This document shows positions 1-64,000 of a stretch of 64,000 nt of DNA, one piece after another (the first letter of the stretch is position 1; each line of letters starts with the position of its first letter). This DNA comes from Deltaproteobacteria bacterium. Its GTDB lineage: Bacteria > Myxococcota_A > Polyangia > JACPQR01. Position numbers and translations under genes: made by a program. The notes under the pieces are model-generated. The model saw only the letters and a list, made by a program, of their open reading frames with translations. It was not told where the DNA came from and searched no databases. The stretch lies in the NCBI GenBank assembly GCA_016190375.1, contig JACPQR010000184.1:1370-65369 (forward strand). The letters are read 5' to 3'.

Positions 1-144
1 TGGCTGGATCCGGAGCGCGCCGTCGAGCGCCGTGACGTTCTCGGCGGCCCCGCGCGCGGGCGAGTCCTGGCGGCGCTCGACGAGGCCGAGGCCCGGCTCC
101 ACGAACGCGGCGACGAATCCTCATGCACCACTTCGAGTACGTAG
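1..144 (+). CDS. argH: 3' end of argininosuccinate lyase (partial, runs off window)
   Basis: Frame 1 reads WLDPERAVERRDVLGGPARGRVLAALDEAEARL...*, resembling the ArgH C-terminus; argH-lysA is a common gene order. Confidence 0.7.
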   Translation, partial: WLDPERAVERRDVLGGPARGRVLAALDEAEARLHERGDESSCTTSST

Positions 145-1379
145 GCGACGATTTCTGCGCCGAAGCGGTGCGGCTCGATTCGATCGCCGCCGCGGTCGGA
201 ACGCCGACCTACGTCTACAGCACGGCGACGCTCCTCAGGCACCTGGAAGCGTTCGACGCTGCATTCGCAGCGAGACCCCACCTCGTCTGCTACTCGGTCA
301 AGGCGAGCTCGAACCTGGCGGTCCTGCACCTGCTCGGCGAGCACGGCGCCGGGATGGACGTCGTCTCGATCGGCGAGATCCACCGAACGCGTCTGGCGGG
401 CGTGCCCGGATCCCGGGTCGTGTTCTCCGGCGTCGGAAAGCAGGCTCACGAGATCGAGGCGGCGCTCGACGCAGACCTCAGGATGATCAACGTCGAGAGC
501 GAGCCCGAGCTCGACCTGGTCGAACGCGTGGCCGAGCACGCCGGAAAGCGCGCCCGGATCGCCATCCGGGTGAACCCCGAGGTCGATCCCCGCACGCACC
601 CGTACGTCGCGACCGGCCTTCAGGAGAGCAAGTTCGGCGTCACCTCGGATCTCGCGGAGGCGCTCTACGCGCGCGCGGCGGCGTCGAGGTGGCTCGACGT
701 CGTCGGCATCGACTGCCACATCGGCTCGCAGCTCGTCGACGTGGAGCCCTTCGTCGACGCCGTGCGCCGGGTCGCGATCCTGGCCCGCAAGCTCCGTGAC
801 CGAGGGATCGCGATCTCGCAGTTCGATCTGGGCGGCGGGCTCGGCATCGCCTACCGGGAGGGCACGCCCGCCCCGCCGCATCCGAGCGAGTACGGCAAGG
901 CGGTCCTCGAGGCGCTCGACGCGGAAGGCTGCGGCGACCTGGAGGTCGTCGTCGAGCCAGGCCGCGCGATCGTCGGGAACTCCGGGATCCTCCTCTGCCG
1001 CGTCCTGCACCTGAAGCGCACGCCCGTCCGCACCTTCGTCGTGGTCGACGCGGGCATGAACGACCTGGTGCGCCCGGCGCTCTACGGGTCGTTCCACGAG
1101 ATCCGCCCCGTTCGGCGCGGCGTCGGTGCGCCGGTCGAGGTCGACGTCGTGGGCCCGGTCTGCGAGAGCGGCGACTTCCTCGCGCGCGGGTGGCCTCTGC
1201 CCCTCCCCGAGCCCGGTGACCTCCTGGCCGTGATGAGCGCGGGCGCCTACGGCTTCGTGATGTCATCCACGTACAACTCGCGCCCACGACCTGCCGAGGT
1301 GCTCGTGGACGGCGCCCGCTTCCGAGTCGTCCGCGACCGCGAGACCATCGAGGACCTGACGCGCGGCGAGCGGATCTAG
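123..1379 (+). CDS. lysA: Diaminopimelate decarboxylase
   Basis: YSVKASSN (PLP Lys), HIGSQ, DLGGGLG, EPGRAIV, GPVCESGD, GAYG...YNSRP motifs. Confidence 0.96.
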   Translation: MHHFEYVGDDFCAEAVRLDSIAAAVGTPTYVYSTATLLRHLEAFDAAFAARPHLVCYSVKASSNLAVLHLLGEHGAGMDVVSIGEIHRTRLAGVPGSRVVFSGVGKQAHEIEAALDADLRMINVESEPELDLVERVAEHAGKRARIAIRVNPEVDPRTHPYVATGLQESKFGVTSDLAEALYARAAASRWLDVVGIDCHIGSQLVDVEPFVDAVRRVAILARKLRDRGIAISQFDLGGGLGIAYREGTPAPPHPSEYGKAVLEALDAEGCGDLEVVVEPGRAIVGNSGILLCRVLHLKRTPVRTFVVVDAGMNDLVRPALYGSFHEIRPVRRGVGAPVEVDVVGPVCESGDFLARGWPLPLPEPGDLLAVMSAGAYGFVMSSTYNSRPRPAEVLVDGARFRVVRDRETIEDLTRGERI

Positions 1380-3535
1380 CGCCTCGACTCGCGCGCCACG
1401 AGCACCGACGCGAGCGCCCAGATCAGCGCCGCGCCGGGTGGCGGCAACAGGCCCCCCACGGCCAGGATCGCGCCGAGCACGAGCGCGGAGGACGCGACGG
1501 TGACGTTGCGCCGGATGCCGCCAAGAGCCGCCCTCGCCTCGGCGAGGGCCTGAACGGCGTCGGTCACGCGGTCGCCAGCGAGCCGTACCGCCGGCTCTCC
1601 CTGGGGGGCGCCCGCCCACTTGAGCGCGATTGCGACGTCGGCGCTGTCGAGCGCCGCGCCGTCCCGCGCCGGGTGGCCGATGACCGCGACGGTGGTGCCC
1701 GACTCGGTGAGGCGGCGCACCTCGGACGCGCGCTCCTCCGGCTCGACCTGAGCGCGCACGTGGTCGACGCCGAGCGACTCGCCCAGCGACTCGGCGGTCG
1801 TCCGGGAGTCCCCGGTCAAGAGCACGGGCTCGATGCCGAGCCCGTCGAGCTTCTCCACCGCGTGGCGGGCCTCCGGCCTCGGAGCGTCGCACAGCCCGAT
1901 CACCGCCTGCACCTTGCCCGCGGCCGCGACCAGAATGGTGGTTCGGCCCTGGCCTTCCAGCCGGCTCACGATCTCGTCCGCCGCCGCGATCGAGACGCCC
2001 TCGGACAAGAGGAGCTGCCGCGACCCGACGACCAGGTTCTCGCCCCCGGGCGCCGCCCCGAGGACACCGCGGCCGGCCTGGTAGGCGGGCCGGCGCACCT
2101 CCGGCAGGTCGATCGTGCGCGCCGACGCGGCCGCCAGGAGGCCCTGCGTCACGGGGTGGTCCGGAGCGGCGGCGGCGGTCGCTGCCGCGGCGAGCCCCAG
2201 GAGCTCGCTCTCGTCGCGCTCCGCGATCCGCTCGACGTTCGTGACGGACGGAACACCGGTCGTGACCGTGCCCCTCGCGGGGAGCACCACGGTCCCGACG
2301 CGGGCGGCCGCGTCGACGGCGGCGGCGTCCCTGAAGAACGCTCCGTGCTTCGCGGCGCGGCCGATGCACGATGCCAGGGGCGAGGCGCCCGAGCGCCCCA
2401 GCGCTCGCCCCGACATGGCGAGGACCACCGAGGAGGCGCCGATCAGCGAGGCCGCGAGGCTGCGCCCCGCCAGCCACGTCTCGAGCGCCGCGACGACCAC
2501 GGCTCCGCCGATGGCGAGAGCCGTCGCGATGCGCGCGGCGAGCACGGCACCGCGGACGAGCGGGGCCTGCTTCGGCGACTGGCCGAGCCTCGCCACGCGG
2601 GCGAGCGTCCTCTCGGCTCCGACGAAGGTCGCGACGAGCCGCAGCTCTCCACGCGTGACCTTCGCGCCCGCGATCACGAGGTCTCCGCTGCGCACTCGCT
2701 CCTCGTCCTCGCTGAACGGCAGCGGCACCGTCGTCGCCTCGCCGGCGCGGACCACTCCGTCGACGGGAACGATCTCCCCGGTCGGGACGAGCACCTCCTC
2801 GCCTGCTCGCACGCGGTCGAGATCGGTCTCGGTCTCGCCTTCCGGCCGAACCAGGAGCGCCGAGCGCGGCAGCGCGGCGAGCATCGAGCGGAGCTCGCCG
2901 CCGGCCTGCCTGGCGAACCGCGCTTCCGCGTCACGGCCGAGCGTGCAGATGGCCGCGACCCCGGCCGCGAAGCCGAGGGGCAGCTCCGCGGCCGAGGCGC
3001 CGCTCGCGAGGAGGGCCGAGACCGCCGCCGCCACCGAGATCGCCGACGCCAGGAGCGGGAGCGCCTCCTCGAGACGCTCTGGCCCTTTCGCTGCCATGAC
3101 CGCGGAGCAGAGCGGGACCAGCAGGAGCAGCACGCAGACGGCCTGCATCGAGGCCGCGAGCACCGGCGGAAGAAACAGAGGAGTGACGGCTGCGAGCCCT
3201 CCCAGCAGCAGCACCGCCGCCAGCCGCCTCCCCCGGCCCCGCTCCTCGCCTCGCGCGCGGCTCGCTGGCGCCGTGTCCGGCTCGGTGTCGGACCTCTTGT
3301 CGGGAGCCTCGGGGAACGACCGGGCCGGCTCGGCAGCGGCAGGGGCAGGCGCCGCCGGCGCCTCGACGGGAGCCGGAGGCGGAAAAGAGGCCACACCGAA
3401 CTGCCCCTTGCACTCGGGGCTGCAGAAGTACCGGATCGTCTCCCCGTAGATTCCCATGGCGCCGGCGCGCAGCTTGTCGACGGACCTGCCGCAGACGGGG
3501 CAGGTAGCGTTCGCCGCTGCCGGGGGGGTCGCCAT
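1376..3535 (-). CDS. P1B-type heavy-metal ATPase homolog with N-terminal YHS/TRASH-like domain; catalytic motifs degenerate
   Basis: CPVCG...YFCSPECK N-terminus; GEIVPVDGVV, HP and LTGD retained; DKTGT reads PARGT, GDGIND reads GHPARD; no TGES or CPC. Confidence 0.8.
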   Translation of the reverse strand: MATPPAAANATCPVCGRSVDKLRAGAMGIYGETIRYFCSPECKGQFGVASFPPPAPVEAPAAPAPAAAEPARSFPEAPDKRSDTEPDTAPASRARGEERGRGRRLAAVLLLGGLAAVTPLFLPPVLAASMQAVCVLLLLVPLCSAVMAAKGPERLEEALPLLASAISVAAAVSALLASGASAAELPLGFAAGVAAICTLGRDAEARFARQAGGELRSMLAALPRSALLVRPEGETETDLDRVRAGEEVLVPTGEIVPVDGVVRAGEATTVPLPFSEDEERVRSGDLVIAGAKVTRGELRLVATFVGAERTLARVARLGQSPKQAPLVRGAVLAARIATALAIGGAVVVAALETWLAGRSLAASLIGASSVVLAMSGRALGRSGASPLASCIGRAAKHGAFFRDAAAVDAAARVGTVVLPARGTVTTGVPSVTNVERIAERDESELLGLAAAATAAAAPDHPVTQGLLAAASARTIDLPEVRRPAYQAGRGVLGAAPGGENLVVGSRQLLLSEGVSIAAADEIVSRLEGQGRTTILVAAAGKVQAVIGLCDAPRPEARHAVEKLDGLGIEPVLLTGDSRTTAESLGESLGVDHVRAQVEPEERASEVRRLTESGTTVAVIGHPARDGAALDSADVAIALKWAGAPQGEPAVRLAGDRVTDAVQALAEARAALGGIRRNVTVASSALVLGAILAVGGLLPPPGAALIWALASVLVARESRR

Positions 3536-3603
3536 GGCCGCGGCGAGACTAGCACGCGGTCTCCTTGACCCACCCCGGCAAGTGGGCTAGTGCACCGGCA
3601 CGA

Positions 3604-5271
3604 ATGCGGTATCAGTGCGTGAGCTGCGACCTGTCATTCGACGTCGACGGCGAGAAGCCGCGCTGTCCGCGGTGCCGCAAGACCACGGGCCTCGAGCTCG
3701 TGCCGGAAGGCCGAGCGCCCAGGAAGAACGTGCGCGGCGTCGTTGCGCTCGCCGCCATCCTCGCGGCCGTCGCCGGCGGATACCTGTGGTGGGCCGAGCG
3801 CGCGCCCGCCGGCGTGCCGTCGGACGTGCCGATGCGCCCGCTGGAGTCCGACGAGCTGGGCGCCTTCGCCCGCGATCGCGGCGTGACCTCCAAGCGTCCG
3901 CCGGCCCCGTTCGAGGAGTCGGAGCAGATCGCCCGCTTCGCCCGTCGCGCGTCGAAGGGCGCGTCCGGTAGAGCCGCGCTCGCGGCGGAGTGGGACGCCC
4001 TGCGCGAGCTGGGTGGCCAGGGAGGCTTCAGGCCGCACGTCGCGAACGAGCCCCGCGACACGGACGTGCGGTCCGCGAAGCGCGCGTTCGCAGCGATCCA
4101 GCGCAAGCACGGCGAGCGTCTGTACAGCCTCGAGCTCGCGCTGGTCCTCGCCTCGGCCGCGCGCGCGGTCGGCGCCCAGGCGATGGTGGTCGAGGTCCTC
4201 GCGTACCCCGGCGAGCGGACTCCGGTCGACCCTTCCGGGTATCTGGGCCACTTCGCGGTCGCGCTCGCTCCGGCCGGCAAGGCCAAGCGACCGATCGAGG
4301 TCTTCGACCTGCACCGGGACGCCAGGACGAGGCTACCGGCGTCGGGCGCCGTCGTGCTCGACGACGTGGCGGTGCTCGGTCACTTCCTCAACCACCAGGC
4401 CCTGTTCGAGCTGGGGCAGGCGAGCGACGCCGCGAGCGCGATGGAGAAGGTCGAGCTCGGCCTCGAGCTCGCGCCGCGTGCCGTGCCGCTCCTCGGGACC
4501 CGGGGCGCCATCCTCGCGTCCTCGGGCGCCGTGCGTGAGGGCATCCGCGACCTCGAGCGCGCGCTGCACGTCCGGCGCGATGCGGCGCGCCACCACAACC
4601 TCGGCGCGATGCTGCTGTCGACGGATCCGGACCGTGCGGCCCGCGAGGTCGGCGAGGCCCTGAGCGCCGCGCCCGACTTCGCTGCGGCCCACGCGACGAT
4701 GGCGGCGCTGCACATCGCCCGGTCGAACCTGACGGACGCGCTCGCCGAGCTCGAGACCGCCGAACGCCTCGATCGCGAGCTCTCGATGCTCCCGTTCTTC
4801 TGGGCCAACTACCACATGAAGCGCGGCGACGCCGACGCGGCCGTTCTCGCCGCGAAGGAGGCGGTGCGCCGCCGGCCCAACGACGACCGCGCGCACCTCA
4901 TGCTGGCCTCGCTCTATCACGAGCTCGGGCGAGTCCTCGACATGCACGCGGAGCTCCGGGCCGTGCTGGCGCGGACCTCGAACCGCGAGCAGATGCGGGA
5001 CCTGATCCGTGCGAACTTCGGCGCGGCCGCGCTGGAGGCGGCGGAGGAGCCCGAGGAGGAGCCCGCCGCCCACACGAGCAGCCCCGACGCGGGCAGCCGG
5101 GTGGCCGAGGATCAGGATGGAGGCGGAAGGGGCCTCGAGCTCGGCTCGAAGGTCCTGGGCACCGGCGGGGAGGGGGGCGGCCCGCGATTGCGCCTTGGGG
5201 ACGGCTCGGGGCTGAGGCTGGGCCCGGGCGCGCCGGGTGGGGGCCTGAAGCTTCGTCTCGGGGAACCATAG
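3604..5271 (+). CDS. Membrane-anchored TPR protein with N-terminal zinc ribbon
   Basis: CVSC...CPRC, one TM helix, several TPR-like helical repeats in the C-terminal half. Confidence 0.7.
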   Translation: MRYQCVSCDLSFDVDGEKPRCPRCRKTTGLELVPEGRAPRKNVRGVVALAAILAAVAGGYLWWAERAPAGVPSDVPMRPLESDELGAFARDRGVTSKRPPAPFEESEQIARFARRASKGASGRAALAAEWDALRELGGQGGFRPHVANEPRDTDVRSAKRAFAAIQRKHGERLYSLELALVLASAARAVGAQAMVVEVLAYPGERTPVDPSGYLGHFAVALAPAGKAKRPIEVFDLHRDARTRLPASGAVVLDDVAVLGHFLNHQALFELGQASDAASAMEKVELGLELAPRAVPLLGTRGAILASSGAVREGIRDLERALHVRRDAARHHNLGAMLLSTDPDRAAREVGEALSAAPDFAAAHATMAALHIARSNLTDALAELETAERLDRELSMLPFFWANYHMKRGDADAAVLAAKEAVRRRPNDDRAHLMLASLYHELGRVLDMHAELRAVLARTSNREQMRDLIRANFGAAALEAAEEPEEEPAAHTSSPDAGSRVAEDQDGGGRGLELGSKVLGTGGEGGGPRLRLGDGSGLRLGPGAPGGGLKLRLGEP

Positions 5272-5288
5272 AGGATGGAGGGCGAATC

Positions 5289-5915
5289 ATGGCGGACGAG
5301 AAGCCGATAGCACCGGGCGGAAGTCTGGCGGACGACGAGAAGGCCCTGCACAAGGGCAGGGGCAAGATGATGATGTTCATGGTGGTCGTGGTGATCGCGG
5401 CCATTGCGGGTGCCGTCTTCTTCGTGATGCAGAGCGGCAAGGGCGAGGAAGCGCGCGTGACCCAGCGATCGCTGAACAAGCTGCACGCCGACTACTACAG
5501 GCCGTTCTGGGGCTGCGCGCTGCAGGGCCCGGTCGAGCGATACAAGCGCGACACGGACCTCATCGCCAAGCTCTCGAAGATGGCGACGGGCTCGGAGAAG
5601 CGCTACGCGGCGTACATCCGCACCAAGTGCATGCCGCAGATCGCGCCCTACAGGACCAAGCTAGACTCGCTGCCTCCGGCGCCGGAGATGTACGGCGATC
5701 AGATCCAGGAGCTCGGCGCGCGCATCGACCAGGTACGTTCCTCGTGGACGGACTTCGTCGCCTACCTCGAGTCCGGCGACGTCGACCCGGAGACCACCCC
5801 CGAGCGCGTGGAGCTGGTCGCCAAGGGCTGGTACGAGTACGCGAAGACACGTCGCGAGATCCAGGGCACGACCCTCGAGGCGCTCGGCGAGGAATCGACC
5901 TCGGCGGCGCGGTAG
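5289..5915 (+). CDS. Hypothetical single-pass membrane protein
   Basis: GGAGG SD; TM MMMFMVVVVIAAIAGAVFFV; helical extracytoplasmic part with 2 Cys; host-like codon usage. Confidence 0.7.
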   Translation: MADEKPIAPGGSLADDEKALHKGRGKMMMFMVVVVIAAIAGAVFFVMQSGKGEEARVTQRSLNKLHADYYRPFWGCALQGPVERYKRDTDLIAKLSKMATGSEKRYAAYIRTKCMPQIAPYRTKLDSLPPAPEMYGDQIQELGARIDQVRSSWTDFVAYLESGDVDPETTPERVELVAKGWYEYAKTRREIQGTTLEALGEESTSAAR

Positions 5916-5918
5916 GCC

Positions 5919-6950
5919 CTACTCCCTCGACCCCACGACGACCGACGTCTCCTTGAACCCTCCGCTCGTGCAGTAGAGCGAGAGAGTCACTCGTGCGCCC
6001 GGCTGGTGGTGCACGATGGCCTCGTCCAGCTCCTCGGGCGTGCGCACCGGATGGCTGTCGACCGCCCAGACGATGACGGGCTCGGTGGGGCCGCAGGCCG
6101 CTCCCGCGCCGAAGCCCGCGCTCGCGGGGCTGCCGGGCGCGATCGACGTCACGAGGACGCCCCGCACGCGCTGATCGACGAACTGCACCCCGTCGAGGCC
6201 GATCCACGGTCGGGGCTCAGGCGGCTCGGACTCGCGCCGCCTGACCTCTTCGAGGAAATCGCGCACCGCGTTCGACGGCACCGCGAAGCCGATGCCCTGG
6301 TTGCCGCCCGAACGCGAGAAGATCGCGGTCGAGACCCCGACCACACGACCGCGCGCGTCCGCCAGCGGGCCGCCGGAGTTGCCAGGGTTGATGGCGGCGT
6401 CGGTCTGCAGGACGTCACGCATCGTCCCGCCGGATGGCAGGGGCAGCGCGCGCCTGGCGCTCAGTATGCCCAGGGTCAGGGTGCCCCCGAGCCCGAAAGG
6501 CGCCCCAACGGCCAGGACCGTTTGACCTACCCTGGCTCGGTCGGAGTCGCCCAGGCGCAGCGGGGGCGGCGAAGGCCCCACCAGGGTTGGCTCGACCAGT
6601 GCCAGGTCCCAGTCCTCAAGCGTTGCGATGACCTTCCCCGGTGCGGTCCGACCGTCCGAGTACCGGATCTCGATGGGCTGCGGAGCCAGGGTGGGCTGAG
6701 CCCCGGCGGCCGCCGGCCCCGCGCGCTGCGGCGGGATGACATGTAGATTCGTGAGGATACGGCCCGTGCGGTCGACCACGAACCCCGACCCGACGGTGCC
6801 GGAGCCGGAGGCGATGGTGACGGTCGAGCGGGTCAGCACCCCGCCCAGCCGGACACGAGTAGCCTCGGTGAGCTCCTGCGCGCAAGCTCCGCTTTCGACC
6901 GCCGTGATGGCGGCGGCAAGGACGATCGCGGCGACGAGCCGCCCGCGCAT
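5919..6950 (-). CDS. HtrA/DegP-like S1C serine protease with PDZ domain
   Basis: GSGFVV, TNLHV, DLAL, QTDAAINPGNSGG; signal peptide; C-terminal PDZ-like region. Confidence 0.9.
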   Translation of the reverse strand: MRGRLVAAIVLAAAITAVESGACAQELTEATRVRLGGVLTRSTVTIASGSGTVGSGFVVDRTGRILTNLHVIPPQRAGPAAAGAQPTLAPQPIEIRYSDGRTAPGKVIATLEDWDLALVEPTLVGPSPPPLRLGDSDRARVGQTVLAVGAPFGLGGTLTLGILSARRALPLPSGGTMRDVLQTDAAINPGNSGGPLADARGRVVGVSTAIFSRSGGNQGIGFAVPSNAVRDFLEEVRRRESEPPEPRPWIGLDGVQFVDQRVRGVLVTSIAPGSPASAGFGAGAACGPTEPVIVWAVDSHPVRTPEELDEAIVHHQPGARVTLSLYCTSGGFKETSVVVGSRE

Positions 6951-7075
6951 GCCTTACAGAATAGCCGGTCGCGGTCATCGGGCAAGGAGCCACTTCGCTT
7001 CCCATGACCGGCGCGCCTCGGTCTACACTCCGCCTTGCTCGGGGGGCCCTGGCCACCCGGAGGACGTGTATCGCG

Positions 7076-9565
7076 ATGACGATCGACGTTCCGAGCTGCA
7101 TCCGACCCTTCGCGCTCCCTGGCGACCGGCGCCACTTCGAGAAGGACGTGCCCTTCACGCTCCGACACCTTCGGCTGGACGTGACGCTCGACTTCGAGTC
7201 GCGATCGGTCGCCGGCACGGTGCGGCTGACCCTCTTGCCCGTGACGAACGGCACGAGCGAGGTCCACCTCGACGCCCGCGAGATGAGGGTCACCGCGGTA
7301 CGCGGCCGCGAGGGCGAGCCGCTGCGATTCACCCACGCCAACGGCGGTCTTCGGGTCGCGCTGCCTGGACCCTTCGAGCGCGGCCGGCCGCAGGAGATCG
7401 AGGTCGCGTACCAGGCGACGCCGCGGCGAGGCCTGTACTTCGTCTCGCGGGACCAGGCCTGGACGCAGGGCGAGGCCGAGGACACGAGGTACTGGTTCCC
7501 GTGCCTCGACCTCCCGAGCGCCAAGTCCACGAGCGAGGTGCGAGTGACGGTGCCTTCGGGGTTGTTCGCGCTCTCGAACGGAGTGCTGGTCGAGGAGCAC
7601 GAAGACCCGACCGCCGGTCGCAAGACCTTCCACTGGCGACACGACGTCCCGCACCCGGCCTACCTCGTGTCGCTCGCGGTCGGCCCGTTCGCGGAGGTCG
7701 TCGACGATCGGAACGGCATCCAGATCCGCTACTACGTCCCGGCGGACAGGGTCGGCGACGCGCGCCGAGCCTTCGGGCGCACGCCCGAGATGATCGAGCG
7801 GTTCTCGTCGCTACTGGGCGTCCCGTATCCCTACCCGAAGTACGCCCAGGTCGTGGTCGACGACTTCATCTTCGGCGGGATGGAGAACACCACGGCGACC
7901 ACGATGCACCGGTTCGTCCTGCTGGACGAGCGCGCCGCCATCGACTTCACCGCCGACCACATCGTCGCGCACGAGCTCGCCCACCAGTGGTTCGGCGACC
8001 TGGTCACCTGCCGCGAATGGTCCGAGGGGTGGCTCAACGAGGGATTCGCCACCTTCTTCGAGAGCGTCGACCTCGAGCACCACGAGGGTCGCGAGGAGGC
8101 CGCGTTCTATCGGATGGCCGAGGTCACCCGCTTCATCGAGGAGGACTCGGGTCGCTATCGGCGTGCCATCGTGGAGCGCACGTACCGGGAGCCGATCGAC
8201 CTGTTCGATCGCCATCTCTACGAGAAGGCCGGCGCGGTGCTCCACATGCTCCGCCGCAAGCTGGGCGAGGAGGGATTCTGGCGCTCCATCCAGCTCTACC
8301 TCGAGCGGCACCGGGGTGGAGCGGTCGAGACGACCGACCTCGTCCGCGCCATCGAGGAGACCACCGGGCGCTCGATCCGCCGGTTCTTCGACCAGTGGGT
8401 CCACTCCGCCGGCTTTCCCGAGCTCGAGGCGATCTACGCCTGGGACGGCGACGCCCGGCTCGCGCGCCTCACCATCCGCCAGAAGCGGACCGAGGGGACC
8501 AATCTGTTCCACCTCGAGCTCCCCGTCTTCTTCGGCAAGGGAAGCGCCAGGGAGTGTCGCGAGATCGTCGTCGCGGAGGAGCACGAGACCTTCGCCTTCG
8601 CGCTGCCGTTCGAGCCCGAGCGCGTCGTCATCGATCCGTGGGAGGACGTCCTCGGGCGCATCAAGCTCGATCCGGGCCGGGAGATGCTCCTGACGCAGCT
8701 CCGCGAGGAGCCGGAGGCCCCGGCGCGGGCACGAGCGGCCGAGGTCCTCGGCGCCGCTCATGGCGACCTCGAGGTCCTCGATGCGCTCGGCGCGTCCCTC
8801 GCGTCGGATCGCTTCTGGGCGGTCCAGGCCGCGGCTGCCACGGCCCTCGGCGAGACGCGCTCCGGCCGGGCGCTCGAGATCCTCGCCAGCCACACGTCCG
8901 TCGCGCACCCCAAGGCCCGGCGCGCGGTGGCGAAGGCGCTCGGCAACTTCAGGGACCCGGGCGCCGCGCGAGCGCTCCAGGCGATGCTCGAGAACGAACC
9001 GAGCTGGTTCGTCAACGCCGAGGCCCTGAGATCACTGGGCAAGACCCGCGTCCCGGACGCTCTGGATACGCTCGTCCGCGCGCTCGACCAGGACTCCTAC
9101 GAGGATCAGATCCGCGTCGGCGCGCTCGACGGCCTCGCGGAGAAGCGCGACGACCGAGCGATTCCGATCGCGATGGAGCGGACGGGCGCGGGTCACTACG
9201 CAACCGTCCGGTCGGCCGCGTGCCGGACCCTCGGCAAGCTCGGCGAGAACAAGAGCGAGGTCCGCGAGCAGCTCCAGCGAGTCCTGGACGACTCCGACCT
9301 GCGGGTGCGGATCGCCGCACTTCGAGCGCTGGGCGAGCTCGGCGACCCGAGGGCCCTCGGGGCCATCGACCGGGTCGTGGAGCGGGACCTCGATGGACGC
9401 GTGGTCCGCGTGGCCCGCGAGGTCGCGCGTGACCTGGGAACGGGGCGGCGCTGGACGGACGAGCTGGGGGCGCTGCGCGACACCGTGGAGAAGACGAGGC
9501 AGGCAGCTCGCGCGCTCGAGGATCGCGTCGCCCTGCTCGAGGCACGATTGAAGAAGGAGGCTTGA
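7076..9565 (+). CDS. M1 family aminopeptidase with C-terminal HEAT repeats
   Basis: GGMEN, HELAHQW-x-WLNEG, YEKAG; HEAT-like tail; start ATG 7076 preferred over 7004. Confidence 0.92.
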   Translation: MTIDVPSCIRPFALPGDRRHFEKDVPFTLRHLRLDVTLDFESRSVAGTVRLTLLPVTNGTSEVHLDAREMRVTAVRGREGEPLRFTHANGGLRVALPGPFERGRPQEIEVAYQATPRRGLYFVSRDQAWTQGEAEDTRYWFPCLDLPSAKSTSEVRVTVPSGLFALSNGVLVEEHEDPTAGRKTFHWRHDVPHPAYLVSLAVGPFAEVVDDRNGIQIRYYVPADRVGDARRAFGRTPEMIERFSSLLGVPYPYPKYAQVVVDDFIFGGMENTTATTMHRFVLLDERAAIDFTADHIVAHELAHQWFGDLVTCREWSEGWLNEGFATFFESVDLEHHEGREEAAFYRMAEVTRFIEEDSGRYRRAIVERTYREPIDLFDRHLYEKAGAVLHMLRRKLGEEGFWRSIQLYLERHRGGAVETTDLVRAIEETTGRSIRRFFDQWVHSAGFPELEAIYAWDGDARLARLTIRQKRTEGTNLFHLELPVFFGKGSARECREIVVAEEHETFAFALPFEPERVVIDPWEDVLGRIKLDPGREMLLTQLREEPEAPARARAAEVLGAAHGDLEVLDALGASLASDRFWAVQAAAATALGETRSGRALEILASHTSVAHPKARRAVAKALGNFRDPGAARALQAMLENEPSWFVNAEALRSLGKTRVPDALDTLVRALDQDSYEDQIRVGALDGLAEKRDDRAIPIAMERTGAGHYATVRSAACRTLGKLGENKSEVREQLQRVLDDSDLRVRIAALRALGELGDPRALGAIDRVVERDLDGRVVRVAREVARDLGTGRRWTDELGALRDTVEKTRQAARALEDRVALLEARLKKEA

Positions 9566-9570
9566 ACGCC

Positions 9571-10170
9571 ATGAGGTCCCTCGCGCTGTCACTGTCACTG
9601 TCATTGTCACTGTCACTGTCATTGTCGCTCCTGGCCTGGGACGCCTCTGCCCAGCCGCACACCGTCACCGGCAACCCGGCGACGAGCTACGTGCGCGACT
9701 CCGGGCCCCACTCGCGGCCGCTGGACTTCTCGGCGCTCGTCGGGACCCCCGGCGTGGGCCTCGTGGGCTTCGGCGGAGGCGTGCGAATCGCCTTCCCTCT
9801 GGTTCACGACGGCTTCATCGGCTCGCTCAACAACTCGGTCAAGCTCGAGACCGGCGTCGAGTTCTATCACTGGAGCTTCCTCTCCTTCGCGTACCAGAGC
9901 ATCGCCGTCCCGATCCAGATGAGGTGGGACTTCTACCTCGTGCCCGACTGGACGGTCTTCGCCGCGCTCGGCGTCGCCATCAACGTCTACAACTTCGACG
10001 AGGGCTTCTTCGGCGCCCCGGACGGCGTGGCCTTCTTCAGCTTCGGTGGCGGCGGCGTCATCACGAGCGCCCTGGGTGTCGGCGCGATGTGGAACATGAA
10101 CGATTCGATGGCGCTCCGCCTCGACGCGTCGGCGAACCTCCTGGGCGTCGGGCTGACCTTCCGCCTGTGA
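9571..10170 (+). CDS. Putative outer-membrane beta-barrel protein
   Basis: Signal peptide, alternating aromatic/hydrophobic strands, C-terminal GLTFRL. Confidence 0.65.
   Translation: MRSLALSLSLSLSLSLSLSLLAWDASAQPHTVTGNPATSYVRDSGPHSRPLDFSALVGTPGVGLVGFGGGVRIAFPLVHDGFIGSLNNSVKLETGVEFYHWSFLSFAYQSIAVPIQMRWDFYLVPDWTVFAALGVAINVYNFDEGFFGAPDGVAFFSFGGGGVITSALGVGAMWNMNDSMALRLDASANLLGVGLTFRL
9586..9627 (+). repeat. Hexamer tandem repeat (YTGTCR)x7 encoding (LS)7 in the signal peptide
   Basis: ctgtca ctgtca ctgtca ttgtca ctgtca ctgtca ttgtcg. Confidence 0.9.
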
Positions 10171-10248
10171 CCTGGCAGGGGATGCGGGCCACCCCGATCC
10201 CGTACACAATCGTCAGGGGAGCTGTAAGGAACGGCCCCCCCGACGGTC

Positions 10249-12114
10249 ATGGAAGCGCAAATGGCGGAGCTTGGTCCGGAGGTCTTGCCCGACGAGGTCG
10301 CGGAGCGGGCAAGACTGGGTGATCGTCGAGCATTTGCGGAGCTTTACCAGCGGTTCTGGCCGCGGATCTATCGCCACACCTACCGGATGGTGGGCGGCGA
10401 CGCCGAGCGCGGGCGCGATCTCGCTCAGGAGGCATTCACCAGGGCCTTCGCGGCGATCGCGCAGACCCCCCCCGGTCTCCGGTTCAGGCCGTGGATCTAC
10501 CGCATCGCGACCAACCTCTGCCTGAACGACCTGGAGAAGCGCCGGCCGACACTGGTCCTGCAGGACCTCCCGGACTCGGACCTCGATCCCCCGGATGCCC
10601 GGGGCCTCAGGCGCGACGAGCGCCGAAAGGTCTGGCGAATCCTCGCGGCCCTTCCGGATCGCGCGCGTCAGGTCCTCGTCCTGCGCGAGCTCGACGAGCT
10701 CGACTTCGGCGAGATCGCCCTCATCCTCGGTACCACCGTCGGCAACGTCCAGGTGATGCTCCACCGGGCCAGGCGCCGCTTCGCGCAGGCCCACGGCGCG
10801 AGCATCTCGAGCGACCGCGAGCCCGAGAGCCTCGCCTGCCGCGAGTTCGAGGATCTGGTCCGGCGCTACGTCGAGGAAGACCTCGACGGTTCCGCCCGCG
10901 TGCAGCTACGCGAGCACCTGGAGCTCTGCGCCGGCTGCGGGGCGGAACGCGCGGCCCAGAGGTCAGCGAGAGCGCTCTTCGCGATGCTCCCGATCATTCC
11001 GGTTCCGAAGGCGCCCGCGGGAGTCGTCCTTGGCTCGGGCGGCGCCGGCTCGGCCATCGGCTCGCAGGGCGCGCTGGGCATCGCGGGATCGACGGCGAAC
11101 GCGGCCGGCTGGGCCGCGATCGGGGGCAAGCTCGCCCTCGCGGCCGGCCTCACTGCGGTTGCGGCGGTGGGCGTAGTGCTCGGGCCGCGGCTCTGGATCT
11201 CACCACCGAGACCCGCCGGAGCGCAGCACGGGGTGGCCGCGCGCGGCGAGCCGCGCCCCGCGGGCGCTGCCCCGACGGCCCAGGTACCCGCGCCGACCTC
11301 CGAGGTGCCCGCTCCTCCTCCGGCCGCTGTTGCGCCATCGCCCCGCCGCGCACGAGCGCCTCGCGCGAAGGGCCCGCCGCGTTCGGAAGGGCAGTCCTCC
11401 GTCTTCGGCCAGGTCCTCTTCGGAAGAGCCGCGTCGGCGGTCGGGCCAGGAAGGCGGCCCGGCTCGCGCCTCCTGGGCGGCGAGGTGCTGCGGACTCCAG
11501 GCTTCCTCGCGCTCCGCCTCGGGGACAAGAACGTCCTGCGCGCCGAGCCAGGGACGAAGCTGCGCGTCGCGACGGAGCGGAACCGGCCCACCGTCCACCT
11601 GGAATCGGGCGAGATCTGGGTGCGGCGAAGCACGCAGGACCTGCACGTCGTCGCCGGCGGACGGTTCGAGGTCGATCCGCAAGGCGGCTCCGCGCGAGTC
11701 CGGACCGCCGCCGGCCGCACGACCATCGAGGCGCTCTCGAACGGCGTCCTCGCGCGGATCGCCCAATCCAGCCCGATCCTGATCCTCCAGCGCGCTCAGG
11801 CCGTCTCGAGCGACGGGCCGTCCGGGCCAGAGCCGCTCCCGCCCCCGCCTGCCGGTCTGCGCCCGACGACGTTCGACGGCACGGGCGCGCCCCTGTTGGC
11901 CTGGGACCCTTCCCCCGGTGCGCGCTCCTACCGCTTCGAGATCGCCCGGAGCCCCGAGTTCCTCGACGTGGAGTCGGCCGTCTCGACCGCCCAGACGCAG
12001 ATCCAGCCAGTCGTCCCCATCGGCCGCCACTACTGGCGAGTCCTGGCCGAGGACGAGCGCGGCCTGCGCTCCGAGAGCTCCCGGATCTACAGCTTCTTCA
12101 CCGAGCAGCCGTGA
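10249..12114 (+). CDS. ECF sigma-70 factor fused to ZAS (zf-HC2) anti-sigma domain, TM helix, FecR-like and FN3-like domains
   Basis: Region 2 DLAQEAF...PWIYRIATN; region 4 EIALILG...HRARRRF; HLELCAGC; TM; LRLGDKNVLR...LESGEIWV; AWDPSPGARSY...YWRV. Confidence 0.8.
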   Translation: MEAQMAELGPEVLPDEVAERARLGDRRAFAELYQRFWPRIYRHTYRMVGGDAERGRDLAQEAFTRAFAAIAQTPPGLRFRPWIYRIATNLCLNDLEKRRPTLVLQDLPDSDLDPPDARGLRRDERRKVWRILAALPDRARQVLVLRELDELDFGEIALILGTTVGNVQVMLHRARRRFAQAHGASISSDREPESLACREFEDLVRRYVEEDLDGSARVQLREHLELCAGCGAERAAQRSARALFAMLPIIPVPKAPAGVVLGSGGAGSAIGSQGALGIAGSTANAAGWAAIGGKLALAAGLTAVAAVGVVLGPRLWISPPRPAGAQHGVAARGEPRPAGAAPTAQVPAPTSEVPAPPPAAVAPSPRRARAPRAKGPPRSEGQSSVFGQVLFGRAASAVGPGRRPGSRLLGGEVLRTPGFLALRLGDKNVLRAEPGTKLRVATERNRPTVHLESGEIWVRRSTQDLHVVAGGRFEVDPQGGSARVRTAAGRTTIEALSNGVLARIAQSSPILILQRAQAVSSDGPSGPEPLPPPPAGLRPTTFDGTGAPLLAWDPSPGARSYRFEIARSPEFLDVESAVSTAQTQIQPVVPIGRHYWRVLAEDERGLRSESSRIYSFFTEQP

Positions 12115-12168
12115 AGGGCTTGCCGTGTCGCCTTTGGACGCGCCGGCGCGCGCGAGCGCCGGGTGCGT

Positions 12169-12197
12169 TTGACCGCGCCTGCACTGCTTGGTAGCTT
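12169..12197 (+). promoter_or_regulatory. Sigma70-like promoter of hicBA, probably near-leaderless
   Basis: TTGACC-17 bp-TAGCTT, 9 nt before ATG 12207. Confidence 0.55.
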
Positions 12198-12206
12198 GGC
12201 AATTGG

Positions 12207-12467
12207 ATGGCAACCGAGCGAAAGGCGAAGATTCTCTCGTACACGGTCCTCTTCGAGCCCCTCCCGGAAGGTGGCTACAACGTCGTCGTGCCCGCCATTC
12301 CGGAGATCTGTACCTTTGGAAGGACCTTCGCCGAAGCTCGGCGCATGGGGGCGGACGCCCTCCGGTGCTACGTCGAGAGCGTCGAGAAGGCGCGCCTGGA
12401 GCTGCCGCGTGACATCAGGCGCTCTCCCCGGATCGAACGCCTCGAGGTGAAGCGCCGATCGGCATGA
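12207..12467 (+). CDS. hicB: HicB family antitoxin
   Basis: YTVLFEPLPEGGYNVVVPAIPEICTFGRTFAEA; stop overlaps next start (ATGA). Confidence 0.88.
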   Translation: MATERKAKILSYTVLFEPLPEGGYNVVVPAIPEICTFGRTFAEARRMGADALRCYVESVEKARLELPRDIRRSPRIERLEVKRRSA

Positions 12468-12870
12468 CGAAGCCACCAGTTGTGAAGGCACGAGAGGTCG
12501 TTGCGGCGCTGCGGCGAGCGGACTTCGCGGTCCACCACCAGACGGGAAGCCACGTGAGGCTCCGCCATCGCGACGGCCGGCGCGTCACCGTGCCGATGCA
12601 CGGTGGCGACGTCCCGCTGGGAACGCTCCGCCGGATCGCCGAACGGGCTGGAATCATGCCCATCCGGTTGCTTGCCAGACGCGGGCCCAACAGGCGACAG
12701 GCGACAGGCAACTGGCAGCCGCCGGACGCACGCGCTGCTCATCCGGGTCCGGAATTGCCCGTCGCCGGCTGCCTGTCGCCTGTTCAATCCCTGCCCGTCC
12801 GGATCCCGGCTTGGCAAGAAACCGGATGGGCATGGCTGGAATGACGGTGGACCAGCTCAGAGACCTCCTG
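12464..12870 (+). pseudogene. hicA: HicA family mRNA interferase toxin, interrupted near its 3' end by a MITE-like insertion
   Basis: QTGSHVRL...VTVPMHG...GTLRRI; removing the insert and one TSD copy restores ERAGMTVDQLRDLL. Confidence 0.8.
12655..12834. mobile_element. 180-bp MITE-like element, 23-bp TIR, 8-bp TSD GCTGGAAT
   Basis: Left CATGCCCATCCGGTTGCTTGCCA; right end reverse complement CATGCCCATCCGGTTTCTTGCCA; GCTGGAAT at 12647-12654 and 12835-12842. Confidence 0.9.
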
Positions 12871-12911
12871 CCGGCTCGTCCCCTCTGGCCCCAGGTCCCT
12901 CTCTGGTGCTC

Positions 12912-14744
12912 TCAACGAGCGGGGAGGGGCATCCGCGCTCGTACGATCGCGAGCGTCTCCTCGAGGAGCTGTCGTGCGCGCTTCTCGAGGTCGGCGACGG
13001 TGGCGCGCATCTGATCGACGTAGGCGGCGTCCTCGAGGCCGCCGAGGTTGATCAGCACGTTGAGGATGCCGCCCATCACGCCCGTGAAGGCGGCGAGGGC
13101 TCCGACTCCCGCGTCGCTCACCGAGCTGGCGTTGCCGGTTCGGCCGACGAGAAGCGCTGCCTCCATCGCGCGCAGGCTCCGCCGCGCGGTCTCGAGCGGG
13201 ACGCCGATCACGGCCTCGAGCTCCCGGTCCATCGCCGCCTTGCGCGCGGCTCGCTCTTCGACGGTGCCCTTCGGGAGACGCATCGCGCTCATGTAGCCGG
13301 AGAAGGCATTCGCGTCGGCGTCGACGGCTTCGAGCAGCCCATCCTTCAGCGCCTGGGCCTCCTCGGCGACCTGACGAAACTGGCCGAGCTCGTCCTTCGC
13401 CTTCCCGGCCGTCAGGTTCGCGACCATCGACGCCAGGGCGGCGCCCAGCGCGCCGGCGAGCGCGGCCACGGACCCACCGCCCGGCGCCGGCGACTCGCGC
13501 GAGACCTCGTGCACGAGGTCGTCGGTCTTCTTCTGGACGAGGGCTCCGGGATCGGCCTTCGGATAGCCCAGGACCTTCTCGCGGATGTCGAAGGCCTGGA
13601 CGTCGGCGAGTCCCATGGACTGCACCGCCGTCGCGAGGACGTCGTCCAGCGGGATGCCGGTCGAGCGTCCCTGCTTGCGAAGGTAGTGGCGGCCGGCCTC
13701 GACCATGGCGGGGAGCGGCACCAGGCCCACGATCTCGCTGCCCGTCACGACCAGGCCGCGCTCCGCCGCGAGCTCTCGCGCCTTGTCGAGGACCACGTGC
13801 GGCGGCGTCACGCGGTAGTCCGTCAGGTTGATCGAGATCTGGACACGGTCGTACTGCGGCACCTCCCACCCGATGGCGCGGCAGTGGTGGAAGAGACCCG
13901 GCTTGAGCGCGGAGGCGCCGATGAGGTTGCCCGGATCCTGGTCGTGCAGGCGGCACAGCTCCGCCAGGTCGTACTCGTGGGCGCCTTTCGTGTGGGCGAA
14001 GAGCTCGGCCGCGGTCTTCGCCTGGAGGTCGCACGAGCCGCAGAGGAATCGTCCCTCGGAGTGCTTGAGGACCTCGCCCCGGTAGTAGAAGGGCCTCGTC
14101 TCGCCGCGCCGCGCGGAGCGCCCCTTCTCGCGGAGCTCGAACGCGATGTCCGTCGCGTGGTCCTTGCAGCGCGAGTTGAGGTCGATGTTGTAGGCGATCA
14201 GGAACTCGCGGGCGCCGATCACGGTCGCGCCGGCGCGGGCGTTGAAGGTGGTCGGGCCGAAGTCGGGCCTCCACTGGGGGTCGGCCAGCTTCTCCGCGAG
14301 CCCCTCGTACTCGCCTCGGCGGATGTTCGCGAGGCTCCGGCGCTCCGGCCGCGTCGCGGCGTTCTCGTACAGGTAGACGGGGATGCCGAGCTGGTCGCCG
14401 ACCCGCTGGCCGAGCTCCCGCGCGAGGCGCGCGCAGTCCTCCATCGTGACGTCGCTCACCGGCACGAAGGGGCACACGTCGGTCGCGCCCATCCGCGGGT
14501 GCGCGCCCGAGTGCTTGCTCATGTCGATGACCTCGGCGGCCCTCGCGATGGCGCGGAACGCCGCCTCCTTCGCCGCCTCGGGGCTCCCCACGAACGTGAC
14601 GACCACCCGGTTCGTGTCGGCGCCGGGATCGACGTCCTTCAGCTCCGCGCCCTCCACCGACTCGATCGCGTCGGTGATCTGCTTGATGACGTTCCTGTCG
14701 CGTCCCTCCGAGAAGTTCGGGACGCACTCCACGAGCTTGGCCAT
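12912..14744 (-). CDS. ftcd: Glutamate formimidoyltransferase / formiminotetrahydrofolate cyclodeaminase
   Basis: LVECVPNFSEGR, HPRMGATDVCPF, GAREFLIAYN, C-terminal SPAPGGGSVAAL cyclodeaminase domain. Confidence 0.93.
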   Translation of the reverse strand: MAKLVECVPNFSEGRDRNVIKQITDAIESVEGAELKDVDPGADTNRVVVTFVGSPEAAKEAAFRAIARAAEVIDMSKHSGAHPRMGATDVCPFVPVSDVTMEDCARLARELGQRVGDQLGIPVYLYENAATRPERRSLANIRRGEYEGLAEKLADPQWRPDFGPTTFNARAGATVIGAREFLIAYNIDLNSRCKDHATDIAFELREKGRSARRGETRPFYYRGEVLKHSEGRFLCGSCDLQAKTAAELFAHTKGAHEYDLAELCRLHDQDPGNLIGASALKPGLFHHCRAIGWEVPQYDRVQISINLTDYRVTPPHVVLDKARELAAERGLVVTGSEIVGLVPLPAMVEAGRHYLRKQGRSTGIPLDDVLATAVQSMGLADVQAFDIREKVLGYPKADPGALVQKKTDDLVHEVSRESPAPGGGSVAALAGALGAALASMVANLTAGKAKDELGQFRQVAEEAQALKDGLLEAVDADANAFSGYMSAMRLPKGTVEERAARKAAMDRELEAVIGVPLETARRSLRAMEAALLVGRTGNASSVSDAGVGALAAFTGVMGGILNVLINLGGLEDAAYVDQMRATVADLEKRARQLLEETLAIVRARMPLPAR

Positions 14745-14816
14745 GACCCGGCGGAGGGTAGCACTCCGGTGTCAGATGCGCGCCGGATGCGTAGCGTGTA
14801 GCATGCCCGCCAGAGC

Positions 14817-17354
14817 ATGCGCTCCCGAGCCGTCGCGCTCTTCGCCGTCCTGTTCGCGGCACCCGCCGCCGCGCAAGAGGGCCTCGAGCCGCCCGAGCTC
14901 AGCTCGTTCGTCCACGCCGAGTACCCTCGCGAGGCAGAGTCGCTCGGGCTCGAGGCGGAGGTGGTCCTGCGGCTCGACGTCGACGCGACCGGAGCCGTGA
15001 CGGCGGTGGAGGTCGTGGAGCCGGCGGGCAACGGCTTCGACGAGGCCGCCCTGGCCGCGTGCCGAGCCTTCCGCTTCGACCCCGCCCGGCGCGGCGGCGC
15101 GCCGATCGCCTCGCGCATCCTGTACCGCTACCGCTTCACGCTCGAGGAGCTGGTCGAGCCCGCCGAACGCGAGCCGGAGCGGCCGCAGGTGTCGGAGCTG
15201 CGCGGTTGGGTCCTCGACCGCCTGGGCGAGCCGATCGAGGGCGCCCAGGTCATGCTCAGGGTAGCGGGGGCAGGGGAGGTCGGCGGGCGGGCCACGGACG
15301 ACACCGGCGCCTTCGCGTTCGACGAGCTGCCACCCGCTCAGTACGAGGTCGAGGTCGCGGCCGGGGGCTTTCGCGTGCTCCAGACCCGCGAGGTCCTGGC
15401 AGCGGGCGCCGAGCTTCGCGTCCGCTACCGGCTGCGCGAGGAGGGCGCGCGCTACGAGTCGGTCACGCGGTCGAGGGTCGCGATCGAGCGTGACGTGGTC
15501 CGCCGGACGCTTACGCCCGACGACATGCGCCGAGTCCCCGGGACCTCGGGCGATGCGCTGCAGGCGGTCCAGGCGCTCCCCGGGGTCGCGCGGCCTCCAT
15601 TCGCGCTGGGCTTGTTCATCGTCCGCGGCTCCGCGCCCGACGACACGCTGGTCCTGCTCGACGACCATCCGATCCCGCTGCCGTACCACCTGGGCGGCCT
15701 GGCGACCGTCGTGACGAGCGACCTCATCGAGAAGATCGATCTGCTGCCGGGTAGCTTCAGCGTGCGCCACGGACGCATCTCGGGCGGCGTCGTCGACGTC
15801 CAGCTCCGTACGCCAAGGCGCGACCGCATGCACGGTTTCCTCGACGTGGACCTCGTGGACGCCGGCGTCCTCGGCGAGGTGCCCCTCGGCGATCGCGGGG
15901 CCGTGGCCATCGCGGCGCGCCGCAGCTACATCGACGCGGTCCTCCCCGCGATCTTCCCCGACGACGCCGGCCTCGCGTTCACGCAGTTCCCCGTCTACTG
16001 GGACTACCAGGCGATCGCCGACTACGACATCTCCTCGGGCACGGGGCTCAGGGTCCTCGCGTCGGGCAGCGACGACGAGCTCGCGCTGCGGCTCGACGAG
16101 GCGGCCCAGAACGATCCGGCGATCCGCGGGAGCTTCAGCACCCACTTCGCCCACCAGCAGGTCCAGGCGCGACTGACGAGCCGGCTGGCGGGCGGGGCCA
16201 TCCACAGGTTCTCGCCCGCGCTGACCTGGAGCGTGACGGAGGGCGACGCGGGCCCTTCGATTCACTTCGACTTCGAGAGCCTGCTGGCGACGCTGCGCGA
16301 CGAGCTGGACGCGCCGATCGGCCCGCACGCACGGCTCCGGCTCGGCGTCGACGTGCAGACCGGCGCCATCGACACGAACGTGCGAGCTCCCCAGCCGCCC
16401 GACCCACGCGAGACCCAGAACCCCATCTACGGCCAGGAAGTGAAGTCCTACGACGACGAACGCTTCCTGACGAACATCGGGGCCTACGCGGAGCTGGCGC
16501 TCGAGCCCGCCGCGGGGCTTTCGCTGACGGCGGGGGCGCGGTTCGATCACCTGGGCCTGATCGGCGCGAACGTGGTCGACCCGCGAGCCGGCTTCCGCTG
16601 GCAGGCCCACTCGCGACTGGTGATGAAGGGGGGGCTCGGGCTGTACTCGCAGCCGCCTCGCGGATTCGAGGTCGTTCCCGGCTTCGGAAACCCGGACCTC
16701 GAGGCCGAGCGCGGCGTCCACTACACGATCGGGCTCGAGCACAAGCTGGCCGAGCCGGTCACGCTCGACGTCCAGCTCTTCGGAAAGAGCCTGGCGAACG
16801 CGGCGGCCCCGAGCGAGACGGAGGGCTTCGCCTCGACGGGGCTGGGGCGGACCGTCGGGCTCGAGACGATGCTGGTCTTCCGCCCGAGGCTGCCCGCGTT
16901 CGGGTGGATCTCGTACACGCTGTCGAAGAGCGAGCGTCGCGACGCTCCCGGCGAGCCGTACCGCCTCTTCGAGTACGACCAGACCCACATCCTGTCGGTG
17001 GTCGCGGGGACGATGCTGCCTGGCGGGTTCGAGCTCGGGTGCCGGCTGCGCTACGCGAGCGGCTTCCCGGAGACGCCCGTGGCCGGCGCCGTCTACGACG
17101 CGGACTTCGACGTGTATCGACCGCTGTCGGCCGCCTCGGGATCCTCGAGGATCCCGCCGTTCTTCTCCCTCGATCTGCGGCTGGCGAAGCGCTGGCGCGC
17201 CTGGGGCGCGCGCTGGACCCTGACCCTGGACGTCCAGAACGCCACGGTCCACTCGAACCCGGAGCGAAGGATCTACGCGTACGACTACTCGGACAGCACC
17301 TTCGCGACGGGCATCCCGATCCTACCAAGCCTCGGGCTGCGCGCCGAGATGTGA
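14817..17354 (+). CDS. TonB-dependent receptor with N-terminal TonB C-terminal-like and carboxypeptidase-regulatory-like domains
   Basis: YPREA...GFDEAALAA...FDPA; plug region PGTSGDALQAVQALPGVAR...VRGS; barrel with GNPDL. Confidence 0.88.
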   Translation: MRSRAVALFAVLFAAPAAAQEGLEPPELSSFVHAEYPREAESLGLEAEVVLRLDVDATGAVTAVEVVEPAGNGFDEAALAACRAFRFDPARRGGAPIASRILYRYRFTLEELVEPAEREPERPQVSELRGWVLDRLGEPIEGAQVMLRVAGAGEVGGRATDDTGAFAFDELPPAQYEVEVAAGGFRVLQTREVLAAGAELRVRYRLREEGARYESVTRSRVAIERDVVRRTLTPDDMRRVPGTSGDALQAVQALPGVARPPFALGLFIVRGSAPDDTLVLLDDHPIPLPYHLGGLATVVTSDLIEKIDLLPGSFSVRHGRISGGVVDVQLRTPRRDRMHGFLDVDLVDAGVLGEVPLGDRGAVAIAARRSYIDAVLPAIFPDDAGLAFTQFPVYWDYQAIADYDISSGTGLRVLASGSDDELALRLDEAAQNDPAIRGSFSTHFAHQQVQARLTSRLAGGAIHRFSPALTWSVTEGDAGPSIHFDFESLLATLRDELDAPIGPHARLRLGVDVQTGAIDTNVRAPQPPDPRETQNPIYGQEVKSYDDERFLTNIGAYAELALEPAAGLSLTAGARFDHLGLIGANVVDPRAGFRWQAHSRLVMKGGLGLYSQPPRGFEVVPGFGNPDLEAERGVHYTIGLEHKLAEPVTLDVQLFGKSLANAAAPSETEGFASTGLGRTVGLETMLVFRPRLPAFGWISYTLSKSERRDAPGEPYRLFEYDQTHILSVVAGTMLPGGFELGCRLRYASGFPETPVAGAVYDADFDVYRPLSAASGSSRIPPFFSLDLRLAKRWRAWGARWTLTLDVQNATVHSNPERRIYAYDYSDSTFATGIPILPSLGLRAEM

Positions 17355-17360
17355 GGGGGG

Positions 17361-18455
17361 CTACGGCAGGACGTTCACGGTCCCGTTCATGTCGATCGCC
17401 TCGTGGATCCGGCAGAAGTAGGGGACCGCGCCGGCCTGCGAGAAGGTGAAGTCGAACGTCTCGTTCGGCCCGAACGGATTCTCGTCGAAGAGGTCGCCCA
17501 CGTTCGGGGCGCTCGAGGACGCACCCGAGGTCACGGTATGGTCGAACGGGTCGCGGTTCACCCAGTGAACCGTGCCGCCCGCGTGGATCGTGACGACCTG
17601 GGGTACGAACTCGTTGTCTTCGAGCTCCACCGTCACCTCCTCCGGCGTGGGCGTGACGTCGCAGAACTCGTCGGGCAGAGCGCCCTGGCAGCCATAGCCC
17701 TCGTCGTCGCGGCAGTCCGCGTCGGTGGTGCAGATCGCTCTGCAAAAACGCTCCGCGCAGATCGAGCCGGCGGGGCACCCCGTCGTCGCCGAGCAGGCCT
17801 GCGTGCACTGTCCGCCCGGGTCCTCGGTGTCACACAAGCCGCTCTCGCAGTCCTCGTCGGCCCCGCACGCGTCGCCGATCGGCGCCCGCGGCTCCGGGGC
17901 CACGTCGCAGAACCGGTCGGGCGCGTCGCCCTGGCACGAGTACCCCTCCGCCTCGCGGCAGTCCGCGTCCACCTCGCACGCGCTGAAGCAGAGACCCTCG
18001 CTGCAGACCGCGCCGGTCGGACAGTCCGAGCTGTCCGTACAGACCTGAGTGCACTGGCCGCCCGGGTCGTCAGTGTTGCAGAGGTCGCTCTCGCAGCCCG
18101 AGTGGTCGCTGCACGGCGCTCCGATGGGCGAAGCCTCCTCGGGAGCCACGTCGCAGAAGCGATCGGGACCGCCACCCTGGCAGGAGTAGCCCTGACGGCA
18201 GTCGCCATCGGAGCTGCAAGCGCGGCGGCAGAGCGAGTCGGGGTCGCAGACCGCGCTCTCGCCGCACTCCTCGTCCGCGGCGCACTGCCTCGTGCACTGG
18301 CCCCCGAGGTCGTCCTGGTCGCAGTCGTTGCTCTCGCAATCGCCGTTCGACGAGCACGGATCGCCTATGCCCGCACGCTCGGGCTCGGGCTCACCCCCGC
18401 CGCCACCTCCGCAGGAAACGCACGCCACGGCTGCGACCAGTATTGCTCTGTTCAT
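17361..18455 (-). CDS. Cys-rich triple-repeat lipoprotein with C-terminal cupredoxin domain
   Basis: Lipobox-like ACVSC; three ~78-aa repeats with 12 Cys each; HTVT...YFCRIH...M type-1 copper ligands. Confidence 0.8.
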   Translation of the reverse strand: MNRAILVAAVACVSCGGGGGGEPEPERAGIGDPCSSNGDCESNDCDQDDLGGQCTRQCAADEECGESAVCDPDSLCRRACSSDGDCRQGYSCQGGGPDRFCDVAPEEASPIGAPCSDHSGCESDLCNTDDPGGQCTQVCTDSSDCPTGAVCSEGLCFSACEVDADCREAEGYSCQGDAPDRFCDVAPEPRAPIGDACGADEDCESGLCDTEDPGGQCTQACSATTGCPAGSICAERFCRAICTTDADCRDDEGYGCQGALPDEFCDVTPTPEEVTVELEDNEFVPQVVTIHAGGTVHWVNRDPFDHTVTSGASSSAPNVGDLFDENPFGPNETFDFTFSQAGAVPYFCRIHEAIDMNGTVNVLP

Positions 18456-18635
18456 CTCGACCCTCCGGGCGCCACGGCGCCTCGACCAACGTCCAGCAAG
18501 CGATGTGCCCACGAGGGGCCGGCCGGGCGTCATGCGAGAGCAGACTGAGCCCCGGAGCGCGCTTGCCCGCACGAGGCCGCCAGGCTACCGGATCGTCACG
18601 GCCGTGCGCACGGCCGGCGCGGTCGCGTCGCCGGA

Positions 18636-19100
18636 TCACCGGCCGGAGGATTTCACCCTGCGCTCGCCCGAGAGCTGCACGACGAGGTCGCGCTGGCGTG
18701 GCCTGTTGTCGAAGTCGATGAGCACGATCTGCTGCCACGTCCCCAGGAGGAGCTTTCCTTCTCGGAACGGCACCGCGAGCGAGCACCCGAGCATCGCGGC
18801 GCGGACGTGCGAGTGGCCGTTCCCGTCGTGCCACATCTCCTCGTGGTGGTAGCGAGCGGACCGCGGCGCGAGACGCTCGAACGCCGCGGGAATGTCCTGC
18901 AAGAGACCGGGCTCGTACTCGAGCGTCGTGACGCCCGCCGTGGAGCCCGGCACGAAGACGAGAGCCTGGCCCTCGACGAAGCGGTGCTCGTAGACGAGGG
19001 CCGCGACCTGCGTCGTGACGTCGACGATCTCCGCGTCGCCTCCCGTGCACACGCGCACCGTGTCCGTGACGAGCGCCATCGCGGTCCCTGGCTCGGCCAT
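18636..19100 (-). CDS. yjbQ: YjbQ/UPF0047 family (secondary thiamine-phosphate synthase) protein
   Basis: GSTAGVT..E, NGHSHVRA, LGTWQQI..DFD. Confidence 0.9.
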   Translation of the reverse strand: MAEPGTAMALVTDTVRVCTGGDAEIVDVTTQVAALVYEHRFVEGQALVFVPGSTAGVTTLEYEPGLLQDIPAAFERLAPRSARYHHEEMWHDGNGHSHVRAAMLGCSLAVPFREGKLLLGTWQQIVLIDFDNRPRQRDLVVQLSGERRVKSSGR

Positions 19101-19139
19101 GAGCCATCGTACTGCAACCTCCCGTAAGTCGGTGGCCGA

Positions 19140-21101
19140 TCACTCGACCAGGGACGCGACCAGAGCGCGAAGGGCCTGGGCGTCGAAGGGCTTCGGCAGC
19201 CGTATCACGTCCTCGCGATCGAGGAACTCGCGAGTCTGTGGCGTGAAGGCCCCGCCCGTCAGGAAGATCAGCCGGCGTACCACGTCGGGCGCGCGACCGC
19301 AGAGCTCCGCGTGAAGCTCGATCCCGCTCATCCCGGGCATGGACACGTCGCTCAGTACGACGTCGAAGTGCTTGCCGGCCAGGATCAGCTCGAGCGCCTC
19401 CGTGGCGCTGGTGAGCATCGTGACCTCGTGCGCGCCGCCGAGGATGCGCTGCACCGACCGACCGATCATCGGCTCATCGTCGACCACGAGGACGCTGCCG
19501 CGGCGAGCCGCGGCCCGGGGCGCTGCCTGGACGGCGTCCTCGATCGGAGCTCGTTCGGCGGCAGGGAGGATCACGCGGAAGACCGTGCCCGATCCCGGCT
19601 GGCTCTCGACGCCGATCTGTCCGCCCATCCGCCTGATGATCCCGTGGCAAACCGAGAGCCCGAGCCCCGTCCCCTCGCCGACCGGCTTGGTCGTGAAGAA
19701 GGGCTCGAAGATCCGTCCGAGGACCGCCGCCGGGATCCCGCAACCGGTGTCGCGGATCTCGACCACGGCCTCGCCGCCGGGACCGGTCTTCGTCACGATC
19801 CGGATCTCGTTCCTCTCGGGCTCCCCCTCGCGAATCGCCTGTGCGGCGTTGACCAGGAGGTTCAGGAAGACCTGGCCGAGGCGTGATTCGTCCCCGAGGA
19901 CCGGCGGAACGGCGCCGAAGTCGCGTGCGAGGTTCGCCCGGTGCCGCACCTCGTTGTGGACCATCCGGATGCTCACCTCGAGGACGCGGTGCAGGTCGAG
20001 CGGCTGGCGGCGCTCCTCGTCCGTGCGCGAGAAGGTCTTGAGCTCCCGGACGATGGTGCGGACACGATCGGCGCCGTGCATCGCCTCGTCGAGCGCCTCC
20101 TCGAGCTCTCGCATGTCCACGGTTCCGGGCGGCACCGCCGCTCTCAGGGTCGCCAGCGCATCGCGGACGAAATGGAGGTTCGCCAGGACGTATGCCAGCG
20201 GGTTGTTGATCTCGTGGGCGACCCCCGCGGCCAGCGCTCCGACCGAGGCCATGCGATCGGCCACGAGGAGCTTGGTCTGCATGCTCTTTCGTTCGCTGAT
20301 GTCCCTGACGGACGCGCAGTAGAGCTCTCGGCCGCCGAGCTCCAGGTGGCTCACCGTCAGCTCGACCGGGAAGACGCGGCCGTCCTTGGCGCGGTGCTGC
20401 GCCTCGTGGGATCCGGCGCTGGCGCGGGCATAGCACTCCTCGCGCTGCTCCGGCCACTTGTCGCGTGACAGCTCGGGCGCGATGTCGAAGATCGACATCG
20501 CCAGCAGCTCCTCGCGCTCGTAGCCGAGCGAGCGGCAGGCCGCCGCGTTCACATAGACGATCCGCCCGTCGGGCTCCATCCAGAGCGCGCCATCCGGTGT
20601 CTGCTCGATGTGAAGCTGCGCCAGGCGAAAATCGATCTCTGCTCGCTTGCGGTCCGAGATGTCGCGTATGAGGCAGAGGACCTCGTCGTCGCCCGAGCGG
20701 ACAATCCGGGCCTCTCGGTCGCGGGGCCGGCCCCCGACCGGGAGCTGATACTCGAACGACTGGACGCCTCCTTCGGTCGCGAGAGCTCGATCGATGGCGC
20801 ACAGGAAGAGGCTCGCCACGTCGACTGGCAAGACCTCCGAGAGCTTGCGGCCGACGAACACGGCGGGCGGCGCATACAGGTCGGGCTCTGGTGGCCCGCA
20901 GTAGTCGATGCAGGTCCCATTGCGGGCGATGCGGGCGACGAAGTCCGGGATCGCGGCGAGGAGGGCACGATGGCGCTCCTCGCTCCGGCGCGACGCGTCG
21001 AGGTCGGCGGCGTCGAGTCCCCCGCCGTCCTCGGAAGGTCCTTCCGCAATGCAGTCGTCCGCGAGGCCACGGCTGGTGCGCTCGGTCGGGTCGAGGCTCA
21101 T
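19140..21101 (-). CDS. PAS-PAS hybrid sensor histidine kinase with receiver domain
   Basis: HEINNPL, NLLVNA, DTGCG, FEPFFTTK, GTGLGL; REC VDDE...SDVSMPG. Confidence 0.92.
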   Translation of the reverse strand: MSLDPTERTSRGLADDCIAEGPSEDGGGLDAADLDASRRSEERHRALLAAIPDFVARIARNGTCIDYCGPPEPDLYAPPAVFVGRKLSEVLPVDVASLFLCAIDRALATEGGVQSFEYQLPVGGRPRDREARIVRSGDDEVLCLIRDISDRKRAEIDFRLAQLHIEQTPDGALWMEPDGRIVYVNAAACRSLGYEREELLAMSIFDIAPELSRDKWPEQREECYARASAGSHEAQHRAKDGRVFPVELTVSHLELGGRELYCASVRDISERKSMQTKLLVADRMASVGALAAGVAHEINNPLAYVLANLHFVRDALATLRAAVPPGTVDMRELEEALDEAMHGADRVRTIVRELKTFSRTDEERRQPLDLHRVLEVSIRMVHNEVRHRANLARDFGAVPPVLGDESRLGQVFLNLLVNAAQAIREGEPERNEIRIVTKTGPGGEAVVEIRDTGCGIPAAVLGRIFEPFFTTKPVGEGTGLGLSVCHGIIRRMGGQIGVESQPGSGTVFRVILPAAERAPIEDAVQAAPRAAARRGSVLVVDDEPMIGRSVQRILGGAHEVTMLTSATEALELILAGKHFDVVLSDVSMPGMSGIELHAELCGRAPDVVRRLIFLTGGAFTPQTREFLDREDVIRLPKPFDAQALRALVASLVE

Positions 21102-21267
21102 CGAGCTCGCCGGTAGTATCGCGTGCCAGCACGTGAGGCGGCAAGCTCCGCGAGCGACCTAGCGGCACTGGGCGATGTTCTCGATCGCGAGGTTCTCGAC
21201 TCGGTCGGTCCGCAGTACGCCACGCACCACGCCGGCGCGCGGTTCGCGCGAGGACGATCTCCGGCTC

Positions 21268-24356
<3,089 letters not shown>

Positions 24357-24357
<1 letters not shown>

Positions 24358-25910
24358 CAGTGAACGTGCCCGTGGGCTGGAACGGTGCCGGCCCGACCCG
24401 CGAGCCGGACGAGATTCGCCCCGATGGTCACGATGCGCTCCTCCGCGCGCAGACCGTCGAGCACGGCGACCCGCCCGCCCGAGGTGGGGCCGATCCGGAC
24501 GATCCGCTCCTCGAACGCCTCACCCTCGGCCTGCAGGTACACCACGGGCCGGCCGTCGTCGTCGACGAGCGCTCCGCTGGGGATCACCACGCCGCGCCAC
24601 GGCTCGCCCGCGGGGAGCTGTACCTGCACCGCACCTCCGATGCGCAGGCGCGGATCGGGAGCGTGCAGCGCGTAGACGACCGGGACCGTCCGCGACTCCG
24701 GATCGACCACCCGCCCGATGGTGACCACCTCGCCCGTGGCGTCGGGAGGAGTCACGTCGAGGGGCAACCATTCGTCGATGCCGAGGATCCGGTAGCTCGG
24801 GTCACGACTGGGGTCGACCCGTGCGGCCTCGACCTCGGGCACCCGGGCGGTGATCCACATCACCCGCGGGTCGACGACGCGCAGAAGGATGTCCCCGGCG
24901 GCGACCGACTGGCCGGGGCGCGCGCTGACCTCGATCACGACGCCGTCGATCGGAGCGGTGATCCGGACGCTGCCGGCTCCGGTCCCGGAGGCGACGCCAC
25001 TGAAGATGGCCTGCGACCGCCGAGCCGCTGCGGCCGCGGCCCGGCCGACCTCGACCTCGCGCCGTGCCGCCTCGACCTCGCGCTGCGAGATGGCCCGGTC
25101 GGCGAAGAGCCGCTCGGCGCGCTCGAGCGCGGTCTGCGCGGCCGCGACCCGCGCCTCGGCCTCCGCCACCGCGAGCCCGACCGTCGCGCTCGCTTCCGGC
25201 GAGGAGGGCGCGGGCGCCACCGTGACGAGGATCGCGCCACGCCGCACCTCGGTGCCACGCTCCGGCAGCCCCTCCGGCGGCGCGACCACGCGGCCAGCCA
25301 CGGGCGCGCCGATGTCCGCGGCGCCGCCCGGCGGCGTCCCGACCGAGCCCGGAACCTCGACCGTGGGGGTCACTTCCCCCTCGGCCGCGAAGGCCGTCCC
25401 GAAGGGCACCCGCCACTGCTGCTCCTTCAGGAAGGTGATCCGGCCGGGTGGGTCCTCCCCGCCGGGATGCGCTCGGTGCGCCGCTGCGGCGTCCGGGTAC
25501 ACGTCCATCTCGAACGGACCGATGACGTCTTGCGAGCCGTCGACCTGCACGACGAGTCGGCCGCGATAGGACCCGGCCGCGCGCGGGGTGAACGCGAGCT
25601 TGAAGATGCCGGGCCGCAGCACGTGGTCGATCGACGCGCGGATCGGCGCGGGTCCTTCGAGCTCGAGCGCGACGGTTCCTCGCTCCAGTGCGCGGAACCC
25701 GTCGAGGGTGGTCAGATGTGCCGTGAAGCTCGCCTCGCGGCCGGCCACGGGCGCCGGATGCTCGGCGAACAGCTCGTAGCGCTCCGACCACTTCGTGATC
25801 CCGATCGCGACCTCCGGAGCTTCGCTCTCGTGGCCCTCTGCCTCGGGCGCGCTCCCAGCCCCACAGCCGGGAGCTAGCAGCAGGACAATGACACTCCACC
25901 TCGTCTTCAC
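24357..25910 (-). CDS. RND periplasmic adaptor (CzcB-like) lipoprotein
   Basis: Lipobox APGC, ITFLKEQQW, APIDGVV, C-terminal AHGHVH. Confidence 0.88.
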
Positions 25911-27172
25911 GGCAGCTCTCCCGTCGCGATCCGCAAGGCGACCTCGGCACGCTTGGCCTCGAGGGCGAGATCCAGCTTTCGCTCCTCGACCTCGGCGAGC
26001 GCGGCCTGCGCGTCGACGAGCTCGAGCAGCGTACGTTCCCCCTCGCGGTATCCGGCGGTCGTGGCGCGGGCCAGCGCCTCGACGTGCGGCGCCACCGCGG
26101 CCTCGAGCCGCGCGAGCTCGGCACGCGCCGCCACCAGTTGCTCGTCCGCGATCCGCACCTCACCAGAGATGCGGGCACGCAGCCCCTCCAGGCGCACCCG
26201 TGCCGCGCCGGCGGCGGCCTCCGACTCTCCTCGTACGTCCTGGCCGCGGGAGAAGACGGGCAGCTCCAGCTCGACGCCCGCGATGAATCCGTTCTCGTCC
26301 ACATTGCCGGCTCGCTCGGCGTTCCAGCCGCCGAGCACGGTCACCACCGGCAGCCAGGCGGAGGCGGCCGAGTCGGTCGCCGCGGAGGCGAGGCGCCGCG
26401 TGCGAGCGGCCTCACGGACCTCGCGGCGCGTGCGGAGCGCTCTGTCGACCGTGCGCGCCCGGTCCGTGGGCGCCGCCGTGGCGAGGTCTCCGGTGACGGC
26501 CGGGGGCGCGCCCGTGCTCGGATCCACGATCGCACCGAGTCGCGCGCGTGCGACGCGCTCGCGGGTGCGCACCTCCGCCGCTCGGCTCCGCGCCATCTCA
26601 GCCGCGATCGCCAGGCGTGCGCGCTCGTAGCCCGACACCGTGCCCTCTGCCTCGCGGCGAGCCATCACGCGATCCGCCTCGACGAGGGTCGCCTCCGCCC
26701 GCTCCGCGATCTGCACCCGCCGCCCGGCGGCGACGGCCTCCCAGAACGCGTCGAGCGCGGCCGCGACCGCCTCGCGCTGGACGGCGGCCGCCTCGAGCGC
26801 GACCGTGGACGCGTCGACGCGGGCGAGCGAGCGACGCGCACCGCGGCGCCCGGAGAGATCCAGCGGGACCCGCAGCGTGACGACGTCGTGGGCGCGCGCC
26901 GGATCGCCGAGGAGCTGCTCACGCTGGTACCCGATCGCCGGGTTGTCGGCGAGACCGGCGCCCGCGGCGGCAGCTTCGGCGCGCACCACGGACGCTTGGG
27001 CCGCGAGCACGTCGGGAGCGCGGGCGAGCGCACGCCGGACGACGTCGCCTTCGGACCATGCGGGCTGGGCATGTCCCGGCGCCGGGAACACCAGCATCAC
27101 GGCCATCCCCACGAGCAGGAAAATCCGACGGCTCATCGGAACACGCGGCAGGCGGTTCGGCGAAGGGTCCAT
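25907..27172 (-). CDS. TolC/CzcC family outer-membrane efflux protein
   Basis: Signal peptide, LELPVFSRGQ, GYREGERTLLELVDAQ; start 27172 or 27136. Confidence 0.85.
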   Translation of the reverse strand: MDPSPNRLPRVPMSRRIFLLVGMAVMLVFPAPGHAQPAWSEGDVVRRALARAPDVLAAQASVVRAEAAAAGAGLADNPAIGYQREQLLGDPARAHDVVTLRVPLDLSGRRGARRSLARVDASTVALEAAAVQREAVAAALDAFWEAVAAGRRVQIAERAEATLVEADRVMARREAEGTVSGYERARLAIAAEMARSRAAEVRTRERVARARLGAIVDPSTGAPPAVTGDLATAAPTDRARTVDRALRTRREVREAARTRRLASAATDSAASAWLPVVTVLGGWNAERAGNVDENGFIAGVELELPVFSRGQDVRGESEAAAGAARVRLEGLRARISGEVRIADEQLVAARAELARLEAAVAPHVEALARATTAGYREGERTLLELVDAQAALAEVEERKLDLALEAKRAEVALRIATGELP

Positions 27173-27185
27173 GGCGGTCGATCGC

Positions 27186-28121
27186 TCAGCGGCCCGCGAG
27201 GACGCCGAGCGCCGTCTCGATCGCGTGGTGGACGGGGTCGGCGGCAGCGAGGGCCGTCGCGCACGCGAGCGCGAGGAGCGCCGCGAGCGTCCGCGTGCGC
27301 GCGACATCGACTCGGGGAGGTGTCAGGAGCGCGGCGACCCGAGCGTCGGGCGTCGGCCCCTCGAACAGAGCCGCACAGACCGGGGCGGTGCGAAGGCGCA
27401 CGACCGCGAGGATTGCTTCCGCGACGCGCAGTCGATCCCCGAGGGCCCGAGCCGCCGCCTCGTCGGCCGCGTGCTCCTGCGCGGCAGCGAGCTCACGAGC
27501 GATTCGCCGGTCGATCCCGGGGAGGTGAAACGCGAGCGCGACCTTGGCCAGCGAGCGGACCAGGGGATCGCGGGTCGCGACGTGGGCGAGCTCGTGCGCG
27601 GTCACCGCGGCGAGATGTTCGGCCGGAATCCCGTCCGAGACGTAGGCGCGCGGGCGAACGAGACCGAGCGTGAACGCCACGGCCTCCGGCGAATGGATCG
27701 CGACCACCGGTCGATGAGAGTCGCCCATCTGGAGCAAGGCCTCGCCTCGTCGCGCCGCGACGATGCCCGTGGCGAACGACCACAGCGCGAGCGCGAGGCG
27801 AGCGAGCGGCCAGGCCGCGGCGATCCAGAGGACGGCGGGGGGGGCGTGCGCATGGACCGGGCAGAGGTGCGGATGATGTCCCCCGTGACCGACGCAGTGA
27901 TCCAGGCCCACGAGCCACGGCACCATCGCCGCACCGACGAACAACAGACCGGCCACGAGGGGGCTCGCGGCGAGCATCAAGGACAACCGCACACGTGCCG
28001 TCGGCGCCAGCCCCGCGGCCGACCGCGCGAGCAGCGGCACGGCGCATCCGCCGAAGGCAGAGACCGCGACCGTTGCAAGGCTGAACGCCGCGAGCGCGAG
28101 CACCATGAACGAGGCGTTCAT
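27186..28121 (-). CDS. BlaR1-like M56/M48 zinc metallopeptidase with His/Cys-rich loop
   Basis: AFTLGLVRPR, HELAH, QEHAADE; DHCVGHGGHHPHLCPVHAH; ATGA overlap with blaI-like gene. Confidence 0.85.
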   Translation of the reverse strand: MNASFMVLALAAFSLATVAVSAFGGCAVPLLARSAAGLAPTARVRLSLMLAASPLVAGLLFVGAAMVPWLVGLDHCVGHGGHHPHLCPVHAHAPPAVLWIAAAWPLARLALALWSFATGIVAARRGEALLQMGDSHRPVVAIHSPEAVAFTLGLVRPRAYVSDGIPAEHLAAVTAHELAHVATRDPLVRSLAKVALAFHLPGIDRRIARELAAAQEHAADEAAARALGDRLRVAEAILAVVRLRTAPVCAALFEGPTPDARVAALLTPPRVDVARTRTLAALLALACATALAAADPVHHAIETALGVLAGR

Positions 28122-28528
28122 CGGGAGTCCTTGCGCGAACGGGCGCCGCGCCGCGCCGCGACGATCTCCTCGAGGCGCTCCAGCGCGCGGGAGTCTTGCG
28201 ACGCGATCAGGTCCACGAAGGCAGTGAGGACCCCGCGTTGCTGGAGCTCGCGCATGCCGCCGCCCGCCTCCAGCAGGCGGCGGGCGAAGTAGGCGTCGCG
28301 GTCCATCGCAGCCCTGTAGTGATAGGCGTGCGAGACCTTCCACCGCATGACCAGGCCCTTGCGGTGCAGCCGTTCCAGGGCCGACCCGACCGTGTTGACC
28401 GTGATGTGGCGGGGGGCGCCAACCTTCGCGTGGGTCTCGAGGACGTCCGCCTGACCGGCGGACCACAGGTGCTCGAGCACCGCCTCCTCCAGGTCGCCCA
28501 GGATCGGCATCACCTCGGGTCGCGTCAT
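28118..28528 (-). CDS. BlaI/MecI/CopY family repressor
   Basis: LGDLEEAVLEHLW...NTVGSALERLHRKGLV...AYHY. Confidence 0.9.
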   Translation of the reverse strand: MTRPEVMPILGDLEEAVLEHLWSAGQADVLETHAKVGAPRHITVNTVGSALERLHRKGLVMRWKVSHAYHYRAAMDRDAYFARRLLEAGGGMRELQQRGVLTAFVDLIASQDSRALERLEEIVAARRGARSRKDSR

Positions 28529-28536
28529 CGGGGCGT

Positions 28537-28572
28537 AGAATGGTCGGCCAAATTCCGACTGTCAATCGGAAT
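28537..28572 (-). promoter_or_regulatory. Promoter and palindromic operator of the blaI-like operon
   Basis: TTGACA (28565-28560)-17 bp-CATTCT (28542-28537); inverted repeat ATTCCGA-N7-TCGGAAT (28552-28572) straddles the -35. Confidence 0.65.
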
Positions 28573-28838
28573 CTTCCTCCGGGGCGCTTCTCGCCGTGCC
28601 CTCGCGGCGGCGAATGCCCGCGCGAACGGCGTCGCGGCCGCGAGAGTCAGGGCGGAAGGCGTGCCCTCTGCGGTGACGCGACCCGATTCGAGCAGCACGA
28701 CGCTTCGAGCGGTCGTTCCGGATGAAGCTGTCGGGCGAGCTCTGGGACTTCAGCGACTTCGAGGGCGAGGTCTCCCTGCATCTCGGGGTCGTCGGCGCCT
28801 TCTCAGCCTCACCCCCGGCGCGCCGCGATCCCCGCGTG

Positions 28839-29423
28839 CTAGACGGCCGCGAGCTGGCGTGCCAGCTCCTCGCCGGACGGCGGCGCGAACCCGGTCGGCG
28901 CTCGGAGGCCGATGACGCGGCGGCCAACCTGTGGGGCGAGCCCGAGCGCCATCGTCGCGATCGTGATCACGATCGGGTCATGGCGATCCGACACCTGCCC
29001 CGAGGCGAGGCCGTCCGCGACGGCGGCGAGCACCAGCGGAAGATGGCCACGCGCAACACGTTCGATGATGCGGTCCATGCGCTTGGAGGACAGGAGGAGC
29101 TCGCGAACGACGATCCGCACCGCGGTGACCTCGTCCTCGCTCATCAACGCCAGCCTGGCGTACATGCGGTGGAGGCGCTCCTCGAAGGAAGCCCCAGGAG
29201 CGAGCGCCTTCGCCAGGTCGGCGACCAGGCGCGAGTAGGTCTCTTCCACCACGGCGAAGAACAGGTCGTCCTTGGTCGGGAAGTAGTAGTAGACCATCCC
29301 GATGCTCGTCCCGGCGTCGCTGGCGATCCTGCGCAGCGAGGCACCGTCCACGCCGTGCTCGAGGAAGCGGCGCCTCGCGGCCTGGACGATGCGCGGTGCG
29401 ATGTCGCTTCGCGGTCGGGCCAC
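28839..29423 (-). CDS. TetR/AcrR family regulator
   Basis: ARRRFLEHGVDGASLRRIASDAGTSIGMVYYYFPTKDDL. Confidence 0.9.
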   Translation of the reverse strand: MARPRSDIAPRIVQAARRRFLEHGVDGASLRRIASDAGTSIGMVYYYFPTKDDLFFAVVEETYSRLVADLAKALAPGASFEERLHRMYARLALMSEDEVTAVRIVVRELLLSSKRMDRIIERVARGHLPLVLAAVADGLASGQVSDRHDPIVITIATMALGLAPQVGRRVIGLRAPTGFAPPSGEELARQLAAV

Positions 29424-29425
29424 GG

Positions 29426-30565
29426 TCACACCAGCTTCTTCCGGAAGCGCAGGGAGGCGAGCGTCACGAGGGCGACGAAGATCGCTCCCATCCAGACGAG
29501 CTCGCTGGCGACGTCGGCGAAGCTCGATCCCTTGAGCGTGATGCCCCGGACGATCCGGAGGAAGTGAGTCAGGGGGAGCGCCTGTGCCAGCCATCGGGCG
29601 GGCTCCGGCATGGCCTCATAGGGAAACATGAAGCCGCTCAGGAGGATGTTCGGGAGCAGGAAGAAGAAGGACATCTGCATCGCCTGCTGCTGTGTCTTCG
29701 CCAGCGTCGAGAAGAAGAGCCCGAGGGCGAGGTTCGCGGCGATGAAGAGGAGCGCCAGGACGTAGAGGAGCGCGATCGAACCGACGAGCGGCACGTCGAA
29801 GACGAGCTTGCCCACCGCGAGGACCAGGGTCATCTGGACGTAGCCGATCGCGACGTACGGGAAGATCTTGCCGAGGACGAGCTCGACCCTGCGGACCGGC
29901 GAGACGATGAGCTGCTCGAGCGTCCCGCGCTCCCGTTCGCGGGCCAGAGCCATCGACGTCAGCGCCACCATGGTCATCGTCAGGATGACGCCGACCAGGC
30001 CGGGGACGACGTACGTCGCCGTCCTCAAGTCCTGGTTGTACCAGGTGGTGGGCTCGACCTCGAGCGGCATGGGAACCGGCTGGCCACCGGACTCGACCAT
30101 GCGCGCGACCAGGAGCTCCGAGGATCGCGCGGCCGCGAGCGACACGGCCGTGTTCGTCGCGCTGGCGACGGTCTGCGGATCGGACCCGTCGACGACGAGC
30201 TGGATCCGCGCGGTGCGACCGCGCGAGAGGTCCGACGAGTAGCGAGGAGGGACGACCAGCGCGACCCTCGCGGCGCCGGAGCGGAGCGCCCGCGAGATCT
30301 CGTCATAGCTCTCGACCTCGCCGACGAGCCGATAGAAGCCCGTTGCCTCCATGCTCCGGGCGAAGTCGCGGGATGCTCGCGATCGGTCGTGGTCGAGGAC
30401 GATCGTCGGAATGTGTCGGACGTCCGTGTTGATGGCGTACCCGAACAGGAGGAGCTGCATGACCGGAAGGCCCGCCATCATGGCGAGCGTGAGGCGGTCG
30501 CGGCGGAGCTGCAGCAGCTCCTTCCGCGCGATCGACGCGAACCGACCGGCGCTGAGCCCCCTCAC
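29426..30565 (-). CDS. ABC-2 type transporter permease
   Basis: KELLQLRRD, ARERERGTLEQLIVSP, LLSGFMFP. Confidence 0.92.
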   Translation of the reverse strand: MRGLSAGRFASIARKELLQLRRDRLTLAMMAGLPVMQLLLFGYAINTDVRHIPTIVLDHDRSRASRDFARSMEATGFYRLVGEVESYDEISRALRSGAARVALVVPPRYSSDLSRGRTARIQLVVDGSDPQTVASATNTAVSLAAARSSELLVARMVESGGQPVPMPLEVEPTTWYNQDLRTATYVVPGLVGVILTMTMVALTSMALARERERGTLEQLIVSPVRRVELVLGKIFPYVAIGYVQMTLVLAVGKLVFDVPLVGSIALLYVLALLFIAANLALGLFFSTLAKTQQQAMQMSFFFLLPNILLSGFMFPYEAMPEPARWLAQALPLTHFLRIVRGITLKGSSFADVASELVWMGAIFVALVTLASLRFRKKLV

Positions 30566-31500
30566 GACGCACGCTCCTGCGAGCGCACGACGGACACGAA
30601 GGCGTCCTCCACGGTCGTGCGGGTCGACCTCGACTCGAGAACGCGCACCCCGCGTGGGCCCAGGACCTCCAGCGCCAGCGCTTCGGGATCGGCTCCGCCC
30701 CGCGCGGCCACGCGAAGGTCGTTGCCGAAGTGAGCCACCTCGTCGACGCCGGGGTGCTCGCGCAACGCAAGTGCGGCGTCCAGCGGTCGGTCGACTCGAA
30801 CCTCGGCCACGCGCAGGCCCCGGCGCGAGACGACCTGTGCGGGCGTGCCGACGTCGAGGAGCGATCCTCCGAAGATGAACGCGATCCTGTGGCACCGCTC
30901 GGCCTCGTCCATGTAGTGCGTCGTCACGAGGACCGTCGTGCCGCCGCTGGAGATCCGGTGGATCTGGTCCCAGAACTCGCGACGGCTCACGGGGTCGACG
31001 CCCGCGGTCGGCTCGTCGAGGAACAAGAGCGGAGGCTGGTGGATGGTCGCGCACGCGAGCGCCACGCGCTGCTTCCACCCGCCGGAGAGGGTTCCCGCGA
31101 TCTGGCGGCGTCGCGCGTCGAGCCCGGTCGTCCTGGCTACCTCGTCGATGCGCGTACGCCGCGCGCGCCGTCCGATGCCGTAGATCCCCGAATAGAACGC
31201 GAGATTCTCCTCGACGGTCAGGTCCTCGTAGAGGCTGAAGCGCTGGGTCATGTACCCGATGCGCTCCTTGATCCTCTCCGGCTCGCGCTGGATGTCGTAA
31301 CCGACGACCGTTCCCCGTCCGCCCGACGGATCGAGGATCCCGCAGAGCATCCTGATGGTCGTGCTCTTGCCGGCGCCGTTCGGGCCGAGCACGCCGAAGA
31401 TCTCGCCGCGCTCGACGTCGAGTGACACGTCACGTACGGCGACGAGCTCGCCGAACCGGCGGGAGAGATGCTCGGTGTGGACGACGACCTCGGAGGTCAT
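30562..31500 (-). CDS. ABC transporter ATP-binding protein
   Basis: GPNGAGKST, LSGGWKQR, LDEPT, TTHYMDEAE. Confidence 0.95.
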   Translation of the reverse strand: MTSEVVVHTEHLSRRFGELVAVRDVSLDVERGEIFGVLGPNGAGKSTTIRMLCGILDPSGGRGTVVGYDIQREPERIKERIGYMTQRFSLYEDLTVEENLAFYSGIYGIGRRARRTRIDEVARTTGLDARRRQIAGTLSGGWKQRVALACATIHQPPLLFLDEPTAGVDPVSRREFWDQIHRISSGGTTVLVTTHYMDEAERCHRIAFIFGGSLLDVGTPAQVVSRRGLRVAEVRVDRPLDAALALREHPGVDEVAHFGNDLRVAARGGADPEALALEVLGPRGVRVLESRSTRTTVEDAFVSVVRSQERAS

Positions 31501-32471
31501 TCGCGCACCAGCGTGACGAAGGCCGGAACGCCGGCGCGCAAGAGCTCGCGCGGGTCTTCGACACGGACCCGCACGCGGACCACGATGTTCGGTCGCTCTC
31601 GCTCGCTGAAGAGGAACCGCGGCGTGAACTCGGTCCTCTGGCTGACGTTCTCGACGCGACCACCCAGAGCCCGCGGGAACGAGTCGACGCGGATCCGCGC
31701 CGCCGCGCCGACGCGAACGCCACCGACGTTCTGCTGGGGCACGAACACGTCGACGAACGGGTGGGCGGCATCGGCGATCGTCACGACCGGCGCGCCGGGA
31801 GCGACGACCTCACCTTCCCTGAAGTGGACGTCGAGGACGGTGCCTCCGACCGGGGCGGCGAGGACGTACCTGGAGAGGCGCGTGTCGATCGCGGCGACCG
31901 CCGCGGTCGCGGCTAGGACGCGCTCCTCGGCGGCCGAGACCTCCTCCGATCGAGCGCCTCGCCGAACCAGAGCCAGCTTCTGCTCGACTGCCTGCCTCTG
32001 GGCCTGGGCTCGGCCGAGCTCGCGCTCGAGATCCTCGACCTGCGCGGATGGAGCCACGCCGCGCGCGGTCAGCTCGCGCTGCCGCTCCAGCCTCTGCGTC
32101 AGGAGCTCCTCGGCCGCCTGCGCAGCCCGCAGCTCCGCGGCCGTTCCCCGGACCTCCTCGCCTCGCGCGCCCGCGCGCACGATCGCGAGCTGCGCCTGAG
32201 CCGCGCGCTGCTCGGCCGCGCGAGCCTCGCGCACGGGACGCTCCAGCCCGTCGTCGATCCTTCCGATCGGCGCGCCGGGCTCGACTCTCGAACCCCGGTC
32301 CACGTGAAGCTCGACCAGCCTCCCGCCGACCTCGAAGCCTATCGATCGCTCGTCGAGCTCGACGACGCCCTGAAAGGCCTCGGGCTCCTCGACCCGTGAC
32401 CAGCCGTCGCATGCGGCCCCGACGATCGCCGCGGCGAACGCCGCGAGCGCTATCAGGGAATTCTTTATCAT
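31497..32471 (-). CDS. HlyD family periplasmic adaptor
   Basis: Coiled-coil hairpin, APVGGTV, EFTPR. Confidence 0.88.
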   Translation of the reverse strand: MIKNSLIALAAFAAAIVGAACDGWSRVEEPEAFQGVVELDERSIGFEVGGRLVELHVDRGSRVEPGAPIGRIDDGLERPVREARAAEQRAAQAQLAIVRAGARGEEVRGTAAELRAAQAAEELLTQRLERQRELTARGVAPSAQVEDLERELGRAQAQRQAVEQKLALVRRGARSEEVSAAEERVLAATAAVAAIDTRLSRYVLAAPVGGTVLDVHFREGEVVAPGAPVVTIADAAHPFVDVFVPQQNVGGVRVGAAARIRVDSFPRALGGRVENVSQRTEFTPRFLFSERERPNIVVRVRVRVEDPRELLRAGVPAFVTLVRE

Positions 32472-32507
32472 GCGACTGATAATAGAATCGCCAGACCCGC
32501 CCTGCAA
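32465..32507 (-). promoter_or_regulatory. Leaderless promoter and putative TetR operator of the hlyD-ABC-tetR operon
   Basis: TTGCAG-17 bp-TATTAT, 7 nt before ATG 32471; inverted repeat TTATCA-N6-TGATAA (32465-32482) over the -10 and start codon. Confidence 0.6.
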
Positions 32508-32554
32508 CGTTTTTCGCCTCGGAGCCGCCCAAGAGGTGTCGAATAGGCTCCGAA

Positions 32555-33505
32555 ATGGTCTTCCTTCCTTCCCGCCTTCCTGTTCATCTCCTCCGGCGAA
32601 CGGCGTTCGCGCTCTGCTTCGTGGCCGCGGTCGGTTCGGGTTGCAGCGAGGGCTCCGAGGCGAAGGGCAATCTGCCCGAGGCCGAGGGGGTCGGGCTCCC
32701 GCCCGATCGCGACCTCGCGGCGATCTGGATCGATCCGGATGGGATCGGCCTCGACCGCGCGGGAGCTGCGGAAGGTGGCCGCCAGAAGGCGGTGAAGCTC
32801 GCGGGATTCCGCGTCACGGGCGAGGTCCAGCGTGGCCCGCTCTTGCTTCCGTCCCTGCTCGAGGCCCTTCGAGCCCAGGCGACGTCAGCGATGGCGCTTC
32901 GAGCTCACCGCGACGCGCCCTTCGAGATCGTTGCGCGCGTGCTCTACACCGCGCGCCGGGCGGGGCTCGACAGAGCAGGGATCTTCGCGGTCGTGCAGAC
33001 CTCGCATGGGACGCGCGAGCTCCCGATCGTCGTCCCGCCTCCCTGCCCGATCGACACGGGCGGCGCCGGGACCTGCTGCCTCGCTCCTCAGGTCCGCGTG
33101 CTCGGGTCGGGGCTCGAGGTCCAGGCTGCGCTCGCCTGGCGCTCCGAGTGCAACGACCTCGCCGTGACGCGCGACGGCAGACTCATGGCTCACGGTTGCG
33201 AGACCAGCGCGCCCGCGTGGGGCGGAAGGGTCGCCCAGATCGCGCCCGGCGTCTGTCCGACCCTCCCCGCGAAGTCCGGCGGGGTCGATCGGCAGGGGTT
33301 GTCGGCGCTCCTGAGGCGGCTCCAGGAGCGAACGAGGCCCTGCAATCGCGCTCTCATCGCACCCGAGCGAAGGACCCCCTGGGCGGAGGTCGCCTCGATC
33401 ATGGCGCTCCTGTACGTCGAGGGCCATCACTCCCTCGAGTTCGGGCTGTCCGAGGAGATGGGACTCGCGGACTGCTCCCGTGGCGTGGTCGTGGAGTCGC
33501 GGTGA
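32555..33505 (+). CDS. Hypothetical lipoprotein with two ExbD/TolR-like periplasmic segments
   Basis: Lipobox-like GSGC; LRAHRDAPFEIVARVLYTARRAG and IAPERRTPWAEVASIMALL. Confidence 0.5.
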   Translation: MVFLPSRLPVHLLRRTAFALCFVAAVGSGCSEGSEAKGNLPEAEGVGLPPDRDLAAIWIDPDGIGLDRAGAAEGGRQKAVKLAGFRVTGEVQRGPLLLPSLLEALRAQATSAMALRAHRDAPFEIVARVLYTARRAGLDRAGIFAVVQTSHGTRELPIVVPPPCPIDTGGAGTCCLAPQVRVLGSGLEVQAALAWRSECNDLAVTRDGRLMAHGCETSAPAWGGRVAQIAPGVCPTLPAKSGGVDRQGLSALLRRLQERTRPCNRALIAPERRTPWAEVASIMALLYVEGHHSLEFGLSEEMGLADCSRGVVVESR

Positions 33506-34809
33506 GCTCCTTCTTCCTCAGGCGTCGTCCAGATGATGGAATCGAGGGTCCGCTCGAGGCCGCCGATCTGCGCGGGAGGCTCGGCGGCGACTCGAGCGTG
33601 TCGATCGAGCCGCAGGGTCCCTTCGTCGCAGCGCGCGACCTCTGCGCCGTAGGCTCGAGGACGGCGGTCCGCCTCGCGGAGTCGCTGGAGCTTCCCGCGC
33701 CGGCCGTGACCGGTCCGCTCAGGGTGCTCGTCGCCTGGGTCGTGGCCGTCGACCTGCTCGCCGCCGTCGGTATCGGCGCGGCGCTCTGGGCGGAGACCCA
33801 GACCCGAGCCTCCTGGAGCGGCTTCGCGGTCGTGGCCGCGCTAGCCCTCGCGGCCTCTCTGCTGGCGATGGGGCACAGGAACGCGCTGGCATTCGCGGCG
33901 CTCGTCTCGCTGGCCGTCGCCTCCCAGGGCGCCGTGGCAGCCTCGGCACGTGGCGGCGGCTCATGGATCTGGCCTGCCGCGCACGCGGCGGCCGCGGTCC
34001 AGTCGGCGCTGCTCGCGGTCCTGCTCTGGCGGCGACGCCGGGTGCTCGAGCGCGCGCTCGGAATCCCCCGCGGCTCGAGATCGCCGGCCGCCGATGCTCC
34101 GGGGCTCGCGGCGGCGCTCGTCGCCTTCGGGAGCGCCTACGCCCTGTACGCCTGCATCGTCTTCGCCTACCACCGCGCCGTCTATCCCCGCGCACACGCG
34201 CCGATCACGCTGGTCGTCTGGGGGACCGGGGCCGGGGCGATGGCCGTCCGCGCGAGCCTCTATCTGCTCCTGGCGATCGCGGCGATGTGGCTCCTGTACG
34301 CGACGGGCGGCTCGAGATCACGGGTGATCGACGGCCTCGGGCTCCGATTCTCGAAGCTCGCGTCCACGCTCCTCGCAGCCGCGATGCTCTTCTGCGCGGT
34401 CTTCCTGGGGCTCGCGGCGATCGACTCGCTCATGACGCTCCTCGCCAGCGCGGGTCCCGCGCCCGAGGCCGTCGCGAGCTTCCGCCAGACCCTCGGCGAG
34501 GAGGCGAGCCGCTCGTCGTCGGCGGCGCCGAGCCCCGCAGTCCTCCTCTACGCCGGCTTCCTCGGGCCCGTCGCCGAGGAGCTCGTCTTCCGTGGCGTCC
34601 TGTATTCGGCCCTGCGCCGTCGCCTACCGAACGCGGCCGCCATCGCCTGCAGCGCGCTCGCTTTCGCCGCGCTGCACCCCTACCAGGCGGCGCTGTTCCA
34701 GGTCGCCATCGTGGGCGTCCTCTTCGCCTCCGCGTACGATCGAACGCGATCGCTGTGGCCGTCGATCCTCGCCCACTCGGCCTGGAACCTGGTCCTGACC
34801 CTCGGGTGA
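33502..34809 (+). CDS. CPBP/Abi (CAAX protease-like) intramembrane metalloprotease
   Basis: EELVFRG, FAALH, HSAWN; many TM segments; GTGA overlap with upstream gene. Confidence 0.85.
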   Translation: MSSFFLRRRPDDGIEGPLEAADLRGRLGGDSSVSIEPQGPFVAARDLCAVGSRTAVRLAESLELPAPAVTGPLRVLVAWVVAVDLLAAVGIGAALWAETQTRASWSGFAVVAALALAASLLAMGHRNALAFAALVSLAVASQGAVAASARGGGSWIWPAAHAAAAVQSALLAVLLWRRRRVLERALGIPRGSRSPAADAPGLAAALVAFGSAYALYACIVFAYHRAVYPRAHAPITLVVWGTGAGAMAVRASLYLLLAIAAMWLLYATGGSRSRVIDGLGLRFSKLASTLLAAAMLFCAVFLGLAAIDSLMTLLASAGPAPEAVASFRQTLGEEASRSSSAAPSPAVLLYAGFLGPVAEELVFRGVLYSALRRRLPNAAAIACSALAFAALHPYQAALFQVAIVGVLFASAYDRTRSLWPSILAHSAWNLVLTLG

Positions 34810-34813
34810 CCGG

Positions 34814-35770
34814 TCAGCCTCGCTCCAGGAGCGCGTCGCAGAGCACCCCCGGAGCGACGTTCCCACCGCTCAGGATGACCGCGACGTTGCCCGGCGAGCT
34901 GATCCTTCCCATGAGCAGCGCCGCCACGCCGAGGGCGCCCGTGGGCTCGACGACGAGCCTGGCGCGAAGCGCGCAGAGCCGGACGGCCTCGAGGAGGGCT
35001 TCGTCGGGAACGGTGACGATGTCCTCGAGCCGCTCGCGGATGATCGCGAATGGAAGCTCGCCGAGCGCGATGGTCCGCGCGCCGTCGGCGATCGTGCGGG
35101 GCGGATCGATCGTGCAGATGTGACCGGCGCGAAGCGACGCCTGCCCGTCGGCGCCGGCTTCGGGCTCCACGCCGAAGACCCGGACGCCGGCCTTCATCGA
35201 GGTCACCGCGAGCGCCACACCAGCGGTCAGACCACCTCCGCCCGTCGGCACGACCACCGTGTCCACCTCCGGCCAGTCCTCCACGATCTCGAGGCCGACG
35301 GTGCCCTGCCCAGCGATCACCAGCGGATCATCGAATGGCGGAACCAGCGTCGCACCGGTCTCGTCCGCGATCTTCCGGGCAACCGTGCCCCGGGTCGCGA
35401 CGGTCACGTTCCCGTCCTGGATCACGTCCGCGCCGTAGGACCTCGTCGCAGCGACCTTGTGCGCCATCGAGTCCTGGGGCATGACGATCGTCGCCCGCGT
35501 GCCCAGGATCCGGGCGGCCAGCGCCACGGCCTGCGCATGATTGCCCGACGAGAAGGCCACCAGCCCACGCGACCTCTCCTCCTCGGTCAGCGACAGGGCC
35601 TTGTTCATGGCACCGCGGATCTTGAACGCGCCCGCCCGCTGCAGGCTCTCGGCCTTCAGACGGACCGTCGCCGATGCGCGTTCGGAGATCGACCGGGAAG
35701 CGAACAGCGGCGTTCGGTGGACGAGCTCGGCGATCCGTTCGCGGGCGGTGAGGATGTCTGCAAGGTTCAT
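34814..35770 (-). CDS. PLP-dependent threonine/serine dehydratase family protein
   Basis: LKAESLQRAGAFKIRGA, SSGNHAQA, GGGGL, SGGN. Confidence 0.92.
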   Translation of the reverse strand: MNLADILTARERIAELVHRTPLFASRSISERASATVRLKAESLQRAGAFKIRGAMNKALSLTEEERSRGLVAFSSGNHAQAVALAARILGTRATIVMPQDSMAHKVAATRSYGADVIQDGNVTVATRGTVARKIADETGATLVPPFDDPLVIAGQGTVGLEIVEDWPEVDTVVVPTGGGGLTAGVALAVTSMKAGVRVFGVEPEAGADGQASLRAGHICTIDPPRTIADGARTIALGELPFAIIRERLEDIVTVPDEALLEAVRLCALRARLVVEPTGALGVAALLMGRISSPGNVAVILSGGNVAPGVLCDALLERG

Positions 35771-35836
35771 CGCCACACCCGGATAGCACGCGCCCCCCCC
35801 TTTCGCGAAACGCGGCGGCGGAGTACCAATCGGGAC

Positions 35837-37381
35837 GTGAACCTGGGGATCGATTTCGGGACCACCCGCACCGTGGTCGCCTGCTGCGATCGGGGAAACT
35901 ACCCGATCGTCGGCTTCGTGGACGGCAGCGGCGAGACTCGCGATTTCTTCCCGTCGGTCGTGGCCGAACGGGGTGGGGAGCTCTTGTTCGGCCTCGACGC
36001 CTTGCAGGCTCCGGCGGATGGCTGCAGCGTCCTTCGATCGTTCAAGCGGCTTCTCTCGGCGGCTTCGGCCTCGCCCGAGCTCGCCGTCGACGTGGGCAGG
36101 GTGAGCATCGGCCTGTCCGATCTGCTCGTGCGCTTCGCGTCCGCTCTGCGCACCGCCATCCTCGGATGCTCGAACCTTCCGGCCAGCGTCGATCGGGACG
36201 CAGAGCTCGCCGCTGTCATCGCGACTCCTGCGAACGCGATGGGCGCCCAGCGCTTTCTCACGCTCGACGCTTTTCGCCGCGCCGGGTTCGACGTCGCCGC
36301 CATGCTCAACGAGCCTTCCGCGGCGGGCTTCGAGTACACGCACCGCTACCGCAACACGCTGACGCGTACCCGCGAGCACATCGTGGTCTACGACCTCGGC
36401 GGCGGCACGTTCGACGCCTCGCTGGTTCGCATGAGCGGTCATCACCACGACGCGGTCGCCACGGCAGGCCTCGCGCGTCTGGGCGGCGACGACTTCGACG
36501 CCGCGCTGGCCGATCTCGTGCTGCAGGAGGCCGGTCACCTCTCGCTTCCCGCGCGCAAGCTCGCCGACCTGCGCGAGCGCTGCCGAGAGGCCAAGGAAGC
36601 GCTCAGCCCGAACACGCGGAGGATCTCGATCGACCTCGAGGCGCTGGGTGTGCATGGAGCGACCGAAGCGACGATCCGCGTGGCGGACTTCTACGAGGCC
36701 TGCGCGCCCCTCATCCAGCAGACGATCGACGCGATGGCGCCCGTGATGGCGCGGCTGGATGCCGCTGACGGGGCCGTCCCGGGTGAGATCGCGGGGATCT
36801 ACGTGGTCGGAGGGGGGAGCTGCCTGCCGGCCGTGGGCCGCGCGCTTCGAGAGCGGTTCGGTCGCCGGGTGCACCGATCCCCGTACCCGTTCGCCGCGAC
36901 CGCCATCGGGCTCGCGATCGCCAGCGACGAGCGCGCCGGCTTCGAGCTCGAGGACCGGTTCTCACGGTGCTTCGGCGTCTTCCGGGAGGCGCAGTGCGGC
37001 CGGGAGATCTCCTTCGACCCGATCTTCACGCGCGAGACCCGCGTCCCTGCTCCGGGCAGCGCCGACCCGGTGGCCCGCCGTCGCGTCTACAGGGCCGCCC
37101 ACAACGTCGGTCACTTTCGGATGATCGAGTGCGCCGAGATCGACGAACGCGGAGCTCCGCAGGGGGAGATCACTCCAGTGGCCGACGTGCTGTTTCCCTT
37201 CGAGGCAGCGCTCAGGGAGAGCCGCGACGACCTCGGGTCGGTTCCCGTGCTCCGAACCGCGTCGGGACCCTTGATCGAGGAGCGATACAGGCTGGATGCG
37301 AACGGAATCGTGGAGCTCCGGATCATCGATCTGGACACGGGCTTCGAGCGGGCCTACCGCGTCGGGGAGTCACGGGCATGA
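35837..37381 (+). CDS. Hsp70-family protein (non-DnaK, short C-terminus)
   Basis: GIDFGTT, NEPSAA, DLGGGTFD, LGGDDFD, VVGGGS. Confidence 0.88.
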   Translation: MNLGIDFGTTRTVVACCDRGNYPIVGFVDGSGETRDFFPSVVAERGGELLFGLDALQAPADGCSVLRSFKRLLSAASASPELAVDVGRVSIGLSDLLVRFASALRTAILGCSNLPASVDRDAELAAVIATPANAMGAQRFLTLDAFRRAGFDVAAMLNEPSAAGFEYTHRYRNTLTRTREHIVVYDLGGGTFDASLVRMSGHHHDAVATAGLARLGGDDFDAALADLVLQEAGHLSLPARKLADLRERCREAKEALSPNTRRISIDLEALGVHGATEATIRVADFYEACAPLIQQTIDAMAPVMARLDAADGAVPGEIAGIYVVGGGSCLPAVGRALRERFGRRVHRSPYPFAATAIGLAIASDERAGFELEDRFSRCFGVFREAQCGREISFDPIFTRETRVPAPGSADPVARRRVYRAAHNVGHFRMIECAEIDERGAPQGEITPVADVLFPFEAALRESRDDLGSVPVLRTASGPLIEERYRLDANGIVELRIIDLDTGFERAYRVGESRA

Positions 37382-38064
37382 CCCGAAGAATCGCGGGGTC
37401 CGCAGCGAGCGAAGCTCGCTGGGGTGCAATCGCAGGGTCCGCAGCGAGCGAAGCTCGCTGGGGTGCAATCGCGTTACTGGCCGTCCTCGCCGCCTGCGCT
37501 GGATCTCGCGAGGAGCCGCCGCCTCCCTACGTCCCGCCGGACCGCGAGGTGCGAAACGACATCGTCCGGACGGCGACCGGCACGACCGGCGATGCGCCCG
37601 AGATATCGCGCTCTGTCGGCGCCGAGGGTGGAGTCGTCCTGTTCTGGCCTCGGATCGTCCCGCGTGCCGCCGCCGAGGGATCGAGGGACGTCGCGCTGGC
37701 CGTGCAGGAGCACCTGCGTGGCCTCGTCGAGAGGACCCTGCCCGGCCGAGCCATCGACGTCCGACCCGAGCCGGAGCGCGTGTGCCCGCGCGCGGGGTGC
37801 ACCGCGATGACGGTCGGCGCGCTCCTGTTGCGAAACGAGGGAGGCTGCATCGTGCTCGGAATCGTCAGCGGGCCCGGCACCGCGCCGGCACGCCTGGTGC
37901 CCTGGATCGGCCAGGTGGACCTGCGCCAGCGGATGGTTCCTTTCCGGGAGCCGCCGGAGGCCCAGGTCACAGCCCGCGATTTCGGTCGCTGCTCCTCTCT
38001 TGCCGAGCAGCTCGGCGGGGCGGACGGGGACATCGCAGCCGCCATCCAGCAGACCGCCCCCTGA
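37378..38064 (+). CDS. Hypothetical lipoprotein; signal peptide carries two in-frame 13-aa insertions
   Basis: MTRRIA[GSAASEARWGAIA]x2 LLAVLAAC; ATGA overlap with hsp70-like gene. Confidence 0.75.
   Translation: MTRRIAGSAASEARWGAIAGSAASEARWGAIALLAVLAACAGSREEPPPPYVPPDREVRNDIVRTATGTTGDAPEISRSVGAEGGVVLFWPRIVPRAAAEGSRDVALAVQEHLRGLVERTLPGRAIDVRPEPERVCPRAGCTAMTVGALLLRNEGGCIVLGIVSGPGTAPARLVPWIGQVDLRQRMVPFREPPEAQVTARDFGRCSSLAEQLGGADGDIAAAIQQTAP
37389..37473. repeat. Two tandem 39-bp units (32-bp palindromic core plus AATCGCR flank present three times)
   Basis: Core hairpin CAGCGAGC-GAA-GCTCGCTG; AATCGCR at 37389, 37428, 37467. Confidence 0.9.
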
Positions 38065-38123
38065 CTCGCCGCGTCATCCGCTCCATCGCGGCCTCCGTTT
38101 GCCCGAAATTCCGCTTGCACCGC

Positions 38124-38154
38124 TTGACGCGTTGCGTTATACGCATTGCGTCAA
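38124..38154. promoter_or_regulatory. 31-bp imperfect palindrome (putative operator) just before the SD
   Basis: TTGACGC GTTGCGT TAT ACGCATT GCGTCAA followed by AAGGAGG. Confidence 0.6.
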
Positions 38155-38168
38155 AAGGAGGCCAACAC

Positions 38169-38561
38169 ATGGAAGAGCTCGTTTCGAGGATCGAGGAGAC
38201 CGGCCACAACGTGAAGGAGCAAGGCGAGTCCTTCGTGACCGCGACCCGCCATGCCGGGCTGGCCTTCGCAAAGGAGACCCGGCGCGCCAGTACGGACCTC
38301 TTCGGAGCGGCCCGCGCGGAAGCGACGAGCTGGAGGCGCTTCCTGCAGAGCCGGGTCGCTCGGCGGATCCGCCGGCTAGCCGCGGCGCGGGATCTCGAGC
38401 GGCGCTTCCTGGCGCGTCTCGACAGGGCCATCGTCCGCCTCGGCCGCCGCGTGCGCGCGCGCCTCGCGAGGCTCGAAGGCCGCCGGGCCCCCGCGAGGGT
38501 CAGGCGGGGGGCCCCTCGGCGGGCCGCTCGCACGAGGAAGGCGGCCGCGGCGCCGGCGTAG
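38169..38561 (+). CDS. Small basic helical protein, possibly phasin/PhaF-like with Arg/Ala/Pro-rich tail
   Basis: Strong SD; amphipathic helices; tail RRAPARVRRGAPRRAARTRKAAAAPA. Confidence 0.6.
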   Translation: MEELVSRIEETGHNVKEQGESFVTATRHAGLAFAKETRRASTDLFGAARAEATSWRRFLQSRVARRIRRLAAARDLERRFLARLDRAIVRLGRRVRARLARLEGRRAPARVRRGAPRRAARTRKAAAAPA

Positions 38562-38567
38562 ACGCCA

Positions 38568-38630
38568 GTGTACCGAAGGAGACCCCCGGCTCCGCCGGGG
38601 AGGCAACCACCGTTCGACATCTGCCGGAGC
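38568..38630. mobile_element. Hairpin resembling an IS200/IS605-type end (orphan; may act as terminator)
   Basis: GAGACCCCCGGC-TCC-GCCGGGGAGGCA; family resemblance is from memory only; no tnpA nearby. Confidence 0.4.
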
Positions 38631-38645
38631 ACCGCGCGAGTTTGA

Positions 38646-38725
38646 ACGTGGACGTATACGTGGTCGTGGACGTGGACGATCCGGATTCGGGCTCGACCAC
38701 GACCACGACCACGACAACGACCACG
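38646..38725. repeat. Inverted hexamer arrays (GTGGWC)n ... (GACCAC)n
   Basis: acgtggacgtatacgtggtcgtggacgtggacg ... tcgaccacgaccacgaccacgacaacgaccacg. Confidence 0.85.
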
Positions 38726-38956
38726 GCTACGAACCGACCGAACCCGCGCGCGAGCTGGGTGTCGACAAGGGCCGTAGCCCGGTGCCGTCGCGAGGCGGTG
38801 CTGCGCGGCCCCGCCCGCGCGAAGCGCCGGTTCCCCTTCGCACGCGGTGAAGCAAGGCTCGATCTCTCCCTCGAGGCACGAGGGGTCGAACGGTCTGGCT
38901 GGACCTGGGACGACCGGACCCTTCCCGACCGAGCTTGCATGGCTCACACTTCCGTC

Positions 38957-39616
38957 ATGCAGGCTCCGTCGCGCACAACGCTCGCTGCCTTCGCGCTCGC
39001 AGTTGGCTGCTCATCTGGTCCGCCTGCTCCTCCGGCGCCCGGCCTGGCTGCCCGACCGACCTCGGCGCCGATGCCCCCGGTCCCGACGGTGGGCGGCGTC
39101 CCGAGCCCATCTGCCGGCCCGGTGGCGCTGCCCGCGCCGACCCCCCTTCTGGGCACGGAGCAAGGCCCGCCGGCCGGATACGTGACGATGCGGGCGCTCC
39201 GGGTCGCCGCGACTCCGCAGGGCGCCGCCGTGCTCCTCGTCGACGCCGCCGGCGCCAAGGTCGTTCCGATCTTCATCGGCGACGGCGAGGCCCTGTCGAT
39301 TCACCTGCGCCTCTCGGGCCGGCGGGCCCAGCGCCCGCTGACGCACGACCTCATGGACTCGACGCTGCGCGAGCTAGGCGCTCGTCTCGTCCACGTCCGA
39401 GTCGACCGCATCGAGGGCGGCGTGTTCTTCGGGACCGTCGTGTTGCAGCAGGGCCCTCGCGCGATCGCCATCGACGCCCGCCCCTCCGACGCCATCGCGC
39501 TGGCTGTCGGCAATGCCGTTCCGATCCACGTCGCCCCTGCCGTGATCGCCGAGGCCGGTCTCGGCGCCGAGGCGCTCGATGCGCCCCCGGCGCCCGAGCC
39601 TCGCCAGACTCTCTAG
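38957..39616 (+). CDS. Bifunctional nuclease (DUF151) domain protein with lipoprotein-like signal and Pro-rich linker
   Basis: VPIFIGDGEA, RPLTHDL, IDARPSDAIALA; N-terminal LAVGC. Confidence 0.85.
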   Translation: MQAPSRTTLAAFALAVGCSSGPPAPPAPGLAARPTSAPMPPVPTVGGVPSPSAGPVALPAPTPLLGTEQGPPAGYVTMRALRVAATPQGAAVLLVDAAGAKVVPIFIGDGEALSIHLRLSGRRAQRPLTHDLMDSTLRELGARLVHVRVDRIEGGVFFGTVVLQQGPRAIAIDARPSDAIALAVGNAVPIHVAPAVIAEAGLGAEALDAPPAPEPRQTL

Positions 39617-40080
39617 CACCGAACGGTTTGAAAATGCCGTGATGACGGCGCCCTCCGAACCTTCGCGCTTTCAGCACGGGGGAAGGTGAACGTGGTCGTC
39701 GACGTGGTCGTGGTCGTGGTCGGGCACGCCTCGCCAGCAACAGGGCCCGGTCGCCCGTCGACAACGGGCCATGCAAGACGAACCGCTCCTCGCCTACGAA
39801 CGCCTCGACGCCTACGCGGTGTGGCGGAGCGGTGCTGGATGCGTTGAAGGTCATGGGGCTCGTGGCACCCGAGACCGCGCGCGTGACACGAGTGCGGATC
39901 GTTCGTGTGGTGCAGATGCTGTCGCGAATGTGCCGGTAACCGCTCCCGCAGCCAACATGCGGGGGGGCCGACCACGACCACGACCACGTCGACGTTCACG
40001 ACGACGGCGCAACCGCGTCAGACCGTTGCGACGAGGGCGCCGATGGCCGCGCAGTCGCGAAGGTTTCAAACCGGCCGGTG
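39617..40080. mobile_element. 464-bp non-autonomous element with 17-bp TIR and CTAG duplication
   Basis: CTAG CACCGAACGGTTTGAAA ... TTTCAAACCGGCCGGTG CTAG; internal (GTGGTC)n 39686-39722 and (GACCAC)n 39968-39999. Confidence 0.85.
39771..39939 (+). pseudogene. Internally deleted four-helix-bundle protein gene (23S-IVP/Avd-like family)
   Basis: MQDEPLLAYERLDAYAV then, in another frame, CGGAVLDALKVMGL...RIVRVVQMLSRMCR*. Confidence 0.7.
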
Positions 40081-41754
40081 CTAGTCCCCGCCGCCGCGAG
40101 CCCGCCGTCGCAGCGCGAAGGCCAGCACCGCAGCCAGGACGATCGCCGCCTCCGTGCTCTGCTTCGAGGTCATGCCCGCATGCCGGCACGCGCAGCTCGC
40201 AGTGTCGTCGCCTTCGCCCGCAGATCCCGGTCCGCCGTCGCCTTCGCCGCCAACGCCTCCGTCGGCTCCGGGATCGCCGGGTCCCACGCATCGGCCACCG
40301 CTGCAAGCTTGGCCGTCCGGGCACCGCGCGCCCTCGCACGAGTCCACGCACGATCCATCCTCGCAATGCGCGCCCGCCTCGCACCCGTCCGGGCACGAGG
40401 GGTCGACGCACTCGCCCGTCGCGGTGTCGCAGTCCAGCCCCGCCTCGCAGACCACGCCGTTGCACTGGCCGCAGCCCGAGAAGCAGATCCCCTCGCGGCA
40501 GACCTCGCCCTGAGCGCACTCGGCTCCCTCGCAGGGATCGACGCAGGCTCCGAGGCGACAACTTCGGCCCCAGGGGCAGACCACGTCCTCGCAAGGCGTC
40601 ACGCACTCCCCGGCCCGGCACACCGAGTCCGGCGGGCACGACTGCCCCTCGCAGCCCGGATCGACGCACAGGCCGGAGCTCGAGTCGCAGACCGTCTCCA
40701 CGGTGCAGTCGAACTCGTTGACGAGGACGCAGTCCGGCACGCAGCGACCGTCGTGGCAGATCTGCTGGTCCGGGCAGGTCGCGCCGTCGTCGAGCTCGCC
40801 GTCGCAGTCCGTGTCGAGGCCGTCGCACTGTTCGGGCTCGGGCGAGAAGAGCTCCTGGCAGACGACCTGGCCGACCTCGCACGCCGTGACACCAAACGCG
40901 CAGGTGCCGGTCAGACCCGTGTCGCACGAGGTGCCGCCCCCCGAGCACTCGACGCCCTCGACGCTGGTGACCAGGTCGGTGAAGTCGTTGTTGCTCCCGC
41001 CGTAGATGTCCTCCCACGCGAAGTAGAACTTCCGCTCCGTCACGTGGCTGTCGTAAATGAGGAGGTGGATGTACGAGTCGGGGCCGTTCTGATCCGGGTT
41101 GAAGGAGCGCTCCGAGTAGTAGACGTACCCATCTCCCTGCGCCAGGCGGTCGATGGACGCGCAGCAGTTTCCGCCCGCGCAGCTCCCGCCCGCCGAGTGC
41201 GACTCCGGCGTGAAGAGGAAGAACCCGACGTCGCCGCCCGCGTAGTCGGGCTCGTTCGCGATGTCCAGCACCACGGAGCTGCCCGGGGCATCGTCACAGT
41301 CGAGCATCGGATGCAGATCCTCCGGCTCGGGCGCGCTGCCGGTCACGTTGTACCAGCCGAACACGTCGTCGAAGAGCGCCGTGCCGCGCGTCAGGAGCGT
41401 GAACGTCAGCGCGCAGGTCGGCCGGAAGGTCTCGGGCGTCACGGAGGCCTCGGCGACCGGATCGAGCCCGCTCACGTTCGACGGGATGCACGTGTTGTCG
41501 TTGAAGCTGTGCCACATCGTGGTCTCGCACACGGCGTTCTGCCCGTCGTCGCAGGGACCGTCCTCGGTGGGGCAGACCTCGCCGATGTTGCACACGCCCG
41601 CCTGGTCGCATGCGCAGGCGAAGGTCGCAGCCAGCCCCGTGGGCCGCCCGGCGTCGCAGCCCGGTGGCGTGGGGATGGTCACGCCGTTCGGCTGATCGAG
41701 CGCGACGGCGGCCGCGGGCCAGGATGCTGCAAGTACGACGATCAGCTTGCGCAT
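40081..41754 (-). CDS. Secreted Cys-rich protein with MYXO-CTERM-like tail (DUF4114-like core)
   Basis: Signal peptide; FAWEDIYGGSNNDFTD; Cys-rich repeats; SCAC...hydrophobic-RRR tail. Confidence 0.75.
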   Translation of the reverse strand: MRKLIVVLAASWPAAAVALDQPNGVTIPTPPGCDAGRPTGLAATFACACDQAGVCNIGEVCPTEDGPCDDGQNAVCETTMWHSFNDNTCIPSNVSGLDPVAEASVTPETFRPTCALTFTLLTRGTALFDDVFGWYNVTGSAPEPEDLHPMLDCDDAPGSSVVLDIANEPDYAGGDVGFFLFTPESHSAGGSCAGGNCCASIDRLAQGDGYVYYSERSFNPDQNGPDSYIHLLIYDSHVTERKFYFAWEDIYGGSNNDFTDLVTSVEGVECSGGGTSCDTGLTGTCAFGVTACEVGQVVCQELFSPEPEQCDGLDTDCDGELDDGATCPDQQICHDGRCVPDCVLVNEFDCTVETVCDSSSGLCVDPGCEGQSCPPDSVCRAGECVTPCEDVVCPWGRSCRLGACVDPCEGAECAQGEVCREGICFSGCGQCNGVVCEAGLDCDTATGECVDPSCPDGCEAGAHCEDGSCVDSCEGARCPDGQACSGGRCVGPGDPGADGGVGGEGDGGPGSAGEGDDTASCACRHAGMTSKQSTEAAIVLAAVLAFALRRRARGGGD

Positions 41755-41782
41755 GATTCTGTCTCTCCAGTCCGGCGCCACG

Positions 41783-43711
41783 TCAACGCGTCGCGAGGAC
41801 GAGGCCGCCCCGCGGCGGAATCGAGAGCGGCGCGGTCACGTCGGCTTCGCCCAGGAGGTCGCGGTACTCGCCGGCCGGCAGCCCATCGGCCCCCGCGGGC
41901 GAGTCCGAGCGGTTCAGCGCCACCCACAGGACGTCCCCTCCGGCGCTCATCTCGTGAACGAGCACGTCGTTCGACGCGCCCAAGGGCCTCCGCGTCCCGC
42001 GCCGTGCCGCGGGGTGGTCGGCCCGGATTCGCGCGAGTCGCGAGATCCGATCGCGCAGCCACTCCTGGTCGGCCCCGAGGCCCTCCCACTGCATCGGGCG
42101 CCGGTTGTCCGGATCGCCCGCGCCGCTCATCCCGATCTCGTCGCCATAGTAGATCAGCGGGACCCCGGGCATCGTCATGAGCAGCGTGTACGCGAGCGCG
42201 ACCCTCTCGAACGGGTCGGGGCTCGAGGGCAGGGACGGCTGGTTCTCCCAGCCGCGATCCTTCCCGCTGTCCCACTCCCCGAACTGCGGCGAGCTCTCGG
42301 CGAGGTGAATCGCGCGGGGCAGGTCGTGGTTCCCGAGGAACGTCCCCATGATCGCTCCGGCCCCGTAGTAGTCGGCGTTCCCGCCGAGGAACGCGTCGAG
42401 ATCCGCCATGCGATCGAGCCGCATGAGGATCGTCCTCGCGACCTGGGCGCGCAGCGGAAAGTCGAACTGGCCATCGAGCTTCGTCGCGGGATCGACGTAC
42501 CGCCGCATCAGGTCGCGGTCCCCCGTGAACGTCTCGCCGATCATGTAGAAGTGCCGGTCGTCCGTCTCGACCTCGGCCCCCGTCTGGGCACGCAGATCGG
42601 TCAGCCACGAGTCCTCGATGTGCTTGACGGCGTCCAGCCGATAGCCGTCTATGCCGGTGTCCCGGATCCACTGGATCGCGTTCCCGACCGAGAACGCCCT
42701 GGCGTCCGCGTTCCGGAAGTCGAAGTCGGGCAGGTAGTCGCGGAACCAGCAGCGCAGGCGCTCGGGCTCTGCGTCCCAGGAGCAGCCATATCCGCAGACG
42801 CACCCGTCGAGCGGCCAGAACCAGTCCGGGTGGTCGGCGTAGACGGGGCTGTCCTGGTGCACGTGGTTCATGACGTAGTCGAGGACGATCTTCAGGTCGG
42901 CGGCGTGTGCGGCGTCCACGACCGCTCTCAGAAGGTCCAGGTCGCCCACGCGCGGCTCGACCTCGTCCATCCGGGTCGGCCAGTAGCCATGATAGGCGGC
43001 GTAGCTCCGCCCGTCCTCGCCGACCCCCGCCCGATCGGCGTTGTCGACGGGCGAGCTCAGCCACAGCGCGTTCACGCCCAGGTCCGTGAAGTAGCCGTCC
43101 TCGATCTTCTGCCGCACGCCCTCCAGGTCGCCTCCCCGGTAGTTGGCGACGGCCTCGACCTCGGCGACGGCGGAGTCGTTCGCCGGGTCGCCGTCGAGGA
43201 ACCTGTCGAGGAGGACGAAGTACATCACCGCGTCGCGCCAGTCGAACGACGTGGGAGGCGCATCGCAGCCGCAGCTCACCCGCCGTACCGAGTTGTAGCC
43301 GCCGTAGCCGTCGGGCTCGCGGTCGGGGTTCTCCGGATCCTCGATCCACTCGCCGCCGTTCACGAGGAACTTGTAGTGGACGACCTGCCCGTCCTCGAGA
43401 TCGAGCGTAGCGACGAACCGGTCCCCGCTCTGGACCATCGGGACGCCGACCTCCCAGCCGTCCGCGCGAAAGTCCCCGCGTAGCTCCGCGCTCGTCCTCC
43501 CCTCGCCCGCGAGGGAGAACTCCACCTCGCAGCTCGCGCAGGGATCGCCTCCCGAGTCGCGTCCGGCGGCGTCGCGACCCTCCGCTTCGGCGTCCGCTCC
43601 GGCGTCCTGGGCGGGCCCACCGGAGTCGGACCCGCCGGCTCCCGTAGCGCAGGCCGCGGCGACGCAGGCAAAGGGCAGAAACGCGACAGCTCCCGTGGCC
43701 CTCGACACCAT
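41783..43711 (-). CDS. GH13 alpha-amylase family lipoprotein with CBM48-like domain
   Basis: DYVMNH, GYRLDAVKH, IGET, GNHD; YKFLVNGGEW; lipobox AAC. Confidence 0.9.
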   Translation of the reverse strand: MVSRATGAVAFLPFACVAAACATGAGGSDSGGPAQDAGADAEAEGRDAAGRDSGGDPCASCEVEFSLAGEGRTSAELRGDFRADGWEVGVPMVQSGDRFVATLDLEDGQVVHYKFLVNGGEWIEDPENPDREPDGYGGYNSVRRVSCGCDAPPTSFDWRDAVMYFVLLDRFLDGDPANDSAVAEVEAVANYRGGDLEGVRQKIEDGYFTDLGVNALWLSSPVDNADRAGVGEDGRSYAAYHGYWPTRMDEVEPRVGDLDLLRAVVDAAHAADLKIVLDYVMNHVHQDSPVYADHPDWFWPLDGCVCGYGCSWDAEPERLRCWFRDYLPDFDFRNADARAFSVGNAIQWIRDTGIDGYRLDAVKHIEDSWLTDLRAQTGAEVETDDRHFYMIGETFTGDRDLMRRYVDPATKLDGQFDFPLRAQVARTILMRLDRMADLDAFLGGNADYYGAGAIMGTFLGNHDLPRAIHLAESSPQFGEWDSGKDRGWENQPSLPSSPDPFERVALAYTLLMTMPGVPLIYYGDEIGMSGAGDPDNRRPMQWEGLGADQEWLRDRISRLARIRADHPAARRGTRRPLGASNDVLVHEMSAGGDVLWVALNRSDSPAGADGLPAGEYRDLLGEADVTAPLSIPPRGGLVLATR

Positions 43712-43773
43712 GCGCACCTCCCGCGCGCCGCTTAGCAAGAACGCCCGGCTACTTCAAGGGCAGGCGACATCAC

Positions 43774-44001
43774 GGGTGCGTTGCACGGTCCCGGCTTTCG
43801 CCAGTCGTAGACGTAGACGTGGTCGTGGTCGTGGTCGTGGACTTTGACGGCGACGACTGCGTGGACGTCGGCGGCCCACGTTTGACGCGACCAGCCCCGC
43901 GTCAACCGGGGAGCGTCCAGGTCCACGTCCACGTCGCCGTCAAGGTCCACGTCAACGGCGACGGCGACGACCAGCGAAACCCCGGACCGTGCAAGGCACC
44001 C
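43774..44001. mobile_element. 228-bp MITE-like element, ~35-bp imperfect TIR, 9-bp TSD CGACATCAC
   Basis: GGGTGCGTTGCACGGTCCCGGCTTTCG... / ...CGAAACCCCGGACCGTGCAAGGCACCC; TSD at 43765-43773 and 44002-44010; internal inverted hexamer arrays. Confidence 0.9.
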
Positions 44002-44006
44002 CGACA

Positions 44007-44930
44007 TCACCGGCGCCGCAGCCGCTCGAGGACCTCGCGGAAGTCGTCGGGCGGCGGCTCCTGGAAACGCATCGCTTTCCCGGTGCGTGGATGGACGAAA
44101 CCGAGGACCTCGGCGTGCAGCATCGGCCGAGGTGCCTCGATTCGAGGCCCCTCGAAGGCGCGGACGTAGACGCGCTCGCCGACCAGGGGGTGGCCCGACT
44201 CGCTCAGGTGGATTCGGATCTGGTGCTGCCGGCCCGTCTCGAGCCTGCACGAAACGAGCGTCGCGCCTCGCAGGCGCTCGATCGGCGACACGTGCGTGAT
44301 CGCGCGCCGGGCGTCCGCGGGCGGCCGTCCCCGTGCAGGCCGGAACACGCCCCACGAGCCACGCAGCCCGTCGCCCCGGTCCCGCACCAGCAGGGTGTCC
44401 ATCGTCGCCTCGCGGACCTCGCCGTGGGCGATCGCCAGGTAGCGCCTCTCTACCGAGTGTCGCCTGAACTGCCGGTCGAGCTCTCGCTTCGCGGCGAGCG
44501 TCCGGGTGAAGACCAGGAGCCCGGTCGTGTCCTTGTCGAGGCGCTGCACCACCCCGAGCTGCGGGTCGTAGCGGCCGCCCCCCCGCCTGAGCGCTGCGCG
44601 CGTGAGGTCGACGAGCGTGTCCTTCTCGCCGGGCTCGAACGGGACCGTCATGCAACCGGCGGGCTTGCGCACGACGACGACCTCGGCGTCCGAGTGGACG
44701 ATCGCGTCGGGCGGCAGGGTCCCTGCCCGCCGGCGCGGCCCGCGCGGCTCGACCTCGACGGTGCTGCCGGCATGGAGCCGCCGGGCGGAGTCGAGCTCGA
44801 CCTCGCCGTCCACGAGCACGCGCCCGCTCGAGCACAGCTCGCGCGCGCGGGTCCACGGCGTGCCCGGCAGCGCCTTTCGCAACGCCGCCGCGACGGTGCA
44901 TGCCTCGGTCAGCTCGAGACGAGCCGTCAG
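44007..44930 (-). CDS. RluA family pseudouridine synthase with S4-like N-terminus (start uncertain)
   Basis: KPAG, QRLDKDTTG, LETGRQHQIR.H, LHA..LGF.HP. Confidence 0.9.
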   Translation of the reverse strand: MTARLELTEACTVAAALRKALPGTPWTRARELCSSGRVLVDGEVELDSARRLHAGSTVEVEPRGPRRRAGTLPPDAIVHSDAEVVVVRKPAGCMTVPFEPGEKDTLVDLTRAALRRGGGRYDPQLGVVQRLDKDTTGLLVFTRTLAAKRELDRQFRRHSVERRYLAIAHGEVREATMDTLLVRDRGDGLRGSWGVFRPARGRPPADARRAITHVSPIERLRGATLVSCRLETGRQHQIRIHLSESGHPLVGERVYVRAFEGPRIEAPRPMLHAEVLGFVHPRTGKAMRFQEPPPDDFREVLERLRRR

Positions 44931-45103
44931 CGCCGTCCCTTGAAGCCCATCATGTCCTGCACGACGGCCTCGCTGGCCTCCGCGATCTCCGCCTCCTCGC
45001 GCGCCCGGTCGGCGCAGTCCTCGCACAGCTTCTTGGCCTTTCCGGCGACCCTGACCGTCACGAGCTTCTCGACCTCGTCCCCGCACGACTTGCACGTCGG
45101 CAT
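44927..45103 (-). CDS. Small putative zinc-binding protein (58 aa)
   Basis: MPTCKSCG...KLCEDC; GGAGG SD. Confidence 0.75.
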   Translation of the reverse strand: MPTCKSCGDEVEKLVTVRVAGKAKKLCEDCADRAREEAEIAEASEAVVQDMMGFKGRR

Positions 45104-45149
45104 CGAGCTGTCCTCCGGCTGGCGAGCCATTGTAAAACAAAGCCACTCG

Positions 45150-47288
45150 ATGATCGCCGACCTCGCCAAGGAGCTGGGCCTCGGGCCCGAGCAGGTGTCG
45201 CGGACCCTCACCCTCCACGAGGGCGGTGCGACGGTGCCCTTCATCGCCCGATACCGCAAGGAGGCCACGGGAGGGCTCGACGAGGTCCAGATCCAGGCCG
45301 TGCTGGACCGGGCGGCCGAGATCGAGGAGCTCGAGGAGCGACGCGCCGCGGTCGTCCGCTCGATCGAGGAGCAAGGCAAGATGACGCCCGAGCTGGCCGC
45401 GGCGATCCGCGGAGCGCGGACCAGGGTCGAGCTCGAGGATCTCTACCTTCCCTACCGCCCGAAGCGCCGGACTCGCGCGTCGATGGCTCGCGAGAGGGGT
45501 CTTGGGCCGTTGGCTGATCTGATGTGGAGAAACGAACCGGTCCCGGGCGGCGATCTCCGGACCCTCGCTCAGCGCTTCGTCGACGCCGAGAAGGGCGTGC
45601 CCGACGTCGCCGCCGCGCTCGCGGGAGCCAGGGACATCTGCGCCGAGCGCGTGGCCGATGACGCGAATCTGCGCAGCATGGCCCGCGCGATGGCGCTCGC
45701 CAGGGCGCGCCTGCGCTCGGTGGCGAAGAAGAAGGATCTCGGTCCGTCGAAGTTCGACGCCTACCGCGATCATGACGAGCAGCTCGCGGGCGCTCCGTCG
45801 CATCGCGTGCTGGCGATCCTCCGGGGCGAGGCGGAGGAGCAGCTGCGCGTGCGGATCGAGCTCCCCGACGATCAGATCGCCCGCGCGCTCGAGGCGCGCG
45901 TCGTCAAGAAGCCTTCACCGTTCGCCGCCGAGCTCGCGGCGGCGGTCGCGGACGGCTGGGCGCGGCTGATGGGACCTTCGCTCGAGACGGAGCTACGGAC
46001 CTCGGCCAAGGAGCGGGCCGACGCGGAGGCGATCGAGGTGTTCGGCAAGAACCTCCGTCACCTCCTGCTCGCCCCACCCGCGGGCGGCAGGCGGGTCGTG
46101 GCGCTGGATCCCGGGCTGCGCACGGGGATCAAGCTCGCAGCCATCGACGAGACGGGGAAGCTCCTCGCGACCGCGACGCTGTACACCGAGAGAAGCCCAG
46201 AGGAGCGCGCCCGGGCCGGCGAGACGCTCCGCCGAATCCTCGATGGGCATCGGCCGGAGATGGTCGCGGTCGGCACGGGTACGGGTGGGCGCGAGGCGGA
46301 GGCGTTCGTGCGCGAGGTCCTCGGGGCCGCCGGGAGCAAGATCCCGATCGTGTCGGTCAGCGAGCAGGGCGCGTCCGTGTACTCGGCCTCGGAGGTGGCG
46401 CGCGAGGAGCTCGGGGACCTCGACGTGTCCCTGCGCGGCGCGGCGTCGATCGGCCGTCGACTTCAGGACCCGCTGGCGGAGCTGGTGAAGATCGATCCGA
46501 AGAGCATCGGCGTCGGTCAGTACCAGCATGACGTCGACCAGGCGCTGCTGAAGAAGAAGCTCGACGAGGTCGTGTGCTCCTGCGTCAACGCGGTGGGCGT
46601 CGACGTGAACACCGCCTCGCCCTCGCTCCTCGCCACCGTCTCGGGGCTCGGCCCGGCCCTCGCCAAGAAGCTCGTGGCGCACCGCGACCGGCACGGTCGT
46701 TTCCGGAGCAGGCAGGCGCTGCTCGAGGTGGGTGGCATGGGCCCGAGGACGTTCGAGCAGGCCGCCGGCTTCCTCCGCGTCCGGGGCGGCCACCCCCTCG
46801 ACGACAGCGCGGTGCACCCCGAGCGCTACGACCTGGTGGCGCGCATGGCAAGGGACGTGGCGGTGTCGGTCGCCGACCTCGTCGGCCACGGGGACCTCGT
46901 GCGCAGGATCGAGTGGCGCCGCTACGTGGGCCCGGACCTCGGCGAGCCGACCCTGCAGGACATCCTCGCGGAGCTCCTCAAGCCGGGTCGCGACCCGCGC
47001 GGCGACTTCTCGGCCCCCGCCTTCCGCGAGGACCTGCGCGGCCTCGAGGACGTGAAGGAGGGGATGGTCCTCGACGGCGTCGTCACGAACGTCACCGCGT
47101 TCGGGGCGTTCGTGGACGTGGGCGTCCACCACGACGGGCTCGTCCACGTCTCCCAGCTCGCCGCGCGCTTCGTCAAGGATCCGGCCGAGGTCGTCAAGGT
47201 CGGCGATCGGATCAAGGTCAAGGTCCTGAGCGTGGACCTCGCGCGAAAGAGGATGAGCCTCTCCGTGCGCGCGCTGCTTGCCAAGTGA
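45150..47288 (+). CDS. tex: Tex family RNA-binding transcription accessory protein
   Basis: ATVPFIARYRKE, DPGLRTG, KSIGVGQYQHDV, C-terminal S1 domain. Confidence 0.95.
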   Translation: MIADLAKELGLGPEQVSRTLTLHEGGATVPFIARYRKEATGGLDEVQIQAVLDRAAEIEELEERRAAVVRSIEEQGKMTPELAAAIRGARTRVELEDLYLPYRPKRRTRASMARERGLGPLADLMWRNEPVPGGDLRTLAQRFVDAEKGVPDVAAALAGARDICAERVADDANLRSMARAMALARARLRSVAKKKDLGPSKFDAYRDHDEQLAGAPSHRVLAILRGEAEEQLRVRIELPDDQIARALEARVVKKPSPFAAELAAAVADGWARLMGPSLETELRTSAKERADAEAIEVFGKNLRHLLLAPPAGGRRVVALDPGLRTGIKLAAIDETGKLLATATLYTERSPEERARAGETLRRILDGHRPEMVAVGTGTGGREAEAFVREVLGAAGSKIPIVSVSEQGASVYSASEVAREELGDLDVSLRGAASIGRRLQDPLAELVKIDPKSIGVGQYQHDVDQALLKKKLDEVVCSCVNAVGVDVNTASPSLLATVSGLGPALAKKLVAHRDRHGRFRSRQALLEVGGMGPRTFEQAAGFLRVRGGHPLDDSAVHPERYDLVARMARDVAVSVADLVGHGDLVRRIEWRRYVGPDLGEPTLQDILAELLKPGRDPRGDFSAPAFREDLRGLEDVKEGMVLDGVVTNVTAFGAFVDVGVHHDGLVHVSQLAARFVKDPAEVVKVGDRIKVKVLSVDLARKRMSLSVRALLAK

Positions 47289-47289
47289 C

Positions 47290-47322
47290 CTACATCGCCG
47301 CGCTCGAAAGCGACAGATCGTC
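47290..47322 (-). repeat. Diverged duplicate of the last 11 codons of the adjacent exbD-like gene
   Basis: Encodes DDLSLSSAAM*, identical to 47477-47509, with only synonymous differences. Confidence 0.85.
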
Positions 47323-47476
47323 ATTGAGCGCGGGTGGGTCTGCGACCCCCCCGCGGGCCCCCCCGCCGTGAAGCTCAGCGCGCTCGCTCACTGCAGTGAA
47401 TCCGCCTCCGTTCGCTGCTGCGTCGATACCGCGGGCCAGCATCGGCGTGGCCGCCGCCGATGCCAGCCCCTGACGA

Positions 47477-47941
47477 TCACATCGCGGCGCTCGAGAGCGA
47501 GAGATCGTCGAACCGGGCGGCGAGCGCCACGTCCATCGCGGCGACGATGGCCTCGTACCGGACGCCGTCCTCGGGCATCACCACCAGCCGCGCCCGCGTC
47601 ACCGTCTTGCGCAGGGCCTCGAGCTCGCGGCCGAGACGCGCCAGGTCGTAGCCGTTGGCCACCTTCGGAACCGCGATCCTGGAGCCGGCGCCGTCCGCGA
47701 TGGCGAAGCCTGCGTCGTTGATCTGCAAGGAGAGCCTCGCCTGGTCGGGCTCCGGAGCGCCGATTGGATCGACGCCGCCCTCCTGGGTCAGGTTCAGCCG
47801 CTCGAGCTGGGTCCAGACCGCCGTGATGATCAGAAAGGAGATGCAACAGACGAGGAGGTCGATGAAGGGAACCATGCTGACCTCGGAGTCGACCGCCTTG
47901 TGGCCCTTGGCGCCCTTGCCTGCCTCGATGGAGAGTGACAT
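47477..47941 (-). CDS. ExbD/TolR family protein
   Basis: MVPFIDLL...FLI; PEDGVRYEAIVAAMD. Confidence 0.88.
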   Translation of the reverse strand: MSLSIEAGKGAKGHKAVDSEVSMVPFIDLLVCCISFLIITAVWTQLERLNLTQEGGVDPIGAPEPDQARLSLQINDAGFAIADGAGSRIAVPKVANGYDLARLGRELEALRKTVTRARLVVMPEDGVRYEAIVAAMDVALAARFDDLSLSSAAM

Positions 47942-48198
47942 GCCGGCTTTGACAACGCCGCCGGCGCGCAGTTCACAGCCCGGTGGCGATCAGGAACGGG
48001 ACGAGAACGCCGAGCAGGCAGGCGCAGGGCGCGACCGCCAGGTACGGCGAGGCGCCTCGTCCTCGTCGTCTGCGGAAGTCGAAAGAGGACGGACCGATCG
48101 GTAGTAACACGCAGGGTTACGACAGCTCGCGTCGGGAGTCGTTCGTGACGAATTGCTTTCATGCGCTCGCTCGATGTGCGCTACCGTCGATGCCCGCA

Positions 48199-49074
48199 AT
48201 GAGCTCGCGTGCGTGCTTCCTGTTCGTTCTGCTCTCGGCATGCGCGCCCGGCGGTGACGACGACGATGACGATGACGAGTCGATCGACGGTGGCGGTCAG
48301 GACGCCAGCCTCGATCTGGACGCCGGGACCGACGCCCACGTGATGCCCGATGCCGCGCCGGTGGAGGACGACGTCCTCGTCTGGGCGCACTCCGCGGACA
48401 CGCTCTTCTCGTTCGAGCCCCGCACGGACAGGGTCACGTCGATCGGCCCGTTCAGGACGGCCGAGGGTGATGCGGCGCCACAGATGACCGACCTCGCGGT
48501 CGACAGCGCCGGCGAGCTGTACGCGTGCAGCAACGACGCCCTGTTCGCCGTCGACCCCGAGACGGCGACGACGACGTGGATCACCGACTTCGATGTCGAA
48601 GCCGACGTCAGGTTCTACGGCCTCACGTTCCTGCCGGAAGGCGTTCTCGATCCCGGGGTGGAGGTCCTCGTCGGCGCTACCTCGAACGGCGATTACTACA
48701 GGATCGACGAGTCCACGGGAGCGACCGAGCTGATCGGTCGCTTCAGCGACGACTACGGCCTGAGCGGGGACATCGTCTCGGTCGAGGACGCCGGGACGTT
48801 CGCCACGGTGAAGCGAGACGATCTCGACACCGACGTCCTCGTCCAGCTCGATCCCGAGTCGGGTGAGGTCGATCCGATCGGCACCGGTATCGGGTTCACG
48901 AACCTCTTCGGTCTGGCCTACTTCCGCCAGCGGCTCTACGGCTTCTCGTCGCGGGGCGAGCTGATCTGGATCGACATCGACACGGGGGAGGGCTCCATCG
49001 TGACAGACGAGACCGGGTCCGATCAGTTCTGGGGCGCCGGCGTGACCACAATCGCGCCGACCGGCCCGTTCTAA
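48199..49074 (+). CDS. Lipoprotein with acidic linker and probable beta-propeller
   Basis: LSAC lipobox, poly-Asp, repeated xIDxxTG blades. Confidence 0.7.
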   Translation: MSSRACFLFVLLSACAPGGDDDDDDDESIDGGGQDASLDLDAGTDAHVMPDAAPVEDDVLVWAHSADTLFSFEPRTDRVTSIGPFRTAEGDAAPQMTDLAVDSAGELYACSNDALFAVDPETATTTWITDFDVEADVRFYGLTFLPEGVLDPGVEVLVGATSNGDYYRIDESTGATELIGRFSDDYGLSGDIVSVEDAGTFATVKRDDLDTDVLVQLDPESGEVDPIGTGIGFTNLFGLAYFRQRLYGFSSRGELIWIDIDTGEGSIVTDETGSDQFWGAGVTTIAPTGPF

Positions 49075-49568
49075 GGTTCCTTCACATCGCCCTCGAGGTC
49101 CCAGCGCATCTGGCACGGCAGGTCGAGGAACTTCCCCGACGTGATCCCCATCTGGTCGGCGCAATCGGCGCCGGCCGACGCGGCGATCGCGAGCGCCTCG
49201 GTGCCGCTGAACGAGCCTGCCGCCGCACCGCTGATCTCGTCCACCTGCTCCATCACGCAGGGCGCAACCTGTTCGTTGCCGGCCCGCACCTGGATCGTCT
49301 GCTCGATCCGGAAGCGGTAGGTCCCTTGATCGTCGATGGTGCCCATCCACAGCACGCCGTCGGGGCGGATCCAGTAGCCGACCTCTCCGTCTCGCCTCAG
49401 CTCCACCTCGAAGTCCCTGGCCTCCGGCCCTTCCACCCCGGGGCCGCAGGTCGACTCGTCGAGGGACGCCGTGACCGAGTAGGTGCCGACGGGCTCGCCC
49501 GGGTACTCCGACGGGCAGCCAACCAGGACCAGCGCACCAGGAGCGAGGACCGCCAGCGAGAGCCGCAT
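49071..49568 (-). CDS. Hypothetical lipoprotein
   Basis: LVGC lipobox; 4 further Cys; host-like codon usage. Confidence 0.7.
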   Translation of the reverse strand: MRLSLAVLAPGALVLVGCPSEYPGEPVGTYSVTASLDESTCGPGVEGPEARDFEVELRRDGEVGYWIRPDGVLWMGTIDDQGTYRFRIEQTIQVRAGNEQVAPCVMEQVDEISGAAAGSFSGTEALAIAASAGADCADQMGITSGKFLDLPCQMRWDLEGDVKEP

Positions 49569-49612
49569 GACGTCACGCTAAGAGGATCGCGCGCGCGGCG
49601 TCAAAGAATCGG

Positions 49613-50749
49613 CTAGGACTTCCGCGCGACGACGAAGGTCGTCTGGCCGCCCAGACACGGCACGATCTCGATCCGCTCGTATCCGATCCCGCGCAGCAGC
49701 CGGCGCATCTCGGCCTCCGTGCGGGCGGGCGCGGTGGGGCTCGCACCGAGATCCAGAACGGCCTCCATCGCACGTCCCAGCGGGGTCGGGCCGGCGTCCG
49801 TGTGCAAGGTCTCCCACAGGATCGCGACTCCCCCCGGGCGCAGGACGCCGAAGGCCTTGCGCGCGAACGCCTCGCCGAGATGACGGTCGGGCTCGAGGAT
49901 CATCTTCTTCGTGAGAAACACGAGGTCGAACGCCTCGCCTCCCCAGCGATCCTGCGTCGGATCGCCGCCGTGCGAGTGAATGCCGTCGATGCGCGAGGCC
50001 GGGACGTTGTACTCCACGAGCAGTCGCGGCACCTCGCGCACCAGATGCTCGAGGCAGCCGATCGTCAGCCGCGCGCCAGGGAAGCGTGAGAGGAGCTCGG
50101 CACCGAAGCTGACGCCCATCGATCCTACGACGGCCGTCCGCACGGCGGGCAGCTCGATCTGGTGAAACAGGTCTCGCGCCGCCCAGCGGAGGTAGGAGTT
50201 GACGGCCTCGAGGAACGCCTTGTATTTCCCGTCCTCGGAGAAGATGTCGAGGGCTCGTGGAGAGCGGCCGGTCCTCAGCCCCTCCGCCAGCTCTCCGAAG
50301 GCACTTGCCTGGGCGGTCATCAAGTCGAGCATCGACGAGAGCGAGAAGGGGCTCGACCGAGCGAGGTACGAGCTGCCGAACTCCGAGAGCGTCCAGTCGT
50401 CGCCCTCGCGCCCGACTGCCCCGAGGCTCTCGAGGATCCTGAGGAGCGACTCGGCTGCTCGCGGGTGGAGACCGCACAGCTCGGCGACGTCCGGGATCGA
50501 CCTCGCACCTCCCAGGAGCGACTCGAATACGCCCGTCTCGTGGCCGACGAGGATCGCCGTCGCGAAGCGATGATAGAAGAGCGATCGCTGGAGCCGGCCG
50601 TAGGCACCGCGGTGTCGCCACTGGCGCATGAGCGAGACGGGATCCGAGAACGCGCCGACGGACCAGAGGGTCCTCGCACGCTGAGCCAGCCGCCGCACGC
50701 GCCGGGGCAAGAGCATCGTCAGCGCCCGCGCCGGGCTCGCCGTGGCCAT
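49613..50749 (-). CDS. O-methyltransferase-like protein (dimerisation domain plus Rossmann fold); SAM motif degenerate
   Basis: GVFESL...LLRILESLG; LRPGG; motif I reads VVGSMGVSFG. Confidence 0.7.
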   Translation of the reverse strand: MATASPARALTMLLPRRVRRLAQRARTLWSVGAFSDPVSLMRQWRHRGAYGRLQRSLFYHRFATAILVGHETGVFESLLGGARSIPDVAELCGLHPRAAESLLRILESLGAVGREGDDWTLSEFGSSYLARSSPFSLSSMLDLMTAQASAFGELAEGLRTGRSPRALDIFSEDGKYKAFLEAVNSYLRWAARDLFHQIELPAVRTAVVGSMGVSFGAELLSRFPGARLTIGCLEHLVREVPRLLVEYNVPASRIDGIHSHGGDPTQDRWGGEAFDLVFLTKKMILEPDRHLGEAFARKAFGVLRPGGVAILWETLHTDAGPTPLGRAMEAVLDLGASPTAPARTEAEMRRLLRGIGYERIEIVPCLGGQTTFVVARKS

Positions 50750-50882
50750 GACGAATTGTCGCCGAAGCACGTGCTCGCGTGAAGCACGATGCTCGGCCAC
50801 TGAACTGGCGAGTTTTGCGCTTGCGCTCGCTGAGCCGACTCGGCTAGCGTGCCCGCCCCGGGTGCACCAAGAAGGGGACTAC

Positions 50883-51467
50883 ATGAACAAACCGTCGAGA
50901 ACGCTTCGCACAAACCTCTTTCTGATCGTGGTAGCGCTCGCCTACGCGGGGTGCGCCGCCACGGTCGTCCTGCACGAGAACGAGCCGGTCACGGTCGCCG
51001 CTCGCCGGCCTGCGCCGCCGCCTCCGCCGCCGGCGGAGCCGCCTCCGCCTCCGCCCGTCGTCCAGGTCGAGCAGAACCGGATCCGTGTGGACGAGAAGAT
51101 CCAGTTCGAGTTCAACAGCTCGGTGATCAGCGGGGTGTCCCACGGCCTGCTCGATCAGATCGCGCAGGTGATCAACGAGCACCCCGAGGTCGGCGCCATC
51201 CGAGTGGAGGGCCACACGGACAACGTCGGCGCGGCGACCTACAACCGTCGCCTCTCGCAGAAGCGCGCCGAGGCGGTCGTCGCCTACCTGGTCTCGAAGG
51301 GCGTTTCCGCCGACCGGCTCAGGTCGCAGGGATTCGGGCTCGACAGGCCGGTCGCCCCCAACGCGGACGAGGCCGGTCGCGCGCAGAACAGGCGCGTGGA
51401 GTTCAACTTCGTCAATCCACCAGCCGAGGGCCAGGCGCCCCAGGCGCAGGCGGGAGGTGCGCAATGA
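50883..51467 (+). CDS. OmpA/MotB-family peptidoglycan-binding lipoprotein
   Basis: VEGHTD, LSQKRAEAV, QNRRVEF. Confidence 0.9.
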   Translation: MNKPSRTLRTNLFLIVVALAYAGCAATVVLHENEPVTVAARRPAPPPPPPAEPPPPPPVVQVEQNRIRVDEKIQFEFNSSVISGVSHGLLDQIAQVINEHPEVGAIRVEGHTDNVGAATYNRRLSQKRAEAVVAYLVSKGVSADRLRSQGFGLDRPVAPNADEAGRAQNRRVEFNFVNPPAEGQAPQAQAGGAQ

Positions 51468-51892
51468 GGACCTTGGGTTCGCTCCTGCTCGCGGTGGCGA
51501 GCTCGATGATCGTGGGTTGCGGTATCGGCGACGCCCAGAACCACCTCAGGACCGCCGTGGACGAGAAGCGCGAGGAGCTCAACCGCTGCTACGGAGAGAC
51601 GTTGGCCCGCGACGCCAGCGCCGCCGGTCAGATGCAGCTCTGGGTCCACGTCGAGTCGGATCGCGGACAGGTCGACGCCGTCGAGGTCCAGCGCAGCGAC
51701 ATCCAGGACGAAGGGCTCGGGTCCTGCGTGACGACGACCCTGCAGTCCATCCAGCTCCCCGAGGCTCCCTCGGCCGCCCTGCGCGTCGAGTACACGCTGC
51801 TCTTCCAGCCCGAGGGCGATGCTCCGCCTCCGCCGGCCGTTCCTGTCTCCTCGCCGCCGGCCCCACCGCCCCCTCCCGCCGTCGGCATGTAG
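51464..51892 (+). CDS. AgmX/PglI C-terminal-like lipoprotein
   Basis: IVGC lipobox; LNRCY..LARD...G...CV. Confidence 0.6.
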   Translation: MRTLGSLLLAVASSMIVGCGIGDAQNHLRTAVDEKREELNRCYGETLARDASAAGQMQLWVHVESDRGQVDAVEVQRSDIQDEGLGSCVTTTLQSIQLPEAPSAALRVEYTLLFQPEGDAPPPPAVPVSSPPAPPPPPAVGM

Positions 51893-52008
51893 AGATCCGC
51901 CGCCTCGACCCCCGCGCGATCGCCCTCTGAACATCCGTCGAGCTATCGCCTCGGGGACCGACGGACGCTAGCATGGCGTAGGCAACGCCGCGGCTGGCCG
52001 ACACCGTC

Positions 52009-53235
52009 ATGCGCTCCATCGTCCCGATCGCAGCCATCGTCGTTGCCTGTGTGCCACTCGAGGTCCTCGCCGACGGCGGAGGGCTTCGAGTCGAGCCACT
52101 CCAGATCGAGCACGCTCAGGCGCTCGATCGCTTCCACGCGGAGCTCGAGGCCCTCGCCGACGGCAGGCGCAAGGAGCCGGTGCGGATCGTCGTCTACGGC
52201 GACTCGAACCTCGCGGCGGACCGCCTGACGGGGGCGCTGCGAAGGCTCCTGCAGGGCCGCCATGGGGACGCGGGCCACGGCTTCGTCGCGTTCGGCGAGC
52301 CATGGCCGGGCTACCGCCACCAGGACGTGCGGCGAGGGTGGTCGGGATCTTTCGAGATGTACAACCCGACCACGCGGCGCGGCCGCGACCATCGCTGGGG
52401 CTACGGCGGGGTCGCCGTCGAGAGCGTGGGCCCCGGCACGGTCTGGGTCGGCACGTCGCGGGACGGAGGCGTCGGCGGGGCGGTCGAGCGCTTCACCATC
52501 CTGTACCTGTCACGCCCTCGCGGCGGTTCGGTCGACGTCGAGCTGGACGGACAGCCGGCGGGCTCCTTCTCGACCGCCGGCGAGCGCGCGACGACCGGCT
52601 CCTTCCGGATGCAGGTCGTCGACGGTCCCCACGAGCTCCGCCTCCGGGCGCACGCGGGCGTACGACTGTTCGGAGCCATCCTCGAGCGGCACCGACCGGG
52701 AATCGTGGTCGACTCGATCGGAATCGGCGCGCTGTCGACCTACAACCTGCTGATCCTCGACCGTGCCTTCTTCGTCGAGCAGCTCGCGCTGCGCCGGCCC
52801 GACCTGGTCGTCCTGACCATGGGGACCAACGACCAGAACCCGCGCAGGCTCGTCGCGCAGCGGGGCGAGCTCGTCGACCGGATCCGCGAGGCCGCGCCCG
52901 ACGCCTCCATCCTGATGTGCTCACCGCCCGACCACGCCCGCTGGCATCCGCGCGAGGCGGCCTGGCGATCGGAGCCTCGGATGGCGAGCATCAGCCGCGC
53001 CCTGAGGCCGATTGCCGCCCAGAACCGCGCCGCCTTCTGGGACCTCTTCAACGCGATGGGCGGGCCGGGCTCCGTCTCGCGCTGGACAGCCATAGGCTTC
53101 GTCGCGGGCGATCGGATCCATCTCCGACAGCCACTCGCGGACCGGATGGCCGCCGCGCTGGTCGAGGCCCTCGACCATGATCGCGACCGCTGGCGCCGCG
53201 AGCGTGCGAGCAGCCGCGAGCTGGCGCTACGGTGA
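52009..53235 (+). CDS. SGNH/GDSL hydrolase (O-acetyl transferase/esterase-like)
   Basis: YGDSN, GTND, DRIH. Confidence 0.82.
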   Translation: MRSIVPIAAIVVACVPLEVLADGGGLRVEPLQIEHAQALDRFHAELEALADGRRKEPVRIVVYGDSNLAADRLTGALRRLLQGRHGDAGHGFVAFGEPWPGYRHQDVRRGWSGSFEMYNPTTRRGRDHRWGYGGVAVESVGPGTVWVGTSRDGGVGGAVERFTILYLSRPRGGSVDVELDGQPAGSFSTAGERATTGSFRMQVVDGPHELRLRAHAGVRLFGAILERHRPGIVVDSIGIGALSTYNLLILDRAFFVEQLALRRPDLVVLTMGTNDQNPRRLVAQRGELVDRIREAAPDASILMCSPPDHARWHPREAAWRSEPRMASISRALRPIAAQNRAAFWDLFNAMGGPGSVSRWTAIGFVAGDRIHLRQPLADRMAAALVEALDHDRDRWRRERASSRELALR

Positions 53236-54438
53236 GTCGATCGGCGCAAGGAGCTCGCTGGCGAGCGCACCGGCGAGAACGTCGTAGCCGCGACCAGACA
53301 GGTGCACGCCGTCCCGCAGCGTGAAGCGTGGCCGGGGCACCATCCAGCGGGCCATCGATCCGGGGCCGCCCATCGCGGCCCGCTGATCCCAGAAGGCGCA
53401 CCCGGCATCCACCGCGGCTCCCCGCTGGCGCTCGATCACCTCGTCCAGCGAGGCGTTCCACACACCGTCGGTCGACCGGTAGCGTCGATCGATCGGCCCC
53501 AGCACGAGGCACGAGGCGCGCGGGGCTCCGGTGCGGATCCTGGTCAAGAGCCGCGCCAGGCTCGCACGGTACGTCGACAGGTCCATCGCCTCCCAGCGAA
53601 CGTCGTTCGTTCCGAACGCGAAGACGACGAGGTCGTGAGCCCGACGGCACAGGTGCTCGGCCAGAAGCGTCGGATCCGAGCTCGAGAGATGAAGCGCTGC
53701 CAGCGCGGGAACGCCGAGCGAATCCACCACGACCCCCGGTCCGGACCGCTCGAGGACCGCGCCGTAGACCGCCGTCGGCCCGGGCCCCATCGACTCGATC
53801 TCGAGGCGGTGCCTCCCGTCAGGCGCCTCGACCACGCGATAGGCCGCCTGGTGGGACGGCGAGGACGTTTCGAGCGTCGCGACCCGCTGCCCGTCCAGCC
53901 GCAGTTCCAGCGCGCCGCCCCCCGGCTCGGTCTCGTAGAAGACCTCGAAGCGCGATACCCGGCGCCCGACCGGCCCGCGGGCTGCGGTTCCGACCCAGGC
54001 GACCGCCCCTTGCGTGGCCGTGCTGACCCCACCTCCGAGGCCGAAGCGGAACGGCTCGTGATCGCGTGGACGCAACCTTCGGGTCGCGAAGCTCGCCGTG
54101 GCGCCGTGCTCGACGTCGAGGTGCCGGTACAGCGGCCATGCGCTTCCCAGCAGGACGAAACCGTGCCCGGCGTCTCCGAGCCTCGCTTGCAGGCGCCGGC
54201 GCAGCGCTCCCGTGAAGAGATCTGCGGCGATGTGCGAGTCGCCCAGGACCGCGACCCGCGCGATGGCCCGCTCTTCGCCCGCGGCCACCCTCCGGAGCGC
54301 TGCCGAGAATCGATCGAGCGCGTGACCGCCCGGGTCCTCGACCGGCACTCGCCGAGCCTCGATCGGAGCCGCGGGCGTCGCGTCGTCCGCCAGTGCCAGG
54401 GCGGGAAGGAGGGCCGCCACCGCGAGACCGGTCCGCAC
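53227..54438 (-). CDS. SGNH/GDSL hydrolase, paralog of the convergent gene
   Basis: LGDSH, GTND, DGVH. Confidence 0.82.
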   Translation of the reverse strand: MRTGLAVAALLPALALADDATPAAPIEARRVPVEDPGGHALDRFSAALRRVAAGEERAIARVAVLGDSHIAADLFTGALRRRLQARLGDAGHGFVLLGSAWPLYRHLDVEHGATASFATRRLRPRDHEPFRFGLGGGVSTATQGAVAWVGTAARGPVGRRVSRFEVFYETEPGGGALELRLDGQRVATLETSSPSHQAAYRVVEAPDGRHRLEIESMGPGPTAVYGAVLERSGPGVVVDSLGVPALAALHLSSSDPTLLAEHLCRRAHDLVVFAFGTNDVRWEAMDLSTYRASLARLLTRIRTGAPRASCLVLGPIDRRYRSTDGVWNASLDEVIERQRGAAVDAGCAFWDQRAAMGGPGSMARWMVPRPRFTLRDGVHLSGRGYDVLAGALASELLAPIDSP

Positions 54439-54485
54439 GAGATCATTGTGAGCGAACGCGGGCGCCCGCGCCAATTCCCGTCGCT

Positions 54486-56021
54486 TCAGATCTTGACGAA
54501 GAGATCGCGGACCGAGTCGGCCGTCAGGCGCGACACCGTCGTCACCTCGTCGCAGAAGCGACCGAGGACGGCGAGCGCCTCGTCCCGGGGCGAGCGTCCC
54601 ACGTCGACCCAGACGCCGTAGACCCGGAAGGCCAGACGCCGCCTGGCGCTGCTCAGCTCCTCGAGGACGTTTTCGGGGACGTCCGCCTCGCCGTCGGTGA
54701 TGAAGACGACGTCCCCGAGGCTGTAGGTGGACTCGGCCAGGGCCTCGATCGCCTTTCGGAGCGGGGGGACGAAGCTCGTCCCGCCCCCCGGGAAGTGCTC
54801 CGCGAGCCGGACGACCTCGCCGAGGTCCGCCGTCGGACGCGTTCTACGCGCGCGGGGGATGACGTCGAAGGTCCGGGTCGCCCTCTCGCCATCGGAGAAC
54901 GAGATGACGCGGCAGGCCCGATGCTGGCGCCTGGCGATGTCACAGAGCGCGAGCGTCACCGCCTTCGCCCAGAGATCGCGATCGCCCTGCATCGAGCCCG
55001 ATCCGTCGAGGCAGACGACCAGCGGGCCCTTGCCGCGGTCATCCGGACCGTCCAGGCGATACACCTGCATGCGCCCCTCGAGCGCGCGATGGCGCAGCGC
55101 CCGGCCGAGCAGGGGATGGCGAAGCGAGACCAGCTCCGCGGGCAGGATCCGCGCCCAGTCGTCGCCGAGCGTCACGTCGTGCGTCTCGTGGGGGCGCCGC
55201 GCGACCCGCCGGCGGCGCTCGCGGCGCGCGTAGTCTCGGAACGACCCCGCGAGCAGGGCGAGCCTGCGCAGCGTCTCGCTCTGGCCGATCCTGTCGCCGA
55301 GCTCCAGCCGTTCGGCCGCGCCGACCCGTGCGGTCGCACCCACGCCCCGTCCCCAGGCCTCCGCCTCGTCCTCGGCACGGTCCATCCTGTCTGGCAGGTT
55401 CTGGACGGCCTCGCGGATCCGCCCGCACGCCGACGCGGGCAGCTCCGACTTGACCTGCCGGCCGCGATCTTCGAGCTCCTGACGGCGCTCGCAGATGCTC
55501 TCGGCGAGCTGGTCGAGCTTGCGCCGCGCGTCGTCTCCCAGGCACGGCGCGAGCGCCTCGGTCTCGGCCAGCGCCGTCTGCTCACGATCGAGGACCCCTT
55601 CGTCGTGCGCCAGCGCCGCCGTCTGGGCGAGCTCGTCGGCGGTCGTGACCTCGTCGTCCCTGAGGAGCTCGAGCGCGAGCCGTCCGAGCACGTTCACCCC
55701 GCAGGCGGCGCGCGCCGCATCGAGGAGCGTCGCCTCGCGGAGCGCCGCGTAGCCCGGCGATTCGAGGACGGCCTGGAGAACGACGCGGCCGAGCGACGTG
55801 GAGCCCGGGCACACCGATTCGGGCCGCAGGACCACGTTGTACTTGTAGAGCGCGGAGTACAGGTCCTGGCAGAGCGCGGGGAAGTGAGGGTACAGGCGCG
55901 ATCCACGCGCCTCGACGGACTGCAGGCCACGCGAGCGCGACTGCAGCGCCGCCCAGGACTCACGGTCGATCGAGTCACACTCGATCAAGGAACCAGACAG
56001 GGGCTCCGTCGCGGTCTTCAC
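54486..56021 (-). CDS. VWA-domain protein, ViaA-like
   Basis: MIDAS DGSGSM, GGTSF, ITDG; GTGA overlap with the AAA gene. Confidence 0.85.
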   Translation of the reverse strand: MKTATEPLSGSLIECDSIDRESWAALQSRSRGLQSVEARGSRLYPHFPALCQDLYSALYKYNVVLRPESVCPGSTSLGRVVLQAVLESPGYAALREATLLDAARAACGVNVLGRLALELLRDDEVTTADELAQTAALAHDEGVLDREQTALAETEALAPCLGDDARRKLDQLAESICERRQELEDRGRQVKSELPASACGRIREAVQNLPDRMDRAEDEAEAWGRGVGATARVGAAERLELGDRIGQSETLRRLALLAGSFRDYARRERRRRVARRPHETHDVTLGDDWARILPAELVSLRHPLLGRALRHRALEGRMQVYRLDGPDDRGKGPLVVCLDGSGSMQGDRDLWAKAVTLALCDIARRQHRACRVISFSDGERATRTFDVIPRARRTRPTADLGEVVRLAEHFPGGGTSFVPPLRKAIEALAESTYSLGDVVFITDGEADVPENVLEELSSARRRLAFRVYGVWVDVGRSPRDEALAVLGRFCDEVTTVSRLTADSVRDLFVKI

Positions 56022-57157
56022 TGCCTCTCGGCGCCCAGGCCGTCGGCGAGGATGGCCGAACGGATCTCCTCGAGCTCGCGCACGGCGGCCTCGACGGGCT
56101 CCGCGTCGAGCCCCTTCTCGCCGACGCGCGCCCTGAGCGCCTGTGCGCGATGGAGGAGGTCGGCCACCTTCTTGTGCGCCTCGACCGCCGCGCGCGTCGC
56201 GGCCTCCTCGTCGGGCCAGTCGCGCCTGACCCACGCGAGCACCTCCCGCGCCTGGAACACGAGGCGCTGCGCCTCGGTCGCGTGCCCGCGGGTCAAGGCC
56301 GCGATGGACGCCTCCACCTCGGGGATCTCGCCGGGCTCGGTCCACAGGATGTGCGACAGGAGCGCCGCGTCCTCGCTCGCGACCGCGGTCCGGCCGTGCA
56401 AGAGGGCATGGGCCCTGAGAACGGCGAGCGATCCACGGTAGCGGCGGTCCGATGCGATCACGCCGCGGCCGCCGAGGTCCCGCCGCAGCGCCGCCAGATC
56501 GTTCAGGAACGAGTCCGGGACGCGGACGCGAGCCGCCCGCGCCGCGAGATCGTCGAGCTCGGAGATCGTCAGCGTCGTTCGCCGCGAGGGCTGCTCGAGC
56601 GTCAGCATCTTGAGGAACCGGAAGTCCTCCTGGATGTAGTCGACGACGAACCGGACGAGGAAGCGATCGTAGAGCGCCGCCAGGTCCTCCTCCTCCTCGG
56701 GGACCTCGTTCGTGGCGCCGACGAGGCACCTCAGCGGCACCGGGTCGGCCCGGCCCGCGTTGTGGAAGCGTCGTTCGTTCAGGATCGTGAGGAGCGCGTT
56801 CAGGATCGCGCTCGACGCCTTGAAGACCTCGTCGAGGAACGCGATGTGGGCCTCGGGGAGCTTGCCGGTGGTGACCCTGCGGTACTCGTCGCGCTCGAGG
56901 CCCTGCAGGGAGATCGCGCCGAAGACCTCCTCGGGCGTCGTGAACTTCGTCAAGAGCCAGGAGAAGTAGACGCCGCCTTCGATCCGGCGGCACACCTCCT
57001 CGGCCAGCATCGACTTGGCCGTTCCAGGCGGGCCGGCCAGAAGGACGTGCTCGCCCGCGACGAGCGCGGCGAGCACTCCGTCCACGACGACCTCGCGCTC
57101 GAGGAAGATCTGGCGCAGCTCGGAGCGGATGGTGCGAAGCTTCTCGATTGCATCCAC
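56018..57157 (-). CDS. MoxR family AAA+ ATPase, RavA-like
   Basis: GPPGTAKS, TKFTTPEEVFG, FLDEVFKA, ALYDRFL. Confidence 0.9.
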   Translation of the reverse strand: MDAIEKLRTIRSELRQIFLEREVVVDGVLAALVAGEHVLLAGPPGTAKSMLAEEVCRRIEGGVYFSWLLTKFTTPEEVFGAISLQGLERDEYRRVTTGKLPEAHIAFLDEVFKASSAILNALLTILNERRFHNAGRADPVPLRCLVGATNEVPEEEEDLAALYDRFLVRFVVDYIQEDFRFLKMLTLEQPSRRTTLTISELDDLAARAARVRVPDSFLNDLAALRRDLGGRGVIASDRRYRGSLAVLRAHALLHGRTAVASEDAALLSHILWTEPGEIPEVEASIAALTRGHATEAQRLVFQAREVLAWVRRDWPDEEAATRAAVEAHKKVADLLHRAQALRARVGEKGLDAEPVEAAVRELEEIRSAILADGLGAERQ

Positions 57158-58602
57158 GGCGATGCGGAGTGTAGCACCGCGGAGTCGGCGTGCACCGACG
57201 CGCCACAGGTTCGGAAGAGCGTCAGTCCCCTTCGCGGCGGAAACACGTGCGGGTCGCTGCGGAAGGTCGCGACGAGCTCGAAGCAGTGGCGCGTACGCCG
57301 CTTGCCTCGCAGGTCGGACGTGAACAGGACCGGCGTGCGGCCGCCCGTGGCCTCCTCTCTCGCGACGTCGTCGAGCGAGACTGCGCGCCGCGCGTCCACC
57401 GAGGGGCCGTAGACGGCGAAGAGCCGGACGGTGTCCCAACCGTATATGCGCGCACCGGGCCATTCTCGCGCCACGTGCATCGCGAGCGCCGTGTCGGGCG
57501 GCGGCGTCGTCGCCTGAAGGCGAACGAGCGGTAGCGCCGTGAGCACCATGCTCGTCGCGGCCAGCGCGCACCACCGAGGTGCCGAGCCGAGAGCGATGAT
57601 CAGCGCCGCGGCGACCGGGGCGAGGTGACGCGGTCTATCGGGGTTCTGAGCGACGAGCGCCCAGATCAGGTACGGCAGGCAGAAGAGGAGGGCGAGGCGG
57701 GCCGCGCGGTGGCGGAGCGCACCGACCAGCGCGATCACCAGGGCGAGCGTCGTCACGATCCGAAGCGGCGTCACGTCCCCGGGGCCGACCGTGCCCAGCG
57801 TCCAGTCGAAGAGGCCCCAGGCCTGTCGCGCGAGTCTCTGGCCGAGGCCGAGGTAGCCGGCCGCGCCACCCCAGCGGCCGAAATGGCCCTGGGCGAACCG
57901 GCTCCCGATCTCGACGAGACGGAAGGGACCGCCGGCGAGGAGGACGAGCGGAACGAGCCAGGCGCCGACACCGATCCCGAAGCCCACGGCGCTCCGGCGA
58001 TACGAGCACCGTGATGCGAGCACGAAAGAGCCCCACGCGAGCACCGCGGGCGCATAGGAGAGCCTCACTCCCAGCGTGAGGGCGGCGAGGAGGCCCGAGG
58101 TCGCCGGGCGTGTTCTGGCGAGCGCGAACGCGAAGAGGAGCAGGCCCAGCCCCAACCCATCGGAGAGCGGCTTGCCGCCGACGAGCCACAGGCCCGGCGC
58201 CGCGAGGTACAGGAGGGCGGCGCCCCGGCCTCCGAGGCGCCACAGGGCCCACGCAGCGGCCCCGCAGACGATCGCTCCGGGCAAGGTGAGCGCGTCCGCC
58301 GGTCCCGGCCCGGCAAGAGGCGCGAGAAGCCGCGCCAGTCCGACGAAGACGGGATAGCCGGGGAAGTGGGGCTGGTAGCGCTCGAGGTCGAAGTCCTCGA
58401 GCGCCAGGGCGAAGTCCACGCCGTCCCAGCCTTCGAGATGCTCGGCGCGCGCAACCAGGCGCGTCGCCACACCGACGAGGCCGAGCAAGATTCCCCAGCG
58501 GTAGTCGCGCGACTCCCAGCGAGCTGCGCTCGCGGCGGTGAGTGCAGCCCTCAGCGAGACGAGACCCCGTCGAAAAAAAAGAAAAAAGGCCTTGACGACC
58601 AT
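56950..58602 (-). CDS. Polytopic membrane protein, GT-C-fold glycosyltransferase-like (both ends uncertain)
   Basis: First loop WDGVDFALAL...PHFPGYP, ~10 TM segments, RPRHLAP; ORF overlaps the AAA gene by ~200 bp. Confidence 0.6.
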   Translation of the reverse strand: MVVKAFFLFFRRGLVSLRAALTAASAARWESRDYRWGILLGLVGVATRLVARAEHLEGWDGVDFALALEDFDLERYQPHFPGYPVFVGLARLLAPLAGPGPADALTLPGAIVCGAAAWALWRLGGRGAALLYLAAPGLWLVGGKPLSDGLGLGLLLFAFALARTRPATSGLLAALTLGVRLSYAPAVLAWGSFVLASRCSYRRSAVGFGIGVGAWLVPLVLLAGGPFRLVEIGSRFAQGHFGRWGGAAGYLGLGQRLARQAWGLFDWTLGTVGPGDVTPLRIVTTLALVIALVGALRHRAARLALLFCLPYLIWALVAQNPDRPRHLAPVAAALIIALGSAPRWCALAATSMVLTALPLVRLQATTPPPDTALAMHVAREWPGARIYGWDTVRLFAVYGPSVDARRAVSLDDVAREEATGGRTPVLFTSDLRGKRRTRHCFELVATFRSDPHVFPPRRGLTLFRTCGASVHADSAVLHSASPWMQSRSFAPSAPSCARSSSSARSSWTECSPRSSRASTSFWPARLERPSRCWPRRCAAGSKAASTSPGS

Positions 58603-58632
58603 CGCTCGCTCTTGTTATTGAAAATAACGTTC
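58573..58632 (+). promoter_or_regulatory. AT-rich promoter with Fur-family-like box
   Basis: A8-G-A6 tract, TTGACG at 58592, GTTATT-GAA-AATAAC inverted repeat; GTTATTGAAAATAACGTTC matches the E. coli Fur consensus at 12/19. Confidence 0.6.
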
Positions 58633-58683
58633 GATAGCAACTGAGAACGAGACCGACCGAAGCTGGACGAGGCGACCTCGAAA

Positions 58684-60171
58684 ATGCCTGGGAAAATGGG
58701 ACGAGAAGCGTGCTCGAGTCATCTGCGCCACGCGGAATCTCCGAGGCGCTCCCCCGACGCTAGTTGGGCCGTTCTCGCTGCCGTGATCGCCACGGCGCCT
58801 GTCGGCGCGCGGGCGCAAGCGGCCCCGCCGCCCGCAGACGTCCTGCCAGCCCCGCAGGTCGACGTGGGCGATGACGCCGCTGCTCCTCCCTCGGAGCCCG
58901 CCGCGCCCGTGGGCGAGGCGACGTCGCCGGCTCCCGCGGAACGGAGCGCCGCAGGTTCGGCCGAGCCCGAGCCGACGGAGGAGAACGAGACCGCGCGGCG
59001 TGTGGAGATCCTCACCGAGGAGGTCCAGCGGCTGCGCGAGCGGCTCGTCCTGCCCGAGACCGAGGAGAACCGGAGCCGCTTCGGGCTCGGGCCGGCCGCG
59101 AGCCGCGTCTACGGCATCGAGCGAGGTCTGTCGATCGGTGGGTACGGCGAGCTGCACTTCCAGGGGATCGTATCCGACCGGAGCGAGGGTGAGACCAACG
59201 TCTTCGACATCCCGCGGGTGGTCCTGTACGCGGGCTACAAGTTCACCCCGAAGATCCTCGTCAACATCGAGCTCGAGTTCGAGCACGCCAAGGATGCAGA
59301 GGTCGAGTTCGCGTACCTCGATTTCCTCCTGCACGACGCGGTCGCGGTCCGAGCCGGCCTCGTGCTGCTGCCCGTGGGTCTGGTCAACGAGCTCCACGAG
59401 CCGCCGTTCTTCAACGGCAACCTCCGCCCTCTGGTGGAGCGGCGGCTCATCCCGACCACGTGGAGAGAGCTCGGCGTCGGTCTCGTCGGCGAGCCGATCG
59501 AGGGCCTCGACTACCGCGTCTACCTGGTCACCGGAATGCGCTCGACGGGCTTCGGCCCCGGCGGCTGGGCCGCGGGACGCCAGCATGCCAGGCAGGCGAT
59601 CGGGAACGACGTCGCGGTCGTCGGCCGGCTGGACTACGAGGTCGTGCCCGAGCTCGTGGTCGGGGCCAGCGCGTACTGGGGCGGCGCCGACCAGGGCGAG
59701 CTCACCGTCAACGATGGCGGCGAGGTGTCGGTCGACACCGCCATGTTCGAGGCACACGCGCGGCTGCGCACCCGGGGCTTCGAGATGAAGGCGCTCGGAG
59801 CCTACGGGCTCGTTCGCAATGCCGCCCACGTAGCCCTGAAGCTCGATCCCGAGGGAACGGCGACGATCGGCTCGAGGCTCGCCGGGGCCTACGCGGAGGT
59901 CTCCTACGATCTCGTTCCGCTCTTCGCTCCGGACGCACCATTCTCGATCTCGCCCTGGGCGCGCGTCGAATGGCTCGACACAGAGCTCGAGGTCCCGGAG
60001 CTCTCGGGAAGGCCCGACGACTCGAGCCAGAACGTCACCGCGGTGGCGGTGGGCATCGCGGCGAAGCCCCACACCAACGTCGTCCTGAAGGCCGAGTATC
60101 TCGATCAGCGCAACGCCGCGGGAGCGCGAATGGCCGACTCCGTGTTCGTCGGCGCGGGGTTCATCTTCTGA
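58684..60171 (+). CDS. Outer-membrane porin (OprO/P-like) with N-terminal coiled coil
   Basis: IGGYGELH, ELEFEH, HEPPFF, IPTTWRE, C-terminal F. Confidence 0.8.
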   Translation: MPGKMGREACSSHLRHAESPRRSPDASWAVLAAVIATAPVGARAQAAPPPADVLPAPQVDVGDDAAAPPSEPAAPVGEATSPAPAERSAAGSAEPEPTEENETARRVEILTEEVQRLRERLVLPETEENRSRFGLGPAASRVYGIERGLSIGGYGELHFQGIVSDRSEGETNVFDIPRVVLYAGYKFTPKILVNIELEFEHAKDAEVEFAYLDFLLHDAVAVRAGLVLLPVGLVNELHEPPFFNGNLRPLVERRLIPTTWRELGVGLVGEPIEGLDYRVYLVTGMRSTGFGPGGWAAGRQHARQAIGNDVAVVGRLDYEVVPELVVGASAYWGGADQGELTVNDGGEVSVDTAMFEAHARLRTRGFEMKALGAYGLVRNAAHVALKLDPEGTATIGSRLAGAYAEVSYDLVPLFAPDAPFSISPWARVEWLDTELEVPELSGRPDDSSQNVTAVAVGIAAKPHTNVVLKAEYLDQRNAAGARMADSVFVGAGFIF

Positions 60172-61619
60172 TGGGAGCTCTTCGAATGTGCGACCCGATC
60201 GTGGTCCTCGGTGGTGGTCCCTGCGGTCTGTCGGCGGCGTGGGAGCTCGCCGATCTGGGCTTGCCCGTTCGTGTGATCGAGAAGGAATGGGCGCCGGGTG
60301 GTCTGTGCGCGACCGTCGAGCAGGAGGGGTGGCGCTTCGATCTCGGGGGACATCGGTTCATCACCTCGAACGAGAAGCTGCAGCATCGCGTGCTGACGCT
60401 GATGGGCGACATCTTCGTCGAGGCGGAGCGCAGGAGCGTCGTCCTCGCCGGCGGCCGGCGCTTCCGATACCCGCTCGAGGCGCGCGACCTCGCGAAGAAC
60501 CTCGGGCTCTTCGAGGGGGCGCGCGCCATCGCGGGCTGGGGCAGCGAGGTCCTGCGCCGACCCTTCGCCCGGCGCGACGACCGCACGTTCGAGGGCTGGG
60601 TGACGGCGAGGTTCGGCCGGCCGCTGTACGACCGGTTCTTCGGCCCGTATACGCAGAAGCTCTGGGGCATGCCGCCCTCCGAGATCTCGGGGGACTGGGC
60701 GGCGCAGAGGATCTCTCTCATCAACCTCGGCGACGTCGCGCTCCGGCTCGCCGGCCTGAGGCGATCCGAGGTGCGGACCTACGCTCGCCGCTACCTGTAC
60801 CCCAGGCTCGGGATGGGCCAGATGTTCGCGCGGCTGGCGACCTCGCTCGAGGACCGCGACGTCGGGATCGATCTCGGCTCGGAGGTCACCGGGCTCGAGA
60901 GGATGCGCGACGGCCGGATCGGTGCCGTTCGTTTCCGTTGCGGCAGCTTCGAGTGCGAGGTTCCCTGCTCGGCGGTGATCTCGACGATCCCGCTCGGCAC
61001 TCTCGTTCGTCACCTCCGCCCGGAAGGCGACGCGGAGCTCGACGTTCACGCGAGGCGCCTGCGCTTCCGCGCGCTCCGGTTCCTCAACATCCGGCTCGAC
61101 CTGCCCGAGGTCTCGGAGAACACCTGGACCTACGTCTCCGATCGCGACGTTCCGGTGAGCCGGATCCAGGAGCCGAGGAACCGAAGCCCAGAGATGGCTC
61201 CGGCTGGAAGGACCTCGCTGATGCTGGAGATCCCCTGCGAGAAGGGCGACCGCACGTGGAGCGCCGACGATGCCGAGCTGCTGTCCGAGATGCTCGGCCA
61301 CCTGCGCGGGCTCGGCTTCGATCTCGACCGCCACGTACTCGGCGCGGCCTCGACCTGGGTGGAGCACGGCTACCCCATCTACCACCTGGGCTACCGGGAG
61401 GACTGCGAGGCGCTCCTCACCGAGGTCGATCGATTCGAGAACGTGTGGACGGCGGGTCGTCAGGGCCTCTTCCGCTACATCTTCATGGACGCCGCGATGG
61501 AGATGGGGATCGAGGCGGCCCGCCAGGCTGCGACGGGAAGGCGAGGGGACCGCGGACGCATCTACGAGCACCGGCGGGAGAAGCAGCTCCTCGAGACGCA
61601 GGCGTTGACCGCCGCATGA
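60171..61619 (+). CDS. FAD-dependent oxidoreductase (UDP-galactopyranose mutase/protoporphyrinogen oxidase-like)
   Basis: VLGGGPCGL, DLGGHRF, YTQKLWG, GRQGLFRY. Confidence 0.85.
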   Translation: MGALRMCDPIVVLGGGPCGLSAAWELADLGLPVRVIEKEWAPGGLCATVEQEGWRFDLGGHRFITSNEKLQHRVLTLMGDIFVEAERRSVVLAGGRRFRYPLEARDLAKNLGLFEGARAIAGWGSEVLRRPFARRDDRTFEGWVTARFGRPLYDRFFGPYTQKLWGMPPSEISGDWAAQRISLINLGDVALRLAGLRRSEVRTYARRYLYPRLGMGQMFARLATSLEDRDVGIDLGSEVTGLERMRDGRIGAVRFRCGSFECEVPCSAVISTIPLGTLVRHLRPEGDAELDVHARRLRFRALRFLNIRLDLPEVSENTWTYVSDRDVPVSRIQEPRNRSPEMAPAGRTSLMLEIPCEKGDRTWSADDAELLSEMLGHLRGLGFDLDRHVLGAASTWVEHGYPIYHLGYREDCEALLTEVDRFENVWTAGRQGLFRYIFMDAAMEMGIEAARQAATGRRGDRGRIYEHRREKQLLETQALTAA

Positions 61620-63142
61620 GGACGAACGAGATGAAACGGACGACAAGGACGCTCGCAGCGCTGATGCTGACCGGCTTGCCCGCCGTCGCGGCGGGAGCCG
61701 ACCCGCCGAGGCACCCGCGCGCCAGGCCGCTCGGCGCGGAGCAGAGGATCGCCGAGACGACGCTCCTCGGCGGCGCGGTCGAGGCGGAGGTGGAGGCGGC
61801 GGAGGTCGCCTTCACCACGCCGACCTTCTGGAACGGCGCCCCGCAGGACGGGCTGGCCGACGTGCACTTCGAGGTGCAGCTCCGCTACGCGGCGACGCGC
61901 GTGCTCGGCGGCCGCAACGCCGGCGAGTTCGTGCCCTACCAGAAGGTGCACGTCCGGATCGAGAACACGACGACGGCGTCGGAGGAGAACGTCCTCGAGA
62001 TGGACCTGGCGCCGCACGTCGGGCACGGCGAGGGCTGGCACTACGCGTCCAACGTGCTCCTGCCGCCCGGTGACGACGAGGTCGATCCGTTCAACGACGT
62101 CTACCGCGTCACGGTCACGATCGAGCTCGGACTGCCAGTGATGCTCCACGTCGACTCGATGCCCGCGTCGAGGCTGTTCCAGGAGGGGCAGCCGACCGTC
62201 GTCTTCGACGGCGACGTCGTCTTCGGTGGCATCAGCGGCCTGCCGGTGGGCGACGTGACGGCTCAGCTCGAGCGGGTCCAGGCGTACGCCGACATGAAGG
62301 CGGCGCTGGACGCGGGGGACCTCGACGGAGCCCTCGAAGCATTCGAGTCGACGCTCGAGGAGCCGTTCGGCGACAGGATGGATCCGGCCGGCTACGACGC
62401 CTCGCGAGGGCTCGACTCGCACGAGCTCGCGGACCTGTTGCCGAACGTCGTCGATGCCCTGGTCCAGGAGGAGGTGGGGCCGGACTGCCTCGTCGACTCG
62501 GAGGTCGTCTCGGCCGAGTGCGAGGAGTGGATCGAGAAGGGAACGGCGCGGTTCTTCTACCTCTCGGTCCTGCACGAGATCGACGAGTGTCTGGGCGACG
62601 TCGCCGAGGGAGACCTCGACGCGGTGGACGGCGCGGCGCACAAGTGGGACGAGGCCTGGGCGTACTCCCAGGCGCTCGGCGAGCTGGTCTCGAAGCGCGA
62701 GACCAACTGCGACGCGGGCCGGTTCGGCGCGGCCATCGATTGCGCGATCGGCGAGGACCTCGCCCGCGCGCTCCTGGATGGCGCCAGCGCGCTCGTCGTC
62801 TCGGGCGGCGTCGGGCTCGACACCGCGATCGCAGGGGTCGAGCGACGGCTCGTTCAGATCTTCTATCTCGGCGTCGTCCACGAGATCATCGCGATGCGCG
62901 AGAAGGTGCTCGCGGCGGACGACGCCGGGTACAACAAGGCGAGGGTCGAGGCCAGGGCCTTCTACCGGACGATCGCGCACCTGGTCGGCGCGGCGGACGA
63001 CGCCGTCCTCGACGCTGCGTTCGAGGATCGCGAGCCGGACCTCGGGCGGGACGAGGCCGTTGAGCTCGTCCAGAGCGTCGGAGGCGCGCTGGACGATGTG
63101 CTCCTGCCCGCGGACCTCGCCGACCCGGAGGTGATGCAATGA
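61616..63142 (+). CDS. Secreted P19/Tp34-like iron-transport domain fused to a helical FEA1/imelysin-like domain
   Basis: DVHFE...GEFVPY...GWHYASNV; C-terminal HEIDE, HKWDEAWAY, HEI; alternative start 61631. Confidence 0.7.
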   Translation: MRTNEMKRTTRTLAALMLTGLPAVAAGADPPRHPRARPLGAEQRIAETTLLGGAVEAEVEAAEVAFTTPTFWNGAPQDGLADVHFEVQLRYAATRVLGGRNAGEFVPYQKVHVRIENTTTASEENVLEMDLAPHVGHGEGWHYASNVLLPPGDDEVDPFNDVYRVTVTIELGLPVMLHVDSMPASRLFQEGQPTVVFDGDVVFGGISGLPVGDVTAQLERVQAYADMKAALDAGDLDGALEAFESTLEEPFGDRMDPAGYDASRGLDSHELADLLPNVVDALVQEEVGPDCLVDSEVVSAECEEWIEKGTARFFYLSVLHEIDECLGDVAEGDLDAVDGAAHKWDEAWAYSQALGELVSKRETNCDAGRFGAAIDCAIGEDLARALLDGASALVVSGGVGLDTAIAGVERRLVQIFYLGVVHEIIAMREKVLAADDAGYNKARVEARAFYRTIAHLVGAADDAVLDAAFEDREPDLGRDEAVELVQSVGGALDDVLLPADLADPEVMQ

Positions 63143-63780
63143 AACGACTGATCGTGCTGTCGATCGTGGCCGCCGGGTGCAGCGAGATCCCCACCGGCGA
63201 AGAGGCCATGCCGGAGCTCCCGCAGGAGGTCGTGATCTTCGACAAGCCCATCGCGGGAGGCGCGGTGACCTGCAAGCTCGAGTTCGCTCCGCTCGGGATC
63301 GTGTACGCCGAGGACATCCTCGAGGAGCTGACGGCCAACGGCGGCCCGGACTTCCACGGCGAGGCGCAGATCCGGTATGCGGCTCCGATCCTGGGAGGCA
63401 GGGCCGCGGGAGACTTCGTGCCCTACCTCGACGTCCAGATGGCCATCGAGAACCTCGAGACCGGGGCGCGCTGGGAAGGGGCGCTCTTGCCCGGCTCGGG
63501 GCTGATGGACGGCTGGCACTACATGGCCGACGTCGACCTCGACGGCACCATCGGTCTATCGAGCGCCGGCTACCAGGCCGAGGTCGACATGAGGCTCGGC
63601 GAGGGCGTGATCCTGCACGAGGACGTGCTCGAGGCCCGGGACGGGACTTTCCTGGGCTCCGAGCCGATCCACGTGGAGGGCCCGTTCACGCTCGAGGACC
63701 TCGCCAGTCCCCCGGCCGAGGAAGAAGGTTCAGCGGCGGAAACCGAGGAACCCGCCCCCGGAATGGGGTATGGATATTAG
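63139..63780 (+). CDS. P19/Tp34-like iron-transport lipoprotein
   Basis: AAGC lipobox; DFHGE...GDFVPYL...DGWHY. Confidence 0.7.
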   Translation: MKRLIVLSIVAAGCSEIPTGEEAMPELPQEVVIFDKPIAGGAVTCKLEFAPLGIVYAEDILEELTANGGPDFHGEAQIRYAAPILGGRAAGDFVPYLDVQMAIENLETGARWEGALLPGSGLMDGWHYMADVDLDGTIGLSSAGYQAEVDMRLGEGVILHEDVLEARDGTFLGSEPIHVEGPFTLEDLASPPAEEEGSAAETEEPAPGMGYGY

Positions 63781-63793
63781 CGTCGGTGCGAGT

Positions 63794-64000
63794 ATGACGA
63801 GATCTCGTTGGACGGTTTGCGCTCTGGTGGCTCTCGGCCTTCTCGCCGTCGTCCCCGACGGCCGCGCGGAGGTGTTCCACTCCAAGGAGTCGGCCCTGCG
63901 GCTGGCGTTCCCCGCGGCGGGCCGGGTCGAGACCAGGACGCTCTTCCTCACGGAGGCGCAGCGGTCGGCCGTCGAGGAGCGCGCCGGCTCGAGCCTCGAG
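63794..64000 (+). CDS. Probable FMN-binding protein (partial, runs off window)
   Basis: Signal peptide, then VFHSKESALRLAFP...TLFLTEAQ; absent from the ORF track because it is open-ended. Confidence 0.6.
   Translation, partial: MTRSRWTVCALVALGLLAVVPDGRAEVFHSKESALRLAFPAAGRVETRTLFLTEAQRSAVEERAGSSLE

What the first reader, a model, noticed from the sequence alone, without database searches (positions are those of the whole stretch)
12647..44010. Shared cargo architecture across unrelated small insertions: inverted short-tandem-repeat arms, in one case enclosing a four-helix-bundle gene
Seen: four loci have short tandem repeats facing their own reverse complement. They are 12655-12834 (CAGGCGA-type heptamers) and 38646-38725, 39617-40080 and 43774-44001 (GTGGTC/GACCAC-type hexamers). 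Three lie inside TIR pairs that are unrelated to each other and have different TSDs (8 bp, CTAG, 9 bp). In one, the arms enclose a deleted four-helix-bundle gene; in the others they enclose only a short spacer. Known: four-helix-bundle proteins are homologous to 23S rRNA intervening-sequence proteins and DGR Avd, and their function is largely unknown. Inference: a repeat-arm/four-helix-bundle cassette is repeatedly captured by or inserted into miniature elements of several transposase families and decays to arm-only forms. Each copy could fold into a long RNA or DNA hairpin.
Basis: partly seen in the sequence, partly recalled or inferred. Interest (0 to 1): 0.8.

Follow-up and report, generated by a model that had tools for sequence, protein, structure and literature searches.

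The report
Hairpin gene cassettes riding on mini-transposons
Four small insertions in this groundwater bacterium are worn-down copies of jumping elements whose cargo is a small gene wrapped in a long hairpin, the same design as the unexplained intervening sequences of ribosomal RNA genes, and this shows one way that design moves around genomes.

Summary
Observation confirmed; interpretation largely right. All four loci are end-to-end hairpins (fold z -6.5 to -11.3) with arms of 6- or 7-base tandem units. Three sit inside terminal inverted repeats with 8-bp, CTAG (or TA) and 9-bp target duplications.

L1 and L4 are abundant MITEs in this 7.8-Mb MAG. L3 holds a deleted four-helix-bundle (4HB, 23S-rRNA-IVS protein) gene.

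Genome-wide, about 47 termini of a third inverted-repeat type mark roughly 20 or more transposase-less transposons that carry a 4HB gene between hexamer arms. Within that one family there are full, partly deleted and gene-less copies.

The only GxxExxY nuclease gene lies between octamer arms. Inverted-repeat types and arm types are mixed and matched.

Two end types trace to distant ISKra4-family transposases, so "several transposase families" is not shown. Bracketing arms also surround 4HB genes in 12 of 29 loci from other genomes, usually without transposon ends.

RNA- versus DNA-level function of the hairpin is unresolved: there was no covariation, no wobble bias and no RNA data.

This scan has noted the same cassette class on other DNA (116 and 231 earlier notes). 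I found no paper describing it.

The parts
12647..12654 (.). Left copy of the 8-bp target duplication GCTGGAAT of L1
   Evidence: Read. The same octamer is at 12835-12842.
12655..12834 (.). L1: a 180-bp MITE with TIRs 12655-12677 / 12812-12834 and inner heptamer (RACAGGC) arms 12689-12717 / 12756-12784. It is inserted right after the HicA domain of ORF 12464-12844.
   Evidence: There are 12 near-full copies and many partial hits at contig ends. The 8-bp duplications are identical in 4 of 10 complete TIR pairs and differ by one base in 3 more.
12835..12842 (.). Right copy of the L1 target duplication
38624..38746 (.). L2: core of a 4-copy repeat. It is a hexamer-arm hairpin (arms 38647-38685 / 38687-38725) with no terminal inverted repeat beyond the arms and mosaic flanks.
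   Evidence: The other copies are at C65, C112 and C240.
39613..39616 (.). Left CTAG flank of L3. TAG at 39614-39616 is the stop codon of the bifunctional-nuclease-domain gene 38939-39616.
39617..40080 (+). L3: a 464-bp element with 17-nt TIRs and hexamer arms 39691-39730 / 39961-40000. The arms enclose a 4HB gene remnant: start at 39771, C-terminal 36 codons ending at the stop at 39936-39938, with the middle of the gene deleted.
   Evidence: A metagenome contig of 2521 nt covers 38780-41300 without a difference.
40081..40084 (.). Right CTAG flank of L3. CTA at 40081-40083 is the stop codon (reverse strand) of the DUF4114 gene 40081-41781.
43765..43773 (.). Left copy of the 9-bp target duplication CGACATCAC of L4
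43774..44001 (.). L4: a 228-bp MITE with TIR GGGTGCGTTGCACGG... and hexamer arms. It lies between an alpha-amylase-family gene and a pseudouridine synthase gene.
   Evidence: There are 19 near-full copies. The 9-mers on both sides are identical in 7 of 14 complete TIR pairs.
44002..44010 (.). Right copy of the L4 target duplication. It contains the stop codon (reverse strand, 44007-44009) of gene 44007-45803.

Best explanation
The four loci are non-autonomous cut-and-paste transposons, or in the case of L2 a bare remnant. Their internal module is an 'IVS-like' hairpin cassette: two inverted arms built of short tandem units that, in complete copies, enclose a leader and a small gene of the 23S-rRNA-intervening-sequence protein family (four-helix bundle, TIGR02436/PF05635).

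Shown:
- TIRs, target duplications and high copy number for L1 and L4.
- Gene-carrying, transposase-less elements of the same build elsewhere in the genome, roughly 20 or more copies.
- A deletion series from full gene to arm-only inside one TIR family.
- Exchange of arm modules between TIR types.
- Matching ends next to ISKra4-family (Mutator-like DDE) transposase genes for two of the end types.

Inferred:
- The elements are moved in trans by such transposases.
- The gene is lost by deletion between the arms, which leaves MITEs such as L1, L4 and the L2 hairpin.
- Arm modules are swapped either by recombination within the repeat arrays or by the cassette's own, still unknown, mobility.

Inferred by analogy only:
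- When transcribed, the 25-80-bp stem is a double-stranded RNA that RNase III would cut, as it cuts the stems of ORF-bearing 23S rRNA intervening sequences. The cassette would then be tolerated at gene ends and inside operons, and its small mRNA would be released from any read-through transcript.
For: Mobility:
- L4 has 19 near-full copies, L1 has 12, plus dozens of partial copies at contig ends.
- The flanking 9-mers are identical in 7 of 14 complete L4-type pairs. The flanking 8-mers are identical in 4 of 10 L1-type pairs, with 3 more differing by one base.
- Nested insertions exist: an L1 copy inside an L4 copy at C19, and an L4 copy inside a hexamer array at C82.

Cargo:
- C162:7994-8552 is TIR - (GTGGAC)n arm - intact 113-aa 4HB gene (TIGR02436, 65.2 bits) - complementary arm - TIR, with duplication ATCAGCGA[T/C].
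- The C174 element has (GTTGRC)n arms of 68 nt at 88% and a perfect 9-bp duplication ATCGGCCTT.
- There are 47 termini of that type in the genome against 0 for the control pattern. Each terminus shown has different, A/T-rich flanks. Most lie within 350 nt of a contig end.
- By my reading of the printed sequences, L4 arms share a roughly 30-nt non-periodic stretch with the C174-type arms.

Decay:
- 254-bp gene-less copy at C110:6329-6582. Remnants in L3 (19.9 bits), C172 (11.9) and C239 (10.7), against a best random score of 5.9.

Mix and match:
- L1-type ends: 9 of 10 pairs have heptamer arms. One (C239) has hexamer arms plus a 4HB remnant and the 8-bp duplication CTCCCGAG.
- L4-type ends: 11 of 14 pairs have hexamer arms and 3 have heptamer arms.

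Association:
- 5 of 12 testable 4HB or GxxExxY hits in this genome are bracketed under a criterion met by 1 of 3000 random windows.
- 2 of 2 GxxExxY hits lie inside octamer arms.
- 12 of 29 non-edge 4HB loci from other genomes exceed the 99.5th percentile of the null. These include a Planctomycetia MAG and a 44%-GC MAG.

Transposases:
- G164:C378 holds a 1.7-kb IS with GGGTGCAG ends and an ISKra4-family transposase (209.3 bits, cut-off 205).
- In this genome, 41 of 41 nt of the L1 end stand about 125 nt upstream of the ATG I take as the start of an ISKra4-family transposase gene (224.5 bits).

Hairpins. An RNase III gene is present. The IVS design and its RNase III cleavage are described in passages of PMC4990558.
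Against: - No complete autonomous element with matching ends on both sides was found in this 88%-complete MAG. The C221 copy has only the left end.
- No transposase was found for the L3 or L4 ends.
- L3's TIRs form only one pair in the assembly.
- No empty site or excision joint was seen (contigs only).
- Within the L4 family, 0 of 67 predicted pairs show a compensatory double change.
- On the gene-sense strand, G-U-type mismatches (16) are not clearly commoner than A-C-type (9). Nothing therefore points specifically to an RNA-level role.
- All 6 testable copies of the C14-type 4HB subfamily lack bracketing arms. They have a one-sided hexamer tract and a 229-nt leader palindrome.
- One relative (G028) has direct, not inverted, repeat tracts around convergent 4HB gene pairs.
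- 17 of 29 loci in other genomes show no bracketing arms by my gapless test.
- Several C174-type gene copies carry internal stop codons, so the cargo need not be functional.
Confidence: 0.7

Rival explanations
1. The hairpin cassette (arms plus small gene) is itself the primary mobile unit, with an insertion mechanism that needs no terminal inverted repeats. It repeatedly landed inside unrelated miniature transposons, which is the reader's 'captured or inserted' reading. On this view the MITEs did not arise by deletion from gene-carrying transposons.
For: - In other genomes the cassettes usually have no outer inverted repeats or duplications, and they sit exactly at gene junctions. In L011 the stop and start codons of the neighbouring genes touch or lie in the arms, and in L010 they lie in the arms.
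- The same heptamer module, including the loop-edge motif TCCGGAATTGCC, is found inside both L1-type and L4-type ends.
- The GxxExxY cargo is annotated as a nuclease fold. That annotation is recalled; my calls only show the family match.
Against: - No insertion signature of a bare cassette was found, such as its own duplication or an empty MITE copy of the same family with a precise cassette-sized gap.
- The deletion series within one TIR family explains the arm-only forms without any extra mechanism.
- Recombination within the shared repeat arrays could also swap modules.
Confidence: 0.25
2. The arms act at the DNA level: as cruciforms or single-strand hairpins used in replication slippage, recombination or recognition by a hairpin-binding transposase (as in REP/RAYT or IS200/IS605). 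The RNA hairpin is a by-product.
For: - Mismatches in the arms show no wobble bias towards one strand: 16 against 9.
- The arms vary by whole units between copies, as slippage would produce.
- Earlier notes of this scan compared GxxExxY cassettes with REP/RAYT (unchecked).
Against: - The elements here have classical TIRs and 8-9-bp duplications, which hairpin-dependent Y1 transposases do not make (established knowledge, recalled).
- The 3' arm starts 0-48 nt after the end of the gene match in 12 of the 13 4HB cassettes measured. The 5' arm lies 9-208 nt upstream. This polarity suggests a transcript-level design.
Confidence: 0.15
3. The shared architecture is convergent. Palindromic MITEs in a 70%-GC genome acquire tandem-repeat arms by slippage, and L3 merely trapped a 4HB gene by chance.
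For: - Codon-like period-3/6 repeats are common in this genome. With loose criteria, 114 of 1500 random windows were 'bracketed'.
- There is no compensatory covariation within L4.
Against: - With strict criteria, 1 of 3000 random windows is bracketed against 5 of 12 gene hits.
- L4 and the gene-carrying C174-type elements have homologous arms (plus my reading).
- There are roughly 20 or more gene-carrying copies.
- The same layout appears with quite different repeat units in other genomes and phyla.
Confidence: 0.05

Closest known systems
ORF-bearing intervening sequences (IVS) of 23S rRNA, such as the Coxiella burnetii helix-45 IVS with S23p, and Leptospira (PMC4990558, passages read)
   Same: A small ORF of the same protein family (PF05635/TIGR02436) sits in the loop of a long stem formed by terminal complementary sequences. 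The elements are about 0.4-0.75 kb and are suspected to be selfish and mobile.
   Different: Here the cassette is not in rRNA. It lies between or at the ends of protein genes, and no 23S gene is in the MAG. The stems are built of tandem 6-8-base units. The cassette lies inside TIR-bounded elements with 8-9-bp target duplications. RNase III cleavage is untested.
MITEs and mobile insertion cassettes (MICs, such as MIC231 with IS231 ends). The concept is cited in PMC2266710 (passages) and in the listing. Details of MIC231 are recalled.
   Same: These are transposase-less elements with IS-type inverted ends and target duplications. They occur with a passenger gene (MIC) or without one (MITE) and are presumably moved in trans.
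   Different: The passenger is always the same kind of hairpin-wrapped small gene. The same passenger module occurs in several end types. Copy number is very high.
ISKra4 group / p-MULT 4 Mutator-like DDE transposases (PMC3942029, passages read)
   Same: Transposases of this NCBIfam family stand next to an L1-type end in this genome. In genome G164 one is flanked by GGGTGCAG-type ends.
   Different: The window's elements carry no transposase. The typical end sequences and duplication lengths of the family are known to me only from memory (ISfinder) and may be in a supplement I could not open. The two transposases are only 22% identical.
REP/REPIN-RAYT systems (recalled)
   Same: These are dispersed palindromic repeats that occur as gene-less hairpins and also flank a small gene in inverted orientation.
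   Different: No Y1/HUH transposase is involved. Target duplications and TIRs are present. The cargo is a 4HB or GxxExxY protein.
Correia elements of Neisseria and STRR heptamer repeats of heterocystous cyanobacteria (both recalled, not checked in a paper here)
   Same: Correia elements are MITEs whose transcripts form hairpins cut by RNase III. STRR are dispersed tandem heptamers of unexplained origin, and one recalled unit (CAACAGT) resembles the CAACAGG unit seen here.
   Different: Neither is described with a 4HB or GxxExxY gene between inverted arrays.

Membership tests
MITE (miniature inverted-repeat transposable element) | Terminal inverted repeats | tested here: met
   L1: 23 nt at 96%. 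L3: 17 nt. L4: ends of an 81-nt palindrome. L2 has none beyond its arms.
MITE (miniature inverted-repeat transposable element) | Target-site duplication of constant length at different sites | tested here: met
   L4 type: identical 9-mers in 7 of 14 pairs. L1 type: identical 8-mers in 4 of 10 pairs, with one mismatch in 3 more. L3 is a single case (CTAG or TA).
MITE (miniature inverted-repeat transposable element) | Many copies with unrelated flanks and no transposase inside | tested here: met
   for L1 and L4. Not met for L3 (one TIR pair). L2 has 4 copies, 3 of which share a flank.
MITE (miniature inverted-repeat transposable element) | Cognate autonomous IS with the same ends | tested here: inconclusive
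   The L1 end (41 of 41 nt) lies beside an ISKra4-family transposase gene at C221, but no right end was found. GGGTGCAG ends flank a transposase only in another genome. Nothing was found for the L3 or L4 ends.
Mobile insertion cassette (MIC) | Passenger gene, no transposase, between IS-type ends with a target duplication | tested here: met
   C162:7994-8552 and the C174 element (~57339-58093, my reading). In the window, L3 keeps only a gene remnant.
ORF-bearing 23S rRNA intervening sequence | Located in helix 9, 25 or 45 of a 23S rRNA gene | tested here: not met
   All four loci lie beside protein genes. No 23S rRNA match was found in the MAG. No Rfam match was found in four related loci.
ORF-bearing 23S rRNA intervening sequence | Terminal complementary sequences forming a stem around an S23p/PF05635 ORF | tested here: met
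   C162, C174 and L3. 12 of 29 loci elsewhere.
ORF-bearing 23S rRNA intervening sequence | Excision from the transcript by RNase III | not testable with these tools
   An RNase III gene is present. No RNA run holds the stretch.
TIGR02436 / PF05635 four-helix-bundle protein (for the L3 ORF) | Match to the family model over its cut-off | tested here: inconclusive
   The remnant gives no NCBIfam hit. A local profile gives 19.9 bits against 5.9 for the best random peptide, and the pairwise E-value to an intact member is 1e-8. The intact C162 copy passes at 65.2 bits against a cut-off of 24.
ISKra4-family derived element | Ends identical to those of an IS encoding an ISKra4-family transposase | tested here: inconclusive
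   One end for the L1 type. For the GGGTGCAG type, both ends of the G164 IS match a 21-nt degenerate pattern with 1 mismatch each. The L4 and L3 ends are not linked.
REP/RAYT | Y1/HUH transposase flanked by the repeats, and no target duplication | tested here: not met
   Target duplications are present. The enclosed genes are 4HB or GxxExxY. I made no search for a RAYT gene.
CRISPR array | Repeats separated by unique spacers of similar length | tested here: not met
   The units are contiguous 6-8-mers without spacers.

The most novel reading that the evidence does not exclude
The tandem-repeat-armed hairpin with a four-helix-bundle or GxxExxY gene is an old, independent selfish module, and the ORF-bearing 23S rRNA intervening sequences are merely its rRNA-resident form. 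It hops between vehicles (MITEs and ISs of several lineages) and gene junctions by a hairpin-dependent route of its own. Its fast-changing repeat units keep each copy's two arms specific for each other. Its gene-less relics account for much of the unexplained excess of dispersed 6-8-base tandem repeats in bacterial genomes.
Probability: 0.3. Interest if true: 0.9.

Novelty: new variant of a known kind. Interest (0 to 1): 0.7.

Why it matters
The origin and means of spread of ORF-bearing rRNA intervening sequences have been open since about 1990. The Discussion of PMC4990558 (passages) lists 'remnant of a transposition event' and 'mobile element' as untested ideas.

Here the same gene-in-a-stem design is caught on bona fide transposons: inverted ends, target duplications, dozens of copies and a visible decay series. 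Candidate transposases can be cloned. That makes the mobility question directly testable.

The finding also ties two very large uncharacterised protein families (four-helix bundle TIGR02436 and GxxExxY TIGR04256) to dispersed short tandem repeats.

It warns annotators that many 'MITEs', repeat arrays and contig breaks in MAGs are relics of these cassettes. A figure legend in PMC10910872 lists '23S rRNA IVP' in a panel on proteins linked to CRISPR arrays, as I read it. Whether such repeat arms explain that listing is my guess.

Tried and rejected
- **Empty sites and excision.** Four groundwater-metagenome DNA runs of one study hold the stretch, as Logan contigs only. No joint removes L2, L3 or L4 precisely. 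The joints listed have 20-31-nt sides within repeat arms and may come from other copies. No RNA holder is listed.
- **Closer relatives for orthologous empty sites.** The nearest genomes on hand are only 'same class'.
- **Transposase with matching ends in this genome.** The four DDE_Tnp_1 hits have other ends. No TIR pair of any of the four types spans more than 559 bp.
- **RNA-specific selection.** There is no wobble asymmetry and 0 of 67 pairs covary in L4.
- **Curated model on remnants.** There were no hits for the 4 peptides, so I used a local profile with random controls. The C24:2068-2340 remnant (4.9 bits) is not distinguishable from random and is not counted.
- **Loose bracket criterion.** It gave 114 of 1500 random windows, so I replaced it with stricter or score-based criteria.
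- **Profile-based locus search in named genomes.** It failed twice because the alignments were too diverse. A single protein gave 6 loci.
- **23S rRNA and IVS check.** No 23S gene is in the MAG.
- **Solo ends C51, C92 and C65:5233 as alternative cargos.** These look like chance matches or broken ends.
- **Literature.** Eight searches were answered: IVS protein / four helix bundle; PF05635; GxxExxY; STRR / heptamer / S23; IVS / RNase III / S23p; TIGR02436 / TIGR04256 / S23; mobile insertion cassette; ISKra4. None found a description of repeat-armed 4HB or GxxExxY cassettes or of their carriage on transposons. Subscription journals are not covered.
- **Supplement.** Table S1 of PMC3942029, which may list ISKra4 ends and duplication lengths, could not be opened.

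Full report
**Setting.** The window is contig C151:1370-65369 of a 7.82-Mb, 247-contig, 88%-complete MAG with 70.4% G+C. DNA runs that hold it are labelled groundwater metagenome. The nearest genomes on hand are only of the same class.

- Reading the sequence and the repeat scan confirm all four loci, their arms, the three TIR pairs and the three kinds of flanking duplication. Coordinates are in the parts list.
- Each locus folds from end to end into one long hairpin. The z-scores against dinucleotide shuffles are -7.61 (L1), -7.16 (L2), -6.46 (L3) and -11.29 (L4), and no shuffle folded as well.
In L4 the (GTGGTC)4 run has no (GACCAC)n partner and pairs only in the G..G.C register, which gives 74% over 81 nt.
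- The L3 spacer really is a gutted four-helix-bundle (4HB) gene. It has an N-terminal YERLDAY, then after a frame change the last 36 codons. These are 44% identical to an intact paralogue (pairwise E 1e-8). The score is 19.9 bits against a profile of 15 relatives, where the best of 300 random stretches in six frames reaches 5.9. NCBIfam does not see the remnant.

**L1 and L4 are true, abundant MITEs.**
- BLAST finds 12 near-full L1 copies and 19 near-full L4 copies, plus dozens of partial ones, many at contig ends.
- Among complete TIR pairs, the flanking 9-mers are identical in 7 of 14 L4-type elements. The flanking 8-mers are identical in 4 of 10 L1-type elements, with 3 more differing by one base.
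- There are nested insertions: L1 inside L4 at C19, and L4 inside a hexamer array at C82.
- L3's ends form a pair only once in the assembly.
- L2 is a 4-copy repeat without ends of its own and with mosaic flanks.

**Insertion sites.**
- L1 follows the last codon of a HicA domain.
- L3 lies between two convergent genes, one with a bifunctional-nuclease domain and one with DUF4114. Their stop codons lie in the two CTAG copies.
- L4's duplication contains the stop codon of a pseudouridine synthase gene.

**Gene-carrying relatives exist in numbers.**
- Of the 4HB hits in the genome (17 by PF05635, 20 by TIGR02436), many lie at contig ends.
- C162:7994-8552 is a complete 559-bp unit: GGGTGCAG... 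end, (GTGGAC)n arm, leader with a ribosome-binding site, intact 113-aa 4HB gene (65.2 bits), complementary arm starting 20 nt after the end of the gene match, second end, and a near-perfect 9-bp duplication.
- The C174 element has 68-nt (GTTGRC)n arms and a perfect 9-bp duplication.
- A 21-nt degenerate pattern of these ends hits 47 times in this genome against 0 for the control. Each terminus shown has different, A/T-rich flanks. Most lie within 350 nt of a contig end, and where enough sequence is left they lead inward to the arm and the gene.
- I therefore estimate roughly 20 or more copies, collapsed by the assembler.
- The same end type also occurs as a 254-bp gene-less copy whose two arms abut (C110:6329-6582) and as a deletion remnant (C172). 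This is a decay series within one family.
- By my reading of the printed sequences, L4's arms share about 30 nt of non-periodic sequence with the C174-type arms. L4 is therefore best read as an arm-only member of a sister lineage.

**A second cargo.** The only full GxxExxY gene in the genome (TIGR04256, 135 bits) lies between perfect 26-nt octamer arms. The only other, partial, hit also lies between such arms: 2 of 2.

**Modules are mixed**.
- L1-type ends enclose heptamer arms in 9 of 10 pairs. In C239 they enclose (GTGGTC)n arms with a 4HB remnant (10.7 bits) and an 8-bp duplication.
- L4-type ends enclose hexamer arms in 11 of 14 pairs and heptamer arms in 3, two of them with perfect 9-bp duplications.
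- Heptamer arms also occur in a further CTAG-flanked end type (C36 and C188; C208 has CTAG on one side and CTAA on the other).

**Statistics.**
- A genome-wide scan found 895 local inverted-repeat loci, 251 with repeat-like arms by a loose measure.
- With a loose bracket test, 114 of 1500 random windows passed, so I tightened it. Then 1 of 3000 random windows passes, against 5 of 12 testable 4HB or GxxExxY hits.
- The 7 failures are one truncated copy and all 6 testable members of a third 4HB subfamily (C14 type). That subfamily has a one-sided hexamer tract and a 229-nt leader palindrome instead.

**Other genomes.**
- 12 of 29 non-edge 4HB loci have bracketing inverted repeats above the 99.5th percentile of the null, and 11 of them are above its maximum.
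- Their units are unrelated to each other: AGGCTTC, GGGCCTC, CCGGTC, CTAGGAC, GTGGAC, ATAGCTC and others. The loci include a Planctomycetia MAG and a 44%-GC MAG.
- Most of these cassettes have no outer ends or duplications and sit exactly at gene junctions.
- One genome shows convergent 4HB pairs with direct repeat tracts.

**Transposases.**
- In genome G164 a 1.7-kb IS with GGGTGCAG ends encodes an ISKra4-family transposase (209.3 bits, cut-off 205).
- In this genome an ISKra4-family gene (224.5 bits) has, about 125 nt upstream of the ATG I take as its start, 41 nt identical to the L1 end. No right end was found before the contig ends.
- The two proteins are 22% identical. ISKra4 belongs to the Mutator-like p-MULT 4 group (PMC3942029, passages).
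- Two 'unrelated' end types thus lead to one transposase family. The enzymes for L3 and L4 remain unknown.

**How it works.**
- The DNA side is well supported: trans-mobilised MIC/MITE elements, with gene loss between the arms.
- The role of the stem is not. Within L4, 0 of 67 pairs covary. Arm mismatches show no strand-specific wobble bias, 16 against 9. No RNA data exist.
- The polarity of the cassette (3' arm close behind the gene, leader before it) and the homology of the cargo with the ORF of RNase III-excised rRNA intervening sequences (PMC4990558, passages) make an RNase III-processed stem the best guess. I give it roughly one in three. An RNase III gene is present.

**Known or new.**
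- Eight literature searches found no description of these cassettes or of their carriage on transposons.
- This scan, however, has many earlier AI notes of the same class on other DNA: 116 for 4HB plus arms, 231 for GxxExxY plus arms, and several with ISL3- or IS66-type ends. Those are leads, not support.
- This window adds hexamer arms, ISKra4-linked vehicles, a within-family decay series and the TIR-by-arm matrix.

Noticed in passing
window 39613-39616 and 40081-40084: With L3 removed, the convergent bifunctional-nuclease-domain gene (38939-39616) and the DUF4114 gene (40081-41781) would end on one palindromic CTAG that serves as a TAG stop on both strands. The duplication kept both stops.
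   Followed up: partly
window 12464-12844: The HicA-toxin-domain ORF is interrupted right after its domain by L1. It now reads about 60 codons through the MITE and stops in the second copy of the target duplication.
   Followed up: partly
G000 contig C47:13915-14489 and C174:48527-48752: The only GxxExxY (TIGR04256) gene of the genome, and a remnant of one, each lie between inverted (GGAAGGCG)n octamer arms. Many shorter octamer-arm hairpins are dispersed in the genome, with spacers of 16-176 nt.
   Followed up: partly
G000 contig C14:36614-37590 (also C61, C65:67208-68217, C99, C124): A third 4HB subfamily of about 12 partial or complete copies has a different build: a one-sided (GAGSCC/GTGRCC)n tract, a 229-nt palindrome in the leader, then the gene, with no downstream inverted arm.
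   Followed up: partly
L035 (G028:C6) 1350-2290; also six other places in G028: Convergent pairs of 4HB genes overlap at their stops. Each gene has a perfect leader hairpin that includes its ribosome-binding site. The pair is flanked by (CTGRCR)n tracts in direct, not inverted, orientation.
   Followed up: partly
G000 contig C221:53245-55564 and C101:1-900: An ISKra4-family transposase gene has an L1-type left end. There is a possible frame break near 54927-54939, more than 500 nt of conserved sequence downstream, and an inserted hairpin of 11-base units (GGATGTGGACGGGCTGCGGACGG). No right end was found.
   Followed up: partly
window 52671-52721 and 53714-53764: A 51-nt inverted repeat, 78% complementary, with arms 992 nt apart and not repeat-like. 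I did not look at what it encloses.
   Followed up: no
window 38687-38873 and 43736-44100 (table 2): Summed contig depth over the hexamer-arm bins is 10-100 times that of neighbouring bins in two metagenome runs. Sequences like these arms are therefore very abundant in the community, possibly in other organisms too.
   Followed up: no
L040 and L044 (contigs of a MAG titled Klebsiella pneumoniae): These contigs have 65-67% G+C. They carry a 4HB gene between (CCCGAT)n and (GGGAGC/GGGTC)n tracts of unequal period. The organism label looks wrong for such DNA.
   Followed up: no
G000 contigs C36:29788-30159, C188:8340-8698, C208:34153-34505: A further small element family has CTAG flanks (CTAG and CTAA in C208) and ends of the ...CAGRTYCGGCCAGG type. 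It encloses heptamer arms and a conserved spacer of 154-186 nt with no recognisable gene.
   Followed up: partly
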